NCBI GenBank assembly: GCA_001798855.1
Contig: MGQQ01000089.1
Coordinates: forward strand, 12,189 to 76,188
Direction: 5' to 3'
Origin: Deltaproteobacteria bacterium RBG_16_49_23
Lineage (GTDB): Bacteria > Desulfobacterota > BSN033 > UBA1163
DNA: 64,000 bases
The notes beneath the pieces are model-generated. The model was not told the origin of the DNA, made no database searches, and worked only from the letters and a program-made list of their open reading frames with translations. Positions 1-64,000 of this stretch are shown one piece after another. Made by a program: the position numbers and the translations under genes. Each line of letters opens with the position of its first letter. The first letter of the stretch is position 1.

Positions 1-670
1 CCAGGCCGTCGATCACATCCGGAATCGTCCCATAACCATATTCCCCGAAAGTCTCCTTTGGAATCAGGTCAATACCCACGGCGGTGATGATGGCTCCGAC
101 TCTCTCTTCGACAAACCGGTCCTGCTGTTCGTAATCGATGGCTCCAACCGGACAGACCTTCTCACAGACTCTGCATTTCTTCTCCAGGAAATAGCGGCAG
201 TTGGAAGGGTTGATGACAGGCTTGTTCGGAACGGCCTGAGGTGAAAGCGTATAGATCGCCTTTCCCATACCCATGCCCCGGTCAAACTCAGAGGGCTTTT
301 TCGAAGGGCACTTCTCCTGACAGAGGCCGCACCCCGTGCATTTCTCCCAGTCCACATAGGCCGCTTTCCTGCGGATTTTCACGGTAAAGTTGCCGGCCTT
401 CCCTTCCACTCTGTCCACTTCCGAATAGGTGAGAAGTTTAATATGAGGATGCTGGCCTGTCTCGACGGTTTTGGGAGTCAGGGTGCACTGGGCGCAATCA
501 AGCGTCGGAAAGGTCTCTGAGAGCTGGAGCATCCTTCCTCCGATGGAGGGAAGTTTCTCCACCAGAACAACATCATAACCCGCATTTCCGATGTCAATGG
601 ATGCCGAGATGCCGGCAATGCCTCCGCCGATCACCATCGCCCTTTTGATGAATTTCCCATTCTCCTTCAT
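1..670 (-). CDS. hdrA: Heterodisulfide reductase subunit A-like flavoprotein (runs off left edge)
   Basis: Manual translation from ATG at 670: MKENGKFIKRAMVIGGGIAGISAS...LVEKLPSIGGRMLQLSETFPTLDCAQC...CTGCGLCQEKCP...CRVCEKVCP. HdrA FAD-binding and ferredoxin motifs; follows hdrB. Confidence 0.9.
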   Translation of the reverse strand, partial: MKENGKFIKRAMVIGGGIAGISASIDIGNAGYDVVLVEKLPSIGGRMLQLSETFPTLDCAQCTLTPKTVETGQHPHIKLLTYSEVDRVEGKAGNFTVKIRRKAAYVDWEKCTGCGLCQEKCPSKKPSEFDRGMGMGKAIYTLSPQAVPNKPVINPSNCRYFLEKKCRVCEKVCPVGAIDYEQQDRFVEERVGAIITAVGIDLIPKETFGEYGYGTIPDVIDGL

Positions 671-671
671 C

Positions 672-1553
672 TTAGATAAAACCCTTTTCCTTTAGGAGCG
701 GCAAAGGATCCACAAAGTTCTGTTCAAACCCCAGGGTCTGATAATCGAGTCCCATGGCCATCCCGAGAAGCTGTGTGAAATAGAGGACCGGGATCGATTT
801 GAAGTCCAGATATTTCTGCTTGATGTCGGACTGTTTATGGTCGATGTTGAAGGTGCACATCGGACAGGTTGAAACAACGACCTCTGCTCCGTTCTTAATG
901 GCGGAGCCCAGAATCTTATAGCCGCATTCCGTGGCCACTTCCGGCGATCCCACGGATTGAAAAGACCCGCAGCATTCGATCTTGTAGGGAAAATCGACCG
1001 GTTCCGCGCCCATGGCTTCCAGGAACTCTTCGAACAGGGTGGGCCTCTCCTTGTCGTCAAACCCCATCTCGTCAAACGGGCGAAGGAGCATGCATCCATA
1101 ATAGGCTGCCGCCTTCAGCCCGGCCAGCGGCTTCCTCACCCTCTCTTTGATTTGAGGAAACCCGATCTCCTGTTTCAGGATCTCCAGGTAGTGGAGGACA
1201 CGGAGGTCGCCCTGGTAGTTCATTTCGATAAAGTTATTGATCTTCTCCCTCTTCTCTCCGTCATTCTGAATCAACCGGTTCGTCCGCTTAATCACATTGA
1301 AGCAGATGGCGCAGAGGGTCGTCAGGGTGGTTCCTTCTTGCCTCGCCCTGGCTAAAATCCTCGAAGGCGGAAGAAGGGCCATGATATTGTCCGTGGCCAA
1401 TGGAAAAGTTGCTCCGCAGCAGGTCCAGTTGGGAAGTTCCTTCAATTCGAACCCGAGGAGAAGGGAGCAGTTCCGGGCCGTCTGATCGAGATTTTTAGCC
1501 TTGGTGTAGAGCGTGCATCCGGGAAAGTAGAGATAATCCATGATCGACCCCAT
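672..1553 (-). CDS. hdrB: Heterodisulfide reductase subunit B (two CCG domains)
   Basis: YFPGC...WTCCGA...CAIC; YYGC...ECCG...CPMC. Confidence 0.92.
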   Translation of the reverse strand: MGSIMDYLYFPGCTLYTKAKNLDQTARNCSLLLGFELKELPNWTCCGATFPLATDNIMALLPPSRILARARQEGTTLTTLCAICFNVIKRTNRLIQNDGEKREKINNFIEMNYQGDLRVLHYLEILKQEIGFPQIKERVRKPLAGLKAAAYYGCMLLRPFDEMGFDDKERPTLFEEFLEAMGAEPVDFPYKIECCGSFQSVGSPEVATECGYKILGSAIKNGAEVVVSTCPMCTFNIDHKQSDIKQKYLDFKSIPVLYFTQLLGMAMGLDYQTLGFEQNFVDPLPLLKEKGFI

Positions 1554-1660
1554 CCTTTTACCCCTCCCCCTTGACGGGGGAGGGTACGGGTGGGGGTGAA
1601 TCAGTTCTTCATCCCCCTCCCCTCCATCCCCTCCCGCCAGGGGGAGGGAAATTTTCTATT

Positions 1661-2074
1661 TTAAGATAAAAATTTCCTGAAGCCGCTGATGAATGCGATT
1701 TGCGGCACCCTCTCCAGAAACCCCTCCTGGAATTCGGAAATCTGAATATGATCCTTCCGGTCCTTCTTCCTCAGGATGACCATTCGCAATGCATCCATCA
1801 CCCTGGCGATATCGATCCCCTTCGGACACCTCGACGTGCACTGGAGGCACGAAGCGCAGAGCCAGAAGGTATTCACTCCGAGCGCCTCCTCTTCGAGGCC
1901 GAGAAGCGTATAACGGATGACCTCATGAGGACCAACCTCCATGGCAAAAGCCACCGGGCAGCCGGCTGTGCAATTTCCGCACTGGTAACAGGCGAAGAGA
2001 TTCTGCCCGCTGATCAGCTCCACTTTCTTTGCAAATTCATTGTGGACCTTCTGTCTCGTCAGTTCGATCTTCAT
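1661..2074 (-). CDS. hdrC: Heterodisulfide reductase subunit C
   Basis: CYQCGNCTAGCP and CASCLQCTSRCP; start refined to MKIELT (GGAG upstream). Confidence 0.9.
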   Translation of the reverse strand: MKIELTRQKVHNEFAKKVELISGQNLFACYQCGNCTAGCPVAFAMEVGPHEVIRYTLLGLEEEALGVNTFWLCASCLQCTSRCPKGIDIARVMDALRMVILRKKDRKDHIQISEFQEGFLERVPQIAFISGFRKFLS

Positions 2075-2107
2075 GATGAATCTCCAAAAAAACGCATTAA
2101 ATATTTT

Positions 2108-2165
2108 GTAGGGCATGATCTCCGATCATGCCTTTAAACGGTGTGTTCGGGGAACACACCCTACA
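2108..2165. repeat. GTAG-type REP-like element
   Basis: GTAGGGCATGATCTCCGATCATGCC ... CACACCCTAC; GTAGGG/CCCTAC ends with internal hairpins. Confidence 0.6.
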
Positions 2166-2240
2166 TTCCATATAAATTCATTTATTGCGTACATATTAAT
2201 AATAAAACACCGTTGGTGATAAAACGAGTCTATCTTCCCC

Positions 2241-2798
2241 TCATCCTTGCCGGTATCTCTTCTCCCCTTCAATATAAAGGTCGTTTCCTCGAACATCATT
2301 GATGACGATCACCGGAAGGTCTTCAACTTCCAGCCTCCGGATGGCCTCTGGGCCAAGATCCTCATAAGCCACTATCTCTGCCTTCTTCACCTTTTTGGCA
2401 AGAAGAGCCCCGGCGCCTCCGGTAGCTGCAAAGTATATAGCTTTATACTTCTTCATCGCTTCTTTAACCGCATCGGACCGCATGCCTTTTCCAACCATCC
2501 CTTTCAACCCCTTCTCAATCAAAGCGGGAGCATAGGCATCCATCCGGTAACTGGTTGTAGGGCCTGCTGACCCGAAGACCCGTCCCGGTCTGGCGGGTGT
2601 TGGGCCGACATAATAGATGACCTGGCCCCGAATGTCAAAAGGGAGCTCTTTTCCCTCTTTCAAAAGATCGGAAAGCCTTTTATGTGCGGCATCCCTTCCC
2701 GTATAGATGACCCCATTGAGCAGAATGCGATCGCCGATCTTTAGCTTTTCCACATCTTCATCACTCAGGGGTGTCTTCAAACGAATAGGCTCAGCCAT
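2241..2798 (-). CDS. Fe-S fumarate hydratase class I, beta subunit
   Basis: GRDAAHKR, GPTTSYRMD, GKG, GGAGAL motifs. Confidence 0.9.
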   Translation of the reverse strand: MAEPIRLKTPLSDEDVEKLKIGDRILLNGVIYTGRDAAHKRLSDLLKEGKELPFDIRGQVIYYVGPTPARPGRVFGSAGPTTSYRMDAYAPALIEKGLKGMVGKGMRSDAVKEAMKKYKAIYFAATGGAGALLAKKVKKAEIVAYEDLGPEAIRRLEVEDLPVIVINDVRGNDLYIEGEKRYRQG

Positions 2799-3007
2799 AA
2801 ATCCTCCGTTAAACTAATGATGGGGAGATAGGGGGATTGGGTGATGGGGTGACAACAAATGTCACAATGAAAATTGCAAAGTTAACAATCCAAAATTAGC
2901 AATTAAAAAAGCTTATTTATTCTTTATTAGTTATTGGGAATTGGTCATTGATAATTGCTAATTGATCACTTTGCAATGATTATTTTTCTACCTATCTCCT
3001 CATCTCC

Positions 3008-3847
3008 CTATAGGATTACCTCTTTATGTCTCTGGGCGTGGCACTGAATGTTAACTGCCAGCGGGAAACTGGCGATGTGGCAGGGCATCATCAAAATGTG
3101 AACCGCCAGCGAGGTGGTCCGTCCTCCCAGACCCTGTGGTCCGATGCCCAGCCTGTTGATCTCCTCCAGAATCTCCGACTCCAGTCTGTCCAGCTCCGGG
3201 TCCTGATTCCTGCTTCCGAGAGGACGGAGAAGGCTCTTCTTCGCAAGAAGCGCGGCCAGCTCAAATGTCCCTCCGATTCCGACTCCGATAATGGTCGGTG
3301 GACAGGGATTGGAGCCCGACTCCTTCACCCTCTGGACGACATAGCGTTTGATTCCCTCAATCCCATCGGATGGCGTCAGCATCACCACTCGGCTCATATT
3401 CTCACTGCCGCCCCCTTTCGGAGCCACGGTAATCTTAACTTTATCTCCCTGAACGATCTCCGTATGGATGATGGCGGGAGTATTGTCCCCGGTATTTTTC
3501 CGGGTGAAAGGATGACAGATCGACTTCCTGAGATACCCGTCCCGGTATCCCTGGCGAACCCCTTCAAAGATCGCCTCCTTCAGGTCCCCCCCGGCCAGAT
3601 GAACATCCTGTCCCAATTCGAGGAAGACCACTGCAAATCCCGTATCCTGACAGAGGGCCACCTTTTCGTCCTTTGCAATCCGGGCATTCTCTTTCAATTC
3701 CCTCAGTATTTCCAGTCCCAGAGAAGATTCTTCCTTTTCGATGGCCCGGTCAAACGCTTGAAGCACATCCTCTCCCAGATCGGTGTTTGCCTCCATACAG
3801 AGGTCTCTCACCTTCTCGGTGATCAACTTGACATCGATCTCTCGCAT
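3008..3847 (-). CDS. Fe-S fumarate hydratase class I, alpha subunit
   Basis: CQDTG, KGGGSEN, NPCPP, GPQGLGG, QCHA motifs; adjacent to mdh. Confidence 0.9.
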   Translation of the reverse strand: MREIDVKLITEKVRDLCMEANTDLGEDVLQAFDRAIEKEESSLGLEILRELKENARIAKDEKVALCQDTGFAVVFLELGQDVHLAGGDLKEAIFEGVRQGYRDGYLRKSICHPFTRKNTGDNTPAIIHTEIVQGDKVKITVAPKGGGSENMSRVVMLTPSDGIEGIKRYVVQRVKESGSNPCPPTIIGVGIGGTFELAALLAKKSLLRPLGSRNQDPELDRLESEILEEINRLGIGPQGLGGRTTSLAVHILMMPCHIASFPLAVNIQCHAQRHKEVIL

Positions 3848-3865
3848 TTCTTCATCCCCATTCAG

Positions 3866-3926
3866 GGCTAAAGCCCTGAGTTACAAATTTTTAAGAATAT
3901 GTAACTCAACCCTTTAGGGTTGATTC
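3866..3926. repeat. Short dispersed hairpin repeat (second copy 33992-34053)
   Basis: GGCTAAAGCCyTGAGTTAC-N-GTAACTCAACCCTTTAGGGTTGATTCA in both places, each between co-directional genes. Confidence 0.8.
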
Positions 3927-3933
3927 ATTACAA

Positions 3934-4896
<963 letters not shown>

Positions 4897-4902
4897 TCAC
4901 CT

Positions 4903-5994
4903 TCATCCTCTCCCCTCAGGGGAGAGGGTCGGGGGTGAGGGGTTTGTTGATTCGATTTGATAACCCTTCAAATGAAATCCGCAGGTCTTCCGGATGATCA
5001 GTTCGGGCATGAGAAGAACCTCTTTCGCGGAAGTCCTCTCCTCACCCTTCTCAATCTTTTCCACCAGCATCTCAACGGCGATGGCTCCCATCTCAAACTT
5101 TTTCTGGCCAATCGTGGTCAGTTCGATCCCTTGCATGGATGAAAATTCGATGTCGTTGAATCCGATCAGCGCCACATCCTCCGGTATCCTGAGCCCCTCT
5201 TCAAGGATCGCCTGACAGACTCCCAATGCCATGTAGTCACTGGCGGCAAAGATGGCAGTGGGCAGTTCTGCCATTTTAAGAAACTGTTTTCCCCTCTCAT
5301 AACCCGACTTCTTTAAAAAATTTCCTTCGAGAAAATAGTCGTTTCTCTGCTCCAGTCCATAGGTCGAAAGCGCTTTTTTCCCCCCCTCGAGACGTTCAAG
5401 GCCGACGGAGGATTCCGCAGACCCGCCGATCACCCCTATTCTTTCATGGCCGAGTCTGATCAGATGTTCCACAGCTAAAAACCCTCCGAGGATATTATCC
5501 ACGCCGACATAATTGACCTTCTCCTTGACAACCGGATGGTAGGTCCTTCGATTGACCAGGGTAATAGGAAATTCCTCCTCGGCTAATGCAACGATATTGG
5601 GATCCTCCATATGGGCGGAGGAAAAAACGATTCCATCCACCCCCTTACTTCGTAGCATTTCAATATACTGCTTTTCAGTCGAGATGTCAGACTGGGTGCT
5701 GCAGAGGATGATACTATATCCCAACTTTGTAGCTGTCTTCTCTATCCCCTGAGCTAATTCGGTATAGAAAGGATTGGCAATATTCGTAATGACAAGGCCG
5801 AGAGTCCGGGTCCGCTTCAATACCAAACTTCTTGCTATGAAATTAGGCCGGTAACCTAACTCTTTTGCAATTGAGAGGATCTTCTCTTTGGTTTCTTGAC
5901 GAATCCGGGATTTATCATTGAGGGCTCTTGAAACAGTTGTGTGTGATACCTGGGCAATTCTCGCTATATCTTTAATATTGATCTTTTTATACAT
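4903..5994 (-). CDS. LacI-family transcriptional regulator
   Basis: NIKDIARIAQVSHTTVSRALN HTH plus periplasmic-binding-protein-like domain; last residues read into a hairpin repeat. Confidence 0.93.
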   Translation of the reverse strand: MYKKINIKDIARIAQVSHTTVSRALNDKSRIRQETKEKILSIAKELGYRPNFIARSLVLKRTRTLGLVITNIANPFYTELAQGIEKTATKLGYSIILCSTQSDISTEKQYIEMLRSKGVDGIVFSSAHMEDPNIVALAEEEFPITLVNRRTYHPVVKEKVNYVGVDNILGGFLAVEHLIRLGHERIGVIGGSAESSVGLERLEGGKKALSTYGLEQRNDYFLEGNFLKKSGYERGKQFLKMAELPTAIFAASDYMALGVCQAILEEGLRIPEDVALIGFNDIEFSSMQGIELTTIGQKKFEMGAIAVEMLVEKIEKGEERTSAKEVLLMPELIIRKTCGFHLKGYQIESTNPSPPTLSPEGRG

Positions 5995-6025
5995 TCTTTT
6001 GCGTTAACGGAAAATACGAAATTCT

Positions 6026-6200
6026 GTAACAATTTAGTTGTTTGAAAAAACTTTCAAAATCCCTCCCCTGCCTTCGCCGAAGCGGCTTCGCGCAGGCAGG
6101 CAACCTCCCTTTGCCAAAGGGAGGAGTAATTAATCCCCCTTTGTAAAAGGGGGATTGCCGCCAGCCCATAGGGCCTCTGGCCCGGAGGGAGGGGGATTTT
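6026..6200. mobile_element. MITE-like repeat family B carrying two nested mini-inserts (6067-6100, 6147-6179)
   Basis: GTAACAATTTAGTTGTTTGAAA left end and CTCCCTTT-NNN-AAAGGGAG / CCCCCTTT-NNN-AAAGGGGG hairpins; compared with the insert-free copy at 34986-35126. Confidence 0.75.
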
Positions 6201-6273
6201 CATGGTTTGAGCCTGTCCCGTATAAACGGGAGATGACGCTCCGTCATGAAAGATTGCCAAGGAGCCATCAGGC

Positions 6274-7797
6274 TTACTTCTTCTGAGCCTCTGCCTTGGC
6301 TTTAGTGATTGCCTCATCCTCTCTCTTCACATCCTCCAGTGTCTTTGGCTTCACCTTATCCGGCACAGGCTCCAGGCCATACTTCCACTTCAAGAACTGC
6401 GCCCCGGTCTGCGGAAAAAGTGCATAGATCAAAGCATCATAAAGGTCTTTGGCCAGCTCTTTCGACTCCCCCTTCACCTTCTCTAACTCCGGTTCAATAA
6501 CATCCGCTGGACGGCAGGTGATTGGCTCCTTCCCTTTCTTATATCCTTTGAGCACCACATTCTTGACTTCATCTGAAATCGGCACAGGAGGCCTTCCATA
6601 GAGACCGTAGACATAGTCCTGCGTCTCCTTTGACACCATCTTATAACGACCGAAAAGAACATTGAGCACCGCTTGAACTCCCACAATCTGTGACGTCGGC
6701 GTCACCAGTGGAGGATATCCCAGGTCCTTTCTGGCCTTAGGCAGCTCCGCATAGACCTCTGAAATTCTATGGATGGCATTTTGCTGCCTTAGCTGGCTAA
6801 CCATGTTTGAGATCATCCCACCGGGGATCTGGTGTTTTAGCACTCCCGTGTCGATCACGGACATCTTCGTGGTATCCAGAAAGTCACGATATTTAGGCGC
6901 AACCGACTCCAGATATTCTCCTAACTTCAGGAGCTTCGAAAGGTCGAGCTTCGGATCCCAGGGCGTTCCCTGAACAGCCACGAGGATGGGTTCCACAGCG
7001 GGCTGGGAAGAACGGAGCGCGAAAGGGGCGAGCGCTGTATCAACGACATCCACCCCTGCCTCAATCGCCTTCAGATAGGTCATCGTGCCCATCCCGCTCG
7101 TATAATGTGTGTGAAGTTGAATGGGAATTTTCACCGTTTTCTTCAATCCCTTGACCAGCTCATAGGCGTCATAAGGCGCAAGAAGTGCGGCCATATCCTT
7201 GATGCAGAGCGAATCGGCGCCCATCCCTTCCAGGACCTTTGCCTTTTCAAGATAATAATTGAGATTATAGATTGGCCCGCCCATTCGTGTCTCAGTCAGT
7301 GAATAACAGATCGTTCCTTGAATATGCTTCTTGCAGCGCTTGATCACTTTGAAGGCTGTCTCAAAGTTACGCTCATCATTGACGGCGTCAAAAACCCGAA
7401 AGATGTCAATGCCCACTTCAGCGCATTTCTCTACAAATGCCTCTACCAGGTCATCGGCATAATGACGATAACCCACCAGATTTTGACCACGGAGAAGCAT
7501 CTGAAAGGGCGTTCTCGGCATCAGCTTCTTTAAAATCCTTACCCTTTCCCAGGGATCCTCTCCTAAAAAGCGATGGCAGACATCATAAGTCGCCCCTCCC
7601 CACACTTCAACAGAATGAAATCCCACCTGATCCATTTCCTCGGCAATGGGAACCATATCCTCAACCCGCATTCTCGTGGCTAAATTGGATTGATGACCAT
7701 CGCGTAGAGTCGTATCCGTTATGCCGATTGGCTTTTTCGCCACCTTCTCCATACCTTCCATTCTTGTAGCCTCCTTTCCATCCTCAAAAGGGATCAT
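6274..7797 (-). CDS. Pyruvate/oxaloacetate carboxyltransferase subunit (PycB/OadA/transcarboxylase 5S-like, no biotinyl domain)
   Basis: DTTLRDGHQS, EVWGGATYD, IKDMA, HTH, PGGM, PLVTPTSQIVG; true start probably 7761 or 7752. Confidence 0.9.
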   Translation of the reverse strand: MIPFEDGKEATRMEGMEKVAKKPIGITDTTLRDGHQSNLATRMRVEDMVPIAEEMDQVGFHSVEVWGGATYDVCHRFLGEDPWERVRILKKLMPRTPFQMLLRGQNLVGYRHYADDLVEAFVEKCAEVGIDIFRVFDAVNDERNFETAFKVIKRCKKHIQGTICYSLTETRMGGPIYNLNYYLEKAKVLEGMGADSLCIKDMAALLAPYDAYELVKGLKKTVKIPIQLHTHYTSGMGTMTYLKAIEAGVDVVDTALAPFALRSSQPAVEPILVAVQGTPWDPKLDLSKLLKLGEYLESVAPKYRDFLDTTKMSVIDTGVLKHQIPGGMISNMVSQLRQQNAIHRISEVYAELPKARKDLGYPPLVTPTSQIVGVQAVLNVLFGRYKMVSKETQDYVYGLYGRPPVPISDEVKNVVLKGYKKGKEPITCRPADVIEPELEKVKGESKELAKDLYDALIYALFPQTGAQFLKWKYGLEPVPDKVKPKTLEDVKREDEAITKAKAEAQKK

Positions 7798-7817
7798 TTA
7801 ATTAATGTTAATTTTAT

Positions 7818-7852
7818 GCGTTAACGTTAACGCCTACGGAAAAATTTGTCAA
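7818..7852 (-). promoter_or_regulatory. Sigma70-like promoter overlapped by 16-bp perfect palindrome GCGTTAACGTTAACGC (likely LacI operator)
   Basis: Palindrome 7818-7833 with central CG; TTGACA (7852-7847)-17 bp-TAACGT on minus strand; half-site GCGTTAAC also at 6001-6008 before lacI. Confidence 0.7.
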
Positions 7853-8213
7853 GCTTAAAATTTGGAAGGATTTATCTTTCCGGGAAGAAAATCGACGGGG
7901 AGAGGAAAGATCGTTCCTCTCCCCTTGCGTTCGAATTGGATTCAAGGTGAGATCAATTTGTCCGGAATTGTAATTCCCTTCTCCCTGTAATATCTAACCG
8001 CCCATGGATGAATAAGAAAGCATTTGTTCTGAACATCCCCCCTCGCCCCCCTTTGCCAAAGGGGGGATGTTAGTGTTTGCCATTTGCTAAAAGGGGATCA
8101 TAAGAATGATAGTCATATTTTATGAGGTTTTTACCCACCCACTTACACGAAGAGCCCTTTATTATTCCCCTCTGTCTCACTCTGTTTATATTGAAGTTGT
8201 CAATGACCTCCTT

Positions 8214-8942
8214 TCACGGATTTTCATCGGAAACCAGTAGGCTCTTCATCTCCCCCGGACTGCCGAACTCCATCTTCATCAGCCGCTGATAATAGGATCG
8301 TGAGGTGTAGAGGGCAGCCAGCGGATTATGCCCTGTGACCCGGTCTTTCACGGCAAAGACGGTGGTCAGGCCATTAATAAATTTCAAAAAGAGGGAATCA
8401 TGGCCGATACAGAGTCCCAGCATGACATTAAAATCGGTCCCGGCCTGATTCAAGATTTTTGCCTGGGCAATCGGATTACACATTGACTCAAATTCCCCGA
8501 TACAGATCTTCTCCTCATCCTTCACACCGATCCTCTCCTTTGGAATCCCTCCCACCTTGCACGAAACCGAAATAACCTCGAAGCCATGCTTTTCCAGAAT
8601 CTCTGAGAGAACGGCAGCCTCATGGGTCAGGCCGCCACAGAAGGCCAAACCAAGCTTCTTATAGCCCATCCTCTGAGAGAATTCGATCAACTCCTCCATT
8701 CTGCTTTTTGTGGGAATCATCACAAACGGTCTGGCTTCACGCAGTGCGTAACAGGAACCCTCCTGAACCGAGGCCGTCCGTGCAAACTCTTTTATCTCCG
8801 GATCGTCATATCTCTCCATGGCTTCCGTCAGGGCTGACTCTCCTTTCTTTGTTGGACACCAGGAAGGCCCCCTGCCCTTCTCCAGCCGGCAGATCTTCTC
8901 TACCACCGCACACTTTGCGCAATTGCATCCGATGTCTTCCAT
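8214..8942 (-). CDS. DUF1847-family metal-binding protein
   Basis: N-terminal Cys cluster, GLAFC, CKVG, MCNPIAQA, GLCIGHDSLF, KDRVTGHNP. Confidence 0.8.
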   Translation of the reverse strand: MEDIGCNCAKCAVVEKICRLEKGRGPSWCPTKKGESALTEAMERYDDPEIKEFARTASVQEGSCYALREARPFVMIPTKSRMEELIEFSQRMGYKKLGLAFCGGLTHEAAVLSEILEKHGFEVISVSCKVGGIPKERIGVKDEEKICIGEFESMCNPIAQAKILNQAGTDFNVMLGLCIGHDSLFLKFINGLTTVFAVKDRVTGHNPLAALYTSRSYYQRLMKMEFGSPGEMKSLLVSDENP

Positions 8943-8963
8943 ATCTCTTTCTCCTTATGATTG

Positions 8964-9181
8964 GAGCTTGTTGCACAAATGCTAAAAATACTCTTCGACA
9001 AGCTCAGTGTGAACGGAGTTTAAATTAAAACCATTGACTTTTCAAGTTCGTCCTGAGCCCTTCCTTCGACTTCGCTCAGGACATTCGGAAAAAACCGTTC
9101 GCCCTGAGGTTCTCGAAGGGCATATAGTTCGCTTAGGACAGACTTGTCGAAGAACGGAAAGTGGCTTTCTGCAACAGGCTC
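8964..9181. mobile_element. MITE with terminal inverted repeats and 4-bp direct repeat, containing CTTCGAC..GCTCAG hairpin repeats
   Basis: GAGCTTGTTGCA ... TGCAACAGGCTC flanked by ATTG on both sides. Confidence 0.65.
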
Positions 9182-9359
9182 ATTGGCTATCTATTTCGTA
9201 ACAATAAAGAGGACCATTTCCGCAGGTCTCGAATCTTTTCAACGTTTCTAACTTGTTCAACAATCTTAACTCGTCGTTCTCTTGTCCAGAGACGATTGCT
9301 CAGATCGTGGAACTTCTCAATCAACTCTTCCCAGGAGAGAGGATTCTCAGGATCGCCTT

Positions 9360-9570
9360 TGCAAAATCCTTCCCCTGCCTTCGCCGAAGCGGCTTCGCGC
9401 AGGCAGGCAACCTCCCTTTTCCCTCCGGGTCGGAGACCGCTCTGGGTCGGAGACCAAAGGGGGATTCACCCTGTTAGATAAATTTTTTTCACTTTCAATA
9501 ATTGGATATAGACCTGCTATCTAACAGGGTGAAGGGGGATTAGATCAGGTTTTTCAAAGCGCTAAACTAT
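9360..9570. mobile_element. Family B repeat with three nested inserts (9374-9407, 9421-9454, 9467-9531)
   Basis: Alignment by eye to the empty copy 34986-35126; 9467-9531 has a 14-bp perfect TIR CACCCTGTTAGATA. Confidence 0.75.
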
Positions 9571-9724
9571 TGCCATTAATGAATAATAATAGTTTATTGT
9601 ATGCAAGATAACATGAATATTCAAACAAATTATATCATCCTCAAACGGTGTTCAAACACAATCTTTCTAAAAAAAGAAAAAACTGCTATATTACTGCTAT
9701 ATTAAGGCAATCAGAAAGGATGCT

Positions 9725-10690
9725 ATGGAAAGAAAAGGACACATGACCAGAGATCGGAATATATCGGAGATCGTGCGAGCGCTTCTCCACTCCCAGATCG
9801 CTTTTCAGGAAATATTCAAAAGGTACAGAAAGGGCCGGCTCCGCTTCCCTGACATTGGAAACTGGGTGGATGACAAGGGTCAGAGCCCTCTCTACAATCT
9901 GAAAGAACAATCCCATTCCCTTTTCCGCAATAAGGGAAAAGAGCCTTTCCAGAAAAAAGAGTGGCTCCTTGACCTGGTCATTGGATCCATCTTTCACGAA
10001 GCCATGAAGTTAAGGGAAAATATTTATCAACTCGAAATCTATCGCCCCAAATATCATAAATATAAACTCCATATTGGAAGATCGGCTTATGAAAGGGATT
10101 ATTCGCAACAATTTGAGCGGATCATCTCAAAGGCGGAAAAGGGAGTGCTTCTGGGAGTATCGGAAATGCGATCCCTTTTCCATGATGCCATGGAGCAGTT
10201 GATCGACCTCTTTAAAGAGAATGGCCGGAATCCCTATCTGGTCCGATTCCTTCTGGAACATCACGCCCTTCTTCAGAAAGCTTACGGTTCTCAAAGAGGG
10301 AAGGAGGTTTTCGGTCTCATCTTTGAAGGTGGAATGCAGGAGGCTTATGACCGGGCGGGCCGCAGTTATCTTTCGAGCGGGTATTATGATCTCTCATCCC
10401 GCCACTTTGCAAAAGCGTTGAAGCTGGGGCCTCCCCATCATGAACTTCGTTTTCTGCTTTACTTCAGCCTCGGGATGAATGCCTATTATAAAAATGCTTA
10501 CCCGGAGGCCCTGTCCTCCTGGGGAAAACTGATCTCCATCCGGTTAAAGAAAAATTTTAAGAAACATTATGCCAGGCAACTCGAGGAGGTCTGCCATAAG
10601 ATGGCTTCGGAATTAAACGAGGAGGGAAAACCCAAGCTGGCCCAAAAGGCGCATCTCCTTGCCGATCAGATTAAAAAAATGTTAGGATGA
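9725..10690 (+). CDS. Hypothetical alpha-helical protein with C-terminal TPR-like repeats
   Basis: 321-aa ORF, AAGGA RBS; AGRSYLSSGYYDLSSRHFAKALKLGP is TPR-like. Confidence 0.65.
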   Translation: MERKGHMTRDRNISEIVRALLHSQIAFQEIFKRYRKGRLRFPDIGNWVDDKGQSPLYNLKEQSHSLFRNKGKEPFQKKEWLLDLVIGSIFHEAMKLRENIYQLEIYRPKYHKYKLHIGRSAYERDYSQQFERIISKAEKGVLLGVSEMRSLFHDAMEQLIDLFKENGRNPYLVRFLLEHHALLQKAYGSQRGKEVFGLIFEGGMQEAYDRAGRSYLSSGYYDLSSRHFAKALKLGPPHHELRFLLYFSLGMNAYYKNAYPEALSSWGKLISIRLKKNFKKHYARQLEEVCHKMASELNEEGKPKLAQKAHLLADQIKKMLG

Positions 10691-10709
10691 ATTAAGAGGG
10701 GTCTGTGAG

Positions 10710-10928
10710 ATGCCAATCTATGAATATCGTTGCAGTCATTGTAAACACGAGTTTGAAAAGCTGGTTTTCAACTCTTCTGAAAAGATCATCTGCCCCGAAT
10801 GCAAAGGCAAAAAAGTGAGCCGGATGATGTCGGCCTTCGCCTTTTCGAGCGGTGGAAAGTTCAAGAGCGCCGCCAGTCCCTCCTGCAGCGGCTGTTCCTC
10901 CAGCAGCTGTTCCACCTGTGGCTCTTAA
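10710..10928 (+). CDS. FmdB-family zinc-ribbon protein
   Basis: MPIYEYRCSHC...CPEC, Ser/Cys-rich tail. Confidence 0.88.
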   Translation: MPIYEYRCSHCKHEFEKLVFNSSEKIICPECKGKKVSRMMSAFAFSSGGKFKSAASPSCSGCSSSSCSTCGS

Positions 10929-11050
10929 TCACGGAATGATGGAATACCGGAATACTGGAACAATGGGGGATTAAAAAAGAAGACATCGAATGAATGATTT
11001 GTTTTTTCTTTGACCCATCATTCCATTTATCCATTATTCCCTTATTCCCT

Positions 11051-11974
11051 TTAGAGGTTCGTCAGATGCCTTCTTGCCTCCATCTCCTCCCTCAACGAGA
11101 CATCTTCCTGAAGCCCTTTTAAAACCTCATCGATCAAGCGAATCATCTCCTCCTTCTCCTCCGGCAGTTTCCCGTGGAGGGGAACCAGATTCGAGATATG
11201 ATCGCTTAAAAATTGGGAGGTGACCTGGAGTTCTTTCAGAAGGAGCCTGGTCTCTTTTAAAATCGTCTCCGGCGATGCCGGCTGGAACCGGCCTTCCTCC
11301 ATGGCTTCATAAAGAAGGGAGTTGGGTTGGGGGATGAAGGTCCGGACGCGTATGAAATGGGGATCGATCTGATTCAGAACGTCCGCTGTCCCTCTCGCAT
11401 GTTGCTCCCACTTTTTTTCTCCGCCGATGCCCAGCAAAACATATAAAGAGTATTCAAAACCTGCCTGCTTTCCCCTCTTCCCCGCTTCGACCATCTCCTC
11501 CGGAGTGGCTCCTTTTTCAATTTCCTCGAGCAGTTCACGGTCACCCGTCTCAAGACCGACATGAAGCCGATTCAATCCTGCTTTGAAGAGCTTTTCCAGC
11601 TCCTCGACAGGCTTCTTGGCCAGTGTCTTTGCCCTTGCGTAACTGGTTACCCTTTCAATATGGGGGAAAGAAGAATACAAAGCATTTAAAATCTTGATCA
11701 ACTCATCGGTCTTGTAAACCAGGCTGTTCGAATCCCCGATAAAGACTGTGCGGACTCTATCGCTGTAGAGTTCCCTTGCCATGGAGATATCCTCAAGCAC
11801 CTCCTCCGGTTCTCTTCGCTCGAATTTGATATTTTTATACATGGAACAGAAGGTGCACCGGTTCCAGGGACATCCTCTCGTCACCCTCAACAGGAGGCTG
11901 TTTGCTTCACTCGGCGGCCGAAAAGGGGGAAAGTCATACTCTCTTCTTCTCAATCCGAATCGTCCAATCGTCAT
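11051..11974 (-). CDS. Radical SAM protein
   Basis: FRPPSEA...GCPWNRCTFC; SDHISN. Confidence 0.88.
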   Translation of the reverse strand: MTIGRFGLRRREYDFPPFRPPSEANSLLLRVTRGCPWNRCTFCSMYKNIKFERREPEEVLEDISMARELYSDRVRTVFIGDSNSLVYKTDELIKILNALYSSFPHIERVTSYARAKTLAKKPVEELEKLFKAGLNRLHVGLETGDRELLEEIEKGATPEEMVEAGKRGKQAGFEYSLYVLLGIGGEKKWEQHARGTADVLNQIDPHFIRVRTFIPQPNSLLYEAMEEGRFQPASPETILKETRLLLKELQVTSQFLSDHISNLVPLHGKLPEEKEEMIRLIDEVLKGLQEDVSLREEMEARRHLTNL

Positions 11975-12014
11975 AACTGACCTCGCTGAAAAAGATAATT
12001 GAACTAAAATGATC

Positions 12015-12221
12015 GTACCAATTTAGCTGTTTGAAATCGTCTTGTAAAATCCCTCCCCTGCCTTCGCCGAAGCGGCTTCGCGCAGGCAGGCCACCTCCCT
12101 TTTCCAAAGGGAGGAAAAATATTTCCCCCTTTTGCCCTCCGGGTCAGAGACCGCTTCGGGTCGGAGACCAAAGGGGGATGGAGGGGGATTAGATCATTTT
12201 CTAAAAGCGATAAAGTGTTAC
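12015..12221. mobile_element. Complete family B MITE with nested inserts (12057-12090, 12135-12168)
   Basis: Ends GTACCAATTTAG ... TAAAGTGTTAC; otherwise collinear with 34986-35126. Confidence 0.8.
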
Positions 12222-12243
12222 AAGTAATTTAAAGTGACTAAAG

Positions 12244-13005
12244 TTAAAAGATCATCGTTACCGGAATCCCTTTTTTCTCAAAACGTTCCTTTAGATCGAT
12301 TCCAATGACATTAAAATAATCCTCTTTTAGATAGTCGTCCAGTCCATGTTTATGGTAGAGCCCCTTTACTTTATTGGGATAATTCATCTTATCAATGAGG
12401 ACCTCATCAACCGCTCCTTCCAGCATTTGAACCAATGTTTTTGAATCCATGGGAAGCAGCGGGCCGACAAAGGCATAGGTCTTCACTTTTTCCAGATGCA
12501 GGGTTCTCAATGCCTTTGCTCTGGATTCAATTGCAGGAGAGCCCGGTTCGAAGATCCTTTTTATATTTTCGTCATGGGTGCTCATGGTGAGGCCTACTTT
12601 AATATGATTGAACCGTTTAAACAGATCCATATCTCTCAGACAGAGCGGTGAACGGGTCAACAGGTTAACCGGGAACTGTTTGTCCAGAAGGGCTTCCAGG
12701 CATCTCCGGGTAATCTCATATTTTTTTTCAAGGGGCTGGTAGGGGTCGGTCACCGTGCTGATGGCAACCATTCCCAGTTTTGCCCTTTGCAACTGCTTCT
12801 TCAGGAGAGAGGGGGCGTTCACTTTGACATCAATAAATTCACCCCATGGCTCTTTATGGCCGGTGAACCGCTTCATAAAACTGGCGTAACAGTACTTACA
12901 TCCATGCCCGCATCCCACATAAGGGTTGAGGCAATAATCAAACCCAACGATAGCCGTTCTCGTGAGAACGGTCTTTGCAAAGACCTCTTTCACTTTCATT
13001 GACAT
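12244..13005 (-). CDS. Radical SAM protein, spore-photoproduct-lyase-like family
   Basis: LNPYVGCGHGCKYCYA, STVTDPYQPLE. Confidence 0.87.
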   Translation of the reverse strand: MSMKVKEVFAKTVLTRTAIVGFDYCLNPYVGCGHGCKYCYASFMKRFTGHKEPWGEFIDVKVNAPSLLKKQLQRAKLGMVAISTVTDPYQPLEKKYEITRRCLEALLDKQFPVNLLTRSPLCLRDMDLFKRFNHIKVGLTMSTHDENIKRIFEPGSPAIESRAKALRTLHLEKVKTYAFVGPLLPMDSKTLVQMLEGAVDEVLIDKMNYPNKVKGLYHKHGLDDYLKEDYFNVIGIDLKERFEKKGIPVTMIF

Positions 13006-13073
13006 AATTATAACGGAGTCTCAGATTAAATCAAAAGATTCCTGGAATGGCGGAGGATGATTAAGTCCGGGAC

Positions 13074-13832
13074 TTACTGGATGGGTATTTCAGGGAAATG
13101 GGAAAAAAGATTTTCGATTCCTTTCTGAGGATAGATTCCGCTCCGCTGGAAATAGATCTTCTGAAAGAATTTGAAGATGTCAATCTCCCCCTTTTTCGCC
13201 TTCTGCCAGAGGCTGTAAAGATGGTGGGCGGTAATAAAACTGATCTGTTGCCGGATCAGGAGATCGATCAGGTCCTTTGAGATATGGCTCATCTCGTTTC
13301 TCTCCGAAAGGGGAAGGCGGATATGCGTGCTTGCAATGATAAGGGTTTTTTCATTCTCCTTCTTATCTGTCTCAAATTGAAGGAGCCGGGTGATCTTGGG
13401 ATGACTTTTTTCAGCCTCTCCTTGGCACATCATTACCTGCAGACCAAAAGATTTCTGGGCATTCGGAATCTTTACAATGCGGTCTACGGATTGATAATGA
13501 ATTCCAGGCGAAATCATGAATCCCAGATCTTTGAAGATGGCGTGGACCGCATCGAGGAGAAGCAATTCACTTTTAGGCCAGAGAAGGGTCTCAATGGTGA
13601 AAAAGTCCTGTTCTTTAATCGTTGCCGAATCTTTTTGAGAAATCTTATCAATCTCTGCTTTTAAAAAATTCTTTCGTGCCCTCTCTTTTTCAGTGTTCTT
13701 TCTATCTGCCCGGCCTACAATAAACATAAAAATAAGGCAGACCAGCGGTATGATGAGTCGTGCTTCCTCCTCAAAGGTTAGAGCGCTATAGATAGCAAAA
13801 GCGGCCAGAAAAAGCTGGAATAAAACTAACAT
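13074..13832 (-). CDS. Membrane-anchored hypothetical protein, possibly degenerate restriction-endonuclease-like fold
   Basis: Two N-terminal hydrophobic helices; LLDAVHAIFKDLGF...VDRIV...GLQV resembles the Mrr_cat layout. Confidence 0.55.
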   Translation of the reverse strand: MLVLFQLFLAAFAIYSALTFEEEARLIIPLVCLIFMFIVGRADRKNTEKERARKNFLKAEIDKISQKDSATIKEQDFFTIETLLWPKSELLLLDAVHAIFKDLGFMISPGIHYQSVDRIVKIPNAQKSFGLQVMMCQGEAEKSHPKITRLLQFETDKKENEKTLIIASTHIRLPLSERNEMSHISKDLIDLLIRQQISFITAHHLYSLWQKAKKGEIDIFKFFQKIYFQRSGIYPQKGIENLFSHFPEIPIQ

Positions 13833-14053
13833 TTTTGAATCCTTTTTAAAAATAGAGTGAAAACAATAAGTTAAACAAAAGCTATTTACAGCAAATATTA
13901 TACCAATGCGAGATAATTAAAATTCAATAATATTATCAAAATGTTAGGTTAATAACCCGGATGTTTGTCTAAAAATGACTCTATAAATATTGCCCAATCC
14001 GAACAAAAAATGTCATTTTATTCATATATGAAATTTACAACGACTTCATCAGC

Positions 14054-14230
14054 CTATTCAAAACAACCCAGCTGGCACTGGCCGATTTTGATCTTCATCT
14101 CATTCAAGACCTTTGTTAACTCCTTCTTGGGTATTCCAAAATCATCAGCGATCTTAAAACAGATAGCGCATGGGATCTTGCCATCTTTCGCCTTCTCTTT
14201 TATAGCCATCTCTATTTTCTCACGGTCCAT
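14054..14230 (-). CDS. Small Cys-containing protein (CxxC...CQLGCF)
   Basis: AAGGAG RBS before MDREK; 58 aa; longer ORF call extends into a hairpin repeat. Confidence 0.75.
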   Translation of the reverse strand: MDREKIEMAIKEKAKDGKIPCAICFKIADDFGIPKKELTKVLNEMKIKIGQCQLGCFE

Positions 14231-14305
14231 ACCCAACTCCTTCCCATTGGCCCCCTCACCCCACCCTCTCCCCATAGGGGAGAGGGTGGGGTGAGGGGGG
14301 ATCTT

Positions 14306-14770
14306 TCATCCTTCTTTCCTTTTTTCTTCCTTTGATATATAAATCCCATATTCAAACCCGTCGACCAGGGCCAGAAAGGAGGCCTTATTAATATTTTCTG
14401 AAAAAGCTTTGACCTTCCATGCATCTTTTCCATTGCCGAAGAGAATCTCCACCTCCACGCCTGCTGCAGTTCCAGCGCCTGGATCAAAAATCCTGGAACT
14501 GAAATCAATCAATTTTATCTGGGCGACCTCAGGGAAAATAGATTTGAGTGACTTCTTTAAAACCTTTGCCAGGGCATCTACGGGTCCCACCCCCGTATCC
14601 GCCTCATGCATCTCTTTTCCACTCGCACGGATGGTGATGGTGGCTTCAGGCTGGATGCCATCGTCGATCAGACGATAATTTCCGATAATCTCAAAGTGGG
14701 GTTTATAATCGGACATGGAGCGTAAAAGGTTTAAGATCTTCGTCGCATCCTTGACTCTTTCTTCAACCAA
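14306..14770 (-). CDS. Stand-alone LeuA/CimA allosteric (regulatory) domain protein
   Basis: EATITI...GVGPVDALAKVLKK...IKLIDF...SENINKASFLALVDG. Confidence 0.78.
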   Translation of the reverse strand: MVEERVKDATKILNLLRSMSDYKPHFEIIGNYRLIDDGIQPEATITIRASGKEMHEADTGVGPVDALAKVLKKSLKSIFPEVAQIKLIDFSSRIFDPGAGTAAGVEVEILFGNGKDAWKVKAFSENINKASFLALVDGFEYGIYISKEEKRKEG

Positions 14771-15124
14771 GGCTCCCCTCCTCCTTTGTGATTGAATGAT
14801 ATTAGATTAATATTCTTTAAAATTGTCAAGAGAAAATATATTCAACCGGTCCATCTCACTTATTCATAGGATCATGGGAAAAAAAGACTTGACAAAATAT
14901 GGTAGTGTGTTAACATTTTTTTACTCCAAACAAGCACTCACCGTCCATATAAGATCATCGAGGGGAAAAGCCGGGGGGATTTCTCTCGGGCTTGGATCCT
15001 ACTCCAGGCAGATTTAAAAAAACTAAAAAGAAAAACGAAGGAGGTGAAAAAATAGCTTCAGGCTTCTGGTTAAATTAATGGTGACCTATCTCTATCCTAA
15101 CCTTAACCGAAAGGAGGCAAAACT

Positions 15125-16309
15125 ATGAGCTCTAAGGAAGTTACCAGAAGAAAATTTTTCGGAGATGTGGCTAAATACTGTGGAGCGGGAGTGGCCGCCT
15201 TGGGCATGATGGGGCCTGGCCGGGTCCATGGGGTCGATGACCTGGATACACCAGCCCATGAAGGGGTTTGGAGGATGAGGGATACACAGCTCAAGCAGTA
15301 TGGAGAATTTGTCAAAAATGCACCTCTCCCCAAGGACTATTTTGAAAAGAAGCCTGAAAATCTGGTGGACGGAGGAAAGCCGGTAAATTGGTCTCACCTC
15401 CATCCGAATTGGTATGGAGAAGGCAATAAATCTTCGCTTGGCCTCACCATGGCCACTCCCCTCGATAAAGAACTTAAGGGTGATATTAAAAAGGCCGTTA
15501 AGCTCATCGGAGGCTTTGAAAAATCTCTTAAAAAAACTGACAAGATCCTTATCAAACCAAACATGAATACTGGAGACCCCTGGCCGCAAGGAGGGACTGA
15601 CCCTGCCTTTCTTGAAGCCCTTATTCTCGTTCTCAAGGATGAAGGTTATACAAACTTAACTGTAGCCGACACTTGTGGACCTTGGGGACCCACAGAACGC
15701 GTCATGAAGAAAATGGGCTATGACTCTGTATCCAGCCGGACGGGCACGCCCCTCAAGACCTGGGAAAACGAGAAATGGATGAACATCCGCAATGCCAAGG
15801 CTGAATTTCTTGGCCGTTTCGGAGGCGGAGATGGCACGATAGCCTATCCCGATGACCTCAGAAATTATGATAAAGTGATTTATACCCCGGTTATGAAAAC
15901 CCACTTCCTTGGTGGAATCACCATGAGTTTGAAGCTCTCCGTTGGGATTTTGCATCGGGCTGATCGTGGGGCACATCTCCACACTTTCAATCACCTCTTC
16001 GTGGCCGAGCAAGCCGCTGAGATCAATCTTCCCTTCCAACCCGATCTGATCATCATGGATGGAAGAAGATCCCTGATCAGCGGAGGACCCTCCCATGGGG
16101 AGCAGGTCAAACCCGGGGTGATCCTCGCCTCCGGAGACCAGGTTGCCACCGATGTTATAGGAATAAGGATACTTCAGGAGTGGTACCCGAACATGGCCCA
16201 GAATAAGATCGGAATGTATGCCTGGTATCAAAAGCAGATTGCTCAGGCTGTAAAGGTCGGAGTGGGATTTGCAAGGAAGCAAGATGATATCAAGCTGGTA
16301 TTGGGTTAA
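15125..16309 (+). CDS. Tat-exported DUF362-domain protein
   Basis: VTRRKFFG signal; ILIKPN, GTDP, KTHFLGGITMSLK, SGDQVATD. Confidence 0.8.
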   Translation: MSSKEVTRRKFFGDVAKYCGAGVAALGMMGPGRVHGVDDLDTPAHEGVWRMRDTQLKQYGEFVKNAPLPKDYFEKKPENLVDGGKPVNWSHLHPNWYGEGNKSSLGLTMATPLDKELKGDIKKAVKLIGGFEKSLKKTDKILIKPNMNTGDPWPQGGTDPAFLEALILVLKDEGYTNLTVADTCGPWGPTERVMKKMGYDSVSSRTGTPLKTWENEKWMNIRNAKAEFLGRFGGGDGTIAYPDDLRNYDKVIYTPVMKTHFLGGITMSLKLSVGILHRADRGAHLHTFNHLFVAEQAAEINLPFQPDLIIMDGRRSLISGGPSHGEQVKPGVILASGDQVATDVIGIRILQEWYPNMAQNKIGMYAWYQKQIAQAVKVGVGFARKQDDIKLVLG

Positions 16310-16327
16310 TCTCTCGATGTTAGGTTT

Positions 16328-16368
16328 AAAATTCCCCCTTCCCGATGTTCTGGGAAGGGGGAATTTTT
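16328..16368 (+). terminator. Intrinsic terminator-like hairpin
   Basis: AAAATTCCCCCTTCCC-loop-GGGAAGGGGGAATTTTT right after the DUF362 stop. Confidence 0.65.
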
Positions 16369-16392
16369 GATGGAAAATTGGGAGAACGGTCG

Positions 16393-16848
16393 ATGAATAA
16401 ATTTACAATCTTTTTCCCCATCTTAATCCTTCTTTTCCCCATCATCGCCTTATCTCAAAAATCAGACTCCGCCATTGTGGATTTCAAAGTTCAGGCGCTA
16501 TACCGGGCAGCCAAGCTGACCTGGAAGGCAAAGGAGGGCTTGAAAAGTCCTATCACGGTTCAGATCTTCCGAGCAGATACTTTTGAAGAGGGCCCCTACA
16601 AGGAAGTGGACGCTGTCGCTCTTGCCCCCGATAAGAGCGCCTATGAGTATATAGATAAAACCATGGGGGCAGAAGCAAAATACTATTACAAACTCATCAT
16701 TAAAGAAACGAATGAATCTTTCGGTCCGATTCCTACGAGGCCCTTCTTTTCTCCTCCTGCAACTCATTGGAAGCCGCCAACCCCGAAGCAACAGCATGGT
16801 AACATCTTGGGCTCAGATTTCCGCCCATCCGTGAGGAAAGAATCCTAA
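16393..16848 (+). CDS. Secreted hypothetical protein (FN3/Ig-like beta fold possible)
   Basis: GGAGA RBS; Sec signal MNKFTIFFPILILLFPIIALS; LTW...YEYID...YYYKL pattern. Confidence 0.65.
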   Translation: MNKFTIFFPILILLFPIIALSQKSDSAIVDFKVQALYRAAKLTWKAKEGLKSPITVQIFRADTFEEGPYKEVDAVALAPDKSAYEYIDKTMGAEAKYYYKLIIKETNESFGPIPTRPFFSPPATHWKPPTPKQQHGNILGSDFRPSVRKES

Positions 16849-17454
16849 ATGAACGGAGAAGTAAATCGACGAACCATCCTCAAGGGATTCACTGTCGGGA
16901 TATTCGGTCTCGGAGGTGTCATCAGCTTGGGTAACTTCCTTGAAGTCCTCACCTTTCCAAATGGGCAAAAAGTGGCGTTGGCCAAAGGGGTGATCCTTGT
17001 GGATAAATCCCTCTGCTCAGGCTGTCGCATCTGTGAGATGGTCTGTGCTAATTTCAACAGTGCCGGACGGAACGCGGCTTCTCTCTCAAGGATTCTACTG
17101 GAAAAAGAATATCTTGGTGGAGACTACCAACCGAAGGTATGTCATCAGTGTGCCGATCCTCCCTGTCTGAAAGTCTGTCCAGTAACCGCTCTCCAAGTGG
17201 ATCGACAAAAAGGCACCTATGCCCGTGTCATTGATGAGAGAGCCTGCATCGGTTGTCAGAAATGCGTCGAGGCTTGCCGACAATATTTCCGTCCTTCCCG
17301 GCCAAGGTTTGATGTTCAAAAAAACAGGGCGGTGAAATGTCACCTTTGTTTCGGAGATCCTCAATGCGTCAAATTTTGCCCCCTCGGCGTTTTGCGAGTG
17401 GAAAGGTCAGAAAAGGGACTGCTTGTCGGTTATCCCGTGATCAAAGAGGATTGA
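16849..17454 (+). CDS. Tat-signal 4x[4Fe-4S] electron-transfer subunit (DmsB/YdhY-like)
   Basis: NRRTILKG; CSGCRICEMVC, CHQCADPPCLKVCP, CIGCQKCVEAC, KCHLC...CVKFCP. Confidence 0.88.
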   Translation: MNGEVNRRTILKGFTVGIFGLGGVISLGNFLEVLTFPNGQKVALAKGVILVDKSLCSGCRICEMVCANFNSAGRNAASLSRILLEKEYLGGDYQPKVCHQCADPPCLKVCPVTALQVDRQKGTYARVIDERACIGCQKCVEACRQYFRPSRPRFDVQKNRAVKCHLCFGDPQCVKFCPLGVLRVERSEKGLLVGYPVIKED

Positions 17455-17455
17455 A

Positions 17456-19492
17456 ATGGCTCCATCAGGCGGATGGGTTGGAAAAATTCTTCGAGTAGAC
17501 CTGACAAATTGGAAAATTTCAGAGATCTCTACTTTTGACTATGTGCCCAAATTCTTAGGGGGTCGGGGGTTGGGGGCTAAAATCTACTGGGACGAAGTGC
17601 CGCCAGAAGTTGGAGCCCTCGACCCTGAAAATCGACTCATTTTTGCCACCGGTCCTCTTCAGGGTACGATGGCCCCTACATCCGGAAGGTTTATGGTCCT
17701 CGGAAAATCCCCTCAGACCGCCCCCACGGAATCTTTCTGCCGTTCGGGAGTAGGAGGCCATTGGGCTCCTGAATTGAAATGGGCGGGCTATGATGCCCTC
17801 ATTATCCAAGGAAAATCTCCGAAGCCGGTCTATCTCTGGATAACCGATCAAAAAGCAGAGATTCTCGATGCCACCCGTCTCTGGGGTTTGGATACCTATC
17901 GAACCCAGCAAATGATTTGGAAGCTTCATGGCCCTAAGACGAGAGTGATGGTCATTGGAAAGGCTGGAGAGAATCGAAGCCGGATCGCCTGTATTTTGAC
18001 GGATTCCGGGGATGCATCGGGCCAAGGCGGATTCGGTGGGGTGATGGGCTCGAAAAATTTGAAGGCGATTGCGGTTCGAGGCACAGGGAGTGTAATTGTT
18101 GCAAGGCCAAAAGAACTGATGGAGATTACCCATCGCATCCAGAGTCTTTTCTCCCGCAAATCCCTTAAGAGCAATCCTTATCAGCCAGAAGAGAAAGGGT
18201 TCAAATATAATATTTGGGGAGGAGGCTACGGCCGGGGAAGCCTTTCGCTTCTTCAGGGTGAACTTCTCGACCTCTGTCAGGACCCATCCTCTGGCTATTC
18301 CCAGACTCCGGAGGGTTGTTTCGCCTGTCCGGTCTCCTGCCGGTCCCATGTAAAAGGTCCAGATATTATCAAAGGGGTTGCCTTTTGTGCCCAATCCTAT
18401 ATGTACCTCGAATCTCTGGTCCATCAGCCTGAAAAAGGCTACAGCAAAATCACCTGGCAGGCTGCCAAATTAGCTGACCTCTATGGGATCAATGCTTATG
18501 AACTGATGGCGATCATCCCCTGGCTGGCGGATTGCTTTCGGGAGAAGCTAATCACTGAAGAGGGGACCGGACTTCCTCTCAAGGAGATCGGATCCTGGAA
18601 CTTCATCTCAAAGCTTCTGCATCAGATGGCTGAACGGGAAGGTTTTGGTGATCTCCTGGCTGAAGGTGGCCAGCGAGCGGCTGCGAAGCTCGGCGGTAAG
18701 GCGGAAAAACTTTCTCAGATGTATTATCCCCGTGCCGGAAAGTTCGGTGGGTATCGTGAGCACTGGGTCTATTTAGGGGGCTTTCCAACAGGATATGCAG
18801 TCCCTCCGCTCGCATTGATGTGGGTTCTTGACAACCGGGACGCACTCGTTTCCCACAGTTTCATCTCTATGCTCTGGGGAGCGGCTTTTACGATCGGACA
18901 GAATGCCCTGACCGCAGTCCCGGAGAAGATTTTCCCCATTCTCAAACCTGTCATGAAGGCCGCTTATGGTTCAGCCGAGGCTGCGGAATTCTTCCGTGCC
19001 GACGGAAAGAGTCTCAACTGGAAATGGACTGCTCCTGTTGTGAAAAGGTATCATGAACACTCACTTCTGAAGGATAGCTACATTGTCTGCGACATCCTCT
19101 TCCCATACCTTTTTAATGCAAATTCCTCAGATCACGTTGGAGACTCAACCCTCGAATCCCGTCTCTATTCCGCAGTTACCGGAATGGAGATGAGTTTGGA
19201 GGAATCCTACAAAAAAGGAGAGATGCTCTGTACATTAGAAAGGGCATTGGCCGTGCGGGATGGTCGCACTCGCAAGGATGATATCCTCCATGACCTCTAT
19301 TTCGAAAAGGAGGATGCTGGGGGTAGGAAATATCTGCGGGAAGATCTGGAGCGTTCCAAAAGTGAATACTACAGTCGGATGGGATGGGACGTAAAGACCG
19401 GCATTCCAACCGCTTCGACCTTAGAGCAGTGGGACCTTAAAGAGGTGGCTGAGGATTTTCAGAGAAGAAAAATTCTGGGACAACGATCATGA
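17456..19492 (+). CDS. Aldehyde:ferredoxin oxidoreductase family (W/Mo-bis-pterin) enzyme
   Basis: GKILRVDLT, LGGRGLG, ELKWAGYD, GGVMGSKNLKAIAVRG, CFACPVSC, YYSRMGWD. Confidence 0.9.
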   Translation: MAPSGGWVGKILRVDLTNWKISEISTFDYVPKFLGGRGLGAKIYWDEVPPEVGALDPENRLIFATGPLQGTMAPTSGRFMVLGKSPQTAPTESFCRSGVGGHWAPELKWAGYDALIIQGKSPKPVYLWITDQKAEILDATRLWGLDTYRTQQMIWKLHGPKTRVMVIGKAGENRSRIACILTDSGDASGQGGFGGVMGSKNLKAIAVRGTGSVIVARPKELMEITHRIQSLFSRKSLKSNPYQPEEKGFKYNIWGGGYGRGSLSLLQGELLDLCQDPSSGYSQTPEGCFACPVSCRSHVKGPDIIKGVAFCAQSYMYLESLVHQPEKGYSKITWQAAKLADLYGINAYELMAIIPWLADCFREKLITEEGTGLPLKEIGSWNFISKLLHQMAEREGFGDLLAEGGQRAAAKLGGKAEKLSQMYYPRAGKFGGYREHWVYLGGFPTGYAVPPLALMWVLDNRDALVSHSFISMLWGAAFTIGQNALTAVPEKIFPILKPVMKAAYGSAEAAEFFRADGKSLNWKWTAPVVKRYHEHSLLKDSYIVCDILFPYLFNANSSDHVGDSTLESRLYSAVTGMEMSLEESYKKGEMLCTLERALAVRDGRTRKDDILHDLYFEKEDAGGRKYLREDLERSKSEYYSRMGWDVKTGIPTASTLEQWDLKEVAEDFQRRKILGQRS

Positions 19493-20310
19493 CTGAAGAA
19501 CCCTTCTCCCTGCCAACCTTCACCATGGCTGAATATGACTTCTACCGCGTTGATGAGCGAATCTTCTGGGCTCTCATTTTTGCCGCACTGATCTTCTGTG
19601 CAGTCCATGCGGCGCGCAGGGCCTTTCGTCAACCCCGATCCATAGAAACTCCTGAGACTCCTACAAACGCAAAGGGAGAAGAGCTTCAGAGGCACACCCT
19701 TTCTCAGAGAGTCTTCCATTGGACAAACGCAGGTGCCGTCATTTTACTAACCCTCTCTGGCTGGATGATCTATCAACCCAAAAAAATTCTTCTTTTTTCA
19801 GGAACGACCCCCCTATGGTTTATCTTCCACCGATGGGGAGTGGCGCTCTTTCTTGTGGGATTCATCTTTCATCTCATCTACGAAAGTTTCATTGCCCAAG
19901 GTTCGAATCCGCTGACGGTGAGTCGAGGAGAAATGAAAAGATTTCTGGACATCCTTAAAAATTTCTTCGGTCTTTCCAAATTCTACCCCTACTCAACCAA
20001 ATACCATCCAGGTCAAATCTTCTTCCATTGGGCAGTAGCGGGGAACCTTTTCTTTCTGACGATCACCGGATTTGTAATTTGGAAACCTTTCCGCGATCTC
20101 CTTCCCCTTTTCCTTTTGGGCCTGGGTTGGGATTTCATCTTTTACTGCCGTCTTCTTCATGGATTTTTTTCAGCCACCCTTATCCCCAGCCTCATCGGCC
20201 ATATCTACTTTGCCCTTCTGATTAAAAAGAACTGGGCAGAGACAAAATCGATGATCACCGGCCGTGTTTCCCTCCACGACTATCCGAGGAGCCATTCCTC
20301 CAATCGTTGA
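19489..20310 (+). CDS. Membrane cytochrome b subunit (FdnI/YdhU-like)
   Basis: RHTLSQRVFHWTNA, KYHPGQ, LLHG, GHIY, SMITG; several TM helices with His ligands. Confidence 0.85.
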   Translation: MTEEPFSLPTFTMAEYDFYRVDERIFWALIFAALIFCAVHAARRAFRQPRSIETPETPTNAKGEELQRHTLSQRVFHWTNAGAVILLTLSGWMIYQPKKILLFSGTTPLWFIFHRWGVALFLVGFIFHLIYESFIAQGSNPLTVSRGEMKRFLDILKNFFGLSKFYPYSTKYHPGQIFFHWAVAGNLFFLTITGFVIWKPFRDLLPLFLLGLGWDFIFYCRLLHGFFSATLIPSLIGHIYFALLIKKNWAETKSMITGRVSLHDYPRSHSSNR

Positions 20311-20479
20311 AAATCACCATTTGACCACACCCCAGAGGAAATGCTATCTTTTGGGCTGCGGGGTTCTAATTTTTAAGAATTATATTAATTCCACAATTCG
20401 CATTCCCTGCCCGCGCCTGCCTGCGGTAGGCAGGGCAGGCAGGCGCACTCCACAATGAGTTAGAGAAAGGAGCATCAAA

Positions 20480-21361
20480 ATGAAATTGAGCGGCGTTATG
20501 CCCCCTATCAGCACTCCTTTTCAAAAAGGAAATCTTGCCCTGGACAGGTTGAAAGAGAATTTTAACAGATGGAACAAGACCGGACTCTCCGGCTATCTTG
20601 TCCTGGGATCCAACGGAGAGGCAGTCTATTTAAACGAAAAAGAGAAGATGAAAGTCATGGAAGTCTCCAGGGAATCGATTCCCAAAACAAAGGTAATGAT
20701 CGTCGGAACAGGGACGGAATCGACACAGGAGACGATTCGTTTTACCCATCAGGCAGCAAAAGTTGGGGCCGATTTTGCTCTTGTCGTAACCCCTTGTTAC
20801 TTTAAGGGATCGATGAGACCCCAGGTCCTTTACGACCACTTCATCGCAGTTGCAGACTCCTCCAGAATCGGCATCCTCCTCTACAATGTCCCCCAATTTA
20901 CCGGGATCAATCTGGACTCTGAACTGGTAGCAAAATTATCCTTTCATCGCAATATCCTTGGAATCAAAGACAGCTCAGGAAACATCGGCCAGTTGAATGA
21001 AATCATCCACCTTTCCCGGAAAGGGTTTGCTGTCTTTGTGGGGTCGGCCCCTGTCTTCTACCCTGCTCTTTGTGTGGGAGCAACCGGAGGAATCCTGGCT
21101 GTGGCGAATGTGGCGCCGGAAGAATGTGTCAGAATTCAGAGCCTTTTCCATCAGGGTAAAATAGCCGAGGCAATGGCCTTGCAGAACCAATTGAATCCGC
21201 TTGCCAAAGCGGTGACGGTGAAATATGGGATTGGCGGCTTAAAGACGGCTATGGACCTTGCCGGTTACTTCGGTGGAGATCCGAGACTCCCATTAAAAAA
21301 ACCCGGAAAGGACGTTGAAGAGGAATTAAAACGGCTATGGCTCAACTTCAAAAAAGTCTGA
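20480..21361 (+). CDS. DapA-family aldolase, most similar to 4-hydroxy-2-oxoglutarate aldolase
   Basis: GSNGE (not GTTGE), VVTPCYFKGSM, YNVP, GIKDSSG. Confidence 0.8.
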   Translation: MKLSGVMPPISTPFQKGNLALDRLKENFNRWNKTGLSGYLVLGSNGEAVYLNEKEKMKVMEVSRESIPKTKVMIVGTGTESTQETIRFTHQAAKVGADFALVVTPCYFKGSMRPQVLYDHFIAVADSSRIGILLYNVPQFTGINLDSELVAKLSFHRNILGIKDSSGNIGQLNEIIHLSRKGFAVFVGSAPVFYPALCVGATGGILAVANVAPEECVRIQSLFHQGKIAEAMALQNQLNPLAKAVTVKYGIGGLKTAMDLAGYFGGDPRLPLKKPGKDVEEELKRLWLNFKKV

Positions 21362-21379
21362 AATGGCCTGGAGGACAGG

Positions 21380-22048
21380 CTAAAAATTTAAGAACAATTC
21401 CTGGGTCACTTCCTGACCCGGTTTTATGATAATAAAATCCTCATTCCACCATCCTCGAAGCATCTTCTCAAAAAATGCTAACGATCCTGCCATCTCTTCA
21501 TACCTGAGATGAAGAAACCGGGCGTTCTCCCTGGCATGTTCCCGATGGGTTTCTGATAAATCAGTCCCCACATCCACCAGGGCGATTCTCGTATAGTTCT
21601 TCAATTCCTCCTTGATCGCCCATTCCGCAGTCTCCTGACCGTAGCGTTGGCAGTATTCCTTGTAGATTCCAAGCGGAGATTTTCCTTCCTCTATCCATCC
21701 TTTGGTGAGATAGTAGGTTCCTGGCTCTTTTTTTTGTTCTTCCATATATCTGTTACAGGACCCGAGGAAAAGAGCGATGCAATCATGGACCTTTGGAATA
21801 ACCATGGGATGCCGGTTGGCCTTGACACCTAATATCCCGTTACTACAAAGTCCATAGCTTAAAATAATATAATCTAATTCCTGCTCTGCAGCCCTATCGA
21901 TCTCTTCCTGAATAATCGGCTTCATCTTTTGAGGAGTCCGATGAAGGGATTGTTCTAGAAAAACGAAAGAGATTCCGTTGGTCTGGAAACGGAGGATCTC
22001 ATCTTTCATGATGTTGCAGGCAATTACGAGGTATTTTGTGTTTGCCAT
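21380..22048 (-). CDS. DUF1638-family protein (corrinoid-system associated)
   Basis: IAC, LHRTP, YGLCSNG, DCIALFLG, YYLTKGW. Confidence 0.82.
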   Translation of the reverse strand: MANTKYLVIACNIMKDEILRFQTNGISFVFLEQSLHRTPQKMKPIIQEEIDRAAEQELDYIILSYGLCSNGILGVKANRHPMVIPKVHDCIALFLGSCNRYMEEQKKEPGTYYLTKGWIEEGKSPLGIYKEYCQRYGQETAEWAIKEELKNYTRIALVDVGTDLSETHREHARENARFLHLRYEEMAGSLAFFEKMLRGWWNEDFIIIKPGQEVTQELFLNF

Positions 22049-22081
22049 CTGCTATCAGCTATAAGCTACCTGCTAAGAAAT

Positions 22082-22888
22082 TTATTCCAATCTTCCTTCC
22101 CTAAATCCGGCAATATATTGCATACAGAATTCATCTTTTCCGGCGATCGTGAGGGCCGCTTTGAGCGCTCCGAAAAGCTGTTTGTCCGTTGGGTCTAAAA
22201 TAACGGAATCCAAACCACGGCCAATAGCGGCTACAAGAAAGGCCCGATTCACAAGCTTCCGGTTGGGCAGACCGTAAGACACATTGGTGAGACCGCAGGT
22301 CGTATGAACGCCTGGGAACTCTTTCATGATTGTCTCAATAGCATCCAACGTTGCTAACGCTGACCGGTCATCGGTCGCAAGAGGATAGACGAGGGGATCG
22401 ATGTACAGGTGATCCAGGGGAACACCCGAAGCTTCCACCTTTTTCACGAGTTGCCCGGCCATTTTCACCTTTGCTTCGGCTGTATCTGCGATAGAGTCCC
22501 CTGATTGACAGAGACCAATGACCTTTGCCTTGTGTTCAGCCACCAACGGGAGAATGCCTTCCAAACGGGAAGCTTCCAGGGTGATGGAATTAATCATAGG
22601 AGTTTTCTTCACCAACGGAATCATCGCTTTGATCACCGCCGGATCCGGACTGTCAATGGAGAGGGGAAGATCTACGGCTTCCTGGATGGTCTCAATAACC
22701 CACTGGAGATGCTTCGCCTCCTCACCGACAAAAGTCCCCGCATTGGCATCAATATAATCAGCGCCGGCCGCGGCCTGTATTTTTGCCTCATTCCGAATAA
22801 AAGCTGCATTCCTGGAGGAAATAGCATCGGCAATAGACTTTCGAGAAGCGTTGATTCGTTCACCGATGATCAGCATGGGGCCTTTCAC
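22082..22888 (-). CDS. Methyltetrahydrofolate:corrinoid methyltransferase (AcsE/MT2-like, pterin-binding)
   Basis: IIGERINASRK, PLSIDSPD, INSI, IDPLV, CGLTNVSYGLP. Confidence 0.9.
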   Translation of the reverse strand: MKGPMLIIGERINASRKSIADAISSRNAAFIRNEAKIQAAAGADYIDANAGTFVGEEAKHLQWVIETIQEAVDLPLSIDSPDPAVIKAMIPLVKKTPMINSITLEASRLEGILPLVAEHKAKVIGLCQSGDSIADTAEAKVKMAGQLVKKVEASGVPLDHLYIDPLVYPLATDDRSALATLDAIETIMKEFPGVHTTCGLTNVSYGLPNRKLVNRAFLVAAIGRGLDSVILDPTDKQLFGALKAALTIAGKDEFCMQYIAGFREGRLE

Positions 22889-23000
22889 AAAGTGAGTTAC
22901 AGGATCGCTCTACGCTTAAGGTTGGAGGAGCGCTTCGCTTGAGGTAAAATCTTTTACCTCTATCCTCAAGTTCTGCTGCGGCAGAACGATCCTCAAACCT

Positions 23001-24110
23001 CTAACGATTTTCACCTTTGTCCAATGGATACTTCCCGTATTTCTTGATGGCATGGGCCATCGCCCAGACATTTTCAGTCTTGCAATAATCTGTCAGGCTG
23101 TTCGCACTCGTGACGATATAGCCCCCTCCAGGTCCTGCCGCGGCAATCCTTTCCCTGACCTCCTTATCCACTTCATCTGGAGTCCCTAAGGTAAGGGTAT
23201 AATCGAGATCAATATTGCCCAGAATGCAAACCCGATTCCCATATCTTTCCTTTATTTGTTTGATGTCCATAGCGGAAGGCTGGATAGGGTGAAGACCGTT
23301 CATCCCCAATGTCAGCAGATCATCTAAAATGGGCAGGAGGTTTCCATCGCTATGGAAAACCCAGGGTTTCTTAATCGCCTGGGCCACAATTTTTTGGTAC
23401 GGGAGAAAAAATTCCTGGTACTGTTCACGACTCATCCAGGTTGATTTCGTATCGGCATGGTCATCATTAACCCAATAATAATCAAAATCCATCCGGTTCA
23501 GATGTTCCACCACTTTCGCCGACCATTCCGAAAACCTTCGATGAATCTCTTTGATCAGACCCGGGTTGTCATAAACATTATAGGCAAACTCCACAATGCC
23601 CATGCTCTCTAACATCGAAGCAGATCCCAAGCGGATTCTGGCAAAAACGGCGTAATCCCCTTTGAATTGGGCAATCCATTTAGACACCTGCTCGTAACGA
23701 GCCGGATGATCCGGATCAGGAAGATATTCTTCGAAGAGTTTTAATGAGTCATTGGAGGTGAGCAGGCCCCGCTTAACAAATGTCCGGCCTGTTTCGGGGA
23801 TGACCCCCATCTCTGCAATCCAGGGAGGGACAAAATCAAATGTGATTTTTTTCGGGTAATAATAACTCTCCTTAAAACCCACAGCAGCCTGCATGGCCTG
23901 GCCTGCAGTGGCTTGCCCCCCCATCGGGAAGTGATAACCGAAGCCGTCCATTCCGAGTTTATCGCAGAGCTGACCCGGAGTAAATTCGGTCGTCTCCATG
24001 ATCCTCGCCTGGAGCCCCTCCTCAATATCATTCTCTATCCATGGAACCCGGTCTGGAACCCCTCTTTTTAATGCGGTCAAAATCCTATCCCTCGGTTTCA
24101 TCCCCTTCAT
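23001..24110 (-). CDS. Uroporphyrinogen decarboxylase/MtaA-family protein (probable substrate-specific methyltransferase)
   Basis: PRDRILTAL...PDRVP, HSDGN, LHPIQP, GNID, GGGYIV, ENVWAM. Confidence 0.82.
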   Translation of the reverse strand: MKGMKPRDRILTALKRGVPDRVPWIENDIEEGLQARIMETTEFTPGQLCDKLGMDGFGYHFPMGGQATAGQAMQAAVGFKESYYYPKKITFDFVPPWIAEMGVIPETGRTFVKRGLLTSNDSLKLFEEYLPDPDHPARYEQVSKWIAQFKGDYAVFARIRLGSASMLESMGIVEFAYNVYDNPGLIKEIHRRFSEWSAKVVEHLNRMDFDYYWVNDDHADTKSTWMSREQYQEFFLPYQKIVAQAIKKPWVFHSDGNLLPILDDLLTLGMNGLHPIQPSAMDIKQIKERYGNRVCILGNIDLDYTLTLGTPDEVDKEVRERIAAAGPGGGYIVTSANSLTDYCKTENVWAMAHAIKKYGKYPLDKGENR

Positions 24111-24138
24111 AAATCCCTCCTCCTCAGGAGTTGACTCT

Positions 24139-24780
24139 TCAAATCAATGTATTACACTTGATCACCGCTGCGCGGGCATCCTTTCCATAAAAGTCCGCCC
24201 CGATTTGGTCCGCAAATTTCTGAGTAAGAGGCGCTCCTCCGACTCCTATCTTAACTTTCTCTCTTACCCCGGCCTTTTTAAAAGTCCAAATCGTTTCATC
24301 CATCATCGACATGGTTAAGGTAATGAGCGCAGACATCAGAACAAACTTGGGCTGATGTTGGTGAATGGCCTCGATAAATTTCTCCGGCGCGACATCAATT
24401 CCTAAATCGATCACCTCATAACCTGCGCCCTGGAGAACCATGGAGACAATGTTCTTCCCGACATCATGAATGTCGCCTTTGACGGACCCGATCACCACTT
24501 TGCCCTTGCCCAATGCCCCTTGCGCTGTAAGCATGGGACGGAGGATATCCAGGCCAATGTTCATCGCTCTTGCGGCAATCATCATCTCCGGCAGGAAGAT
24601 CTCGTTTCGAGAATATTGATCTCCCACCACATCCATGGCCGGAATCATGACATCATTCATGATCGCCTCAGGATTTAAACCATCGAACAAAAGTTTACGG
24701 ACCAATGGTTCGACCGCATCCCGTTTCCCTTTGATGATGGCTTGTTGAAGCTCCTCTTTCAGGGTTGTTATCTCAGGCAT
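24139..24780 (-). CDS. Corrinoid (B12-binding) protein
   Basis: GDIHDVGKNIV (DxHxxG), SAL, GGAP; start refined to MPEITT after GGAGG. Confidence 0.92.
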   Translation of the reverse strand: MPEITTLKEELQQAIIKGKRDAVEPLVRKLLFDGLNPEAIMNDVMIPAMDVVGDQYSRNEIFLPEMMIAARAMNIGLDILRPMLTAQGALGKGKVVIGSVKGDIHDVGKNIVSMVLQGAGYEVIDLGIDVAPEKFIEAIHQHQPKFVLMSALITLTMSMMDETIWTFKKAGVREKVKIGVGGAPLTQKFADQIGADFYGKDARAAVIKCNTLI

Positions 24781-24900
24781 ATTAGACCTCCCCAAGAAAT
24801 CCTCCCCACCCTTTTCTTCCCCTCTCCGAGCCAGAGGCTCTTCTGAGCCGGAGGCCTCGAGGGGGAAGGGTGAGGGAGGGGGGGATATCAATAATATTGG

Positions 24901-25611
24901 TTACGTTGCTCCTGCGACAATCTTCAGGACAGCTTTATCCTTCATCAGCCCTTCAGGTTTTCCCGAGAAGATGATCTCCCCTCTTTCAATGACATAAAGC
25001 CTGTCTGTAAAATCGGGAACATGATAAATGTTCGATTCAGCGAGGAGGATGGAGTGACCCATTTTAGCAATCTCATGGATACTCTCTGCGATCTGCGGGA
25101 TGATGGCCGGTGAGAGCCCTTCGAAGGATTCATCGAGCAATAGCATATGAGGATCCATGGCCAACGCTCTTGCGATCGAGAGCATTTTCCTCTCCCCACC
25201 ACTGATCTGTGTCCCCTTTCTCGCCTTATACCTCTCCAGGGGTGGAAATACAGAATAAGCGAGCCGGACCCTCTCTTCTGCGGAACGCGAGGTTTTTCGG
25301 GTCCAGGTCGCGATCTCAATATTTTCTAAGGTGGTTAAATCGGCAAATATTTCACTTTCTTCCGGAGCAAAGCCTATTCCCAAAAGAGCAATCTCGTGAG
25401 GAAAAAACTCGGTAATCTCTTTTCCCATGAACTTGATGCTGCCGGACTCGGGTTTAAGAAATCCCATAATGCTCCTGAGAGTAGTGGTCTTGCCTGCCCC
25501 ATTCCTTCCGATGAGACAGACGACTTCTTTCTCCCCCACCTCGATATTCACATTTTGCAGGATATGGCTGGCCTTGATAAAAACATTGATGTCTTTTAAT
25601 TCGAGCATCAT
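24901..25611 (-). CDS. Liv-type ABC transporter ATPase (LivF-like)
   Basis: GRNGAGKTT, ISGGE, LLLDE. Confidence 0.9.
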   Translation of the reverse strand: MMLELKDINVFIKASHILQNVNIEVGEKEVVCLIGRNGAGKTTTLRSIMGFLKPESGSIKFMGKEITEFFPHEIALLGIGFAPEESEIFADLTTLENIEIATWTRKTSRSAEERVRLAYSVFPPLERYKARKGTQISGGERKMLSIARALAMDPHMLLLDESFEGLSPAIIPQIAESIHEIAKMGHSILLAESNIYHVPDFTDRLYVIERGEIIFSGKPEGLMKDKAVLKIVAGAT

Positions 25612-26417
25612 GCTTTACCGCCCTTTCCGGTATGTTCATGCATCAGGGCGCTGAAAATCTTGAAACATTCCTTTTGCCCTAAGACGGTGCAAACCACTTC
25701 TTCATTCTTCTCGATTTCTCCCGGGGCGCTATCCGATAAGATCTTCCCCTGGTGTAAGGCGATGATGCGATCCGAAAAGGAGAAAACGATATCCATATCA
25801 TGCTCCACTTGAATGATCGATTTGATCCCGATCTTTTTCGAAGCCGATACAAGGGTTTCCATAATCTTGTTCTTATCGCTGGTGCTCACGCCACTCGTGG
25901 GTTCATCCAGCAAAATAACCTCGGGGTGAAGGGCAAAAGCGGAGGCGACATCGAGCATCTTTTTGTCGCCCTGAGGTAAATTCTTTGTTAGCACATCTCT
26001 CTTTCCAACTAATCCAAAGAGCATTGCCACCTCCAACGCCTCACTCGTCACCTTCTGGTCTCGGAGAAGTGAGGAGTAGAAGTTGGTTCCTTTCCCCAAT
26101 CGTGAAACCACAGCGACCATTAAGAACTCAAGGACGGTAAAATTTGGGAAAATATTGACCAGTTGAAAACTCCGGGCAACCCCCAGTTTTGAAAGCTTTT
26201 CAGGACCGATTCCGGTAATCTCTTTATCCTTGTAAAAAACTTTCCCCGTATTCGGTGTAAGCAATCCGGTCAAGACATTGATTAATGTGGTCTTGCCCGC
26301 CCCATTCGGTCCAATGATGGACACAAACTCCCCTTCATTAATCTTAAAGCTTACCCCATCCAGGGCACAGAACTCTCCATAATATTTACGAAGATCACTC
26401 GCAGAGAGAATCACCAT
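25608..26417 (-). CDS. Liv-type ABC transporter ATPase (LivG-like)
   Basis: GPNGAGKTT, ARSFQ, LLDEP, EHDM. Confidence 0.9.
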   Translation of the reverse strand: MVILSASDLRKYYGEFCALDGVSFKINEGEFVSIIGPNGAGKTTLINVLTGLLTPNTGKVFYKDKEITGIGPEKLSKLGVARSFQLVNIFPNFTVLEFLMVAVVSRLGKGTNFYSSLLRDQKVTSEALEVAMLFGLVGKRDVLTKNLPQGDKKMLDVASAFALHPEVILLDEPTSGVSTSDKNKIMETLVSASKKIGIKSIIQVEHDMDIVFSFSDRIIALHQGKILSDSAPGEIEKNEEVVCTVLGQKECFKIFSALMHEHTGKGGKA

Positions 26418-26427
26418 CTCTATCTCC

Positions 26428-27420
26428 TCATTCGCCGCCTTTCTCTTTTTTCACCAGAGAGCTGATCACTCCAGCAATACCACCCGGCGCAACGATAACG
26501 AGAAAGGCCAAAATGGCCCCAAAGATAAACCTCCAATAAGTCGTGAGAGACATAACCTTGTCTTGAAGGAAAATATAGACGACACCGCCGATCAAGGGGC
26601 CAAAAAAGTTTTCGAAACCTCCGAGGAGGGTCATAAACACGAGTGTTCCAGAGTGTGTCCAGTAAGTCAGCCCAGGATCCACTTGGCCGATGGCAGGAGC
26701 CAATAACGCTCCTCCGATCGCAGCATAGGCTCCGGATATAATAAAGGCATACCATCTGTATCTCTTTACGCTCACCCCCAGATATTCAGCTTTCTCAGGG
26801 TTGTCCCTGATCGCCTTCAGGCAGAGCCCGAACGGTGATGAGACGATCTTCCACATGACGAAGGTAAGGATCGCTAAAATAACAAGAGTATAGATATAAT
26901 AGCTTCTTGTGAGGTACTGCATTTTTGGAATCTCAGAAAGGTTAAACCCCAGGAGATAAGGCCTTAAAACTCGCATTCCTTCGTCGCCCCCGGTCAGATA
27001 ATAGAACTTCAGCAAGAACGTGTAGAAGAGCATCCCAAAGGCGAGGGTAAGCATTGCAAAGTAAATTTTGATGTATCGCACACAGATGGCCCCGATCAAT
27101 GCAGCCAGAATAGAAGAGATGATGACCGCAACAACAAGTATGACTTCCATATAAAGAATAGAAAATTTGCCTGTGAGGAAAGCGGCTGTATAAGCTCCAA
27201 TCGCCATAAAAAAAGCATGGCCAAAGGAGAGGAGGCCGGTGTATCCAAAGAGAAGATTAAGACCAAGCACCATGACGGCATAGGCGAAAAAAGTTAACAT
27301 TAGATAACTGACATATTGGCTGGCGAACAGGGGTAACCCTAAAAACAGTAGACCGACAACGATGAGGATCAATACTTTCGTGCTCTTGAGAGACAAGATC
27401 TCCTGCCATGGTTTCATCAA
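26428..27420 (-). CDS. Liv-type ABC permease (LivM-like)
   Basis: GYTGLLSFGHA, YFAMLTLAF, TGGDEG, AIRDN. Confidence 0.9.
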   Translation of the reverse strand: MMKPWQEILSLKSTKVLILIVVGLLFLGLPLFASQYVSYLMLTFFAYAVMVLGLNLLFGYTGLLSFGHAFFMAIGAYTAAFLTGKFSILYMEVILVVAVIISSILAALIGAICVRYIKIYFAMLTLAFGMLFYTFLLKFYYLTGGDEGMRVLRPYLLGFNLSEIPKMQYLTRSYYIYTLVILAILTFVMWKIVSSPFGLCLKAIRDNPEKAEYLGVSVKRYRWYAFIISGAYAAIGGALLAPAIGQVDPGLTYWTHSGTLVFMTLLGGFENFFGPLIGGVVYIFLQDKVMSLTTYWRFIFGAILAFLVIVAPGGIAGVISSLVKKEKGGE

Positions 27421-28301
27421 ACTTTACTCCCTCCGAATAACCCTTGCGGCTTAATCACTAGAACAGCAATCACGATGATATAGATGGTGAGCATTTCCAA
27501 TTCTGGATAAGTGGAAATGGCGACCGATTTTAACACGCCTACGATCAGAGCGCCGATAAAGGCTCCCTTCATGCTTCCGAGGCCGCCAATGACCACCACG
27601 GCAAAAGCTAACACGATAAGTTCTACACCCATTTCTGAAACAACCGCGGTGGCAGGAATCACCAGAGCGCCGCCAAGAGTTCCAAGCACCGTTCCGAGTG
27701 TGAAAACTTTAATGTAAACCATCTTCATATTGATCCCGAGGGCTTCACCCATCTCTTTTTTGTCCGCCGTCGCTCGAATAATCCTGCCGAACTTTGTGTT
27801 CAAAAGAATGTAACCGATCAGGGCGGCAATGATTAAGCTGCATAAGATGACAATGAGGTTGTAAACGGGTAACGTGGCCCCGAATAGATTGATCCGACCG
27901 TAAATCAGGTCAATTCCTCCTGTGGTTTGTGGGGAGGTTCCCCAAATAAACTTGATGACATCCTCGATCATCATTACGAGCGCAAAGGTTAATAGGAGTT
28001 GAAAAGTTTCATCCCGGTCGTAAACAAACTTGATCAGTCCTCGTTCGACAATAGGACCGATAAATCCCAGCAATAATCCAGCCCCAATCAATGGAACGAT
28101 AAAAAGTGGCTTGGGAAAACCTCCAGCAACAAAACTCTTTACTACCACGATGCCAAAATACGCCCCGAGGGCATAGAAGCTGCCACAGGCCAAATTAAAT
28201 ACTTTCTGGACACCGAAAACGACCTGAAGCCCTGCAGCAACTAAAAAAAGCGTCGAGGCATTAAAAACGCCGCTGAAAATTATACTGACAATGGTTTCCA
28301 T
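27417..28301 (-). CDS. Liv-type ABC permease (LivH-like)
   Basis: LVAAGL...FNLA, FAVVVIGGLGS, KPQGLFG. Confidence 0.9.
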   Translation of the reverse strand: METIVSIIFSGVFNASTLFLVAAGLQVVFGVQKVFNLACGSFYALGAYFGIVVVKSFVAGGFPKPLFIVPLIGAGLLLGFIGPIVERGLIKFVYDRDETFQLLLTFALVMMIEDVIKFIWGTSPQTTGGIDLIYGRINLFGATLPVYNLIVILCSLIIAALIGYILLNTKFGRIIRATADKKEMGEALGINMKMVYIKVFTLGTVLGTLGGALVIPATAVVSEMGVELIVLAFAVVVIGGLGSMKGAFIGALIVGVLKSVAISTYPELEMLTIYIIVIAVLVIKPQGLFGGSKV

Positions 28302-28363
28302 TCATTTGCCCCAAACAGCGAGGCGGCCTCAAGGTTTCTGAGGCCGCCCGATTCAAAATCTCT

Positions 28364-29659
28364 TTACGACTTCCAACCCTTAATCCATTCGTATAACTTT
28401 GTTTCCGCAGTGGGTTTAATGATCTGTGAAGGGGTGAGGACCTCCACCGGATCAATCGTCACAAAGTCATAGGGGTTCTTGTGAGTGGTAATCCCCATAA
28501 AAAAATTGCAGGTCATAATGTTGTCCTCCCTGTATCCGCGATATCCGGACAGAGAAGGAACCTGGATGCCGCTCAGGGCTTTTCCAACCTCTTCCTTGGT
28601 CGGCCATTTTCCCAAAATCGAATAACACTTCTCAACGGCCGTCTTGTAAGCCTGAAGGACAAAATAGGCGTGATCGCATTCATAGACAGGATATTCCTTA
28701 TATTTATCAAAGTACGTTTTTACAAATTTTGTAAGCAATGGCCAGGTGTCCGTCCATTTGAAATACATGCTGTTATATCCGAGGATGAGCCCTTCCGGAG
28801 TAAATTCTTTCTTGAGGGTATAGTGGACTCCGCCTCCTGTTGTAAAACAGCCTTTCGTGGTCTTGAAAAGGCCTACAGCCGCTGCCTGCTTCATTAAAAT
28901 GGGGACATCTCCTGACCAAAAACTGGTCATGATTAAATCCGGTTTCGCCTTTTTAAGGGCGGCGATGTGAGAAGTAAAATCTGTTTCGCCAAGCTTCGGC
29001 CATAGGGCCTCCACGGCCTTCACATTCGGATGGAAGTGTTTCAGGACGGCTTGAAAGGATTCCCAGCAATCTCGGCCATAGGAATAATCGTTATTGATGC
29101 CCGCGATGGTCTTGATCTTAGGAAAATACTTGGCTGTCAGGATCGCCCCTCCAATTGCTTCCGCTTCGTTATCGATGCTTTTAAAAGCAAATTTCGTCTT
29201 GGGCATGGTCTCTTCAACGCCTTTTTGGGTTGTGCCATCCCAGGCAAGCCACAATTGACCTAACTCCTCAGCCAGAGGACCAACGGCAAGTCCGTTTCCG
29301 GTAGACATGAGACCGACAATCACGTCAACCTTCTTCTCCAGGGTAAGTTTTTTAAATCTCTCTACGCACTCTTTGGCGGTCGTTTCCTCCTCCATGTGGA
29401 GCTCAACTTTCCTTCCTAAGATTCCGCCCGACGCATTGACCTCGTCTGCCCAGATCTGGGTCGTACGCCAGGCGGCTGTGCCGGGAACTCCGATCACACC
29501 CGTTAAACCGGGCATGACTCCAATCCTTATCGGCTCTGAAGGCGCCCCTTTTGCAGGTATGGTCTGCGCGCTTGCTCTGCCCTTGCCTGCAAGAATAACT
29601 CCTGCACCCAGGGCAGCCCCACCCACCAACTTCACAAATTCACGTCGGGTCTTTTCCAT
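28364..29659 (-). CDS. Liv-type ABC substrate-binding protein with Tat signal
   Basis: TRREFVK; VNASGGILGRKVE, DYSYG, PKLGETDF; start refined to MEKTRR. Confidence 0.88.
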   Translation of the reverse strand: MEKTRREFVKLVGGAALGAGVILAGKGRASAQTIPAKGAPSEPIRIGVMPGLTGVIGVPGTAAWRTTQIWADEVNASGGILGRKVELHMEEETTAKECVERFKKLTLEKKVDVIVGLMSTGNGLAVGPLAEELGQLWLAWDGTTQKGVEETMPKTKFAFKSIDNEAEAIGGAILTAKYFPKIKTIAGINNDYSYGRDCWESFQAVLKHFHPNVKAVEALWPKLGETDFTSHIAALKKAKPDLIMTSFWSGDVPILMKQAAAVGLFKTTKGCFTTGGGVHYTLKKEFTPEGLILGYNSMYFKWTDTWPLLTKFVKTYFDKYKEYPVYECDHAYFVLQAYKTAVEKCYSILGKWPTKEEVGKALSGIQVPSLSGYRGYREDNIMTCNFFMGITTHKNPYDFVTIDPVEVLTPSQIIKPTAETKLYEWIKGWKS

Positions 29660-29730
29660 ATCTTTCCTCCTTTTTAAAAAAGTTAGATGCCTCAAAATGA
29701 GTTATAAAGATTGACGGTGCCGAATTGCCT

Positions 29731-30897
29731 TTACAATGGCGATCCCATCGCCTCCAGAACGACCTCTGTAATATCCCTTACCTTCAATTTGATCTTATGC
29801 TTTCTTGCATAACCTGAGATGGTCCGGATGCACTGCTGGCAGGAAGTCACAACCTCCCCGGCTCCCGTTCTCTGAATCTCTTCGATCTTTCTCTGTGCAA
29901 TGGCAGCGGAGAGCGCCGGATCAATCATCTCAAGGTCTCCTCCTCCGCCGCAGCATACGCTCAACTGGCGGTTTCCCTCTAACTCAACCAGGTTCAATCC
30001 GGGGATTCGCTTTAAAATATTTCTGGGGGCGTCGAAAACTTTGCTGTTCCTCCCCAGATCGCAGGGATCATGATAGGTGACGGCTCTGTCAGCTCCATTC
30101 TGGAAAGTGATCTTCCCTTCTCCGATCAGCCTTTCTATGAATTGAGTCGAATGAAGCAGTTCAGCATTCGTTTGATACTTCTCCTTCCAGGTATGGAAGC
30201 AGGAGGGGCACGCAAAGACAACCGTTTCAGCTCCTATTTCCTTTACCTTCTCCTGATTGTGTTCGACCAGCTTCTGCATCTTCTCCTTCATGCCCGCCTG
30301 GATGAGTGGAAATCCGCAGCACCATTCCTCCCCTCCTAGAATGGTGAAGTCGACATCCGCCTTATGCAGAATCTGAACAAAGGTCTGCGGGATCTTATGG
30401 GCCATCGGGTAAAAAGCCGCCACACATCCCACAAAGTAGATCACTCTCGCTTTCTCCTTCTGGAACCTGTGATCCGGGATGTCTTCCAATTTCTCCATCC
30501 ACAGGGTGCGGTTAGCATTCGGCTCATTAGAAATATTGAAATGAGTTTCCAGCGCTTCGACCACCCGGTCAACCACCTTTGGGTATTGTTTCCGGTCAAC
30601 CAGACATTCCCGTCCTGCCAGAACAGCCTGATTGGTTTCGACCGCCGGGAAACAGGTCTGCGTGCAGAGCTTGCAGCCCGTGCACCGGAAGAGTGTCTCT
30701 TCAATTTCAGGTGTCCAGTCGATCTTGCCCTCTATGATCGCCTTCACAAGCACATTCTTTCCGCGGGGGGTGGCCCATTCCCTTCCTGTAACTGTATAAA
30801 CAGGACAGTGGGCCAGACAGAAGCCGCAATGGTTGCATTTGGCAACCTCGTCATAGAACAGGGTTTTGAGTTGTTCGGTCTTCATACTTAGCTCCAT
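29731..30897 (-). CDS. glcF: GlcF-like Fe-S/CCG subunit of glycolate/lactate dehydrogenase
   Basis: CNHCGFCLAHCP, CTGCKLC, two CCG motifs, YHDPCDLGR; follows glcD/glcE. Confidence 0.78.
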   Translation of the reverse strand: MELSMKTEQLKTLFYDEVAKCNHCGFCLAHCPVYTVTGREWATPRGKNVLVKAIIEGKIDWTPEIEETLFRCTGCKLCTQTCFPAVETNQAVLAGRECLVDRKQYPKVVDRVVEALETHFNISNEPNANRTLWMEKLEDIPDHRFQKEKARVIYFVGCVAAFYPMAHKIPQTFVQILHKADVDFTILGGEEWCCGFPLIQAGMKEKMQKLVEHNQEKVKEIGAETVVFACPSCFHTWKEKYQTNAELLHSTQFIERLIGEGKITFQNGADRAVTYHDPCDLGRNSKVFDAPRNILKRIPGLNLVELEGNRQLSVCCGGGGDLEMIDPALSAAIAQRKIEEIQRTGAGEVVTSCQQCIRTISGYARKHKIKLKVRDITEVVLEAMGSPL

Positions 30898-31044
30898 TTT
30901 CTTGAGAAACCATTGCAAAATTAGCCACGCCTTGGCGTGGCAAAATTAGCAATTAGCAATGATCTTGACTAATTCGACTTATTCACGTCTAATCTTTCAA
31001 TTGCTAACTGATAATTGTTAATTGACCAATTTGCATTGATCCTT

Positions 31045-32409
31045 TCAGATTCCTCCCGCAAACCTTCCCGGGTTGAGGATTCCTTTCGGATCGATCTCTT
31101 TCTTCAATCGCCGCATGATCTCGTAATCACCTCTGGGTTCCCCCCAGACATCGATCCTCTTTTTGATGTCAGGAGGAGCCGACTCCACAACGGGGTGACC
31201 TTCGTTTTTGACGGCGACTAAGGAGAACTCTCTTATGAGGTTGAGCAAGGATTCTTTTTTGGATCGCACGCCTTTGCCGCCGAAGACATAGGAGTAAAGT
31301 ATTCCGTTTCCCGAATGGCAGATGAGTCCACAATCGACTCCGGACTCTTTTGCGATTTTTTCATAGCTGCCCATCACCTCTCCACATCTCGAGATCAAAA
31401 TATTGGATTTGAAGGAGATAAAATTTAACCCCTCTTCCGCCAGTCCCTCTGAAAAGTCTCGTATCGCCTTCCAGAAGGAGGAGTGAGATTCCGAACGGAG
31501 AACCGCTATTTCAAGGGCGCTTTTCTTCTTCGCCCTTTCTCCTATCTCCGAGACCTGCCGCTCAATGCTTTCAGCCACACCTTCCAACCCTATGGCAACG
31601 AGATAATTCCCCTGCTGGGCTATTGGAGGGTTGATCTTCTTCACAGCCATTCCGTTGAGGATCTCAATGGATGAAGGAAGGTATTGGGATTGGAGGATTT
31701 CACGTCCAAATTGAGCAGCCTCCTCCAGTCTGACAAAAGGGAGGAGCAAGGTTGCCTCTCTCTCCGGAAGGGGGAGGAGTTTAAAGGTGATCTCACAGAG
31801 GATTCCCAGTGTCCCGTAAGAACCGATCAGGAGCTTGCACATGTCGTAGCCCGAGACATTCTTCACTGTTTTTCCACCCGAGGCAACAATATCCCCGTTG
31901 GGAAAAACAGCTTTTATCCCGATGATTAAATCCCTCGCCGTGCCGTAAATTAGTCTTCCGGGCCCGCTCGAATTGGTCGCTACGATCCCGCCCAGCGTCG
32001 CCTTCAAAGTGTGGGGTGGATCAAGGGGTAGAAAATATCCTTTTCCTTCCTGCCCCAATTTTTTCTGAACCTCGCCCAGTGTGATTCCGCTTTCTGCGGA
32101 AAGGGTAAGATTATCACAATCACAATCCGTCATTCGGTTGAGTCGGAGAGTGGAGAGGACGACATCCATCTTTCCGGGTATCGTCCCTATCCCCATCTTC
32201 GTCCCATTCCCCATGGGAAGAATGGTCAGAGATTGCTCGTTGGCATAGGCGACGACTTTTGAAACCTCGGCGATCGTGCCCGGGAAGACAACAACCTTGG
32301 GTCGCTTTCCATCAACGGAACACGCTTTTAGTTTTTCCGGATCTTGAATGAGATTGGTTTCCCCTACGATCTCTTTTAACTTGGGAATTAGTTTTTCAAT
32401 TCTGGACAT
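31045..32409 (-). CDS. glcE: GlcE-like FAD-binding subunit
   Basis: LPLDPP, ATLGG, GGKTVKNVSGYD, DPKGILNPGR; start refined to MSRIEK. Confidence 0.8.
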   Translation of the reverse strand: MSRIEKLIPKLKEIVGETNLIQDPEKLKACSVDGKRPKVVVFPGTIAEVSKVVAYANEQSLTILPMGNGTKMGIGTIPGKMDVVLSTLRLNRMTDCDCDNLTLSAESGITLGEVQKKLGQEGKGYFLPLDPPHTLKATLGGIVATNSSGPGRLIYGTARDLIIGIKAVFPNGDIVASGGKTVKNVSGYDMCKLLIGSYGTLGILCEITFKLLPLPEREATLLLPFVRLEEAAQFGREILQSQYLPSSIEILNGMAVKKINPPIAQQGNYLVAIGLEGVAESIERQVSEIGERAKKKSALEIAVLRSESHSSFWKAIRDFSEGLAEEGLNFISFKSNILISRCGEVMGSYEKIAKESGVDCGLICHSGNGILYSYVFGGKGVRSKKESLLNLIREFSLVAVKNEGHPVVESAPPDIKKRIDVWGEPRGDYEIMRRLKKEIDPKGILNPGRFAGGI

Positions 32410-32588
32410 ATAAATCTCCTCGAATATTACAATTCGGAAAAACAATAACCAATCACCAAATTCCAAGCTCGAACATAATAACACCTCCCAACCCCCTCTT
32501 AACTTAAGAGGGGGAGTTATTGTTTGAAATTTAGCGTTTGGTTATTTTTCCATTATTTAACGCATTCGCATTACCATCCATGATTGTA

Positions 32589-33974
32589 TTACGCTTGAAC
32601 TTCCGGCAAGATCTTTCCGGGGTTACAGATATCTTCCGGATCGAAAGCCTTCTTCACCTTTCTCATTGCGGCAATATCCTGAGGGGAGAAGATAAAGAAC
32701 ATCTCCTTCATCTTCTCCGTGCCAATCCCATGCTCCCCGCTTATGGTCCCGCCTGCATCGGCGCATAATTTCATGATCTCGGAGCCTGCCAGATGCACCT
32801 TCCTCAGCTCCTCCTCGTCCCTTTCGTCAAAGAGGATGAGGGGATGGAGATTTCCATCTCCCGCATGAAAGACATTCGCGATGGTAAGGCCATACTTCTT
32901 GCTCACCTCCATTACCTGGACCAACACCTCGGGTAGTTTGGTCCTCGGCACCGTTCCATCACAGACAAGATAGTTGGGACGAAGTCTCGAAAGGGCGCCG
33001 AATGCCCCTTTCCGGCCTGCCCAGAGCTGTGTTCTTTCGGCCTCCGTCTTGGCGGATTTTACCTCACGGGCGTTATTCTTCCTGCAGATCTCCATGATTC
33101 GTTCCGCCAGCCTCTCCATCCCGTCTTTGAGCCCATCGATCTCGATGAGAAGAACAGCTTCTGCGTCGAGAGGAAAACCCGCATGGACCGATTCCTCAAC
33201 CGCCTTGATCGTCAGTTTATCGAGGATTTCGAGCGTAGCCGGAACGATTCCATCGGCAATGATGGCAGAGACCGTTCTGCCTGCATCCTCCAGAGAATTG
33301 TAGATGGCCAGCATCGTTTTAACCGCTTCGGATTTGGGCATGATCCGGAGAGTTAATTGAGTGGCGATTCCCAGCGTCCCTTCTGAACCCACCAGGAGCC
33401 CTGTCAGATCATATCCGGGATTATCCAGCGCTTTGCCACCGACCTGAATCACCTCGCCATCCGGAAGAACAACCTCAGCTCCCAGGATGTGGTTCGTCGT
33501 CACACCGTATTTGAGACAGTGAGGACCTCCCGAATTCTCTGCAAAATTTCCTCCGAAGGTGGAGACCTTCTCACTTGCAGGGTCCGGTTGATAGACAAAT
33601 CCATATCGGGCCAACTGATTTTTTAAAGCAAGGGTGAACAGGCCCGGTTCAACTACAGCCCTCTGATTTTCGATATCGATCTCGAGAATCTTGTTCATCC
33701 TGGAAAAGTGAAGGATAATCCCGCCCCGGGTGGGAATCGTCCCGCCGCTCAGATTCGTTCCAGAACCTCTTGCAATGACAGGAATGTGCTCACGGTGGCA
33801 GAACTTGACGATTTGAGAAACCTCTTCCGTTGAACCCGGAAACAGAATGCAATCGGGTTTTGCCTTAAAAAGGGAGGCATCATACCCATAGAGGAACAGG
33901 TCTGTCTCCGAGGAAAGCACATTCTCTTTTCCGACGATCTTCGATAACTCTTCAACCATTCTCTCGCGTTCCAT
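32589..33974 (-). CDS. glcD: GlcD-like FAD-linked glycolate dehydrogenase subunit
   Basis: RGSGTNLSGG, ENSGGPHCLKYGVT, GSEGTLG, HAGDGNLHP, GEHGIG. Confidence 0.85.
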   Translation of the reverse strand: MERERMVEELSKIVGKENVLSSETDLFLYGYDASLFKAKPDCILFPGSTEEVSQIVKFCHREHIPVIARGSGTNLSGGTIPTRGGIILHFSRMNKILEIDIENQRAVVEPGLFTLALKNQLARYGFVYQPDPASEKVSTFGGNFAENSGGPHCLKYGVTTNHILGAEVVLPDGEVIQVGGKALDNPGYDLTGLLVGSEGTLGIATQLTLRIMPKSEAVKTMLAIYNSLEDAGRTVSAIIADGIVPATLEILDKLTIKAVEESVHAGFPLDAEAVLLIEIDGLKDGMERLAERIMEICRKNNAREVKSAKTEAERTQLWAGRKGAFGALSRLRPNYLVCDGTVPRTKLPEVLVQVMEVSKKYGLTIANVFHAGDGNLHPLILFDERDEEELRKVHLAGSEIMKLCADAGGTISGEHGIGTEKMKEMFFIFSPQDIAAMRKVKKAFDPEDICNPGKILPEVQA

Positions 33975-34050
33975 GGATCCTCCTTCAATCAAGGCTAAAG
34001 CCTTGAGTTACAGACTTCGTCTTTCTGTAACTCAACCCTTTAGGGTTGAT

Positions 34051-34962
34051 TCAATTTCCGAATCGGTCACCCACCTTCACGCCAACCGATTGGGTAAATT
34101 CAATCGGTCCCATTTTCTCGCCTTTATCCACCCTCAACTTGCCAACGGTGATTATCCCCCCTTGAACAGCAATTTCAATGCCTCCCCTTTCAATGGCCAC
34201 AACTTGTCCTGCCCCCTCTTTTGCCGGCAGACTCTTTTTTCTTGTATCGTAGAATCTGATTCTTTTTCCTCTATACATTATAAAAGCCCCTGGCTGGGGA
34301 TCACAACCCCTTATCAAATTATAAACCTCATTAACCGGTTTTGAAGAATCAATGGAGGCAACCCGATCATCACAGGGAGGTTCGTAGGTGGCTTTCGATT
34401 CATCCTGAGGAACCCTTGGAGCAACGCCCTGTTTGATCAGATTGACCGCTTCGGTCATAGCCTCGATGCCCATGGGAAAGAGGGTATTGAAGTAGAGGGA
34501 CCCCGTCGTTTCATCAGGGCCAATTTCTACTTTTTTTTGGAGCAGAATGGGACCCGTATCGATCCCCCTGTCCGCCCAGAAGATTGTTAAACCGGTGCGG
34601 GTGTCTCCCTGGATAATGGCCCAGTTGACGGCGCTGGCTCCCCGATGCCGTGGTAATAGTGAAGGATGGTAGCAGATCGTTCCAAGGGAGGGAATATTCA
34701 GGATCTTCTCCGGGATGATATCCGTCACAAAGGCAAGTATGGCAAGATCGGGCTTCAATGCAAGATAATCGTCATAGACCTGAGGATTTTTCATCAGAGC
34801 AGGACGGAAGGCAGGAATCCCCGTCTTTTGAGCAAGAGAGGCTATCGGTTCTCCCCTCTTATCCGGAGGGGAGAAGATTCCCACCACTTCCTCTCCCTTT
34901 TGAGTCAACGATTCCAGTGCTTTTTCACCGAAAGGGCCCTGACCAACAATGATGATTCTCAT
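34051..34962 (-). CDS. Formyltransferase-fold protein resembling the hydrolase domain of 10-formyl-THF dehydrogenase
   Basis: IVGQGPFG, YHPSLLPRHRGASAVNW, IFWADRGIDTG, LYFNTLFPMG, ATYEP. Confidence 0.75.
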   Translation of the reverse strand: MRIIIVGQGPFGEKALESLTQKGEEVVGIFSPPDKRGEPIASLAQKTGIPAFRPALMKNPQVYDDYLALKPDLAILAFVTDIIPEKILNIPSLGTICYHPSLLPRHRGASAVNWAIIQGDTRTGLTIFWADRGIDTGPILLQKKVEIGPDETTGSLYFNTLFPMGIEAMTEAVNLIKQGVAPRVPQDESKATYEPPCDDRVASIDSSKPVNEVYNLIRGCDPQPGAFIMYRGKRIRFYDTRKKSLPAKEGAGQVVAIERGGIEIAVQGGIITVGKLRVDKGEKMGPIEFTQSVGVKVGDRFGN

Positions 34963-34985
34963 TGCTCATCCTTATTAAAATGAAG

Positions 34986-35126
34986 GTATCAATTTAGTTG
35001 TTTGAAATCCTCTTGTAAAATCCCTCCCAACCTCCCTTTGGCAAAGGGAGGAGAAAAATTTCCCCCCTTTGCCAAAGGGGGATGAAGGGGGATTAGATCA
35101 GTTTCTTCAAAGCACTAAAGTGTTGT
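34986..35126. mobile_element. Family B MITE, empty (insert-free) copy
   Basis: GTATCAATTTAG...CTAAAGTGTT ends; two internal hairpins. Confidence 0.75.
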
Positions 35127-35191
35127 AGATTAAGAAGGGAAAGGCTCATCAGACTTGGGTGGGTCGAAGGTGGGAGATGAGCTTTGCCCTT

Positions 35192-35335
35192 CTAGTGTAG
35201 TGCCTCAATAACGGCTTTACAATGATTTGAAAGCTGTCATTCCCGCGAAAGCGGGAATCCAGATTGAAAACACTGGATTCCGGATCAAGTCCAGAATGAC
35301 AACATTGTTAAGTCATTGCTGATACACCACACTAG
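35192..35335. mobile_element. MITE-like element (CTAGTG...CACTAG) enclosing a GTCATTCCCGCGAAAGCGGGAATCCAG REP pair
   Basis: Imperfect long TIR; related REP cores at ~38056-38172 and ~40322-40449. Confidence 0.65.
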
Positions 35336-35349
35336 CATCTTATAAAGTT

Positions 35350-36249
35350 TTATTTCTTTCTTTTGGCATCAAAGGCGGCGATCTCATCTACGGTGGCAAG
35401 GATCGTCCTTGCATTATCATAGACCGGGGTATCCACCATCTTCCCCAGATAGGAGACGGCGGCCGCGCCCTTTGCAATTCCCTCTTCCTCAAAGACCTTT
35501 ACCACCCCTTTCGCCCATTCCACATCCTCCGGCGCCGGAGTGTAGATTCGATGGGCCGGCTCGATCTGGCTGGGATGAATGAGCATTCTTCCCTCATATC
35601 CCAACTGCCGGCCGAAGCGGGTGTTCTTCTCAAAGGCTTCCGTATCTTTAAAGGCTACGAAGGGACAGTCAATGGCAATGCAACCCGCTGCCCTGGCAGC
35701 GACAGCGTTATGAGCCCGTGCATAGAATTGCTCGTCCCCCTCGGTGGTGAGTTTCACCCTCATGTCTTTCGTATAATCCACGGCGCCAAAGATAAGGGAG
35801 CTGACCCGCTTGCTCGCAGTGGCTGATGGATAGGCATTGATAACGCCTTTGGCTGTTTCAATAAGAAGCTGAATCGCAATGCTTCCAACCTTCAACCCTC
35901 TTCTTCGCTCTAATTCCTCCAGTTTCCAGTCGAGACGCTGGACATGATCCGCACCACCCGTCTTGGCCAGACAGACCCCAGAAAGCCCCTCATAGACGAT
36001 GGCCTCCAGGTCATCGTTCGTCATCAAGGTCTCCCAGTTATTGATCCTTACATAGATTGTGGACCCTCCCGATCCGGCGAATTTCAGGTTCTCCCGGACC
36101 ATCTCGCGAGCCCTTGCCTTCTCGGCCGGCGGGACAGAGTCTTCCAGGTCGAGCGTGATAATATCGGCCGGTGTCTCAGGGGCCTTCGAAACCATTTTCT
36201 CATTGTTTCCCGGAATGTAAAACACAGATCGCATGACAGTCATAACCAC
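35350..36249 (-). CDS. CitE/malyl-CoA lyase family CoA-ester lyase
   Basis: RSVFYIPGN, DLEDSV, YVRIN, IETAKG, FGAVDY, IHPSQI, GKMVD. Confidence 0.9.
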   Translation of the reverse strand: MVMTVMRSVFYIPGNNEKMVSKAPETPADIITLDLEDSVPPAEKARAREMVRENLKFAGSGGSTIYVRINNWETLMTNDDLEAIVYEGLSGVCLAKTGGADHVQRLDWKLEELERRRGLKVGSIAIQLLIETAKGVINAYPSATASKRVSSLIFGAVDYTKDMRVKLTTEGDEQFYARAHNAVAARAAGCIAIDCPFVAFKDTEAFEKNTRFGRQLGYEGRMLIHPSQIEPAHRIYTPAPEDVEWAKGVVKVFEEEGIAKGAAAVSYLGKMVDTPVYDNARTILATVDEIAAFDAKRKK

Positions 36250-36377
36250 ACCTCCTCTTTAATTTTGGCTATTCTATAGAATTCGAATCCAAACTCGAAG
36301 TAGCCAATCGTGAGGCGTAAAGGGTTAGGGGTAAGGTGTAAACCCCTTCCGCCTAACGACTCCCGCCTTACGTCATT

Positions 36378-37274
36378 TCAGCTTTTCAGCAATTTTTTGA
36401 GGGTTGGGGCGATTTCATCGGGCCGGTCGACCACATGGACTCCGGCCTCCTTCAGGGATTTGATTTTGTCTTTGGCCGACCCCTTCCCTCTTTCGATGAT
36501 GCTGCTCGCATGGGAGAACCGCATTCCCTCCGGGGCCCAGGCGCCAGCGACATAGACCACAAGGGGCTTTGTGAATTTCTTCGTCCTTACCGCCTCGGCT
36601 GCCTCCTCTTCGTAGGGACCTCCGATTTCCCCGAAGACGGCAACAGCCTTTGTATCCGGATCAGCTTCAAAAAGAGGCAGGAGGTCGCCCATGGACTGCC
36701 CCAGAACCGGCTCTGTTCCGATATGGACAACCGTGGTCACACCAAGGCCGGCCTGCTGAATGGCCCACGGCACCGTGCCGGACTGCCCGCCACTTCTCGA
36801 AATGACGCCTATGGGGCCTGGCACGAAGACCTTCTTTGCAAACTCCGGCGTCCCTCCGAGCCAGCCCGCGGCTGCAATTCCGGGGCTGATAATGCCAATC
36901 GATCCTGGCCCTAACAACCGTGCGCCCTTCTGTTTCCCATAGGCCATCATCTCAAGGATGTCATAAAGAGGAACGCGTTCCACAGGCATGACAATGAACT
37001 TAATGCCGGAATCCAGCGCTTCGAGAACCGCATCCCTCAGACCCGGACCGGGAACAAAGGTCACGCTTGCATCAATTGGACCTTTCGCCCGAACGGCCTC
37101 TTCAACCGTGTTAAAGACAGGGATTCCCGTTACTTCTTCTCCCCCTCTTCCAGGTGTCACTCCTGCCACCACCTTCGTCCCGTAACCTTTCATAAAGGCG
37201 GCCCGCACTGAGCCTTCCCTTCCGGTAATCCCCTGAACTAAAATCGTCGTATTCTTTTCAAGTAGAATCGCCAT
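36378..37274 (-). CDS. ADP-forming acid-CoA ligase alpha subunit (SucD/MtkB/CcsB family)
   Basis: [29 protein letters not shown] phospho-His; start refined to MAILLEK. Confidence 0.88.
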
Positions 37275-37310
37275 CTCCCATATCCTCCTAATATCCCCCC
37301 TCACCCTCTC

Positions 37311-37473
37311 CCTCTCCCCCAAGGGAGAGGGGTTTAAGAGGTTTCCCTCTCCCCCAAGGGAGAGGGGTTTAAGGGGTTTCCCTCTCCCCCAAAGGAGAGG
37401 GGTTTAAGGGGTTTCCCTCTCCCCCAAAGGAGAGGGGTTTAAAGGGTTCCCCTCTCCCCGCTGGGGAGAGGGG
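37311..37473. repeat. Tandem array of ~35-bp hairpin units (4-5 copies)
   Basis: CCCTCTCCCCCAA(G/A)GGAGAGGGGTTTAAGGGGTTT repeated head to tail, no spacers. Confidence 0.9.
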
Positions 37474-37556
37474 AAAGGTGAAGGAAAATTTTAAATATTT
37501 TTGTTAAGATCCCAAATTTTTCATTTTTCAATTTGAAATTTGAAATCTGAAATTTG

Positions 37557-37730
37557 GTATCACTTTAGCTGTTTGAAAATTTCCTTGCAAAATCCCTCCC
37601 GACCTCCCTTTGCCAAGGGAGGAGATAAGGGTTTCCCCCTTTGGAAAAGGGGGATTAAGGGGGATTTTATGATGATTCTTTTGACCAATTGACTCATGAA
37701 ACTCTTCTTTTCATAAGGCTAAAGTGATAC
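37557..37730. mobile_element. Family B MITE inserted in a GAAATTT heptamer tract
   Basis: GTATCACTTTAGC ... GCTAAAGTGATAC TIR; GAAATTTG on both flanks. Confidence 0.75.
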
Positions 37731-37741
37731 GAAATTTGAAA

Positions 37742-38026
37742 TTATAATACTCCATGTTTCCTTTTATATTCTTCCAACCCGGGAATCGGGGCTTCAATCG
37801 TAATCGCTTTGTTCCCCCTGAACCAGCATTCATACTCGCAGGCTAAACACTCTGTCCCAATACGCTGGGCGAATTCGGCGTCTCCTCCCAGGGCGGGCTT
37901 CCCATCCTTCAACACCAAAATACCCCGGTCAAAAAGTTTGCATCCGGCAACGCAGGCGTGGGTCGTGCAGCCGGCGCATTTGCTCTCGTCGATAACCACC
38001 TTGATTGTCCTCTCTTCAAAATGCAT
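37742..38026 (-). CDS. Small atypical ferredoxin-like protein
   Basis: IDESKCAGCTTHACVAGC and ECLACEYEC; AGGAGG RBS. Confidence 0.8.
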   Translation of the reverse strand: MHFEERTIKVVIDESKCAGCTTHACVAGCKLFDRGILVLKDGKPALGGDAEFAQRIGTECLACEYECWFRGNKAITIEAPIPGLEEYKRKHGVL

Positions 38027-38205
38027 AAACCTTCCTCCTTAATGATCTAAGAGTTGTCATTCACGCCCCGTATCAGGTACGGGGTAAACTCCAGCGGGAA
38101 TCCAGACCTCGTCTCTGCGAAAGCAGGGATCTTTCTTCGAAAAGACTGGATTCCGGATCAAGTCCGGAATGGCAAGATTTGTAAAATCATTTCTGAGACA
38201 GTAGT

Positions 38206-39465
38206 TTAGCCCTTTATCTCTCTTTTCTTCCGATATTCATCGATGAGGGCTCTCATGCGTTTTGCAAGAAACTCCGTCTCGTAGACTTTCTCGCTTCCAT
38301 AGATTTCGATCGGGTTCTGACCCAGCAAGTCCGTTGTCCCCTCCTTCAGAATCTCCATGGATTCCTTTTCCTTATTCCCGCAGAGTAGAATCACACTGGG
38401 AAATCCGGGTCTCTTGGGGAGCTCCTCCCTCAGGGCCTTCACGACCCCATGAGCATGGTGCCACTGTTCCTGGTTTGCGACAATAAAGCCGCCGAGCATA
38501 TATCCTTCAATATCCGGCTGGGAAAGAATCACCTTCGCAGCCCGGTAAACTTTCGCGGCCGTTGGATTGCCGCTCGTATCGGCATAGTTGGCGATTTTCA
38601 AACCCTGCCGGTTCAAGGCATCCACTCCGAGAATGGCGCCTCCTCCCCCGATTCCATGGTAACCCACATAACCCGGTCCCTTTTTATCCGGCGCCATCTG
38701 GGCGATGTAACAGGTTCCCCGGAGATCGCCTTCCTCAATCCACCATGCAATCCGGTCGAACTCGGTGGGAGGCGTGGGGGCTTCGCGAGCGACGTCGATG
38801 CCCAGCTCGGGGTGGCGAAATACGGAAGAGTCATCAATGGAGATTCGGCAATCCGCAGCAAGTATCTTCCCGGCCTTCGTCAACACAAGAGGGTTGATCT
38901 CTGCCGTCCGGCAATTGTATCCCTTAAATGTCTGGTACAAACCCATGATGGCTTGGGCAATGGAAGGAAGCACCCGGGTAGGAACCTTCAATGCCACACA
39001 AAGGTTGAGAGCATCATATAGACGAAAGCCGCGGAGAACGTCCACGGTCACCCGGGCAATCTTTTCCGAATCCACCGATTCGATGTCCATTCCCCCTTCC
39101 GTGCTGAACATCACCACCGGGGCTCTCGCCTCTTTTGAAGCATCGATGATGACGCCGACGTAGTATTCCTTTTCAATATCTAACTTCTCCTCCACCAGTA
39201 CCTTTTCTACCTTCAGATTCTTGATTTCCATCCCCAGGAGCTGGTTTGCAGTGATCTCTGCATCGAGAGGATGTTCAGCAAACTTAATCCCTCCTGCCTT
39301 TCCACGGCCCCCGGCCCAAACCTGCGATTTGATCACCACGGGTTTCCCTATCTTCTCAGCAATCTTCTTCGCCTCCTGGGGAGTGGCGGCCACTTCCCCC
39401 TGCGGGACCGGCACCTTCGCCGCCTTGAGCAGCTGTTTCCCCTGATATTCATACAATCGAGCCAT
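38206..39465 (-). CDS. ADP-forming acid-CoA ligase beta subunit (ATP-grasp; SucC/MtkA/CcsA family)
   Basis: LYEYQGK, KSQVWAGGRGKAGG, EGGMDIE, EINPL; C-domain GGGG...ANYADTSGNP. Confidence 0.88.
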   Translation of the reverse strand: MARLYEYQGKQLLKAAKVPVPQGEVAATPQEAKKIAEKIGKPVVIKSQVWAGGRGKAGGIKFAEHPLDAEITANQLLGMEIKNLKVEKVLVEEKLDIEKEYYVGVIIDASKEARAPVVMFSTEGGMDIESVDSEKIARVTVDVLRGFRLYDALNLCVALKVPTRVLPSIAQAIMGLYQTFKGYNCRTAEINPLVLTKAGKILAADCRISIDDSSVFRHPELGIDVAREAPTPPTEFDRIAWWIEEGDLRGTCYIAQMAPDKKGPGYVGYHGIGGGGAILGVDALNRQGLKIANYADTSGNPTAAKVYRAAKVILSQPDIEGYMLGGFIVANQEQWHHAHGVVKALREELPKRPGFPSVILLCGNKEKESMEILKEGTTDLLGQNPIEIYGSEKVYETEFLAKRMRALIDEYRKKREIKG

Positions 39466-39514
39466 AACGACCTCCCAATCTCTTCTTCAGCCTTTGGGGA
39501 TTAAAATTTTTTCT

Positions 39515-39565
39515 CTTATAACAAATGGCAAACGCCTTGTCAATAAAATTAAAATGGTAAGACCA
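39515..39565 (-). promoter_or_regulatory. Promoter TTGACA-17-TATAAG with upstream FadR-family box TGGTAAGACCA (39555-39565)
   Basis: Matches the PdhR/LldR-type TGGTnnnACCA consensus; same core recurs before the regulator gene. Confidence 0.72.
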
Positions 39566-39799
39566 ATAGACCAACCCGCTCTTGATAGTGATAGAGTCAA
39601 TGGGTTGGGGAGTCCCCTTTTGAAAATGGGAGCGGGACAGGTTTGAAAGGGTTCCACTCTTTGCCAAAGGGAGGAGCGCCCCAGAGAATCTTGAGGAACC
39701 AAATAGAACTCTTCGTTTGTATCACATTAGTTTTTTAAAAAAGAAGTCTGATCAAGATATCGAAAAATCCCGAATCCCCCTCAAACCCCCTTTTTCAAA

Positions 39800-40018
39800 C
39801 TGATCCTTACCCATAAATAGGGGCGCTGGACACAAGGGGCACTCCGATAGATTCCCCATCCCCCTCCTGACCTCCCCCTTGAAGGGGGAGGACCATAACG
39901 ATTACCCTCCTCTTCAGGGGGAGGGTCGGGGTGGGGGTGGGGTATGCCAAAGCCTCAATTGCACCAGTCGTACGTTCCATACTTGTGTCCAGCCCCCCAA
40001 CTTATGGGACACGGTCAG
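39800..40018. mobile_element. Family E MITE (copy 1) with flanking direct repeat TTTTTCAAA
   Basis: Imperfect ~35-bp TIR (CTGA..CCCATAA..GCTGGACACAAG); inserted in a CCCCCTTT-NNN-AAAGGGG hairpin. Confidence 0.82.
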
Positions 40019-40634
40019 TTTTTCAAAGGGGAAGTCTTTCTCCTCCCTTTAGCAAAGGGAGGTGGGGAGGGATTTTATGAAGCCTTTTTCAAAGAGCTAA
40101 AGTGTTATTCCTTTTTCATGTTCCCCTATTTAAATTTTCATCTTGACAAAGATTAATTACGATGTTATGGAGTTTTGCAGAATTATTACAAATTTTCTTA
40201 AGAAGAAGTTAATGGTCTGTCCAGTTTTCAGCCCCGCACACTTTATACCGACCCTTTCACGGATTCAGCCTCTGAATGTGTGCTTAACATTTTTATGGGA
40301 ACCTCTACTAATTATCAATTTGTCACTCCCGCCCCGTATCAAGCGCGGGGTAAACTCCGGCGGGAGTCCAGTGATGTCAAGAGCTCCTGGATTCCTGCTT
40401 TCACAGGCCTGCCCGCCAAAGGGCGGTTCGGCCCGCAGGCAGGAATGACATTTTTAGATGTAACCTAATATACATAATGAGCCGGGCTTTGATGTGAATG
40501 TATTTAATGTAATAAGGAAAGGAGGTGATTTCTTAATTCAATCGGGAAGCTTTCCAGTCTTTAAAGCCAGGGAGATCAGACTTTTAAAAAAGAGAGTTTA
40601 TTAACCTAAGTCTATTATTAAGGAGGAGGAAGGA

Positions 40635-41822
40635 ATGATGAAAAAAGTGAAAGAGAATAAGACAAAAGAAGAAAAAGTTTCACGACGCAATTTTTTGAAA
40701 ACTGCAGCCGTGACGGCAGGAGCAGCGGCCACAATGGGCTTTCCAACGATCGTCAAAGCGCAGGGACCGATTTCGATGCGCTGGCAGTCCACCTGGCCGA
40801 CCAAGGACATTTTCCACGAATTCGCCCTCGACTTCGCCAAGAAGGTGAATGACATGACCGGCGGGGACCTCAAAATCGAGGTGCTGCCGGCGGGCGCCGT
40901 GGTGCCGGCCTTCGGCCTGCTCGACGCGGTGTCCAAGGGCACGCTTGACGGCGGCCACGGCGTGGTGGTCTACCACTACGGCAAACAGAATGCCCTGGCG
41001 CTCTTTGGGTCTGGCCCTGGCTATGGCATGGACGCCAACATGCTTCTCGCCTGGTATAAATACGGCGGTGGGAGGGAGCTGCATGCGAAGCTCTATGCGT
41101 CCATCGGCGCGAACGTGGTATCGTTCCTTTACGGACCGATGGCGACTCAGCCCTTCGGCTGGTTTAAGAAGCCGATCAGCAAGCTGGAGGACCTCAAGGG
41201 CCAGAAGTTCCGGACCGTGGGGCTTTCCGTTGATCTATACACGGCGATGGGCTTGGCGGTGAACGCATTGCCCGGCGGCGAGATCGTCCCGGCGCTGGAT
41301 CGCGGCCTGCTTGACGGAGCGGAATTTAACAACGCCTCCTCCGACCGCCTCCTCGGCTTCGCCGACGTGTCGAAGGTGTGCATGCTGCAGAGCTTCCACC
41401 AGAACGCCGAGCAGTTCGAGATTCTGTTCAACAAGGACAAATATAATGCGCTGCCAGAAAAGATGAAAGCAATCATTTATTACGCCGTGGAAGCGGCCTC
41501 TGCAGACATGTGGTGGAAGTCTATCGATCGTTACTCAAAGGACTACATCGGGCTGCAGACCGTGGACAAGGTAAAGTTCTACAAGACCCCGGATGCGATC
41601 CTCATGAAGCAGCTCGAACTCTTCGACCAGATCGTGGCAAAAAAGTCGGCGGAGAACCCCCTGTTCAAAGAGATCATCGAATCGCAGATAGCATTCGCCA
41701 AGCGGGCGGTGGCATGGGACATGGATACCAATGTCGGCCGTCGCATGGCTTATAACTATTACTTTGGACCCAAAAAGGCTCCAGCAAAGGCTCCAGAGAA
41801 AGCTCCAGCGAAGAAAGGCTAA
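40635..41822 (+). CDS. dctP: TRAP substrate-binding protein (TakP-like, 2-oxo/hydroxy acids), Tat signal
   Basis: VSRRNFLK; RWQSTWP, LLDAVSKG, GWFKKPI, KFRTVG, LDGAEFN. Confidence 0.88.
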   Translation: MMKKVKENKTKEEKVSRRNFLKTAAVTAGAAATMGFPTIVKAQGPISMRWQSTWPTKDIFHEFALDFAKKVNDMTGGDLKIEVLPAGAVVPAFGLLDAVSKGTLDGGHGVVVYHYGKQNALALFGSGPGYGMDANMLLAWYKYGGGRELHAKLYASIGANVVSFLYGPMATQPFGWFKKPISKLEDLKGQKFRTVGLSVDLYTAMGLAVNALPGGEIVPALDRGLLDGAEFNNASSDRLLGFADVSKVCMLQSFHQNAEQFEILFNKDKYNALPEKMKAIIYYAVEAASADMWWKSIDRYSKDYIGLQTVDKVKFYKTPDAILMKQLELFDQIVAKKSAENPLFKEIIESQIAFAKRAVAWDMDTNVGRRMAYNYYFGPKKAPAKAPEKAPAKKG

Positions 41823-41995
41823 CCAAAGATATTTGAAATTTTCCTCCACCCCCTCCCTCTCCCTGCTGGGGAGAGGGGAAGGTCGGTTCGACTCGCAACC
41901 GAGGTGAGGGGGCATAAAAAGTTTCTCCCTATCATCGAGTAGCTACCCGGGGGCTCTTAGCGTTCGGGTAGCTAAATTTTTAAAAAGGTTCGAAT

Positions 41996-42622
41996 ATGCA
42001 GAAATTACTCCTTACCATTGACAAAATCAGCACGTTTGTGGGCCAGGCGTTCTCCTGGCTCATCGTGGGGCTCACCTTTCTGATCGCCTACGAGGTGTAC
42101 GCCCGCTACGCCATGGACGCACCGCACCCCTGGGCCTTCGATATCATGCTCCAGATGTACGGGACCCTGTTCATGATGGCGGGCGCCTACACCCTCTCGA
42201 AGAACGGCATGGTCCGCGGCGATGTCCTCTACGGTTTCTTCCCGCAGCGTGTGCAGGCCGCCCTCGACCTGACGCTCTATATCCTCTTCTTCCTCCCCGG
42301 GGTGACCGCCCTCTGCTGGGCCGGCTACTACTATGCCGGCGACTCCTGGCGGATAACGGAGCATTCGAGCATCACCGCCGACGGCCCGCCGCTCTATCAC
42401 TTCAAGACGATCATTCCGATCGCCGGGGCGTTCATCCTCGTGCAGGGCTTCGTCGAGATATACCGCTGCATCCTGTGCCTGAAGGATGGGAAGTGGCCCT
42501 CGCGCATCCAGGACGTCGAGGAGGTCGACGTCGAGAAACTGAAGGCGACGGTGCACGTCACCGACGAGGATATCGCGAAGCTCGATGAGTATGTGACACA
42601 CACGAAAGGGGGCAACAAGTGA
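41996..42622 (+). CDS. dctQ: TRAP small permease
   Basis: Four TM helices, YEVYARY, VRGDVLY. Confidence 0.88.
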   Translation: MQKLLLTIDKISTFVGQAFSWLIVGLTFLIAYEVYARYAMDAPHPWAFDIMLQMYGTLFMMAGAYTLSKNGMVRGDVLYGFFPQRVQAALDLTLYILFFLPGVTALCWAGYYYAGDSWRITEHSSITADGPPLYHFKTIIPIAGAFILVQGFVEIYRCILCLKDGKWPSRIQDVEEVDVEKLKATVHVTDEDIAKLDEYVTHTKGGNK

Positions 42623-44547
42623 GAAAAGGAGCCTGGTTCGGATTATCTATCATGGCCCTGGTGGTGATCGGGGTCTTCTGGATGATGCCCTCGCCGTCGC
42701 TGATGACCAACGGCCACCTGGGCCTCCTGATGCTGGCGATGATCGTGGTGGCGATCATGCTCGGGTTTCCCACCGCCTTCACACTGATGGGAATGGGATC
42801 AATGTTCGCCTTTTTCGCCTATTACAGCCAAAACCCGAATACAGCGGTGGTGCACGTGTTCGATCTGGTGTCGCAGCGGGCCTATGCCGTCATGAACAAC
42901 GACGTACTGATCTCGATACCGCTCTTCGTCTTCATGGGGTACCTGGTCGAGCGGGCCAACCTGATCGGCAGGCTCTTCAAGAGTCTCCACCTGGCGACCT
43001 CCCGGATCCCCGGGTCGCTCGCCGTCGCGACGGTCATCACCTGCGCGATCTTCGCCACCGCCACCGGGATCATCGGGGCGTGCGTGACGCTCATGGGCCT
43101 TCTCGCCTTTCCGGCGATGCTCAAGGCCGGATACAGCACCCGCATCTCGGCGGGGGTCGTGACCGCGGGGGGAACCCTCGGCATCTTGATCCCGCCTTCG
43201 GTCCTTTTGATCCTCTACGGCGCGACCGCGGGCGTCTCGGTCGTCCAGCTTTACGCCGGGGCGTTTTTACCCGGCTTCATGCTGACCAGCCTCTATATCG
43301 GCTACATCATCATCTCCGCAAAGCTCAATCCGAAAACCGCCCCGCCGCTCTCCGAGGAGGAGCAGATCGTCGAGCTGCCCAAGTTCGCGGAGGTGATCTC
43401 GAAGAAATCCAACAACGTCATGGTCGGACTGATCGGTGCGATCAAGGGGAAACGGAACGCCGACGTCCCGATGAAGACGCTCCTCACCCACCTGGTGATC
43501 GCCATACTTCCCCTAATGGCGGCCTCTCTCCTCGTTCTGATTGTCTACCTCTGGACGACGGCCCCCACGCTGGTGGATACATCGGGCCTGCAGACGATGG
43601 GCATGGAGTCGACGGAGACCACTGAAGTCTCGACCGACACGGGGGGTCTCCAGGAACCGGAGGGGTCGGTCGGCCTGGCGGAGCCCCCGGCCGAACCCGG
43701 TCAGACTGCTCAGGTTGCCCCGGCCGAGGCCCCGAAACCGCCCGCTGAGGTAAAGCCAGCGACACCAGTGGTACCAGCCGCACCCGGACGCAATCCCGCC
43801 CCCCTGGTGTTCTGGATCACCTTCGGCATTTTCGCGGCGGGGACAACGATCTTCTATGTGATCTTCACCTTTGCACGTCTCGAGATCTTCAAGATGCTCC
43901 TCGGATCGTTCTTCCCGCTAGCCCTGATCATCCTCGGGGTTCTCGGGACGATCGTCGTGGGGCTCGCGACCCCGACCGAGGCGGCGGCGATGGGGTCCTT
44001 CGGGGGATTTGTTCTGGCGGCCGCGTACAAACAGCTCAATTTCACCGTCGTCAAGGAATCAGTCTTCCTTACCGCGAAGACAAGCGCGATGGTCTGCTGG
44101 CTCTTCGTCGGCTCGAGTATCTTCGCAGCGGCCTTCGCCCTCCTCGGCGGTCAGGAGCTCATCAACGACTGGGTTAAATCGATGGACATGACGCCGACCC
44201 AGTTCATGCTCCTGGCGCAGCTCATCATCTTCCTCCTCGGCTGGCCGTTGGAGTGGACCGAGATCATCGTCATCTTCATGCCGATCTTCATCCCGCTGTT
44301 GGCCCACTTTCAAATCGATCCACTCTTCTTCGGCCTGATAGTGGCGTTGAACCTCCAGACGGCGTTCCTCTCGCCACCGGTCGCGATGGCCGCCTTCTAC
44401 CTGAAGGGCGTGGCGCCGCCGCACGTGACTCTGAACCAGATCTTCATCGGGATGATGCCCTTCATGGCGATCCAGGCTCTGGCGATCTTTTTACTCTACA
44501 TGTTCCCCCAGATCGGTCTGTGGGTGCCGGGCTTGGTGTATAAGTGA
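42619..44547 (+). CDS. dctM: TRAP large permease with large internal insertion
   Basis: IPLFVFMG, GTLGILIPPS, ATPTEAAA, LQTAFLSPP; acidic/Pro-rich internal loop. Confidence 0.9.
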   Translation: MRKGAWFGLSIMALVVIGVFWMMPSPSLMTNGHLGLLMLAMIVVAIMLGFPTAFTLMGMGSMFAFFAYYSQNPNTAVVHVFDLVSQRAYAVMNNDVLISIPLFVFMGYLVERANLIGRLFKSLHLATSRIPGSLAVATVITCAIFATATGIIGACVTLMGLLAFPAMLKAGYSTRISAGVVTAGGTLGILIPPSVLLILYGATAGVSVVQLYAGAFLPGFMLTSLYIGYIIISAKLNPKTAPPLSEEEQIVELPKFAEVISKKSNNVMVGLIGAIKGKRNADVPMKTLLTHLVIAILPLMAASLLVLIVYLWTTAPTLVDTSGLQTMGMESTETTEVSTDTGGLQEPEGSVGLAEPPAEPGQTAQVAPAEAPKPPAEVKPATPVVPAAPGRNPAPLVFWITFGIFAAGTTIFYVIFTFARLEIFKMLLGSFFPLALIILGVLGTIVVGLATPTEAAAMGSFGGFVLAAAYKQLNFTVVKESVFLTAKTSAMVCWLFVGSSIFAAAFALLGGQELINDWVKSMDMTPTQFMLLAQLIIFLLGWPLEWTEIIVIFMPIFIPLLAHFQIDPLFFGLIVALNLQTAFLSPPVAMAAFYLKGVAPPHVTLNQIFIGMMPFMAIQALAIFLLYMFPQIGLWVPGLVYK

Positions 44548-44633
44548 TGGCAGAGGCTTCTGCGCCGGGATCTCAGCGCCCGGCGGGGGGGTAAATTGCC
44601 TGATTCACGAAAACCTACATCAGGAGGAGAAAG

Positions 44634-44819
44634 ATGCGACATTTTTTGTCTGTGGTCGGCGCCGTCGTCGGTAATTTCATTCTGTGGTCGTTGATCACCA
44701 AACTGCCCGTGCATTCAATGATCATTTTTTGTCTTGTGATTGCCGTGGGCTGTCTTATGCTTTACAGCATCGTGCATTTCGGGAAAGCAGCGGATAATAA
44801 TCCGTCCGCTAAGGGTTGA
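44634..44819 (+). CDS. Small 2-TM hypothetical protein
   Basis: AGGAGGAG RBS; two hydrophobic segments. Confidence 0.6.
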   Translation: MRHFLSVVGAVVGNFILWSLITKLPVHSMIIFCLVIAVGCLMLYSIVHFGKAADNNPSAKG

Positions 44820-44939
44820 TCTGAACAAACTGAATACGGTGAACAAATAGATTCACACTTACCTGTTTCTAGTGTTCCGCGTCCGTTGTAGGAGCAGATT
44901 AGCTCAATTTTCTGAATCACGTATGCAGGGAGGTTACAT

Positions 44940-45149
44940 ATGTGGGAAAAGCTGGGTGGGCTCGCTACCATAGTTGTTGCAGTTATGGTGTTATATCTTA
45001 TAAGTGTTTATAGACCACCGACATTCATCCAAATTATCTGTGCGTTAGCCGGCAGCATTATCTGTCTTATCGGCGTTGTGTTTCTGTTCGCTGAAGGGCA
45101 GATTCTTACAAAAGACCGCCGGGTCAAGAAGGCTCCCAAGGTTGGTTAG
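44940..45149 (+). CDS. Small 2-TM hypothetical protein
   Basis: GGGAGG RBS; two hydrophobic segments, basic tail. Confidence 0.6.
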   Translation: MWEKLGGLATIVVAVMVLYLISVYRPPTFIQIICALAGSIICLIGVVFLFAEGQILTKDRRVKKAPKVG

Positions 45150-45170
45150 ACCACTGAAGTTACGGCATCA

Positions 45171-45262
45171 TTGGGAATGATGCCGTTCCAGGTGATCGCG
45201 ATATTCCTGCTGTACTTGTTCCTGCAGATTTGGTTATGGGTGCCGAGTTTGGTATATAAATA
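45171..45262 (+). pseudogene. Remnant second copy of the dctM 3' end
   Basis: Translates GMMPFQVIAIFLLYLFLQIWLWVPSLVYK* versus DctM GMMPFMAIQALAIFLLYMFPQIGLWVPGLVYK*. Confidence 0.85.
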
Positions 45263-45423
45263 ATGACCGGGACCCCACGCAATCCCATCCCCCTCCCAAC
45301 CTCCCCCTTGAAGGGGGAGAAGCCTATATTTTCCTCCCCTTCAAGGGGAGGGTTAGGGTAGGGATGGGGTTAGAAAGATAGCACAGTGAAAAAATGTAAT
45401 AAAGAAAAGGTAGAAACAAAGCC

Positions 45424-46389
45424 ATGAAACCCAAAATACTGGTGACCCGGGAAGTATTTGATGATGTGCTTGAATATCTCTCCCAATATTTTGAAGTAAC
45501 CTCAAATCAATCGGATATCCCATTTGATTCTGAAACCCTCGCTTCCAAGCTCTCTGACAAGCAGGGCGCCATGATAACCCTTACGGATAGAATTGACACA
45601 CTGCTTTTAACACGCTGTCCGAACCTAAAAGCGGTCTGTAATATCGCTGTCGGTTATAATAACATTGACCTTGAAGCCTGCCGTAAAGCAAACGTCATGG
45701 CAACCAACACCCCCGGTGTATTGGATGATACCACCGGAGATTTTACCTGGACATTGATTCTTGCCACTGCGCGCAGGCTTACCGAGGCGGAAGCCTACCT
45801 TCGTGCAGGGCAGTGGGATAGGTGGAAACTGAAACAGTTTCTTGGCCTGGATATCCATCATGCCACATTAGGAATCTTTGGCCTGGGACGGATCGGTCAG
45901 GTGGTGGCACGCCGTGCGACTGGCTTTGAGATGAAGGTAATTTATCATGATGTCCATCGGGCTACTCCAGAAATTGAACAGGCATGCCGGGCAAGATTTG
46001 TGAGCAAGGAAGAATTGCTATCACTCGCAGATATTGTGACGATTCACGTCCCCTACTCCCCTGAGACCCATCATCTCATTGGCAAACGGGAACTCGAACA
46101 GATGAAACCAACGGCGATCCTTATCAACGCCTCCCGTGGCGGTGTAGTGGACGATGCGGCGCTGATTGAGGCGCTTCGTTCAGGAACGATTGCCGGCGCA
46201 GGCCTCGATGTTTTTGAAAATGAGCCGAAATTCAATCCTGGGTTTCTTGAGCTAAAAAATGTCGTTCTCGCGCCCCACATCGCAAGTTCGTCAAAGGCAA
46301 CACGTCACAAAATGGCCATGCTTGCTGCAGAGAACCTTGTAGCCGCCCTCACCACCGGTAAACCGCCCAACCTCCTTAATCCTTTTTGA
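45424..46389 (+). CDS. Glyoxylate/hydroxypyruvate reductase (D-2-hydroxyacid dehydrogenase, GyaR/GhrB-like)
   Basis: AVGYNNID, NTPGVL, GLGRIG, INASRG, GLDVFENEP, PHIAS. Confidence 0.88.
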   Translation: MKPKILVTREVFDDVLEYLSQYFEVTSNQSDIPFDSETLASKLSDKQGAMITLTDRIDTLLLTRCPNLKAVCNIAVGYNNIDLEACRKANVMATNTPGVLDDTTGDFTWTLILATARRLTEAEAYLRAGQWDRWKLKQFLGLDIHHATLGIFGLGRIGQVVARRATGFEMKVIYHDVHRATPEIEQACRARFVSKEELLSLADIVTIHVPYSPETHHLIGKRELEQMKPTAILINASRGGVVDDAALIEALRSGTIAGAGLDVFENEPKFNPGFLELKNVVLAPHIASSSKATRHKMAMLAAENLVAALTTGKPPNLLNPF

Positions 46390-46429
46390 CCCCCTGGATT
46401 ACGTATCATTTTAGTTTTTTGAAAAGGTT

Positions 46430-46690
46430 TTTCTAATCCCCCTTAATCCCCCTTCGTCAAAAGGGGGATATGTTTTTCCTCCCTTTGGCAAAGGGAGGTG
46501 GCCTGCCTGCGCGAAGCCGCTCCGGCGAAGGCAGGGGAGGGATTTTAAAAAGTTTAATTCAAACCGCCAAATTGATACCGGATTATTTATGGTCCAAAAT
46601 TGACATATTGTTCTTAAAATCTCCCCTATCCCCTGGTTGCCCTCCGGGCCAGAGGCCCTATGGGCCGGCGGCCAAAGAGGGGAATTCCTC
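46430..46690. repeat. Family B hairpins with nested inserts (46502-46535, 46640-46672)
   Basis: Reverse-orientation copies of the same 34-bp and 33-bp inserts seen at 6067 and 6147. Confidence 0.75.
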
Positions 46691-46749
46691 AGAAAATTCT
46701 GAAGATCCTTTTCCCATCTTGACAAAGAAGTGGAATTTAATTTAAAAGA

Positions 46750-46760
46750 GGTAAGACCAT
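46750..46760 (+). promoter_or_regulatory. FadR-family operator GGTAAGACCA upstream of the regulator (autoregulation)
   Basis: Same 10-bp core as 39556-39565; TTGACA at 46719-46724. Confidence 0.7.
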
Positions 46761-46772
46761 TGGAGCATTTAT

Positions 46773-47471
46773 ATGTTTAATTCCATCAAGCACACCAAAA
46801 TCTCTGAGGACATTGCCAATCAGATCAAACGCCTCATCATCGATGGGAAGTTAAAACCCGGAGACCAGCTTCCCCCTGAACGGGAACTCATCAAACAGTT
46901 GGGCGTAAGCCGGCCCTCTCTCAGGGAGGCTCTGAATGCTCTGGCGGCGATGGGATTTCTGGATGTCAGGCAGGCCAAGAGGACCTTTGTCAAATCCGTC
47001 TCCTCGAAACTGATCGAGGATCCTCTCTCCCTGCTCATTAAGGCGGACGATCAGAAGATTTTTGACCTCATCGAAGTGCGAAAGGCCATCGAAACCTGGG
47101 CCGCCTACCATGCGGCGCAGAAAGCTTCAAGGGAAGACATTAAGCAACTCGACACCATCATCGGGGAGATGAAGAGAGCTTTTGAAGAGGGCCGGTCCTG
47201 GGAAAAACAGGATGCTGATTTCCACCTGGCCATCGCCCAGGCTACCCATAATACCATCCATATGCATATCATGTCAGGGATTTATGATCTTCTCAGAGAA
47301 TCGGTAGGAAGAGTTTTTAGGGATCGTGTAAAAATAAAAAAATTGCTTGATCAACATTATAGAATATTCAATGCGATTAAGAATCACTCTCCTGATAAAG
47401 CCAGGGAGAGAACCCTTGAACACCTGAATTATGTGGAGTCCGAGGTCAAAAAAGCGACCGGCCACGGATGA
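46773..47471 (+). CDS. GntR/FadR-family regulator (GlcC/LldR/PdhR-like)
   Basis: PGDQLPPEREL...GVSRPSLREAL; FCD domain DADFHLAIA. Confidence 0.92.
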   Translation: MFNSIKHTKISEDIANQIKRLIIDGKLKPGDQLPPERELIKQLGVSRPSLREALNALAAMGFLDVRQAKRTFVKSVSSKLIEDPLSLLIKADDQKIFDLIEVRKAIETWAAYHAAQKASREDIKQLDTIIGEMKRAFEEGRSWEKQDADFHLAIAQATHNTIHMHIMSGIYDLLRESVGRVFRDRVKIKKLLDQHYRIFNAIKNHSPDKARERTLEHLNYVESEVKKATGHG

Positions 47472-47680
47472 GTAGCCGCACCCTTAAGGGTGCGTTCTTT
47501 TGAAGAACAAATTATTAACAGTCTCAAAATGGTAAAGACATTAATTTGTAAAATCCCTCCTGACCTCCCTTTGTCTAAGGGAGGGATTACCCCTCTTTGG
47601 AAAAGAGGGGCGAGGGGAGATTTTCCAATGTTTATTTCAATTTAATTTTAGACTGTTATTAATTCACGAGAGGGTGTTCC

Positions 47681-49048
47681 GTGATTAAGAAACTGATCGA
47701 GATTGTGGGTCAGGAGAATTTCACCGACCAATTAGAAGAGTTAGTGCCCTATAGCTACGATGCCTCGATGAATATCCACCGGCCTGATGCGGCTGTCTGG
47801 CCTGAAACGGCAGAACAGGTATTGGCCATTGTCAAATTTGCCAATGAGCATAAGATACCGGTCATTCCCCGGGGGGCAGGAACCAGCCTCAGCGGAGGGG
47901 TGGTTCCGATAAGGGGCGGGGTGATCATCGACCTCTCCAAAATGAACAGGATCCTTGAGATCAGCATTGAAAACCGTTATGCCCGCGTGGAGGCAGGCGT
48001 GGTTTGTGACGACCTTAACAGGGAACTCGCAAAACATGGCTTCGTATTTCCTCCGGACCCAGCAAGCAGCACGGTTTCAACGATCGGAGGAAATGTGGCC
48101 ACCAATGCGGGTGGTATCAAGGGCGCCAAATATGGCACCACCCGCGATTATGTCCTGGGCCTTCAGGTCGCCCTGCCCACCGGAGAGTTGATGCGGACAG
48201 GCTCCTATACGATGAAATGCGTCTCGGGCTATGATCTGGCTAAACTCTTTGTCGGAGCAGAGGGGACACTTGGGGTGATCACGGAGGTCACATTAAAAAT
48301 CAACCCCCTTCCCCGCCATGCCATGACCGCTGTCGCCACCTATGCCAGGCTCGAAGATGCGGGGAAAGCCATTTTCCAGACAATGACCAGCGGAGTCATT
48401 CCCAGCGTGATGGAGATCCTGGACAAAGTCACTCTTAAATCGATCAGGGAAAATACAGACATCGATTTGCCGGATGCGGAGGCCATGATCCTGACAGAAA
48501 CCGATGGTTTCACCTGGGAAGAGGTCGAGGCTCAGATGGAGGTGGTTCTCAGCATTTTGAAAAAGAATCATCCCATCGAGATAAAGACAGCAAAGGATGA
48601 AAAAGAGCGGCTCAATCTCTGGAAGGCCCGCAAGTCCGCCTATGCGACGCTTGCCAGGGTAAGCAGCAGTTTTACGCTGGACGATGTGACCGTCCCCATC
48701 TCCCGAATACCCGAGTTGCTGGTTGGCATTCAGGAGATTTCTAAAAAATACAATATCGTCGTTGCCACGTTTGGCCACGCCGGCGATGGAAACCTCCATC
48801 CTCAGATTCTTTACGATGAATATGATTCCGATCAAGTCGAAAGAACCAAAAAGGTTGAGGAAGAGATTTTCAAGCTTACTATCTCTCTCAAAGGCACCCT
48901 GAGCGGAGAACATGGCATCGGCCTCTCCAAAGCTAGCTATATGACATTGGAGCATGACCCGGTTGAAATGGATTTGATGAGAAGGGTTAAGAAGACACTG
49001 GATCCGAATAACATCATGAACCCAGGGAAAAGAGCTCTCGATAGCTAA
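47681..49048 (+). CDS. Second FAD-linked 2-hydroxyacid dehydrogenase (GlcD/D-lactate dehydrogenase-like)
   Basis: RGAGTSLSGG, PPDPAS, GAEGTLG, HAGDGNLHP, GEHGIG. Confidence 0.88.
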   Translation: MIKKLIEIVGQENFTDQLEELVPYSYDASMNIHRPDAAVWPETAEQVLAIVKFANEHKIPVIPRGAGTSLSGGVVPIRGGVIIDLSKMNRILEISIENRYARVEAGVVCDDLNRELAKHGFVFPPDPASSTVSTIGGNVATNAGGIKGAKYGTTRDYVLGLQVALPTGELMRTGSYTMKCVSGYDLAKLFVGAEGTLGVITEVTLKINPLPRHAMTAVATYARLEDAGKAIFQTMTSGVIPSVMEILDKVTLKSIRENTDIDLPDAEAMILTETDGFTWEEVEAQMEVVLSILKKNHPIEIKTAKDEKERLNLWKARKSAYATLARVSSSFTLDDVTVPISRIPELLVGIQEISKKYNIVVATFGHAGDGNLHPQILYDEYDSDQVERTKKVEEEIFKLTISLKGTLSGEHGIGLSKASYMTLEHDPVEMDLMRRVKKTLDPNNIMNPGKRALDS

Positions 49049-49059
49049 GGCTATCGAGA

Positions 49060-49246
49060 ATGTCAAATGTCAAAATCCAAATTCCAAATGAATGTCAAAT
49101 TTCAAAATTCAAGCATAAAATTACGGGATAAAGGTGTGAGGAACGAGAATTTTTCCAAAAATCTATTCTTTCCGATGTCCCCACTTTATATTCTTCTTTG
49201 ACATTTGTGATTTGAACTTCCTTTGAACTTTGAGCTTTGACATTTT
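49060..49246. repeat. Inverted heptamer microsatellite arms (AAATGTC-like / GACATTT-like)
   Basis: Degenerate 7-mers left, complementary 7-mers right; similar arrangement at 62567-62692. Confidence 0.7.
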
Positions 49247-49273
49247 ATATTTTTTTAAGCAGCCGGAGGCTAA

Positions 49274-50389
49274 ATGCCCACTCAACTCCAATTCGATGAA
49301 AAACGTCGCAAAGCGATCACTCAGTGCTCCCGGTGCGGCTTCTGCCGGGCGGTTTGCCCTATCTTCGACCTGACAAAGAGGCCCATCACCAATGCCCACG
49401 GAAAGATCATCCTCCTCAAAGAGGTGTTGGAAGGAAAACTTCCCGCCACCGAAGAAGTGGCAAAGGCAATGCTTCGTTGTACCGCCTGTATGAACTGCAC
49501 GGTCAATTGTCCCTCGGGTGTTGATCCTCAAGAGATTATCAAAGCGGCGCGAAGGGATATGGTGGGAATGGGTTTTGACAACCTCTTCAAGGCAATGGGC
49601 GAGGTGGTCGAAAAGTATGGGAATATCTATGGAGAGGAGAAGAGGTCCGACTGGGGTCATCGAAAAGGAAAGGCTCCTTATGCCCTTTTTTTAGGCTGTG
49701 CAGGGGCTTACCGGGAAGAAGAGAGTGTAAAAGAGACCCTTCAACTCCTCGATATTCTGAAGGTTGATTTCACCCTGATCGATGAGGTCTGTTGCAGTGG
49801 GGTACTCGAAGATGTGGGGTATAAGATCAAGGAAGATTTAGTCTGGCGAAATATCCAGGAAATTCAGAAAACCGGAGCCAAGACGCTGATCACAACCTGC
49901 CCTTATTGTTATCGAGTCTTCAAGGAACATCCCGCTTATAAAGACTTAGGAATGGAAGTCAAACATATCACGCAGTTTCTCAAGGATTTTGATTTTGGGG
50001 TTAAAACAGATAAAAAAGTCACCTATCATGACCCCTGTGATTTAGGTCGCCATGCTGGAATCTATGATGAGCCAAGACAGATCATCCAAAAGATTGCACC
50101 CAATTTTGTGGAACCACGAAGAACACGAGAGAATGCTATGTGCTGTGGGGCTGGAAGCGGGTTCAGGGGAGCCTTTCCCAAAGAGTCCGTCAAAATTGCG
50201 AGAAATCGTTTAAGTCAAATCATCGAGGATACAGGAGCTGAAATTCTTCTCACCGAATGTCCTTCCTGCCTTCACAATTTCAGGAACGCCAAAAGGCAAA
50301 AACAGAAGATCGAAATCTACAACCTCACCGAATTCCTCGCCCGCCTTTACCGGGAAAGGGAACGACCCTCCACCAAAGAAGCAGCTTGA
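49274..50389 (+). CDS. Fe-S/CCG subunit (GlcF-like) partnering the upstream dehydrogenase
   Basis: CSRCGFCRAVCP, CTACMNCTVNCP, CCS/CCG, YHDPCDLGR. Confidence 0.85.
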   Translation: MPTQLQFDEKRRKAITQCSRCGFCRAVCPIFDLTKRPITNAHGKIILLKEVLEGKLPATEEVAKAMLRCTACMNCTVNCPSGVDPQEIIKAARRDMVGMGFDNLFKAMGEVVEKYGNIYGEEKRSDWGHRKGKAPYALFLGCAGAYREEESVKETLQLLDILKVDFTLIDEVCCSGVLEDVGYKIKEDLVWRNIQEIQKTGAKTLITTCPYCYRVFKEHPAYKDLGMEVKHITQFLKDFDFGVKTDKKVTYHDPCDLGRHAGIYDEPRQIIQKIAPNFVEPRRTRENAMCCGAGSGFRGAFPKESVKIARNRLSQIIEDTGAEILLTECPSCLHNFRNAKRQKQKIEIYNLTEFLARLYRERERPSTKEAA

Positions 50390-50585
50390 TATTCATTCGA
50401 CCCTCTTTCATTTGAAAAATTCTTTTCGACATGTTTAGTATTTGCACATCCGATCTTCAAAATAGATTGAAGCATCATAATATCAGCAGAAGAAATGGAT
50501 TCCATTCACCACCTATTCAATCTATCCATCCTGATCCAAATACTGAGATTAGAGACCTGAGCCTGGCCGCTTGATTACAGTAGAT

Positions 50586-50644
50586 TCCAATTTTTGTTAT
50601 CCAATTTTTGTTATCCTTGACATCGTCATCTTACATGGTAAGAT
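50586..50644 (+). promoter_or_regulatory. TA promoter TTGACA-16-TAAGAT with operator palindrome ATCTTAC-ATG-GTAAGAT, preceded by a 14-bp tandem duplication
   Basis: Palindrome 50628-50644 covers the -10; TCCAATTTTTGTTA x2 at 50586-50613. Confidence 0.6.
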
Positions 50645-50690
50645 TTAGCGAGTAATGATCTGATAAAATGATAACAGAAAAGGCCGTATA

Positions 50691-50975
50691 TTGAATATCC
50701 GTTATTATATCGACCCGGAAACAGAACTACCCCATATCTATCGACATGATGTTGAAGAAACAGAGGTGGAGGAAGTTCTCTCCGATCCTGGAGAAGATCG
50801 ACCGGGCCGAGAAGGATCAAGAGTTGCAATGGGACGAACGTCAGACGGACGCTATCTTAGAGTAATCTATGTTCCTGATCCGGCCCCAAATAGTGTTTTT
50901 GTAATCACAGCTTATGAGTTACAAGGCAAGCCATTAATCGCATATCGTCGCCGTAGGAGGAGAAAGAAAAAATGA
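50691..50975 (+). CDS. Putative toxin, BrnT/DUF4258-like RNase fold
   Basis: HIYRHDVEETEVEEVL...GRTSDGRYLRVIY...FVITAY. Confidence 0.78.
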   Translation: MNIRYYIDPETELPHIYRHDVEETEVEEVLSDPGEDRPGREGSRVAMGRTSDGRYLRVIYVPDPAPNSVFVITAYELQGKPLIAYRRRRRRKKK

Positions 50976-51172
50976 AACAAAGTGAATTTCCACCAGGATG
51001 GGACGCTGACCGTGTGAAAAGGGTGTTAGCCCATTATGAATCACAGTCGGAAGAAGAAGCTGTCGCTGAAGACGAAGCAGCATTTGAAGCATTGGGTCAA
51101 ACGGTCATGGAAGTCCCGACAGAGATAGTACCAGCAATACGCGAGCTAATTGCAAAACACAAAGCCGCATGA
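50972..51172 (+). CDS. Putative antitoxin
   Basis: 66-aa acidic ORF overlapping the toxin stop (ATGA). Confidence 0.7.
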   Translation: MKQSEFPPGWDADRVKRVLAHYESQSEEEAVAEDEAAFEALGQTVMEVPTEIVPAIRELIAKHKAA

Positions 51173-51180
51173 TAGCGGCT

Positions 51181-51279
51181 AAGTCGCTACACCTGACTAC
51201 CATTTTACCCCGTTAGAAATAATGCCCCGCTGGAATTTCTAACGGGGTTTACTTCATAACGTCAGGTGAGGTTTGGCGT
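51181..51279 (+). other. Degenerate attC-like site interrupted by a 42-bp hairpin (51207-51248)
   Basis: CACCTGAC/GTCAGGTG arms just after the antitoxin stop; insert ACCCCGTTAGAAAT...ATTTCTAACGGGGT. Confidence 0.45.
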
Positions 51280-51325
51280 CCCAATCCATATTTCGATTGA
51301 TTGTGGGCCGTTTATTGGATAGACC

Positions 51326-51646
51326 ATGATAGACACATATATCAACAAAATCGCATCGATCACCAAGCGAGGAGATGCTCGTGAGGAATCTTACTATTCT
51401 GCCCTTGCGGCCCTTCTCGAAGAGTTCTCCGAAATCAAGCGAAAAAAGAAAGTCCATGTCACTGTACTGCCAAAGAAGACCGAAGCAGGCAATCCGGACT
51501 TTCGAGTCTGGGACGGCAAGCACTCACAAGTCGGCTACGTTGAAGCAAAGCCGCCCAAAGCTAATCTGGATGAAATCGAGATTGCCGTTCCATGGCCCGG
51601 GTCAGACCAAATTAACCAATTGATATTACAGATGAGCAACGAATAA
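51326..51646 (+). pseudogene. N-terminal fragment of a fused (type IIG/ISP-like) restriction-modification enzyme
   Basis: GDAREESYY...TEAGNPDFRVWDG...GYVEAKPP (PD-ExK); similarity ends after about NLDEIE. Confidence 0.78.
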
Positions 51647-51737
51647 CTGACTCAGATTTGACATGTCCTCCTGATCTTGGGTAAATTACTTCCTCAAGTA
51701 GCACTTCGTATCCGAGAGAGGATAAGGTAACAACGCG

Positions 51738-52340
51738 ATGCCTATAGAGCGAAACATTGTGAAGCGCACAAAATTCAATAAGGTGGCCCAACTGCCATAC
51801 GAGTTGAGGCTCCGAGATTTCGAGATGGCCATGCAGGATGTATATGATTTTTTCTTTGACGTGAACTCATATCTTGCCAAGAAGGGCCTCCAGAGATTGG
51901 ACGAGATGCTCCGCCCGGCGATCATGTCGGGCGTTCTGTCGGATATGCTGACCGCAAGCTTGGCAAAGCACTCGCAAGTCCTCATAGAGAACCAATATTT
52001 CAATGGCCACCCAGACTTGATCGTGCAGGGGATTTACCCAGGCAATGCAGTCAAAGCGGGGACTGAGGGGATCGAGATAAAGACCACCCGGAAGACAGGA
52101 GGTGCCGTAGATACGCACGGCGCGAGAAACCAGTGGATGTGTGTGTTTGTCTACAACCTGGACATGGAGACCGAACCCGCTTGCGATAGAAAGCCCATGA
52201 GTTTCACCGAAATCTATCTGGGGCAGGTCACTGTAGAAGACTTCAGGCGCAATCCCCGCGGCGAACTCGGCACTCGGACGGCCACACTCCACCGTGATGG
52301 CATAAAGAAGCTGCGCGAGAACTGGATATACAGGATTTAA
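51738..52340 (+). CDS. Putative type II restriction endonuclease
   Basis: GHPDLI...GIEIKTT (PD-(D/E)xK); convergent with and overlapping the MTase end. Confidence 0.75.
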   Translation: MPIERNIVKRTKFNKVAQLPYELRLRDFEMAMQDVYDFFFDVNSYLAKKGLQRLDEMLRPAIMSGVLSDMLTASLAKHSQVLIENQYFNGHPDLIVQGIYPGNAVKAGTEGIEIKTTRKTGGAVDTHGARNQWMCVFVYNLDMETEPACDRKPMSFTEIYLGQVTVEDFRRNPRGELGTRTATLHRDGIKKLRENWIYRI

Positions 52341-53485
52341 CCCCGTCCCGTGGGTTGAAATCTAATGAGTTTCGGAATGGCCTCGGACGCCAATTCAAAG
52401 TAACGTCGATCCTTTTCAATGCCGATACTTCGATACCCGACCACCTCGGCAGCAGCCAACGTCGAACCGGTGCCTGCGAAAGGGTCCAGTATTGTTCCCT
52501 CACTAAGGGGCAGAACACCTCGCACCACCCGACGCAGGAATGCCTGAGGTTTAAGACTCGGATGGGGTGCAAGAGCGCGTTCGTTCTTCCTAGTTGGAGC
52601 TGAAGGAATTACGTCGCCGAAGGGTTTGTCCGGGGACTGACGGCGAAATCCTCCAGTCTTCCATTTCCGGAGGTTGTCCTGTACGCGTCCCTCAATCTGC
52701 TTCCTGAAAATGACCCATGGTTCCCACATTGACCGGGGCATCACACTCACATCCCCGAATTCTTCGTGGGCCGCTTTCGGGCGATCTCCTCCTCGCATTG
52801 TCATTACAAGGCGCATTATCTCCCCTCGTCGTTCGAGCCCGGCGTCTGCCAGAGCACCTGACAGAATATAGGATAGCAGGGGATTCGATGCTACCACAAC
52901 ATTTGCTCCCGGCACAAGTTTTGGGAGCAGGAGTCGTGCCCAGATGAAGAAAAAGGTCCGTAACTGCTCACGTTGGTCATCCGTCAGCGTAGTGAATCTG
53001 GGGAGTGGTGATCTTACATGGCCATCAAATGCCGGGGGAATGCGCCAGACCCCTCCTTTTCCATTGCGAAGCTTCAATTGTTGGTCAGGCGCGTACTCAT
53101 GAAGACCATAAGGCGGATCCGTCACCACGGCGTGAATGCTGTTGTCCTCTTGTTTCTCAATCCAATCGAAACAGTCGGCGTGGAATAGGGTGGCTTTGCC
53201 GATGGTGATCGGTCGTGCCCAGTTTGAAAGTCTGGAGAGCTCGCGTTGCATTCCGCCGGAATATTCGGACCTGACCCGATAAATGCCGCGGTCCTCTCTC
53301 ACAAATAGCGCAGGCGTGTTAAGGAGCAAGTACGATCGAATGGATGAAGCAGGAGTTGGCCCCATGACCTTATTCACCCTGTCTTCGATCTGCTTGACAG
53401 AAAGCGCCTCCGAAGTTAGCGTGAGAACCTGAAGGATGGCATCGCGGACTCGGCCTGGCGCGTATCTTGGCTCATTCTCACTCAC
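52337..53485 (-). CDS. Beta-class N4-C/N6-A DNA methyltransferase with N-terminal winged-HTH-like extension
   Basis: VTDPPY precedes HPSLKP and LDPFAGTGST; ~75-aa N-terminal domain (VRDAILQVL...SSIRSYL...RGIYRV). Confidence 0.9.
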   Translation of the reverse strand: MSENEPRYAPGRVRDAILQVLTLTSEALSVKQIEDRVNKVMGPTPASSIRSYLLLNTPALFVREDRGIYRVRSEYSGGMQRELSRLSNWARPITIGKATLFHADCFDWIEKQEDNSIHAVVTDPPYGLHEYAPDQQLKLRNGKGGVWRIPPAFDGHVRSPLPRFTTLTDDQREQLRTFFFIWARLLLPKLVPGANVVVASNPLLSYILSGALADAGLERRGEIMRLVMTMRGGDRPKAAHEEFGDVSVMPRSMWEPWVIFRKQIEGRVQDNLRKWKTGGFRRQSPDKPFGDVIPSAPTRKNERALAPHPSLKPQAFLRRVVRGVLPLSEGTILDPFAGTGSTLAAAEVVGYRSIGIEKDRRYFELASEAIPKLIRFQPTGRG

Positions 53486-53491
53486 GTGGAA

Positions 53492-53520
53492 AGTATAGAC
53501 GTCCAGACGTCAAATGTCAA
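53492..53520 (-). promoter_or_regulatory. Near-consensus sigma70 promoter of the MTase, two GACGTC sites in the spacer
   Basis: TTGACA-tttGACGTCtgGACGTC-TATACT, 17-bp spacer, 6 nt before the GTG start. Confidence 0.85.
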
Positions 53521-53669
53521 GAACAATTTCGGATTGCAGATTGGACCAAAATACTCGTATAATATTTTAAGAATGCCCAATAAATAATACGATGTCTTGG
53601 CTTAGTACCGGGTATTTGAATCTGAAATCATGCTCCCGAAGGATAAAATTGCCAAAGCGACAAGGAAAC

Positions 53670-53888
53670 GGTTCGCTGATATCCCCCGAGGTCTGGGAAT
53701 ATCACATTGGCGGTTATCAGGTTGCAGAGAAATGGCTCAAGGACCGTAAAGACAGGCAGCTTTCATCCGAAGAAGTAGCTCACTACACCAGGGTAATTAC
53801 AGCCATTGCAGAGACAATCACCATACAAGAAACTTTAGATGAATTGTTCAAAGAAGTTGAAACAAGCCTGCTCGAAGTGAAGCTGTGA
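53670..53888 (+). pseudogene. C-terminal fragment of the same fused R-M enzyme
   Basis: ISPEVWEYHIGGYQVAEKWLKDRKDRQLS...IAETI resembles the type ISP C-terminal signature. Confidence 0.78.
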
Positions 53889-53939
53889 GCAGTTAGGTTT
53901 GGGGTCTGACTTGATTATGACTTTAAGAGAAATGAAGAG

Positions 53940-53994
53940 TACCTTGACGATCCAGCGTATGGCTGACAGCCGTCGTTGATTTAGGTCGTTGGGC
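53940..53994 (+). other. attC-like site (left end decayed)
   Basis: TCCAGCGTATGGCTGACAGCCGTCGTTGATTTAGGTC-GTTGGGC; ends in GTTRRRY; homologous to 54549-54606. Confidence 0.6.
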
Positions 53995-54060
53995 TTGGGA
54001 GAAATTGATATCTGGTTCATTCCGTGCTATTCTATCAAGCGAAAAACAGGAGGCAATGCT

Positions 54061-54249
54061 ATGTCAACAGTGATGGAAAAGGAGGAAGCCCACAAACTCA
54101 TCGATCGAATGCCCTCAAGCGCCACATGGGATGATTTGATGCGCGAAATATACGTCCGCGAGGCGATTGAACGCGGGTTATCCGACAGCAAGGCAGGCCG
54201 CACCAAAGACGTGAAAGAGGTACGGGCGAAGTACGGCTTGCCGGAATGA
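54061..54249 (+). CDS. Antitoxin of RelE/ParE pair
   Basis: AGGAGG RBS; ATWDDLM...IERGLSDSKAGRT; overlaps toxin start. Confidence 0.8.
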   Translation: MSTVMEKEEAHKLIDRMPSSATWDDLMREIYVREAIERGLSDSKAGRTKDVKEVRAKYGLPE

Positions 54250-54548
54250 AAGTTCACTGGACAGATACAGCGGAGGGACATCTCGACGCCCTCTACGCTT
54301 ACATTGCTCAGGATTCGTCCGAGTATGCCAAGCGAACGGTGGATCGGCTTACCCGAAGATCTCAGCAGATTGCCGACTTCCCATTCTCAGGCCGCAGAGT
54401 TCCTGAATACGATATTGACCAGATTTGTGAAGTAATCGAAGGTCCCTACCGCATCATCTACCACATTAAGCCGGACCAGATTGACGTTCTGGCCGTCATT
54501 CACGGGGCAATGGATGTCCTTCGTTCGTCAGAAGAAGAGGATGATTGA
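54246..54548 (+). CDS. RelE/ParE-family toxin
   Basis: MKVHWTDTAEGHL...YIAQDS...FPFSGRRVPE...YRIIY...VLAVIHG. Confidence 0.9.
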   Translation: MKVHWTDTAEGHLDALYAYIAQDSSEYAKRTVDRLTRRSQQIADFPFSGRRVPEYDIDQICEVIEGPYRIIYHIKPDQIDVLAVIHGAMDVLRSSEEEDD

Positions 54549-54606
54549 GCCGAACAAATCTCTCCAGCGAATGGTTTACAGCCACCGGTGATTTCAGATG
54601 TTCGAC
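54549..54606 (+). other. attC-like integron cassette recombination site (58 bp)
   Basis: GCCGAAC immediately after the toxin stop ... GTTCGAC; imperfect internal inverted repeat. Confidence 0.62.
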
Positions 54607-54700
54607 GGTATGGATCTCCTTCCGGAACCCTTTTATCTCTTGAGGAACTTCGGACAAGAATAGAGAAAAGGAAATGACATGATTCGTTTGTAGTGAATAT

Positions 54701-54916
54701 ATGAACTTGAAGAAAGTCAATTCCAGTATGGTATATGCAATAGGGTACGACCTCAAGTCGAAAACCTTGGAAGTGGTTTTTAGAAGTGGAAAGGCATGGG
54801 CATACAAGGAGGTCCCGAAAAAGGTTTACCAAGAATTTCTAAAATCAGAATCGATTGGATCATACATGCGCGAGAATATCATCGATTGCTATCCGTCCTA
54901 TCCCATTAGACGATAA
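54701..54916 (+). CDS. KTSC-domain protein
   Basis: VNSSMVYAIGYD...LEVVFRSG...Y..VP...S.SIGSYM. Confidence 0.9.
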   Translation: MNLKKVNSSMVYAIGYDLKSKTLEVVFRSGKAWAYKEVPKKVYQEFLKSESIGSYMRENIIDCYPSYPIRR

Positions 54917-55046
54917 AGTCCTTTCTCACATTAAATTTGAATCCGAATTCCGCCATGCACCACGTGGGGGTGCATGGCAGCCCTGAACCACATTGGATTC
55001 AGGGCCAAAGCCCTGAACCTTACATGGTTCAGGGCGCAATTCAATA

Positions 55047-56174
55047 TCAGGATAGGATCTCCCCCAACGCTCCCATCAGGCAATGAATATTCCGAACCCT
55101 GCAAGCCTCACCCATGAGGCCGACCCTCCATATTTTTCCTTTCAGCCAGCCCAGGCCTCCTCCCACTTCAATATTGTATTCATTTAAGAGCCTCGACCGT
55201 ATCTTGGCATCGTCGACCCGCTCAGGGAGAACCACCGAAGTCAACATGGACAGACGATATCCCTCCTGCGCAAAAAGCTTAAATCCCAAACCCTCCAGCT
55301 CCATCTTTAACCGGTCGCCCAGCATCTCATGACGCCGGAATCTCGCCTCAAGCCCCTCCTCAAAAACGATCCGTAATCCTTCCCTCATCGCATAGAACAT
55401 GGAAACAGGCGCCGTATGATGATAAACCCTCTCTTCCCCCCAATATTTTTCGAGTAAAATCAAATCAAGATAAAAACTCTGAACCTTTGTCGTGCGCGAC
55501 CGGAGAACATCCATGGCTTTAGAGCTCACGGTGATGGGAGAAAGCCCAGGTGGAACACTAAGACACTTTTGAGAACTGCCATAGCAGACATCGATTCCCC
55601 ATTCGTCAACCTTCACATCATATCCCCCCAGAGTGGTCACAGCATCCACCACAAGAAGGGTGTCCGTTCGCTTACAGTAGGCCCCGATCTCCTCAAGCGG
55701 CTGCCTCACACCGGTGGAGGTCTCCCCGTGAACGAGACCGCAGATCCTGGCCTCGGGATGTTCCTTCAATGCCTTGATCATTTTTTCAGGTTCAATCCTC
55801 TTTCCCCATTCCTCCTCCACCCGAATGACGTTCGCGCCACACCGGGCGGCTACCTGAGTCATTCTGTCTGCAAAGAAGCCATTGACGCCGATAACAACCA
55901 CATCTCCAGGCTCAACGAAATTGACATACGAAGTCTCCATGCCTGAGCTTCCCGTTGCAGAGATGGCCAGGGTCGCCTGGTTCTTTGTCTGGAATACATT
56001 TCTTAACATTTCTCTGATCTCGTCCATACAGGCCAGAATTTGTGGATCGAGATAACCGATGACCGGGTTAGACATGGCTTGATAAACCCGGTAGTGGACA
56101 TTGCTCGGCCCAGGGCCCATAAGAATTCTGTAACTCGGATGCATATCCCCGCCCACACACCTTTCCATCTTCAA
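55047..56174 (-). CDS. Alanine/serine-glyoxylate aminotransferase (class V PLP)
   Basis: LMGPGPS, VHGETSTG, VDAVT, SQKCLSVPPG, YHHTAP, WRVGLMG. Confidence 0.9.
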   Translation of the reverse strand: MKMERCVGGDMHPSYRILMGPGPSNVHYRVYQAMSNPVIGYLDPQILACMDEIREMLRNVFQTKNQATLAISATGSSGMETSYVNFVEPGDVVVIGVNGFFADRMTQVAARCGANVIRVEEEWGKRIEPEKMIKALKEHPEARICGLVHGETSTGVRQPLEEIGAYCKRTDTLLVVDAVTTLGGYDVKVDEWGIDVCYGSSQKCLSVPPGLSPITVSSKAMDVLRSRTTKVQSFYLDLILLEKYWGEERVYHHTAPVSMFYAMREGLRIVFEEGLEARFRRHEMLGDRLKMELEGLGFKLFAQEGYRLSMLTSVVLPERVDDAKIRSRLLNEYNIEVGGGLGWLKGKIWRVGLMGEACRVRNIHCLMGALGEILS

Positions 56175-56457
56175 ACCTCCTCCAAGAAATTTCTCTAAAC
56201 GCCTCGAAATTTCTGATTACACCGATTAGGAGCTGATTACACGGATACGAAACACTTCGTAAATGAAGGACATCTAGGTAATCATCTTTTGAAATCTGTG
56301 TATTCAAGAGAGCGTGTATTAGTTTTTCAAATCTCTCTCCAAATCCAGTTTTAAACCGTCGCTGGCAGCAATCACTTTGAAGCCTAACTCATTTCCCAAT
56401 TCATCTGCAACCACCCAGGGATCGGCGCTGGGCATCCCCCCGCCCCCCTTTACTAAA

Positions 56458-56716
56458 CTGATCCTTACCCATAAATAAGGGCGCTGGACACAAGGAGCAC
56501 TCCGACAGATCCCCCATCCCCCTCCTAACCTCCCCCTTGAAGGGGGAGGAATCACGCGAAGCGCGTGACGATTACCCTCCCCTTCAGCCTGCCTGCGCGT
56601 AGCCGCTTCGGCGAAGGCAGGGGGGAGGGGCGGGGTGGGGTATGCCAAAGCCTCAATTGCGCCAGTCGTACGTTCCCTCCTTATGTCCAACCTCCTGAGA
56701 TATGGGACACGGTTAG
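56458..56716. mobile_element. Family E MITE (copy 2) with direct repeat TTTACTAAA and nested 34-bp insert (56588-56621)
   Basis: Collinear with 39800-40018; same hairpin-loop target. Confidence 0.82.
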
Positions 56717-56743
56717 TTTACTAAAGGGGGGAGTATGGAGGGA

Positions 56744-57118
56744 TTAGTCATCTTCCAGTTCTTCTAACTTCTCCTCGTCCAGGCCGAAATAGTGACCCAC
56801 CTCATGGATCACGACTTCCCTGACCTTCTCTCCAATCTCTTCCTTTGTATGACAGATCGATTCAATGGGGAGTTGAAAAAGGGTGATCTTATCCGGAAGG
56901 ACATTCCCATAATAAAACCCCCTCCGATCGATGGGAACCCCCTGATAGAGTCCCAGTAAATCGGAAGGAGAACGAAGGTCCATCTCCGATAGAAGGTCTG
57001 GAGAGGCTCGGTCTTCTATTACCACATCGACATTTTCCATCCTATTTTTTAAGGACTGGGGCAGCCCCTCCAGGGCTGAAATCGCAATCGCCTCAAACTC
57101 TTTTCGAGTCAATTTCAT
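56744..57118 (-). CDS. Minimal zincin metallopeptidase family protein
   Basis: LLGLYQG, PDKITLF, VVIHEVGHYFG. Confidence 0.88.
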   Translation of the reverse strand: MKLTRKEFEAIAISALEGLPQSLKNRMENVDVVIEDRASPDLLSEMDLRSPSDLLGLYQGVPIDRRGFYYGNVLPDKITLFQLPIESICHTKEEIGEKVREVVIHEVGHYFGLDEEKLEELEDD

Positions 57119-57186
57119 TTCTAAGGGAAACGAATCCTGTTGGATACCCTATTCGAGTCATTCGCTATCATTCGTTTCTTTGTTAA

Positions 57187-59364
57187 TCACTTTTGCAGCT
57201 CCGGGACGATCTTTTCAAAATAATCCAGGACCTGGGGATTGCTCAATGCATCCCGGTTCAGAACCGGCCTCCCGTGGATGATATTGGTGACGGCGCTCTC
57301 CACTTTTTTCATATTCATCGTATAGGGAGCATCCGGCATCTCCATAATGATCGCCGGGACGTGACGGGGGGAAGCCTTTCCCCGAAGGGTCTTTTTGATG
57401 GTATCCTTCAATCCGTCCGTCAATTGGGCGCCCGGCTCCGGTTTGATAAAGAGGATAATTCGCTGTTCGCCTTCCCAATTCTGTCCAATGGCCAGGCTAT
57501 CCGCAATCCCTTCTATCCTCTCCACAACATTATAAATTTCGGCTGTTCCAATTCGGACTCCGGAGGGCTTCAGAACGGCGTCGGAGCGGCCGTAAAAAGT
57601 GATCCCCTTCGTGTCACTGTGAAAGACGACATAGTCGCCATGGCGCCAGACACCAGGGTAGTCGTTAAAGTAGGCGGCTTTGTATTTCTCTCCATTCGGA
57701 TCGTTCCAGAAATAGAGGGGCATGCATGGCGCAGGGGCTTCGCATACCAACTCCCCCTCCTTGTCCCAGACCGGTTTCCCGTTTTCGTCATAGGCCTTCA
57801 CCTTCATGCCAAGTCCCGGGCCTTGAAGCTCCCCGGCATAGACACGCTGAATCGGGCTGCCAACAGCAAAACAGCCATTGATGTCCGTCCCACCGGAGAT
57901 GGAATTAAAATGGAGGTCCTTCTTCACCTCCCGGTAGACCCATTCAAAACCCTCTGCCGAGAGAACAGAACCTGTCTGTGAAATCTCTCTCAGGGAGGAG
58001 AGATCGTAATTTTTCCCGGGTTGAATCCCTTCGCCCCGGAGATAGTTTATATAGCTCGCACTCAGGCCAAAAAAAGTGATCTTTTCGTCCTGGACCATTT
58101 TCCACATGGCCTCAGCATCGGGAAAGTTCGGGTTGCCATCATACAGGATAAGGGTGGCGCCCACCCCAAGTGTGCTCATCAGCCAGTTCCACATCATCCA
58201 ACTGCAGGTGGTGATGTAAAAGACCTTATCATCACGCCTGAGATCGCTATGGAGCATCAGTTCTTTCAAATGGTGGAGTAAAATACCGCCTGCCCCCTGA
58301 ACCATGCATTTGGGCTTGCCGGTCGTCCCGGAGGAAAACATGATAAAAATGGGATGGTCAAAGGGTAATTGTTCAAATTCAAGGGCCGGCTCCTTTTCCG
58401 GGGCCAGGAAGTCTTCATAATGGACGCCATTGGGAATATTTCCGATATCCGGCTTAGTTCCCGTATAGGAAACGATGACAACTTTCTTCAGTGAAGGGAT
58501 GGCTTGGGCTACTTCTGCCGCATTCCCCAGGGTATTGAAGGGTTTCGCTTTGTAAAAATAACCGTCCACCGAAAACAAGACCTTGGGCTCTATTTGACCG
58601 AGCCGGTCCAGAGCTGCCTGGGACCCGATGTCTGTAGCGCAAGAGGACCAGACAGCCCCGATACTGGTTGCCGCTAACATGCCGATTGCCGTCTCCATCA
58701 TGTTCGGCATATAGCCTGCAATCCGATCCCCCGGTTTAATTCCTATGTCGCGTAAAGATTTGGCCAGCCGGGCCACGGTGTTATAAAGCTCTCTATAAGT
58801 CATGGTCGAATATTTTTGGGTTTCCCCTTTGAATATGAAAGCCAATCGATCATCCCGATACCGCAGAAGATTTTCTGCAAAATTCAACCTCGCCCCGGAA
58901 AACCACTTCGTCCCTGGGAACTTATTTAAATCCTCTACCACCCGGTCCCACTTCTTTGAGGCTTTGACTTCTGCAAAATCCCACATGGCCGCCCAAAAAT
59001 CAGGAATGGAATCAACAGACCACTGATACAGGTCATCAAACGTTTTAAATTGTTTCCCGTGCTTCCGGTTTACAAAGTCAATAAAGCGGGTCACGTTGGC
59101 TTTCTTGACTTGATCCTCAGAAGGTACCCACAGAGGCGTTTTTGTGCTTTTTATAGCTGATAAAGTTACTGCCACAGGCTTGATGGAGACCTTCTTCGAG
59201 GGTTTCCTGGATGGCTTAACCACAGGTTTTTTTACAACCTTTTTAGCAATCTTTTTAATCTTCTTCGTAGCTTTTTTTAAGGGTTTTTTTGAAACTTTTT
59301 TTAATGTCTTTTTTGAAGTCTTCTTTACTGATTTCTTTGAACTCTTTTTCAAAACCTTTTTCAT
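57187..59364 (-). CDS. Acetoacetate-CoA ligase with Lys-rich N-terminal extension
   Basis: PLWVPS, WFSGARLNFAENLL, FSSGTTGKPKC, SGGTD, WRHGD, GRSDA, GVRIGTAEIY. Confidence 0.9.
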   Translation of the reverse strand: MKKVLKKSSKKSVKKTSKKTLKKVSKKPLKKATKKIKKIAKKVVKKPVVKPSRKPSKKVSIKPVAVTLSAIKSTKTPLWVPSEDQVKKANVTRFIDFVNRKHGKQFKTFDDLYQWSVDSIPDFWAAMWDFAEVKASKKWDRVVEDLNKFPGTKWFSGARLNFAENLLRYRDDRLAFIFKGETQKYSTMTYRELYNTVARLAKSLRDIGIKPGDRIAGYMPNMMETAIGMLAATSIGAVWSSCATDIGSQAALDRLGQIEPKVLFSVDGYFYKAKPFNTLGNAAEVAQAIPSLKKVVIVSYTGTKPDIGNIPNGVHYEDFLAPEKEPALEFEQLPFDHPIFIMFSSGTTGKPKCMVQGAGGILLHHLKELMLHSDLRRDDKVFYITTCSWMMWNWLMSTLGVGATLILYDGNPNFPDAEAMWKMVQDEKITFFGLSASYINYLRGEGIQPGKNYDLSSLREISQTGSVLSAEGFEWVYREVKKDLHFNSISGGTDINGCFAVGSPIQRVYAGELQGPGLGMKVKAYDENGKPVWDKEGELVCEAPAPCMPLYFWNDPNGEKYKAAYFNDYPGVWRHGDYVVFHSDTKGITFYGRSDAVLKPSGVRIGTAEIYNVVERIEGIADSLAIGQNWEGEQRIILFIKPEPGAQLTDGLKDTIKKTLRGKASPRHVPAIIMEMPDAPYTMNMKKVESAVTNIIHGRPVLNRDALSNPQVLDYFEKIVPELQK

Positions 59365-59499
59365 AAGCCCCCCCCCTTTAAATCTGATGGTCCTATATTT
59401 CTCGGATTGCCCTTCATTCCATATCATTCTTAAAATTCCTCGTCAAGCATTATTTGTCTGAGAAATTAACTCTCAAATCCCCCATCCCCCTTTGCTAAA

Positions 59500-59716
59500 C
59501 TGACTGTATCCCTTAAGTCGGGAGGCTGGACACAAGGAGGGAACATACGACTGGTGTAATCGAGGCTTTCGCATACCCCACCCCCACCCCTGCCTGCGCC
59601 GAGGCTTCGGCAGGCAGGCTGAAAGGGAGGGTAATCGTCATGCGCTTCGCGTAATGCCTCCCCCTTCAAGGGGGAGGTGAGAAAGGGGATGGGGGATCTA
59701 TCGGAGTGCCCCTTGT
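59500..59716. mobile_element. Family E MITE (copy 3, inverted, one end truncated) with 30-bp nested insert (59589-59618)
   Basis: Reverse complement of the other copies; abuts CCCCCTTTGCTAAA. Confidence 0.75.
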
Positions 59717-59761
59717 CACCAACGACTTTTATTTTTGAAACCGATATGTTATTTAAAATCA

Positions 59762-60961
59762 ATGAAGTTTGAAAAAGGAATGCCGCCGGGCCCTTTAAAC
59801 GGCTCAAAAATGCTTGACCTTTCGAGGCTTTTGCCAGGCCCTTACTGTTCTCTTCTTCTGGCAGACCTTGGAATGGAAGTGCTAAAGGTAGAAGATCCTG
59901 AGCAGGGAGATTATATGCGGAAGATGGGCCCTGTCCGGAAAAGGGATAGCGCTTACTTTCTTGCATTGAACCGAAACAAGAAGAGCATGATCCTGAACCT
60001 TAAGTCCAAAGAGGGGAAGGAGATCTTTTGTAAATTGATCGAAACCTATGATATTGTTTTGGAGGGGTTCAGGCCCGGGGTGATGGATCGCCTGGAGATC
60101 GGATATCAGGAGCTGAAAAAGAAAAATCCCGGCGTGATTCTCTGTTCCCTTTCCGGATACGGACAGGATGGGCCTTACAGAGACCGATCCGGCCACGATA
60201 TTAATTACATCGGCCTGGGGGGCATCCTCGAATTAACCGGAACAAAGGAAACCGGTCCCGTGATCCCGGGGGTTCAAATTGCCGACATTGGAGGAGGGGC
60301 AATGATGGCCGCCTTAGCTATTTTAGCCGCTATCGTCCACCGCCAAAAAACGGGAGAGGGTCAGCATCTCGACGCCTCAATGCTTGACGGTGTCCTCTCC
60401 TGGCTCTCCATCCATGCAGGAAGATATCTGACGGATCAAAAACTTCCACAGAGGGGAGAAATGCACCTTTCGGGGAGGTATGCCTGTTATCAGGTCTACC
60501 CCACAAAGGATGAAAAGCACATGTCTCTGGGAGCGCTGGAGCCGAAATTCTGGAAGAACTTCTGTGAAGCCACCGGAAGAAAGGACCTCATCCTGAAACA
60601 GTTTATCGAAGGAGAGGAAAGGATCGGGATCATCGAAGAGATCAAAAATCTTTTTAAAACTAAAAACCAGAAGGAGTGGACTGACTTTTTCAAAGAGGTC
60701 GATGCATGCTGTGAACCTATTCTCACCTTTGATGAAGTTTTTCAGCACCCGCAGGCCCTCCACAGGAAAATGGTCATAGACTATGAGCATCCTGTCGAGG
60801 GAAAGGTCCAACAGGTCGGAAATCCCATTAAATCCTCCGCCTTCCCTTTTTCAGTCCCGACCCCTTCTCCCCAATGGGGAGAACACACGGTGGAGGTCCT
60901 GAGAGAGATAGGATACTCGGAGAGGGATATTGATCGGTTCAGGGAAGCCCATACTATTTAA
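59762..60961 (+). CDS. CaiB/BaiF family III CoA-transferase
   Basis: DLSRLLPGPY, NRNKKS, EGFRPG, GYGQDGP, GHDINY. Confidence 0.9.
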   Translation: MKFEKGMPPGPLNGSKMLDLSRLLPGPYCSLLLADLGMEVLKVEDPEQGDYMRKMGPVRKRDSAYFLALNRNKKSMILNLKSKEGKEIFCKLIETYDIVLEGFRPGVMDRLEIGYQELKKKNPGVILCSLSGYGQDGPYRDRSGHDINYIGLGGILELTGTKETGPVIPGVQIADIGGGAMMAALAILAAIVHRQKTGEGQHLDASMLDGVLSWLSIHAGRYLTDQKLPQRGEMHLSGRYACYQVYPTKDEKHMSLGALEPKFWKNFCEATGRKDLILKQFIEGEERIGIIEEIKNLFKTKNQKEWTDFFKEVDACCEPILTFDEVFQHPQALHRKMVIDYEHPVEGKVQQVGNPIKSSAFPFSVPTPSPQWGEHTVEVLREIGYSERDIDRFREAHTI

Positions 60962-61078
60962 GAAACACCAGACTCCAAGCACCAATAACGCCCCCCTACC
61001 CCCTCTTAAGCTAAGATGGGGTAGGGGGAGAGTTATTATTTGGAATTTGGTTATTGGGATTTTAATTGCGGTGAAGTG

Positions 61079-61294
61079 ATGCCTTCTAAAATCGAAATTG
61101 ACAAAGAGCGATGCAAAGGGTGCGCACTCTGCACCATCTCCTGTCCGAAGGAGTTGATACGGGTCGGAGAAGAGATCAACCGTCAGGGCTACTTTTTCGT
61201 CGTCTGGGATGATAACGGCTCCTGCACGGGTTGTGCGATCTGCGGAGAGATCTGTCCGGATGTGGCCATTCAGGTCTGGAGGGATAAAAGATAG
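61079..61294 (+). CDS. 2-oxoacid:ferredoxin oxidoreductase delta (ferredoxin) subunit
   Basis: CKGCALCTISCP, CTGCAICGEICPD. Confidence 0.88.
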   Translation: MPSKIEIDKERCKGCALCTISCPKELIRVGEEINRQGYFFVVWDDNGSCTGCAICGEICPDVAIQVWRDKR

Positions 61295-61329
61295 ATGGGG
61301 AGATAGGGAGATTAGGAGTTAGGGAGATA

Positions 61330-61498
61330 GTGGAATATTGGAACATTGGAATCCTAAAATACCAGAATATTGGAATCATGGAATATTGGAATATTGGGTT
61401 TAAGGCACAAACAATTTTCTGTTCTCTTTTTTTTCCATCATTCCATTATTCCATCATTCCAGTCTTTCATTCCGTCATTCCAACATTCCATTATTCCA
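61330..61498. repeat. Inverted octamer microsatellite arms (TGGAATAT-like / ATTCCA-like)
   Basis: About 8 degenerate 8-mers followed by their complements; same family at ~10932-11048. Confidence 0.75.
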
Positions 61499-61507
61499 GG
61501 TATATGT

Positions 61508-62566
61508 ATGGATCAAAATCTTGAGAAGATACTGGTGAGGGGAAACGAGGCCGTTGCGATGGGAGCCATCGATGCGGGATGCCGCCTCTTTTTCGGATAT
61601 CCTATCACCCCTCAGAACGAGATTCCGGAATATCTCTCCAAACACCTTCCTCCACTGGGCGGAGAGTTTATCCAGGCAGAGAGCGAGATCGCTTCGATCA
61701 ATCTCCTCTTGGGAGCTTCTGCAACCGGAGCCAGGGCCATGTCCTCCTCCTCCAGCCCCGGCATATCCCTCATGCAGGAGGGAATCTCCTATATGGCAGG
61801 AAGCGAGCTTCCCGCTGTAATCGTCAACATCTCAAGAAGCGGACCGGGCCTGGGAGGAATTTCTGCCTCTCAGGGCGATTATTTCCAGGCGACTCGGGGC
61901 GGGGGGCATGGAGATTATCGTATGATCGTCCTCGCTCCTTCCACAGTCCAGGAGATGTATGACCTCACCTGCCTGGCTTTTGATCTTTCCGATAAATACA
62001 GAAATCCGGCGATGATTCTTGGAGATGCCCTGATCGGCCAGATGAAGGAGCCTCTCATCCGAAGGAAACCTCAACAGATGGACCTTCCACCGAAGGATTG
62101 GAAGCTGACCGGTGCCAAGGGAAGAAAACCTAACAAAATAAAATCGCTCTACCTTCAGGAGGGCGAACTGACTGAGCATAACTGGAAGCTTTACCAGAAA
62201 TATGAGAAGATGAAAGAAGAGGAAGTCCGCTTCGAAACGGTCAATACGGAAGATGCCCGGTTTGTGATAGCGGCCTTCGGGAGCATGGCAAGGGTCTCAA
62301 AAACGGCTATGGAGCTGGCAAGAGAGGAAGGGATGAAGGTGGGTCTCTTCCGTCCCATTACCCTTTTCCCCTATCCCGAAAAAGCCCTTTACGATATTTC
62401 GACACGGGTTAAACAATTTTTGACTGTTGAACTGAATACAGGGCAGATGGTGGAAGATGTGAGGCTTTCAGTAGGCAGGGATGCACAGGTCTTTTTTTAT
62501 GGGAAACCACCGGGAGCCTTACCTCCGCCGGAAGAGATACTGGAGGAGATAAAAAAATATTACTGA
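61508..62566 (+). CDS. vorB: 2-oxoacid:ferredoxin oxidoreductase alpha subunit (VorB-like)
   Basis: GNEAVA, GYPITPQNE, SSSSPGISLMQE, QATRGGGHGDY; start refined to MDQNLE. Confidence 0.82.
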   Translation: MDQNLEKILVRGNEAVAMGAIDAGCRLFFGYPITPQNEIPEYLSKHLPPLGGEFIQAESEIASINLLLGASATGARAMSSSSSPGISLMQEGISYMAGSELPAVIVNISRSGPGLGGISASQGDYFQATRGGGHGDYRMIVLAPSTVQEMYDLTCLAFDLSDKYRNPAMILGDALIGQMKEPLIRRKPQQMDLPPKDWKLTGAKGRKPNKIKSLYLQEGELTEHNWKLYQKYEKMKEEEVRFETVNTEDARFVIAAFGSMARVSKTAMELAREEGMKVGLFRPITLFPYPEKALYDISTRVKQFLTVELNTGQMVEDVRLSVGRDAQVFFYGKPPGALPPPEEILEEIKKYY

Positions 62567-62704
62567 AAATGAATGTCAAATGCCAAAGTTCAAATTTCAA
62601 ATCAAGCTCAAATTTCAAAGCACAAATGGGCTGCGTTTTTGATATTTAGACATTTGTCATTCCCTTGGCATTTGGATTTTGCATTTGAACTTGAGGGGTT
62701 AAAA

Positions 62705-63457
62705 ATGGAACTCGTTTTTAAGCGTCCTGAATGTCTGATCGATGTCCCTTTCCACTTCTGCCCCGGATGTCACCATGGCATTGCTCACCGGCTGGTCGCA
62801 GAGGCGATCGATTATTTTAAGATCAGGGAGAAGACGATCGGGGTTGCCTCGGTGGGTTGTTCTGTCTTTATGTACGACTACTTCAATATTGATGTCCTTG
62901 AGGCTCCCCATGGAAGGGCGTCCGCTGTCGCCTCGGGGGTGAAGCGTGCGAGGAAGGATTTGATCGTCTTTACCATTCAGGGGGATGGAGATCTGGGAGC
63001 CATTGGAATCGGTGAAGGGATTCATACGGCCAACCGGGGTGAAAATATCACCCTTATCTTTGCCAACAATGGGATCTACGGGATGACGGGAGGACAGATG
63101 GCGCCCACGACCCTGCTCGGCCAGAAGACGACGACCAGTCCTTACGGAAGAGACTTCACCTATGATGGCTATCCCATTCGTATGGCCGAAATGATGGCGA
63201 CTCTCGAGGGCAGTGCATTTGTTGCCAGGGTGGCTGTCAACAATCCTGCTAACCTGATGAAGGCAAAGAAGGCCGTCCGAAAGGCATTTCAGATGCAGGT
63301 CGAAGAGATGGGTTTTTCATTTGTGGAAATCTTAATGTCCTGCCCCACCAATTGGGGGTTGTCCTCCCTGGAGGCCAACCGCCGCGTCGAAGAGGAGATG
63401 ATCCCCTACTTTCCGCTAGGAATTTTGAAAGAAAGGAAGATGGCAGACTACTTATGA
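62705..63457 (+). CDS. 2-oxoacid:ferredoxin oxidoreductase beta (TPP-binding) subunit
   Basis: FCPGCHHG, PHGRA, QGDGD, NNGIYGMTGGQ, CPTNW; start refined to MELVFK. Confidence 0.9.
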   Translation: MELVFKRPECLIDVPFHFCPGCHHGIAHRLVAEAIDYFKIREKTIGVASVGCSVFMYDYFNIDVLEAPHGRASAVASGVKRARKDLIVFTIQGDGDLGAIGIGEGIHTANRGENITLIFANNGIYGMTGGQMAPTTLLGQKTTTSPYGRDFTYDGYPIRMAEMMATLEGSAFVARVAVNNPANLMKAKKAVRKAFQMQVEEMGFSFVEILMSCPTNWGLSSLEANRRVEEEMIPYFPLGILKERKMADYL

Positions 63458-63587
63458 GAATAACCAACATCCAAATCCCAAACAATAACTCCCCCTCTCC
63501 CCCTCTTAATTTAAGAGGGGGAGAGGGGGGCGTTATTATATTGGAGCTTGGGATTTGGTTATTGGTTATTATAAGTTATGAGGTAGT

Positions 63588-64000
63588 ATGAATAACGATC
63601 GTTTCTATCACAATGTGATTGTTGCGGGATTCGGCGGTCAGGGAGTGCTGGCGATCGGAAACCTTCTTGCCTATGCCGCCATGAAAGAGGGAAGACAAGT
63701 CACCTTCCTTCCGACCTATGGAGTGGAGATGAGGGGCGGGACAGCCAACTGCACGGTTGTGATTTCATCCAGGGAAATCGGTTCCCCCATTGTACAACGG
63801 CCCCATGCCGTCATCTCCATGAACCTTCCCTCCCTCCTAAAATATGGCCCCAGAGTTTTGCCAAAAGGACTGCTGCTGGTTAATTCCTCTCTGATCGATC
63901 TTAAGGAATTCTCCTGTAACGATGTCGAGCTGCTTGCCATTCCGGTCAATGATATTGCCATCCAGAACAAAAACCCTAAACTGGCAAACATGATTGCATT
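63588..64000 (+). CDS. 2-oxoacid:ferredoxin oxidoreductase gamma subunit (runs off right edge)
   Basis: Manual translation MNNDRFYHNVIVAGFGGQGVL...PTYGVEMRGGTANC. Confidence 0.9.
   Translation, partial: MNNDRFYHNVIVAGFGGQGVLAIGNLLAYAAMKEGRQVTFLPTYGVEMRGGTANCTVVISSREIGSPIVQRPHAVISMNLPSLLKYGPRVLPKGLLLVNSSLIDLKEFSCNDVELLAIPVNDIAIQNKNPKLANMIA

Follow-up and report, generated by a model that had tools for sequence, protein, structure and literature searches.

A 34-nt hairpin, called H here, occurs in 94 copies in the genome from which the window (the whole 64,000-nt stretch of DNA analysed) derives. H is a real, discrete element that resembles REP and SDR repeats and forms part of a nested, hairpin-in-hairpin ecosystem of small repeats. 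As a whole, the observations are best explained by H being a non-autonomous mobile hairpin, to which we assign a probability of about 0.6. Since it is exactly present or absent in unrelated repeats and identical in distant phyla, H behaves as a mobile element would, and would be among the smallest known.

The spread of REP- and SDR-like micro-repeats has been an open question for decades, because their boundaries, targets, and donors can rarely be defined. In the H system, the limits of the unit are known to the nucleotide, paralogous sites with and without it number in the hundreds, the target rule is explicit (C^Y at the 5' edge of a hairpin loop, where ^ marks the insertion point), and the nesting of hairpins supplies an internal order of events. 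Direct tests with oligonucleotides and a few candidate enzymes are therefore possible. The identical H sequences in different phyla suggest that either the element or its machinery spread horizontally not long ago.

The hairpin and its copies

All five H copies listed in the window by the initial annotation are present (Table 1); three are exact, and the two on the minus strand carry one mismatch each. None of 100 shuffled sequences contained any match. The observation is thus confirmed, and it is much larger than had been stated. Of the 94 genomic copies (up to four mismatches allowed), 56 are exact, 25 have one mismatch, nine have two, three have three, and one has four. By position, 86 copies are called intergenic, six lie in crudely called ORFs, and two lie elsewhere. 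H folds into an imperfect hairpin (dG -12.4 and -13.3 kcal/mol, z -3.0 and -3.6 for the two strands) with an outer stem of 7 bp, CCTGCCT/AGGCAGG. Compensatory changes were not found in the stems of H. An Rfam scan of 18 H-bearing loci gave no match to H; the sole match, the 3' part of RNase P RNA, lies about 200 nt from H at locus L103.

Table 1. Copies of H, empty sites, and related features in the window
Feature	Position	Strand	Context
H, exact	6067..6100	+	Host family A, aaaatccctcc[H]caacctccc; 156 ungapped empty matches to the joined flanks genome-wide
H, exact	9374..9407	+	Family A-like site, aaaatccttcc[H]caacctccc
H, exact	12057..12090	+	Family A, aaaatccctcc[H]ccacctccc
H, A14G variant	46502..46535	-	Family A; variant recurs in other genomes, including Nitrospirota G064
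H, T22A variant	56588..56621	-	5' loop edge of family C hairpin, ccctcccc[H]ctgaaggggaggg
Sibling hairpin H2, 30 nt, ends CCTGCCT/AGGCAGG	59589..59618	+	In family C element
Empty family A site	35018..35036	+	AAATCCCTCC^CAACCTCCC; further empty sites at 37590 (+) and 40057 (-)
Empty family C hairpin loop	39912..39925	-	CTTCAG^GGGGAGGG; second empty loop at 45339
Composite intergenic mosaic (family A host, H, and other loop-insert modules)	6010..6271		Particular to this genome
Second H-bearing composite mosaic	11975..12243		Orthologous spacer in relative G008 is 38 nt

Filled and empty host repeats

Sites with and without H can be compared within the same host repeat family. Among 139 family A sites, 106 are empty, 23 contain 34 nt, five contain 64 nt, one contains 40 nt, and four differ otherwise. 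The 64-nt inserts are H with a further nested 30-mer. Similarly, of 129 family B sites, 90 are empty, 17 contain 34 nt, and three contain 64 nt. The joined flanks of most H copies match, without gaps, 10-170 empty sites at other places in the genome (blastn-short). For 18 of the 94 copies there are at most two empty-like matches, and unique, non-repeat contexts are among these. The position and orientation of H are constant within each host family.

The presence of H is independent of the lineage of the host repeat. On the tree built from the left flanks of family A, 28 changes are required for 29 filled copies (shuffled mean 26.5), and 276 of 300 shuffles do as well. A single ancestral filled allele is therefore rejected. 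Filled copies are instead distributed in proportion to the family A subtypes (CCA 15/52, CAA 9/33, CCG 4/21). As a control trait, the right-flank variant next to H was placed on the same tree; it requires 30 changes against a shuffled mean of 41.4, and none of the 300 shuffles did as well. Since this variant tracks the left-flank tree and H does not, H is not co-converted with its immediate neighbours. The tree of family B has no resolving power in this test, because even the control trait is matched by 36 of 300 shuffles.

The initial annotation described an ultra-small discrete unit inside other repeats, and this description is supported by the length spectrum (0, +34, and +64 nt), the family A tree, the variety of contexts, and the filled and empty copies in Nitrospirota. 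The empty alleles that it quoted exist at 35018 and 39912, along with further ones. The absence of a target duplication also holds, as an empty site equals the left flank plus the right flank with no doubled bases. Its count of at least two host families was an understatement, with 108 distinct 6+6-nt junctions among 188 sites in all sequences examined; the filled copies are scattered over many unrelated contexts.

Junctions and target sites

Insertion occurs at C^Y, and conservation in the flanks is limited to -1 (C) and +1 (Y). In 86 of the 108 contexts, C stands at -1. Further out the left flank varies, and at -2 the counts are 63 C, 27 T, 16 G, and 2 A. On the right, where H ends in GG^Y, the base at +1 is 76 times C, 30 times T, twice G, and never A. 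Junctions are also biased towards one side of host hairpins. Of 107 junctions, 23 fall on the 5' edge of a hairpin loop, where 4.1% of control positions lie (6.5% when the controls are limited to C^Y); the 3' edge has four of the 107, compared with 5.4% of controls.

Nested and sibling hairpins

H itself receives insertions. The nested 30-mer was found in 31 copies, and all 31 lie within the loop of H or of a sibling hairpin, H4. Another sibling, H2 (30 nt), has 16 genomic copies at up to two mismatches and in family C is frequently located 12 nt upstream of H. H2 at 59589 was one of three variants proposed initially and is the one that proved to be a repeated sibling; the other two, near 20406 (one copy) and 40408 (two copies), share only the CCTGCC/GGCAGG ends. 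A loop that may or may not carry an insert is a pattern seen in many other modules as well. The hairpin CCTCCCTT-N5-AAGGGAGG, for example, has 296 two-strand matches in which the loop is 5 nt long; in 110 others it holds 21-72 nt.

Orthologous loci and distribution

The spacer orthologous to 6010..6271 is 38-52 nt long in 10 genus relatives in which both flanking genes were matched, and 261 nt long here. Intergenic spacers can thus grow five-fold (about 45 to 261 nt) via such hairpin modules. At the spacer orthologous to 11975..12243, relatives other than G008 have unrelated insertions. In 12 genus relatives, no filled/empty difference of H was found at a single orthologous locus; the spacers are minimal or contain unrelated elements, too diverged to align. 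Seven listed sequencing runs, none of them of RNA, contain part of the window. Contigs examined from four of them are short and broken at repeats, and their loose ends derive from paralogues or other organisms.

The distribution of H among relatives is patchy. H is found in 24 of 61 relatives, including eight of 12 in the same genus and none of 24 outside the family, and the four genomes of the genus with no copy are 96-98% complete. The exact 34-mer is present in MAGs labelled Nitrospirota, Syntrophaceae, Syntrophorhabdus, and Rhodospirillales, and H is thus identical in at least two phyla. The Nitrospirota-labelled MAGs contribute 12 loci from eight MAGs, and their host repeat was not seen in this genome. 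It is a MITE, a short repeat that is non-coding and resembles a transposon. Of 16 anchors in this Nitrospirota MITE, six are filled, three hold a 33-nt variant, and seven are empty. Among the relatives of the Nitrospirota MAG G061, six of 61 have H. Plasmid and phage collections gave no match to H; one viral contig carries it.

Comparison with known systems

H is a short, extragenic imperfect palindrome of high copy number, as REPs are. With REPs and REPINs it shares the form of a 20-40-nt imperfect palindrome with a mismatch or bulge, present in tens to hundreds of copies and presumably acting as folded single-stranded DNA. According to the available accounts, REPs and REPINs carry GTAG (or CGTC) as a conserved tetranucleotide at the base of the hairpin (PMC3733652, PMC8266576). 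In contrast, H and its flanks have no constant GTAG/CTAC or CGTC, no RAYT gene flanked by H (the feature of a REPtron) was found, and the inverted doublets of REPINs are absent, the closest two H copies in the genome being 1365 nt apart. Cleavage of REPs is described as taking place next to the hairpin, at CT or CA (PMC8266576). The boundaries of H, as read from the sequence, are YC^...^Y, mostly CC or TC on the left and GG^Y on the right. Insertion within small palindromes is shared with the GTAG-23 REP of T. roseum, whose available description gives CCGSSCC(n3,4)GGSSCGG as the target, with hundreds of empty copies (PMC3733652). REPIN-RAYT systems are described, in the accounts at hand, as vertically inherited, unlike H, which is identical across phyla. 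H is also similar to the CGTC-tagged REPs of Di Nocera et al. 2013 (PMC3733652) in that no dedicated transposase gene is found despite Y1 genes in the genomes. However, the tag of those REPs is different, and the accessible part of that report describes neither nesting nor cross-phylum identity.

E. coli BIMEs and Neisseria intergenic repeat clusters, as far as they are described, are likewise mosaics that combine a small vocabulary of hairpin modules in various ways, but the modules here are nested in each other's loops rather than placed side by side, and their presence or absence is exact. IS200/IS605 elements and PATEs share with H the lack of target duplication, hairpin ends read as single-stranded DNA, and a fixed orientation at the target. 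According to the descriptions available, IS200/IS605 elements require a pair of dissimilar subterminal hairpins and, 5' of the left end, a conserved target of 4-5 nt. A PATE derived from them would differ from H, which is a single hairpin with only the -1 C conserved on its left, no strand bias, and no TnpB found in the genome. H has 7-bp inverted ends but lacks the target-site duplication of a classical MITE. It differs from IS110/IS1111 elements in having 108 different junctions instead of one specific target.

In behaviour, H is similar to the SDRs of cyanobacteria, compared here by description, which are also tiny, nested, and inserted at defined short sites. Elhai et al. reportedly found in 2008 that SDR4-6 of Nostoc punctiforme, very small non-coding repeats, behave as mobile units and are nested in each other and in other repeats. 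SDRs (families SDR1-8) are 21-27 nt long and are known only from heterocyst-forming cyanobacteria. To our knowledge, they have no known transposase. SDR5 inserts into HIP1, and no SDR was found outside Nostocaceae, according to the available text of one report (PMC5861425). In contrast to SDRs, H is 34 nt long, occurs in Thermodesulfobacteriota-type and Nitrospirota MAGs, and is identical across phyla; this genome is not rich in HIP1. In the limited library of literature searched, no earlier description of H was found.

Alternative explanations

H might be immobile on its own, a BIME-like mosaic module shuffled among copies of one host repeat by homologous recombination or gene conversion, with new contexts rare and old. 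The whole composite rather than H alone is the lineage-specific insertion at two window loci, many other modules show the same pattern, and position and orientation are fixed per family, all of which fit shuffling. We nevertheless consider it quite unlikely, because bases 1-3 nt from H follow the left-flank tree when H does not, because the junctions are so many and include unique contexts, and because H also lies in native hairpins of other phyla. A related explanation is that H entered each host family once and was amplified passively with the host MITE, the empty copies being an older subfamily. The insertion of whole H-bearing composites at 6010-6271 and 11975-12243 agrees with this, as does the finding that all Nitrospirota copies seen are in one MITE family. 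Passive amplification is very unlikely, however, given that filled copies do not form a clade, that the A14G and T22A variants are spread across several host families, and that the Nitrospirota MITE carries H at two different sites.

Selection for function, rather than mobility, could also keep H identical, if, for example, it served between co-directional genes as a protein-binding site or as a stem-loop for attenuation or mRNA stabilisation. Such gene pairs flank 74 of the 94 copies, compared with about 65% of intergenic length; conservation is extreme, with more than half of the copies exact; and REPs are known, in the sources available, as 3'-UTR regulators. Yet function leaves the exact insertion states, the nesting, and the patchy presence within one genus unexplained, H has no preferred orientation to the coding strand and no Rfam match, and 34/34 identity across phyla cannot be convergent. 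This explanation is as improbable as passive amplification. It is extremely unlikely that the cross-phylum copies are artefacts of metagenome binning and that H is confined to one lineage. The two copies in a Zixibacteria-labelled MAG do lie on one contig with flanks resembling Syntrophaceae host repeats, and G063 and G065 rest on unverifiable single copies. On the other hand, the 12 Nitrospirota loci have their own host repeat, with empty copies in the same genomes; G061 has 11 copies on nine contigs beside ordinary genes at 57% GC; and the single copy on a Rhodospirillales contig lies in 65% GC DNA upstream of a cold-shock gene.

Proposed movement and candidate enzymes

As a mobile hairpin, H would be a non-coding, non-autonomous 34-nt DNA module with the outer stem CCTGCCT/AGGCAGG serving as its ends. 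Its gain, and perhaps its loss, would involve the precise unit, duplicate no target bases, and keep to one orientation per site. The target would be a C^Y step, preferably at the 5' edge of another hairpin or a few bases from one, and because of this preference H would accumulate inside other repeats. H would in turn host the 30-nt hairpin that inserts in its loop. Movement probably proceeds via folded single-stranded DNA and may be catalysed in trans by a strand-transferase that reads hairpins.

The initial annotation suggested a HUH/RAYT-type transposase, and the genome does not favour it. None of its eight Y1_Tnp genes has H within 3 kb (the nearest copy is 3059 nt away; the genome is 93% complete, and a gene may be missing). 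The one bona fide RAYT (C58; 97.9 bits against the RAYT-equivalog cut-off of 80) is flanked by its own, different REPs and occurs in six of 61 relatives, unrelated to the presence of H. H lacks GTAG and CGTC, and the PF01797 profile has no match in the H-bearing Nitrospirota G064 and G082. No Y1 transposase gene is flanked by H, and PF01548 (IS110 DEDD) has no match in the genome. Large genomic repeats are few, and there are therefore no multi-copy IS candidates. The orientation of H is not biased relative to GC skew (37:30) or the coding strand (39:35) and thus shows no lagging-strand signature of the IS200/IS605 kind.

Among the Y1 subfamilies, C58, C103, C86, and C169 do not co-occur with H. 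The C124-type subfamily (330 aa) does so statistically, only within the family: it is present in 19 of 24 genomes with H and two of 13 without (Fisher p = 3e-4, kinship ignored), and it correlates with H copy number (rho = 0.62). Homologues occur in eight of 14 H-free genomes of other families, and the C124 type was not found in G061, whose sole Y1 is 30-42% identical to the Y1s of this genome. TIRYTs are Y1 transposases with genes flanked by terminal inverted repeats. The leading, though weak, candidate is tentatively a HUH Y1 of this 330-aa 'NHFH' TIRYT-like subfamily; an enzyme of unrecognised kind, or a conserved host enzyme, is equally possible. A bolder but unlikely proposal is that H is a host-independent 'nano-transposon' that encodes nothing, crosses phyla intact, and is put at the 5' side of single-stranded hairpin loops by a conserved cellular enzyme or an unrecognised class of strand-transferase. 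H would then found a self-nesting ecosystem that builds intergenic mosaics de novo.

Other sources of movement were also considered. Two reverse transcriptases, that of a group II intron and a 645-aa one beside a methyltransferase-like gene, do not adjoin H-like sequence. The recurrent context aaaggttNcgc[H]tctaaag, a candidate 'master copy', is the interior of a MITE with 38-nt inverted ends and not a gene, and the genes bracketed by pairs of H copies are ordinary ones. A half-site search for a long autonomous element bounded by two H arms gave only nested small inserts.

The Hairpin Unit and Its Host Repeats

H is a real, discrete nano-element that is precisely inserted in other repeats. All five copies that the initial annotation had located in the window are present, and no match at all appeared in 100 shuffles. 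Three variants had been described as sharing the ends of H. One of them, H2, is a sibling of 30 nt that occurs 16 times in the genome; the other two are 1- or 2-copy sequences that have only the end hexamers in common with H. The assembly around the window (3.83 Mb, 171 contigs, 49% GC, not HIP1-rich) carries 94 copies of H at four or fewer mismatches, 56 of them exact, with variation at positions 8, 9, 14, and 22. H folds as an imperfect hairpin on either strand (-12.4 and -13.3 kcal/mol, z -3.0 and -3.6). From the outside inward, its 7-bp stem is followed by a 1x1 mismatch, 3 bp, a bulged C, and 4 bp, and the loop has 3 nt. Since no compensatory pair changes were found in the stems across the genomic copies, the copies look young and offer no covariation test. 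Crude gene calls place 86 of the 94 in intergenic DNA, where 74 lie between co-directional, 6 between convergent, and 6 between divergent genes; another 6 are in called ORFs, and 2 are elsewhere.

Locations of the hairpins, host sites, and associated features (window coordinates unless a contig or locus is named)
Feature	Location	Strand	Remarks
H, CCTGCCTTCGCCGAAGCGGCTTCGCGCAGGCAGG	6067, 9374, 12057	+	exact copies
H	46502, 56588	-	one mismatch in each
H2	59589	+	30-nt sibling
Proposed variants of H	20406, 40408		only end hexamers shared
Family A, empty	35018, 37590, 40057
Family C, empty	39912, 45339
Family C host	56330-56700, 59480-59740		MITE-like
CTCCGGGYCRGAGRCC-like modules	6157-6190, 9420-9460, 12130-12170		loop-inserting
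Spacer with H	6010-6271		261 nt; 38-52 nt in ten genus relatives with both flanking genes matched
Spacer with H	11975-12243		269 nt; 38 nt in relative G008, unrelated elements in others
Conserved stretch	L147:591-725 (G000:C161:17190-17324)		~135 nt, just upstream of an H copy
H on viral contig	L127:3001-3034		within an ORF, at its 3' end
RAYT	G000:C58:2348-2845		165 aa
Y1 genes	C103:25499-26485, C86:15282-16256		outside the window
Reverse-transcriptase-domain protein	G000:C95:8151-10088		645 aa

The empty alleles cited earlier for families A and C exist, and the window holds others. The 25-nt flanks on both sides of every H copy were joined and matched to the genome; most of the joined flanks have 10-170 ungapped matches spanning the junction. 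When the sites of the two largest host families were counted directly, the inserts at a single fixed position fell into discrete lengths. In family A, with its site between AAATCCCTCC and CNNCCTCCCTT, 106 of 139 sites are empty; inserts of 34 nt occur in 23, of 64 nt in 5, and of 40 nt in 1, and 4 sites are other. All of the 34-nt inserts are H or one-mismatch H. Family B, with its site between AAATCTCCCC and YNNCCCCTCT, has 129 sites; 90 of these lack an insert, 17 have one of 34 nt, and 3 have one of 64 nt, together with scattered others.

The 64-nt form is H with a 30-nt hairpin inside its own loop, and all 31 genomic copies of this 30-mer lie within H or a 33-nt sibling, H4. Over both strands, the hairpin CCTCCCTT-N5-AAGGGAGG matches 296 times with its loop at 5 nt; in 110 matches the loop instead holds 21-72 nt, in a few discrete classes. 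Since small modules besides H also occur with and without an insert in the loop, H is one member of a nested hairpin-in-hairpin ecosystem. A second loop-inserting family, with units like CTCCGGGYCRGAGRCC, occupies the loops of CCTCCCTT.../CCCCTCTT... hairpins and forms discrete insert classes genome-wide. The family C host is roughly 230 nt long with the ends ccccctttagtaaactaacc.../...cagtttagtaaagggggg, and its 5' part contains GGAGGGAACGTACGAC, faintly like the GGGGACGT motif beside the C124-type Y1 transposase genes.

Host-Repeat Trees and Target Site

Descent of the filled copies from a single ancestral filled allele was tested on trees of the 60-nt left flank in family A (135 rows, 29 filled); rows with short flanks or irregular inserts were omitted (4 of 139 in family A and 20 of 129 in family B). 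As a control trait, the variant 1-3 nt right of the site required 30 changes versus 41.4 when shuffled, and none of 300 shuffles was as good. This clustering on left-flank trees indicates that the family A trees carry signal. On these trees, the filled state required 28 changes for its 29 copies versus a shuffled mean of 26.5 (276 of 300 shuffles as good), by which a single filled ancestor in family A is rejected. The numbers of filled copies follow the abundance of the host subtypes (CCA, CAA, and CCG). The result also argues against co-conversion of H with neighboring bases, and it is compatible alike with many gains or many precise losses. The family B tree is uninformative because its control trait did not cluster (36 of 300 shuffles as good). 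The description of H as a mobile hairpin parasitizing other repeats thus holds, given the exact filled and empty states, the discrete lengths, and the scatter of filled copies over the host tree.

The junction set combines the genome of the window (G000) with at least 96 loci from other genomes. It gives at least 188 H sites and at least 108 distinct 6+6-nt junctions among G000 and the matches listed from other genomes. The base before the insert (position -1) is C in 86 of the 108 listed junctions. After it, at position +1, there are 76 junctions with C, 30 with T, 2 with G, and none with A. The boundary of H is ambiguous by one base where +1 is C and unambiguous where it is T; at the latter junctions a target duplication is impossible, and its absence, as noted initially, is borne out. 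With a perfect 5-bp stem and a junction within 1 nt of the loop edge as the criterion, 23 of 107 junctions lie at a 5' loop edge, versus 4.1% of all remaining positions in those sequences and 6.5% of the remaining positions between C and Y. The 3' loop edge is not enriched (4 of 107 versus 5.4%). In families A and B, H lies 3-5 nt upstream of a hairpin, just past the 5' arm of a longer-range stem. The orientation of H is constant at each host site, with no bias relative to local GC skew (37:30) or the coding strand (39:35).

Distribution across Genomes and Phyla

H at two or fewer mismatches is found in 24 of 61 relatives. Within the family, 23 of 36 genomes have it; among other families in the class or phylum, none of 24 does. 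Within the genus, 8 of 12 genomes carry 4-35 copies, and four genomes that are 96-98% complete carry none. Two relatives in the genus contain the nested 30-mer, in 13 and 8 copies, and three Nitrospirota genomes lack it. A cross-taxon scan with one genome per species yielded at least 96 H loci. Among the matches listed, the record labels are "delta proteobacterium" (31), Thermodesulfobacteriota (19), Syntrophaceae (18), Nitrospirota (12), "Deltaproteobacteria bacterium" (10), Zixibacteria (2), Syntrophorhabdaceae (2), Rhodospirillales (1), and unclassified (1). Across phyla, H is identical at 34 of 34 positions.

Of the Nitrospirota genomes, G061 carries 11 copies spread over 9 contigs, and G064 carries 6, each on a separate contig; H at one or fewer mismatches is present in 6 of 61 relatives of G061. 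The host there is a different, Nitrospirota-specific MITE, which carries H in its loop and adjoins ordinary genes such as ribH. Among 16 anchors of this MITE in the fetched loci, 6 contain H, 3 contain a 33-nt variant, and 7 are empty between ...cgttc and tcgg...; a second site within it is filled in two other MAGs. The Rhodospirillales copy is in the loop of a local hairpin in 65% GC DNA, upstream of a cold-shock gene. Both "Zixibacteria" copies are on one contig with Syntrophaceae-like flanks, and this contig may be mis-binned. A 5.3-kb viral contig, which also encodes a terminase-like 483-aa ORF, carries H and is a possible vehicle for horizontal spread. No H was found in plasmid or cultured-phage records.

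At the two spacers compared with relatives, the lineage-specific insertion is the whole composite of host repeat, H, and other modules. Two more loci did not align between genomes, and a difference by H alone was seen at none of the orthologous loci compared. Public contigs end at the repeats. One orthologous intergenic spacer (loci L142, L129, and L143 in relatives G003, G006, and G002) contains different, unrelated hairpin or MITE elements in each species. Since the same spacer is invaded by different elements within the genus, such spacers are insertion hot spots. The conserved stretch in L147 is 87-97% identical in eight genus relatives, with surroundings about 77-84% identical; it may represent a gene for a small RNA or a tRNA-like molecule, with a terminator at its end.

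Candidate Enzymes and Known Systems

The initial annotation had proposed that an HUH/RAYT-type transposase encoded elsewhere might spread H, with a search for RAYT, IS200-IS605, or IS110 genes flanked by it as a check. G000 contains eight Y1_Tnp genes, none with H within 3 kb, and no match to IS110 or TnpB; no such flanked gene was found there. The RAYT on contig C58 (NCBIfam equivalog, 97.9 bits versus a cut-off of 80) has copies of its own REP family (gttacgtaactcaaccctttagggttga...) on either side. It forms a separate REPtron unrelated to H, and its occurrence in 6 of 61 relatives bears no relation to H. The other seven Y1 proteins are ~315-343 aa long and contain NH[VYF]H or SHFH together with YIH(L/M)NP, and a domain scan gave the C86 protein a DnaA-C-like tail. 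Their genes are flanked by short inverted motifs such as GGGGTCAG..., and they match the "TIRtron/TIRYT" arrangement of Di Nocera et al. 2013 (PMC3733652). The proteins resemble subclass 2.1 ("no REP") of Quentin et al. 2018. Around six of the seven genes (on C103, C86, C169, C23, C124, and C10, outside the window), the motifs are GGGGTCAGGT.../...ACCTGACCCC or GGGGACGTWGG.../...CCAACGTCCCC. The C124 type is multi-copy, and genus relatives show as many as 6 matches.

At a threshold of E<=1e-70, the occurrence of the C103, C86, and C169 types is unrelated to that of H. The C124 type occurs within the family in 19 of 24 H-bearing versus 2 of 13 H-free genomes (Fisher p = 3e-4) and correlates with H copy number (rho = 0.62), both with kinship ignored. 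A general effect of repeat-rich genomes is a live alternative for this co-occurrence, since Y1 genes as a whole are more common with H (mean 9.4 versus 3.6 PF01797 matches per genome). Outside the family, C124-type homologs are found in 8 of 14 H-free genomes. In Nitrospirota, G061 has none at E<=1e-70, its sole Y1 being 30-42% identical to the G000 proteins, and the H-bearing G064 and G082, MAGs of unstated completeness, gave no PF01797 match. Given the kinship-blind association, the failures outside the family, and these nulls, HUH mobilization of H is still an analogy, for which the statistics offer a weak lead.

In size, shape, and copy number, H is like the REPs, and insertions of REPs into small palindromes, with numerous targets left empty, are reported in PMC3733652. 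H fails the tests that define REPs, as it is without their tag, REPtron, and doublets. It also departs from the vertical inheritance reported for REPIN-RAYT systems. In behavior, its nearest match is the cyanobacterial SDR elements. No prior description of H was found in the literature searched. G000 also encodes two reverse transcriptases unrelated to H; one of them, on C95, lies directly upstream of a DNA-methyltransferase-like ORF, and the pair, which has no link to H, looks like a defense island.

Follow-up and report, generated by a model that had tools for sequence, protein, structure and literature searches.

The run of 17 ORFs that occupies 18 kb of the minus strand, from position 39465 down to 21380 of the window (the whole 64,000-nucleotide stretch of DNA that was analysed), is a composite of three modules and not one inherited unit; these modules, which we call M1, M2 and M3, probably serve a single catabolic purpose in this organism, an anaerobe. 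At a rough probability of 0.4, we favour the explanation that corrinoid-dependent demethylation, glycolate oxidation and malyl-CoA chemistry are joined here, and the coherent pathway of the original prediction is to that extent partly supported. The co-directional run itself is confirmed. All 17 ORFs share the minus strand, plus-strand genes at 20480–21361 and 40635–41822 delimit the block, and 16 of the ORFs have a Pfam match, while the curated NCBIfam cut-off is exceeded by the Pterin_bind protein only. M1 (39465–35350) comprises a ligase resembling succinyl-CoA synthetase (SCS), a short Cys-rich protein and a lyase of the CitE type; M2 (34962–29731) GlcDEF together with a protein homologous to the hydrolase domain of 10-formyl-THF dehydrogenase; and M3 (29659–21380) a substrate-binding protein (SBP), four ABC parts, a corrinoid protein, methyltransferases I and II and a DUF1638 protein. 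From the formyl-THF gene through the DUF1638 gene no gap exceeds 126 nt, so that M2 abuts M3, with about 71 nt between glcF and the SBP gene; M1 lies directly upstream of glcDEF on the same strand. Likely true starts are ATG 29659 for the SBP, as originally written, ATG 24780 for the corrinoid protein and ATG 37274 for ligase alpha. The genes and sites of the block described below are all on the minus strand.

Homology identifies M3 as a self-contained unit of predicted import and methyl transfer. The SBP (28364–29659) is of the Peripla_BP_6 family, carries an RR-x-F-L twin-arginine leader and has homologues of about 431 aa at 57–87% identity; among solved binders it matches some that we take to be aromatic-acid binders [E ~1e-6], no more closely than LivJ. 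Two BPD_transp_2 permeases (27417–28301 and 26428–27420) and two ABC_tran ATPases (25608–26417 and 24901–25611) find their best NCBIfam models among UrtB, UrtC, UrtD and UrtE. The designation Liv-type given to this transporter needs correcting: all five parts score better on urea (Urt) than on Liv models, none reaching the cut-off. The corrinoid protein (24139–24780) has a B12-binding_2 cap and a B12-binding domain with a DIHDVG motif. Methyltransferase I (23001–24110; 369 aa) belongs to the UroD superfamily [URO-D, 2.9e-21, residues 169–358]. Its best solved relative is CdmB [2.7e-11], over the C-terminal 140 residues only, and its alignment displays invariant DD, HSDG, N, Y and NS, and no invariant Cys. 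Methyltransferase II (22082–22888), the Pterin_bind protein, is a putative methyl-THF:corrinoid methyltransferase [NF005719, 318.4 bits against a cut-off of 259]. The DUF1638 protein [21380–22048; PF07796, 6.4e-45] accompanies the module at 6 of the 13 loci placed on the methyltransferase-linked side of the SBP tree; the literature ties DUF1638, as an accessory, to corrinoid reactivation. An MT1/corrinoid/MT2 system had been predicted, and for these last genes the families hold, with a dedicated ABC importer.

In relatives, this importer–methyltransferase unit is the only part of the run that stays together as a block. M3 is whole in four of the five closest (loci L002 to L005), in the identical order SBP, four ABC genes, corrinoid protein, methyltransferase I and methyltransferase II, with methyltransferase I at 84–91% identity (84–86% in L002, L003 and L004). 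Its neighbours vary: L002 and L004 have a RACo-type activase next to it, L004 has in addition a second methyltransferase system, and L001 and L003 have unrelated genes. The linkage of the methyltransferase genes to glcDEF on which the original prediction depended is kept in part. No glcDEF lies upstream of the module in the sequence seen of L002 (6.3 kb), L003 (2.0 kb) and L004 (10 kb), and in L005 the two are kept apart by another gene and an ABC operon of opposite orientation, which means that co-transcription is not conserved. The linkage nevertheless recurs, GlcD/E/F-like genes being present within 10 kb of the SBP gene in 4 of 11 methyltransferase-bearing loci (L005, L012, L013 and L017). 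With the window included, they span four subclades of the SBP tree, all on the methyltransferase-linked side. SH-aLRT support for the branch that divides the two SBP clades is 100%, and none of the 67 sister-clade loci has such genes within 10 kb. The seven methyltransferase-bearing relatives in which no glcDEF is seen include L001, L004 and L007, for which the full 10 kb upstream is present, and L008 and L014, which are uninformative. A non-random tie between the module and GlcDEF-type genes is supported.

In M2 the dehydrogenase genes are arranged GlcD-E-F, each product falling under its NCBIfam cut-off. The GlcD-type FAD subunit [32589–33992; TIGR00387, 543.6 bits against 567.9] is 87% identical to its L005 counterpart and, like the GlcE-like second FAD subunit [31045–32484; 479 aa; NF008439, 145.6 against 284], possesses FAD_binding_4 and FAD-oxidase_C domains. 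The GlcF-like iron–sulfur subunit (29731–30918), with a 4Fe-4S dicluster and two CCG domains, shows 51–80% identity across L005, L012, L013 and L017 (51–53% to the last three) and only 32% to the window's own paralogue at 49274–50389. The remaining gene (34051–34962) specifies a 303-aa Fmt-fold protein [Formyl_trans_N and Formyl_trans_C] in which the catalytic stretches YHPSLLPRHRGAS and GxDTG are conserved. It had been described as formyl-THF hydrolase-like; PurU can be discarded [NF004684, only 20 bits against 223], and what is left of the label is an Fmt-fold protein nearest the N-terminal hydrolase domain of 10-formyl-THF dehydrogenase [1s3i_A, 1.5e-65, residues 1–244].

Ligase beta of M1 (38206–39465; 419 aa) is an ATP-grasp protein of the SCS family [ATP-grasp_2, 3.3e-56] with a Citrate_bind match of 30.7 bits (cut-off 26.8). 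It scores 261.7 against 370 on the NCBIfam SCS-beta model and 178.8 against 604 on that for malate–CoA ligase beta; its best solved relative was deposited as a succinyl-CoA synthetase beta subunit [3ufx_B, 5.6e-69], and the next is citryl-CoA synthetase [2.8e-42]. The CoA-binding ligase alpha (36378–37274; CoA_binding and Ligase_CoA) has an ORF opening at TTG 37322, within a 35-nt tandem repeat, and scores 285.5 against 336 on NF004230, in an alignment beginning at residue 17. The 94-aa protein (37742–38026) contains CxxCx4Cx3C and CxxCx3C motifs, which together hold seven Cys, and has no match in Pfam or NCBIfam. It had been called a ferredoxin, and ferredoxin-like seems appropriate on account of these motifs and of the nearest Atlas clusters (about 94 aa, 63–91 members), automatically named 4Fe-4S ferredoxin-type. 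The 299-aa acyl-CoA lyase of the CitE/HpcH family [35350–36249; HpcH_HpaI, 1.8e-41] scores best on citE [TIGR01588, 213 against 443], followed by RipC [141 against 375] and malyl-CoA lyase [84 against 500], and is about equally near to solved CitE-like protein [1.7e-37], malyl-CoA lyase [1.9e-36] and CLYBL [8.8e-32]. Since the M1 scores are all under curated cut-offs, no specificity is assigned, and homology indicates these enzymes only weakly. Among the matches listed, ligase beta has at least 120 homologues at 80% identity or more, methyltransferase I about 26 and the SBP 10, which suggests that M1 is present in many relatives without M3. The ligase, lyase and formyl-THF genes were seen in none of the 80 related loci, a view limited by truncated sequence (L005 breaks off 60 nt short of glcD, and in L013 and L017 the contig runs out at or inside the glcDEF-like genes). 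The case for including M1 and the formyl-THF gene in the block is weakened to adjacency and biochemical logic.

Upstream of the ligase beta gene we read a promoter-like site, TTGACA-17-TATAAG (39515–39543), which the promoter scan lacks because its second hexamer ends in G. The -35 hexamer is preceded, at a distance of 10 nt, by a GntR/FadR-subfamily-type palindrome, ATTGGTCTTACCATT (39553–39567), with one mismatch to what we take to be the PdhR/LldR-type consensus. The FadR box said to head the block stands as this one palindrome upstream of M1, but the five matches to the consensus in the window are not above chance (18 of 100 shuffles reach five). A glyoxylate-reductase-like gene has a second copy of the palindrome core 270 nt upstream, and a gene for an LldR/PdhR/GlcC-like regulator is nearby. 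The intergenic gaps within M1 are REP-filled, and the 387-nt M1/M2 gap (34963–35349) contains REP-like palindromes, a terminator-like hairpin and T-run (35082–35062) and a promoter-like site, TTTACA-17-TAAATT (35019–34991); from the last two features a transcription boundary between M1 and M2 is possible. The search for REP-like elements covered 33900–40700, a stretch that takes in M1 and only the upstream end of M2, and reported none below 34963.

In the reading that we favour, the Tat-exported SBP and the ABC importer would take up a small methylated compound, the zinc-less UroD-type methyltransferase I would pass its methyl group to the His-on corrinoid protein, and the pterin-binding methyltransferase II would move it on to tetrahydrofolate. 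The GlcDEF-type FAD/iron–sulfur dehydrogenase would then oxidise what is left after demethylation, in the simplest case converting glycolate to glyoxylate, and the formyl-THF-dehydrogenase-like hydrolase may release the oxidised methyl group as formate, freeing THF. For M1 we presume that the CitE-type lyase condenses glyoxylate with acetyl-CoA and that the SCS-like ligase converts the C4 acyl-CoA to the free acid with formation of ATP. The M3 substrate would most simply be an O-methyl 2-hydroxy acid, for instance methoxyacetate, methoxyacetate itself being a guess. The E. coli glc operon includes malate synthase, of which the M1 route would be the ATP-conserving counterpart. The predicted conversion of glyoxylate through malyl-CoA to malate and ATP agrees with the route that anaerobes using glycolate and glyoxylate are reported to take and that has been measured in anaerobic glycolate fermenters. 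To call the pathway undescribed was an overstatement, as ATP-yielding malyl-CoA glycolate degradation and methoxyacetate demethylation are both known physiologies. Genes are assigned to neither in the literature searched, and the novelty here, if the reading is true, would lie only in the gene assignment and the coupling of the two halves.

Alternatively, M3 might be an ordinary ether-cleaving corrinoid demethylase, serving for example methoxylated aromatic acids imported by the ABC system, with M1 and M2 an independent glycolate/2-hydroxy-acid locus. The module is autonomous, with different neighbours in L001, L002, L003 and L004, and methyltransferase I has homologues at 62–67% identity bearing the names Moorella, Thermanaeromonas, Desulfosporosinus and Desulfitobacterium, which are aromatic-ether demethylators. 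The paper on CdmB, the nearest solved relative of methyltransferase I, assigns that enzyme to the UroD superfamily, where the aromatic O-demethylases MtvB, OdmB, VdmB and MtoB are its neighbours; zinc is reported there as not required in CdmB or MtvB, matching the lack of conserved Cys here. We nonetheless find this account somewhat doubtful, given that a same-subtype GlcF with GlcDEF-like genes stands beside the module in four subclades and at none of the 67 sister-clade loci, and that glcF is so close to the SBP gene. The CdmB match is moreover confined to the C-terminal region, and the SBP is no nearer to the presumed aromatic-acid binders than to LivJ. That M1 acts instead on succinate, citrate, citramalate or itaconate-type acids, as an SCS paralogue or in two-step citrate/citramalate cleavage or synthesis, unrelated to the demethylase and to the exclusion of malyl-CoA chemistry, we consider unlikely. 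The Citrate_bind match, the solved relatives of ligase beta and the citE score of the lyase point that way, as do M1's own promoter-like site, REP-filled gaps and terminator-like hairpin and its absence from the 80 related loci. However, scores below curated cut-offs do not fix specificity, M1 is directly upstream of glcDEF, the palindrome core is shared with the neighbourhood of the glyoxylate-reductase-like and LldR/GlcC-like regulator genes, and glyoxylate is reported to be metabolised anaerobically by the malyl-CoA route.

It seems quite improbable that the methyl donor is an amino-acid-like onium or thioether compound (S-methylmethionine, a methylthio acid or betaine) linked only indirectly to GlcDEF. 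Sister-clade transporters are indeed flanked by zinc-type core-MetE-like genes: such a gene immediately precedes the transporter in 34 of the 59 loci with sufficient sequence and follows it in 40 of 44, and 56 of 67 loci have at least one. Both MetE-like proteins keep an HxC...DC motif, and the contrast with M3 may resemble that between cobalamin-independent and cobalamin-dependent methyl transfer. Ligands may differ across the fully supported branch between the SBP clades, however, methyltransferase I has no Cys ligands for thiolate stabilisation, and the recurring GlcDEF genes would be left unexplained. Very improbable, in our view, is that M3 works in the methylating direction, methyl-THF methylating an imported acceptor. 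In kind, methyltransferase II, the corrinoid protein and DUF1638 correspond to components of the split methionine synthase of Phaeobacter inhibens, whose DUF1638 mutants are reported to be rescued by methionine. A high-affinity importer and dehydrogenase genes in one operon nevertheless look catabolic. Zinc-thiolate ligands are typical of thiol methyltransferases, and methyltransferase I is without them; its nearest characterised relatives demethylate or dehalogenate.

The 18-kb co-directional run is real: it consists of 17 minus-strand ORFs, extending from 39465 down to 21380, of which 16 have a clear Pfam match, and the flanking genes on either side lie on the plus strand. In order of transcription it specifies an ATP-grasp ligase beta subunit, a 94-aa Cys-rich protein, a CoA-binding ligase alpha subunit and an HpcH/CitE lyase (module M1, 39465–35350); an Fmt-fold protein and, arranged in the order GlcD-E-F, a pair of FAD_binding_4/FAD-oxidase_C proteins with a CCG iron-sulfur protein (M2, 34962–29731); and a Peripla_BP_6 binding protein, two permeases, two ATPases, a corrinoid protein, a URO-D protein (methyltransferase I), a pterin-binding methyltransferase (methyltransferase II) and a DUF1638 protein (M3, 29659–21380). 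Methyltransferase II is the sole protein of the run above a curated (equivalog) NCBIfam cut-off. From the Fmt-fold gene through the DUF1638 gene every gap is 126 nt or less, assuming the likely ATG starts at 29659 and 24780. Spacing in M1 is long (179 nt, then about 470 nt up to the likely ATG of the alpha subunit, then 128 nt) and its gaps are full of REP-like palindromes, including five 35-nt tandem units at 37274–37483. M1 and the next gene are kept apart by 387 nt bearing a promoter-like site and a hairpin with a T-run after it. Based upon the size and content of these gaps the run was treated as three modules; M2 and M3 plausibly form one transcript, and M1 possibly a separate one.

Families of G+C-rich REP-like palindromes occur in the divergent promoter region as well as in the ligase/lyase gaps (35005–35094, 35233–35311, 37274–37483, 37577–37666, 38054–38184, 39640–40110 and 40320–40416), and the TTG start of the ligase-alpha ORF falls within the 35-nt tandem units. 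Over the stretch searched, the lower end of which was 33900, no such palindrome was reported below 34963. An Rfam scan of the whole window gave no match at the gathering score, and therefore no cobalamin or THF riboswitch.

The first gene of the run is preceded by TTGACA-17-TATAAG, with the palindrome ATTGGTCTTACCATT ten bases further upstream. The core of this GntR-type palindrome has only two intergenic copies, at 39554 and at 45142, the latter preceding a glyoxylate-reductase-like gene (45424) by 270 nt; 46773–47471 specifies an LldR/PdhR/GlcC-like GntR regulator. The box was rejected as a regulon marker, its count being not above chance (26 of 100 shuffles reach 3). A sigma-54 promoter pattern matched 18 times with up to two mismatches, below the shuffle mean of 23, and none of these sites was usefully placed. 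Neither promoters (20 vs. 18.1 in shuffles) nor terminators (23 vs. 26.3) exceeded expectation in the scan, and individual sites of either kind are leads only.

The original prediction of a corrinoid methyltransferase system with its own importer was borne out: by Pfam, NCBIfam and solved relatives M3 is predicted, securely at the family level, to be of the demethylation type. Methyltransferase I belongs to the UroD (TIM-barrel) superfamily [PF01208, 2.9e-21, residues 169–358 only], and its solved relatives include CdmB [2.7e-11], the match to which is confined to the C-terminal 140 residues, and MtaA [2.3e-7]. The corrinoid protein possesses the helical cap and Rossmann B12-binding domains [PF02607 and PF02310] and a DxHxxG motif in the form DIHDVG. 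Methyltransferase II scores 318.4 bits against the cut-off of 259 for NF005719 and is a pterin-binding (methyl-THF:corrinoid) protein. A tblastn search of the 64-kb window with the RACo protein of L002, a related locus, found no RACo/RamA-type activase, while one adjoins the M3-like module in L002 and in a second such locus, L004. The activase of corrinoid systems is frequently encoded elsewhere in the genome, so its absence from the window does not exclude membership of a three-component system.

Which methylated compounds anaerobes can feed into one-carbon metabolism depends on their corrinoid methyltransferase systems, and most methyltransferase I clades are, to our knowledge, without a known substrate. 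Systems composed of a UroD-type methyltransferase I, a corrinoid protein and a methyltransferase II are established for aromatic ethers and chloromethane, according to the sections cited of PMC13222342. Like MtvABC, OdmABCD, Mto and CdmBCA, M3 combines a UroD methyltransferase I and a DxHxxG corrinoid protein with a pterin-binding methyltransferase II to THF. Its URO-D protein has neither an invariant Cys nor zinc ligands, in keeping with CdmB and MtvB, for which the same sections report methyltransferases I that are zinc-free. Unlike the O-demethylases and CdmBCA, M3 includes a five-gene ABC importer and DUF1638, with no activase gene in the window, and its methyltransferase I forms a tight, unusually conserved family of its own: 3049 candidates yielded 661 homologues, and the best 120 of these, labelled as coming from several phyla, show 62–88% identity. 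Few of these 120 carry organism names; among those that do are Syntrophorhabdales, Deltaproteobacteria, Chloroflexi and Rhodospirillales MAGs, Thermanaeromonas toyohensis, Moorella naiadis, Desulfosporosinus burensis and Desulfitobacterium hafniense. Identity ranges from 57 to 87% among the best 120 binding-protein homologues, and the dedicated binding protein of M3 offers a direct experimental handle on the substrate. A plasmid collection yielded four weak partial matches to methyltransferase I (<33% identity) with no usable context.

A split methionine synthase depends on DUF1638 together with a RamA-like protein; methylated osmolytes induce DUF1638, and the portions cited of bioRxiv 10.1101/192971 and PMC12478193 describe its role as undefined. 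In the split enzyme of Phaeobacter inhibens and Ruegeria pomeroyi, as presented there, DUF1638 likewise stands beside a B12-binding protein and a pterin-binding methyltransferase; the partner is a homocysteine methyltransferase, whereas in the window it is a UroD-type methyltransferase I with an importer.

Related loci were collected, with 10-kb flanks, by a genome scan using an alignment of binding proteins. The scan gave 264 matching stretches, 243 of them encoding relatives, and the best 80 (L001–L080) were all compared by tblastn with 24 proteins from the window and 15 from the loci. In the five closest (L001–L005) the binding protein is 70–83% identical. L002–L005 possess the binding protein, four ABC genes, corrinoid protein, methyltransferase I (84–91%) and methyltransferase II in unchanged order, and DUF1638 is also retained in L004 and L005; in L001 only methyltransferase II and the transporter are present. 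What lies upstream of the binding protein varies: unrelated genes in L001, a RACo-type activase in L002, a DUF155 gene on the opposite strand in L003, a second ABC transporter with a corrinoid protein and MtaA-like system in L004, and in L005 GlcD (87%), GlcE (68%) and GlcF (80%), then an inverted ABC operon and a PCC-domain gene. M3 is, on these comparisons, an autonomous unit. The additional genes of L004 (2940–9610) encode a different transporter, with a binding protein 30% identical, and a full-length MtaA/CmuA-family methyltransferase above the NCBIfam cut-off; since they lie directly upstream of the M3-like module, two methyltransferase systems stand in tandem.

At more distant loci the binding-protein gene is accompanied by other UroD-type methyltransferases. 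The order in L013, L014 (which starts within the kinase gene) and L017 is GlcD, GlcE-like, GlcF-like, sensor kinase, sigma-54 regulator, methyltransferase II, binding protein and ABC genes, URO-D, corrinoid protein, URO-D and DUF1638. L012 has the binding protein, DUF1638, URO-D, corrinoid protein, two Pfam-less ORFs, GlcD-like and CCG proteins. In L007 (15008–16777) and L008 (Desulfarculaceae-labelled), where glcDEF was not seen, the UroD-type methyltransferase and corrinoid-binding domains are fused in a 589-aa protein; TRAP transporter genes and a GntR/FCD regulator come after its gene.

Eighty-one binding proteins were placed in a quick maximum-likelihood tree, with internal stops set to X in four rows; its two sides are divided by a branch with 100% SH-aLRT support. 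All 12 methyltransferase-linked rows, the window included, fall on one side with L006 and L067, and the other 67 rows on the second. Upstream of the binding protein in L067 (Archaeoglobaceae-labelled) there are CoA-transferase, ADP-forming acyl-CoA synthetase and HAD genes. GlcD/E/F-like matches occur in four of the 11 methyltransferase-bearing loci among the best 80 of 243, and by tblastn in none of the 67 loci of the other side. Together with the window these four fall in four subclades of the methyltransferase-linked side; their GlcF-like proteins are 51–80% identical to GlcF of the window, to which the window's own second CCG protein is just 32% identical. In the remaining seven of the 11 glcDEF was not seen; five of these show 2 to 10 kb upstream, and two are uninformative.

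The glc-like genes are adjacent, with intergenic gaps of 104 and 126 nt. The GlcD-type protein (32589–33992, minus strand) scores 543.6 against a cut-off of 567.9 for TIGR00387, for which the second GlcD paralogue of the window scores 503.6. The GlcE-like protein (31045–32484, minus strand) falls short of the equivalog [NF008439, 145.6 vs. 284] while its FAD_binding_4 architecture fits, as does the 4Fe-4S dicluster with two CCG domains of the GlcF-like protein (29731–30918, minus strand) [NF008434, 103.2 vs. 333]. The E. coli glycolate operon is glcDEFGBA, with GlcC as its regulator. As in E. coli, GlcD/E/F-type genes are adjacent and next to genes for presumed glyoxylate disposal, accompanied by a matching palindrome and, nearby, by a GntR/FCD regulator from the LldR/PdhR/GlcC group. 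Unlike in E. coli, all three subunits score below the equivalog cut-offs, the GlcE-like protein has 479 aa with a full C-terminal domain, a CitE-type lyase and ADP-forming ligase take the place of malate synthase, and GlcG and GlcA are absent.

The product of the first gene of M2, originally called formyl-THF hydrolase-like, is not PurU, as it scores 20.2 bits against a cut-off of 223 [NF004684]. Among solved structures it is closest to the hydrolase domain of 10-formyl-THF dehydrogenase [1s3i_A, 1.5e-65 over 244 residues]. Like the N-terminal hydrolase domain of ALDH1L1 it possesses both subdomains, and the conserved stretches containing what we take to be the catalytic His and Asp align with 1s3i_A. 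It differs from ALDH1L1 in being a stand-alone protein of 303 aa, without carrier and aldehyde-dehydrogenase domains. Its sequence does not distinguish a putative role in formyl hydrolysis from one in formyl transfer.

The ligase of M1 is a member of the wider succinate-CoA ligase family only. Its beta subunit falls far short of the malate-CoA ligase (MtkAB) beta equivalog [NF010647, 178.8 bits vs. 604], and both subunits fall below those for SucCD [NF001913, 261.7 vs. 370 for beta; NF004230, 285.5 vs. 336 for alpha]; the nearest solved structures to beta are 3ufx_B, deposited as succinyl-CoA synthetase beta [5.6e-69], then citryl-CoA synthetase [2.8e-42]. The lyase has the HpcH/HpaI fold over its full length [PF03328, 1.8e-41], scores below the cut-offs for citE (213 vs. 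443), RipC (141 vs. 375) and malyl-CoA lyase (84 vs. 500), and is equally distant from a solved CitE-like protein, malyl-CoA lyases and CLYBL. The 94-aa ORF contains two Cys clusters and has no family match; its conserved clusters of proteins of about 94 aa bear the automatic name ferredoxin-type. Atlas look-ups gave family-level names only. Like MtkAB and Mcl of the serine cycle, M1 places a SCS-type ligase beside an HpcH/CitE-type lyase; unlike MtkAB, its ligase has the Cys-rich protein encoded between the two subunits.

By tblastn the ligase subunits, small ORF, lyase and Fmt-fold protein had matches in none of the 80 related loci (the best 80 of 243), the view at key loci being limited, since L005 is cut 60 nt before glcD and the contigs of L013 and L017 end at or within the glcDEF-like genes. 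The ligase beta subunit has at least 120 homologues at 81% identity or more, as compared with about 26 for methyltransferase I and 10 for the binding protein at 80% or more among the best 120 of each. This suggests that many relatives may carry M1 without M3, though the proteins may just differ in evolutionary rate. All plasmid-collection matches to ligase beta were below 35% identity with no usable context, and most annotated ones are succinate-CoA ligase beta. A literature search on the ligase/citE gene trio in Deltaproteobacteria showed nothing on it in the titles and abstract openings of the 15 papers listed of 561.

Enzyme activities of the malyl-CoA pathway have been on record since the 1990s. 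Syntrophobotulus glycolicus and Moorella sp. HUC22-1 are reported to degrade glycolate and glyoxylate anaerobically by this route, and a cited title states ATP synthesis for the latter (PMC8092247, PMC6313629, in the parts cited). These parts present enzyme activities without naming genes, and a search on glycolate and malyl-CoA showed no gene-level work among the 15 papers listed. M1 and M2 are likened to this pathway by their proposed chemistry (glycolate to glyoxylate, malyl-CoA, and malate plus ATP). The original prediction that M1 provides an ATP-yielding malyl-CoA step is a reasonable inference; it agrees with the reported chemistry, while the ligase failed the malate-CoA ligase model and M1 had no match in the limited sequence visible at the 80 related loci. 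The ligase-lyase pair next to glcDEF supplies concrete candidate genes for the pathway.

Taken as a whole the pathway first proposed is coherent and partly supported. An O-methyl 2-hydroxy acid, for which methoxyacetate is the simplest candidate rather than a result, would be imported by the ABC transporter and demethylated by the widely conserved and hitherto uncharacterised UroD-type methyltransferase I clade; the GlcDEF-type dehydrogenase, in one operon with that clade, would act on the product, and the stand-alone formyl-THF hydrolase would release formate. Anaerobic O-demethylation of an aliphatic methyl ether would thereby gain its first genetic locus, wired to GlcDEF and beside malyl-CoA-route genes, a reading to which we give a probability of roughly 15%. 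If so, a demethylase operon would adjoin the genes, long sought, of the ATP-conserving malyl-CoA route by which anaerobes degrade glycolate.

The main rival is plain juxtaposition, in which an ordinary ether demethylase happens to lie beside an ordinary glycolate locus. The coupling of M3 to glcDEF bears on both: its recurrence in four of 11 methyltransferase-bearing relatives and, the window counted, in four subclades makes it more than a chance neighbourhood, yet from the gene orders it is neither obligatory nor a conserved operon, so that the predicted link stands only as a recurrent one. For the demethylation reading, this repeated neighbourhood narrows the search for the methyl donor to compounds whose demethylated product is a 2-hydroxy acid. 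Methoxyacetate is entered as negative for two named Acetobacterium strains in the table cited from PMC12062537. Literature searches for it with corrinoid or demethylase found no gene-level work among the papers covered, and one for PDB code 8TG1 nothing relevant.

The 67 loci of the other tree side are mostly Rokubacteria- or Methylomirabilota-labelled and none contains corrinoid genes. Their transporter is flanked by two zinc-motif core-MetE-like genes, at least one of which is present in 56 of the 67. The upstream one is directly adjacent in 34 of the 59 loci showing 1.3 kb or more on that side, and the downstream one occurs in 40 of the 44 showing 3.5 kb or more. Both proteins retain the HxC...DC motif; direct comparison of methyltransferase I with a MetE-like protein of this clade revealed no similarity (best E 1.5). 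Of the 41 loci showing 7 kb or more on the upstream side, 30 have aconitase-family and PrpF-family genes further out, the Pfam check of this arrangement covering six loci. The conserved set (e.g. L046 3778–18146) also includes an alpha/beta hydrolase at the transporter and an acyl-CoA dehydrogenase upstream; family and structure look-ups gave its members family-level names only. A hint follows that transporters of this wider family generally serve methyl-transfer enzymes; because the clades are cleanly separated, it says little on the ligand in the window.

Several neighbouring gene sets deserve mention. Divergently upstream of the run, 40635–50389 (plus strand) specifies a DctPQM TRAP transporter, the glyoxylate-reductase-like 2-hydroxy-acid dehydrogenase (357 bits vs. 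a cut-off of 455), the LldR/PdhR/GlcC-like regulator and a second GlcD-like and CCG pair, 45% and 32% identical to GlcD and GlcF of the run, which resembles a two-subunit dehydrogenase of D-lactate or glycolate. G+C content in the DctQ and DctM genes (42100–44350) is 58–66% against about 49% elsewhere in the window, and DctM, at 642 aa, carries a Pro/Ala/Glu-rich insert at about residues 320–400. Converging on the run is an operon-like series (16345–21361, plus strand) encoding a 167-aa ORF, a 4Fe-4S protein, an aldehyde:ferredoxin-oxidoreductase-type enzyme, a cytochrome-b561-like membrane protein and a DHDPS-family aldolase; aldolase action and aldehyde oxidation could, we infer, constitute another glycolate route. 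Further downstream of the run, 11051–13005 (minus strand) contains two radical-SAM genes and an ORF with a LeuA-dimer domain.
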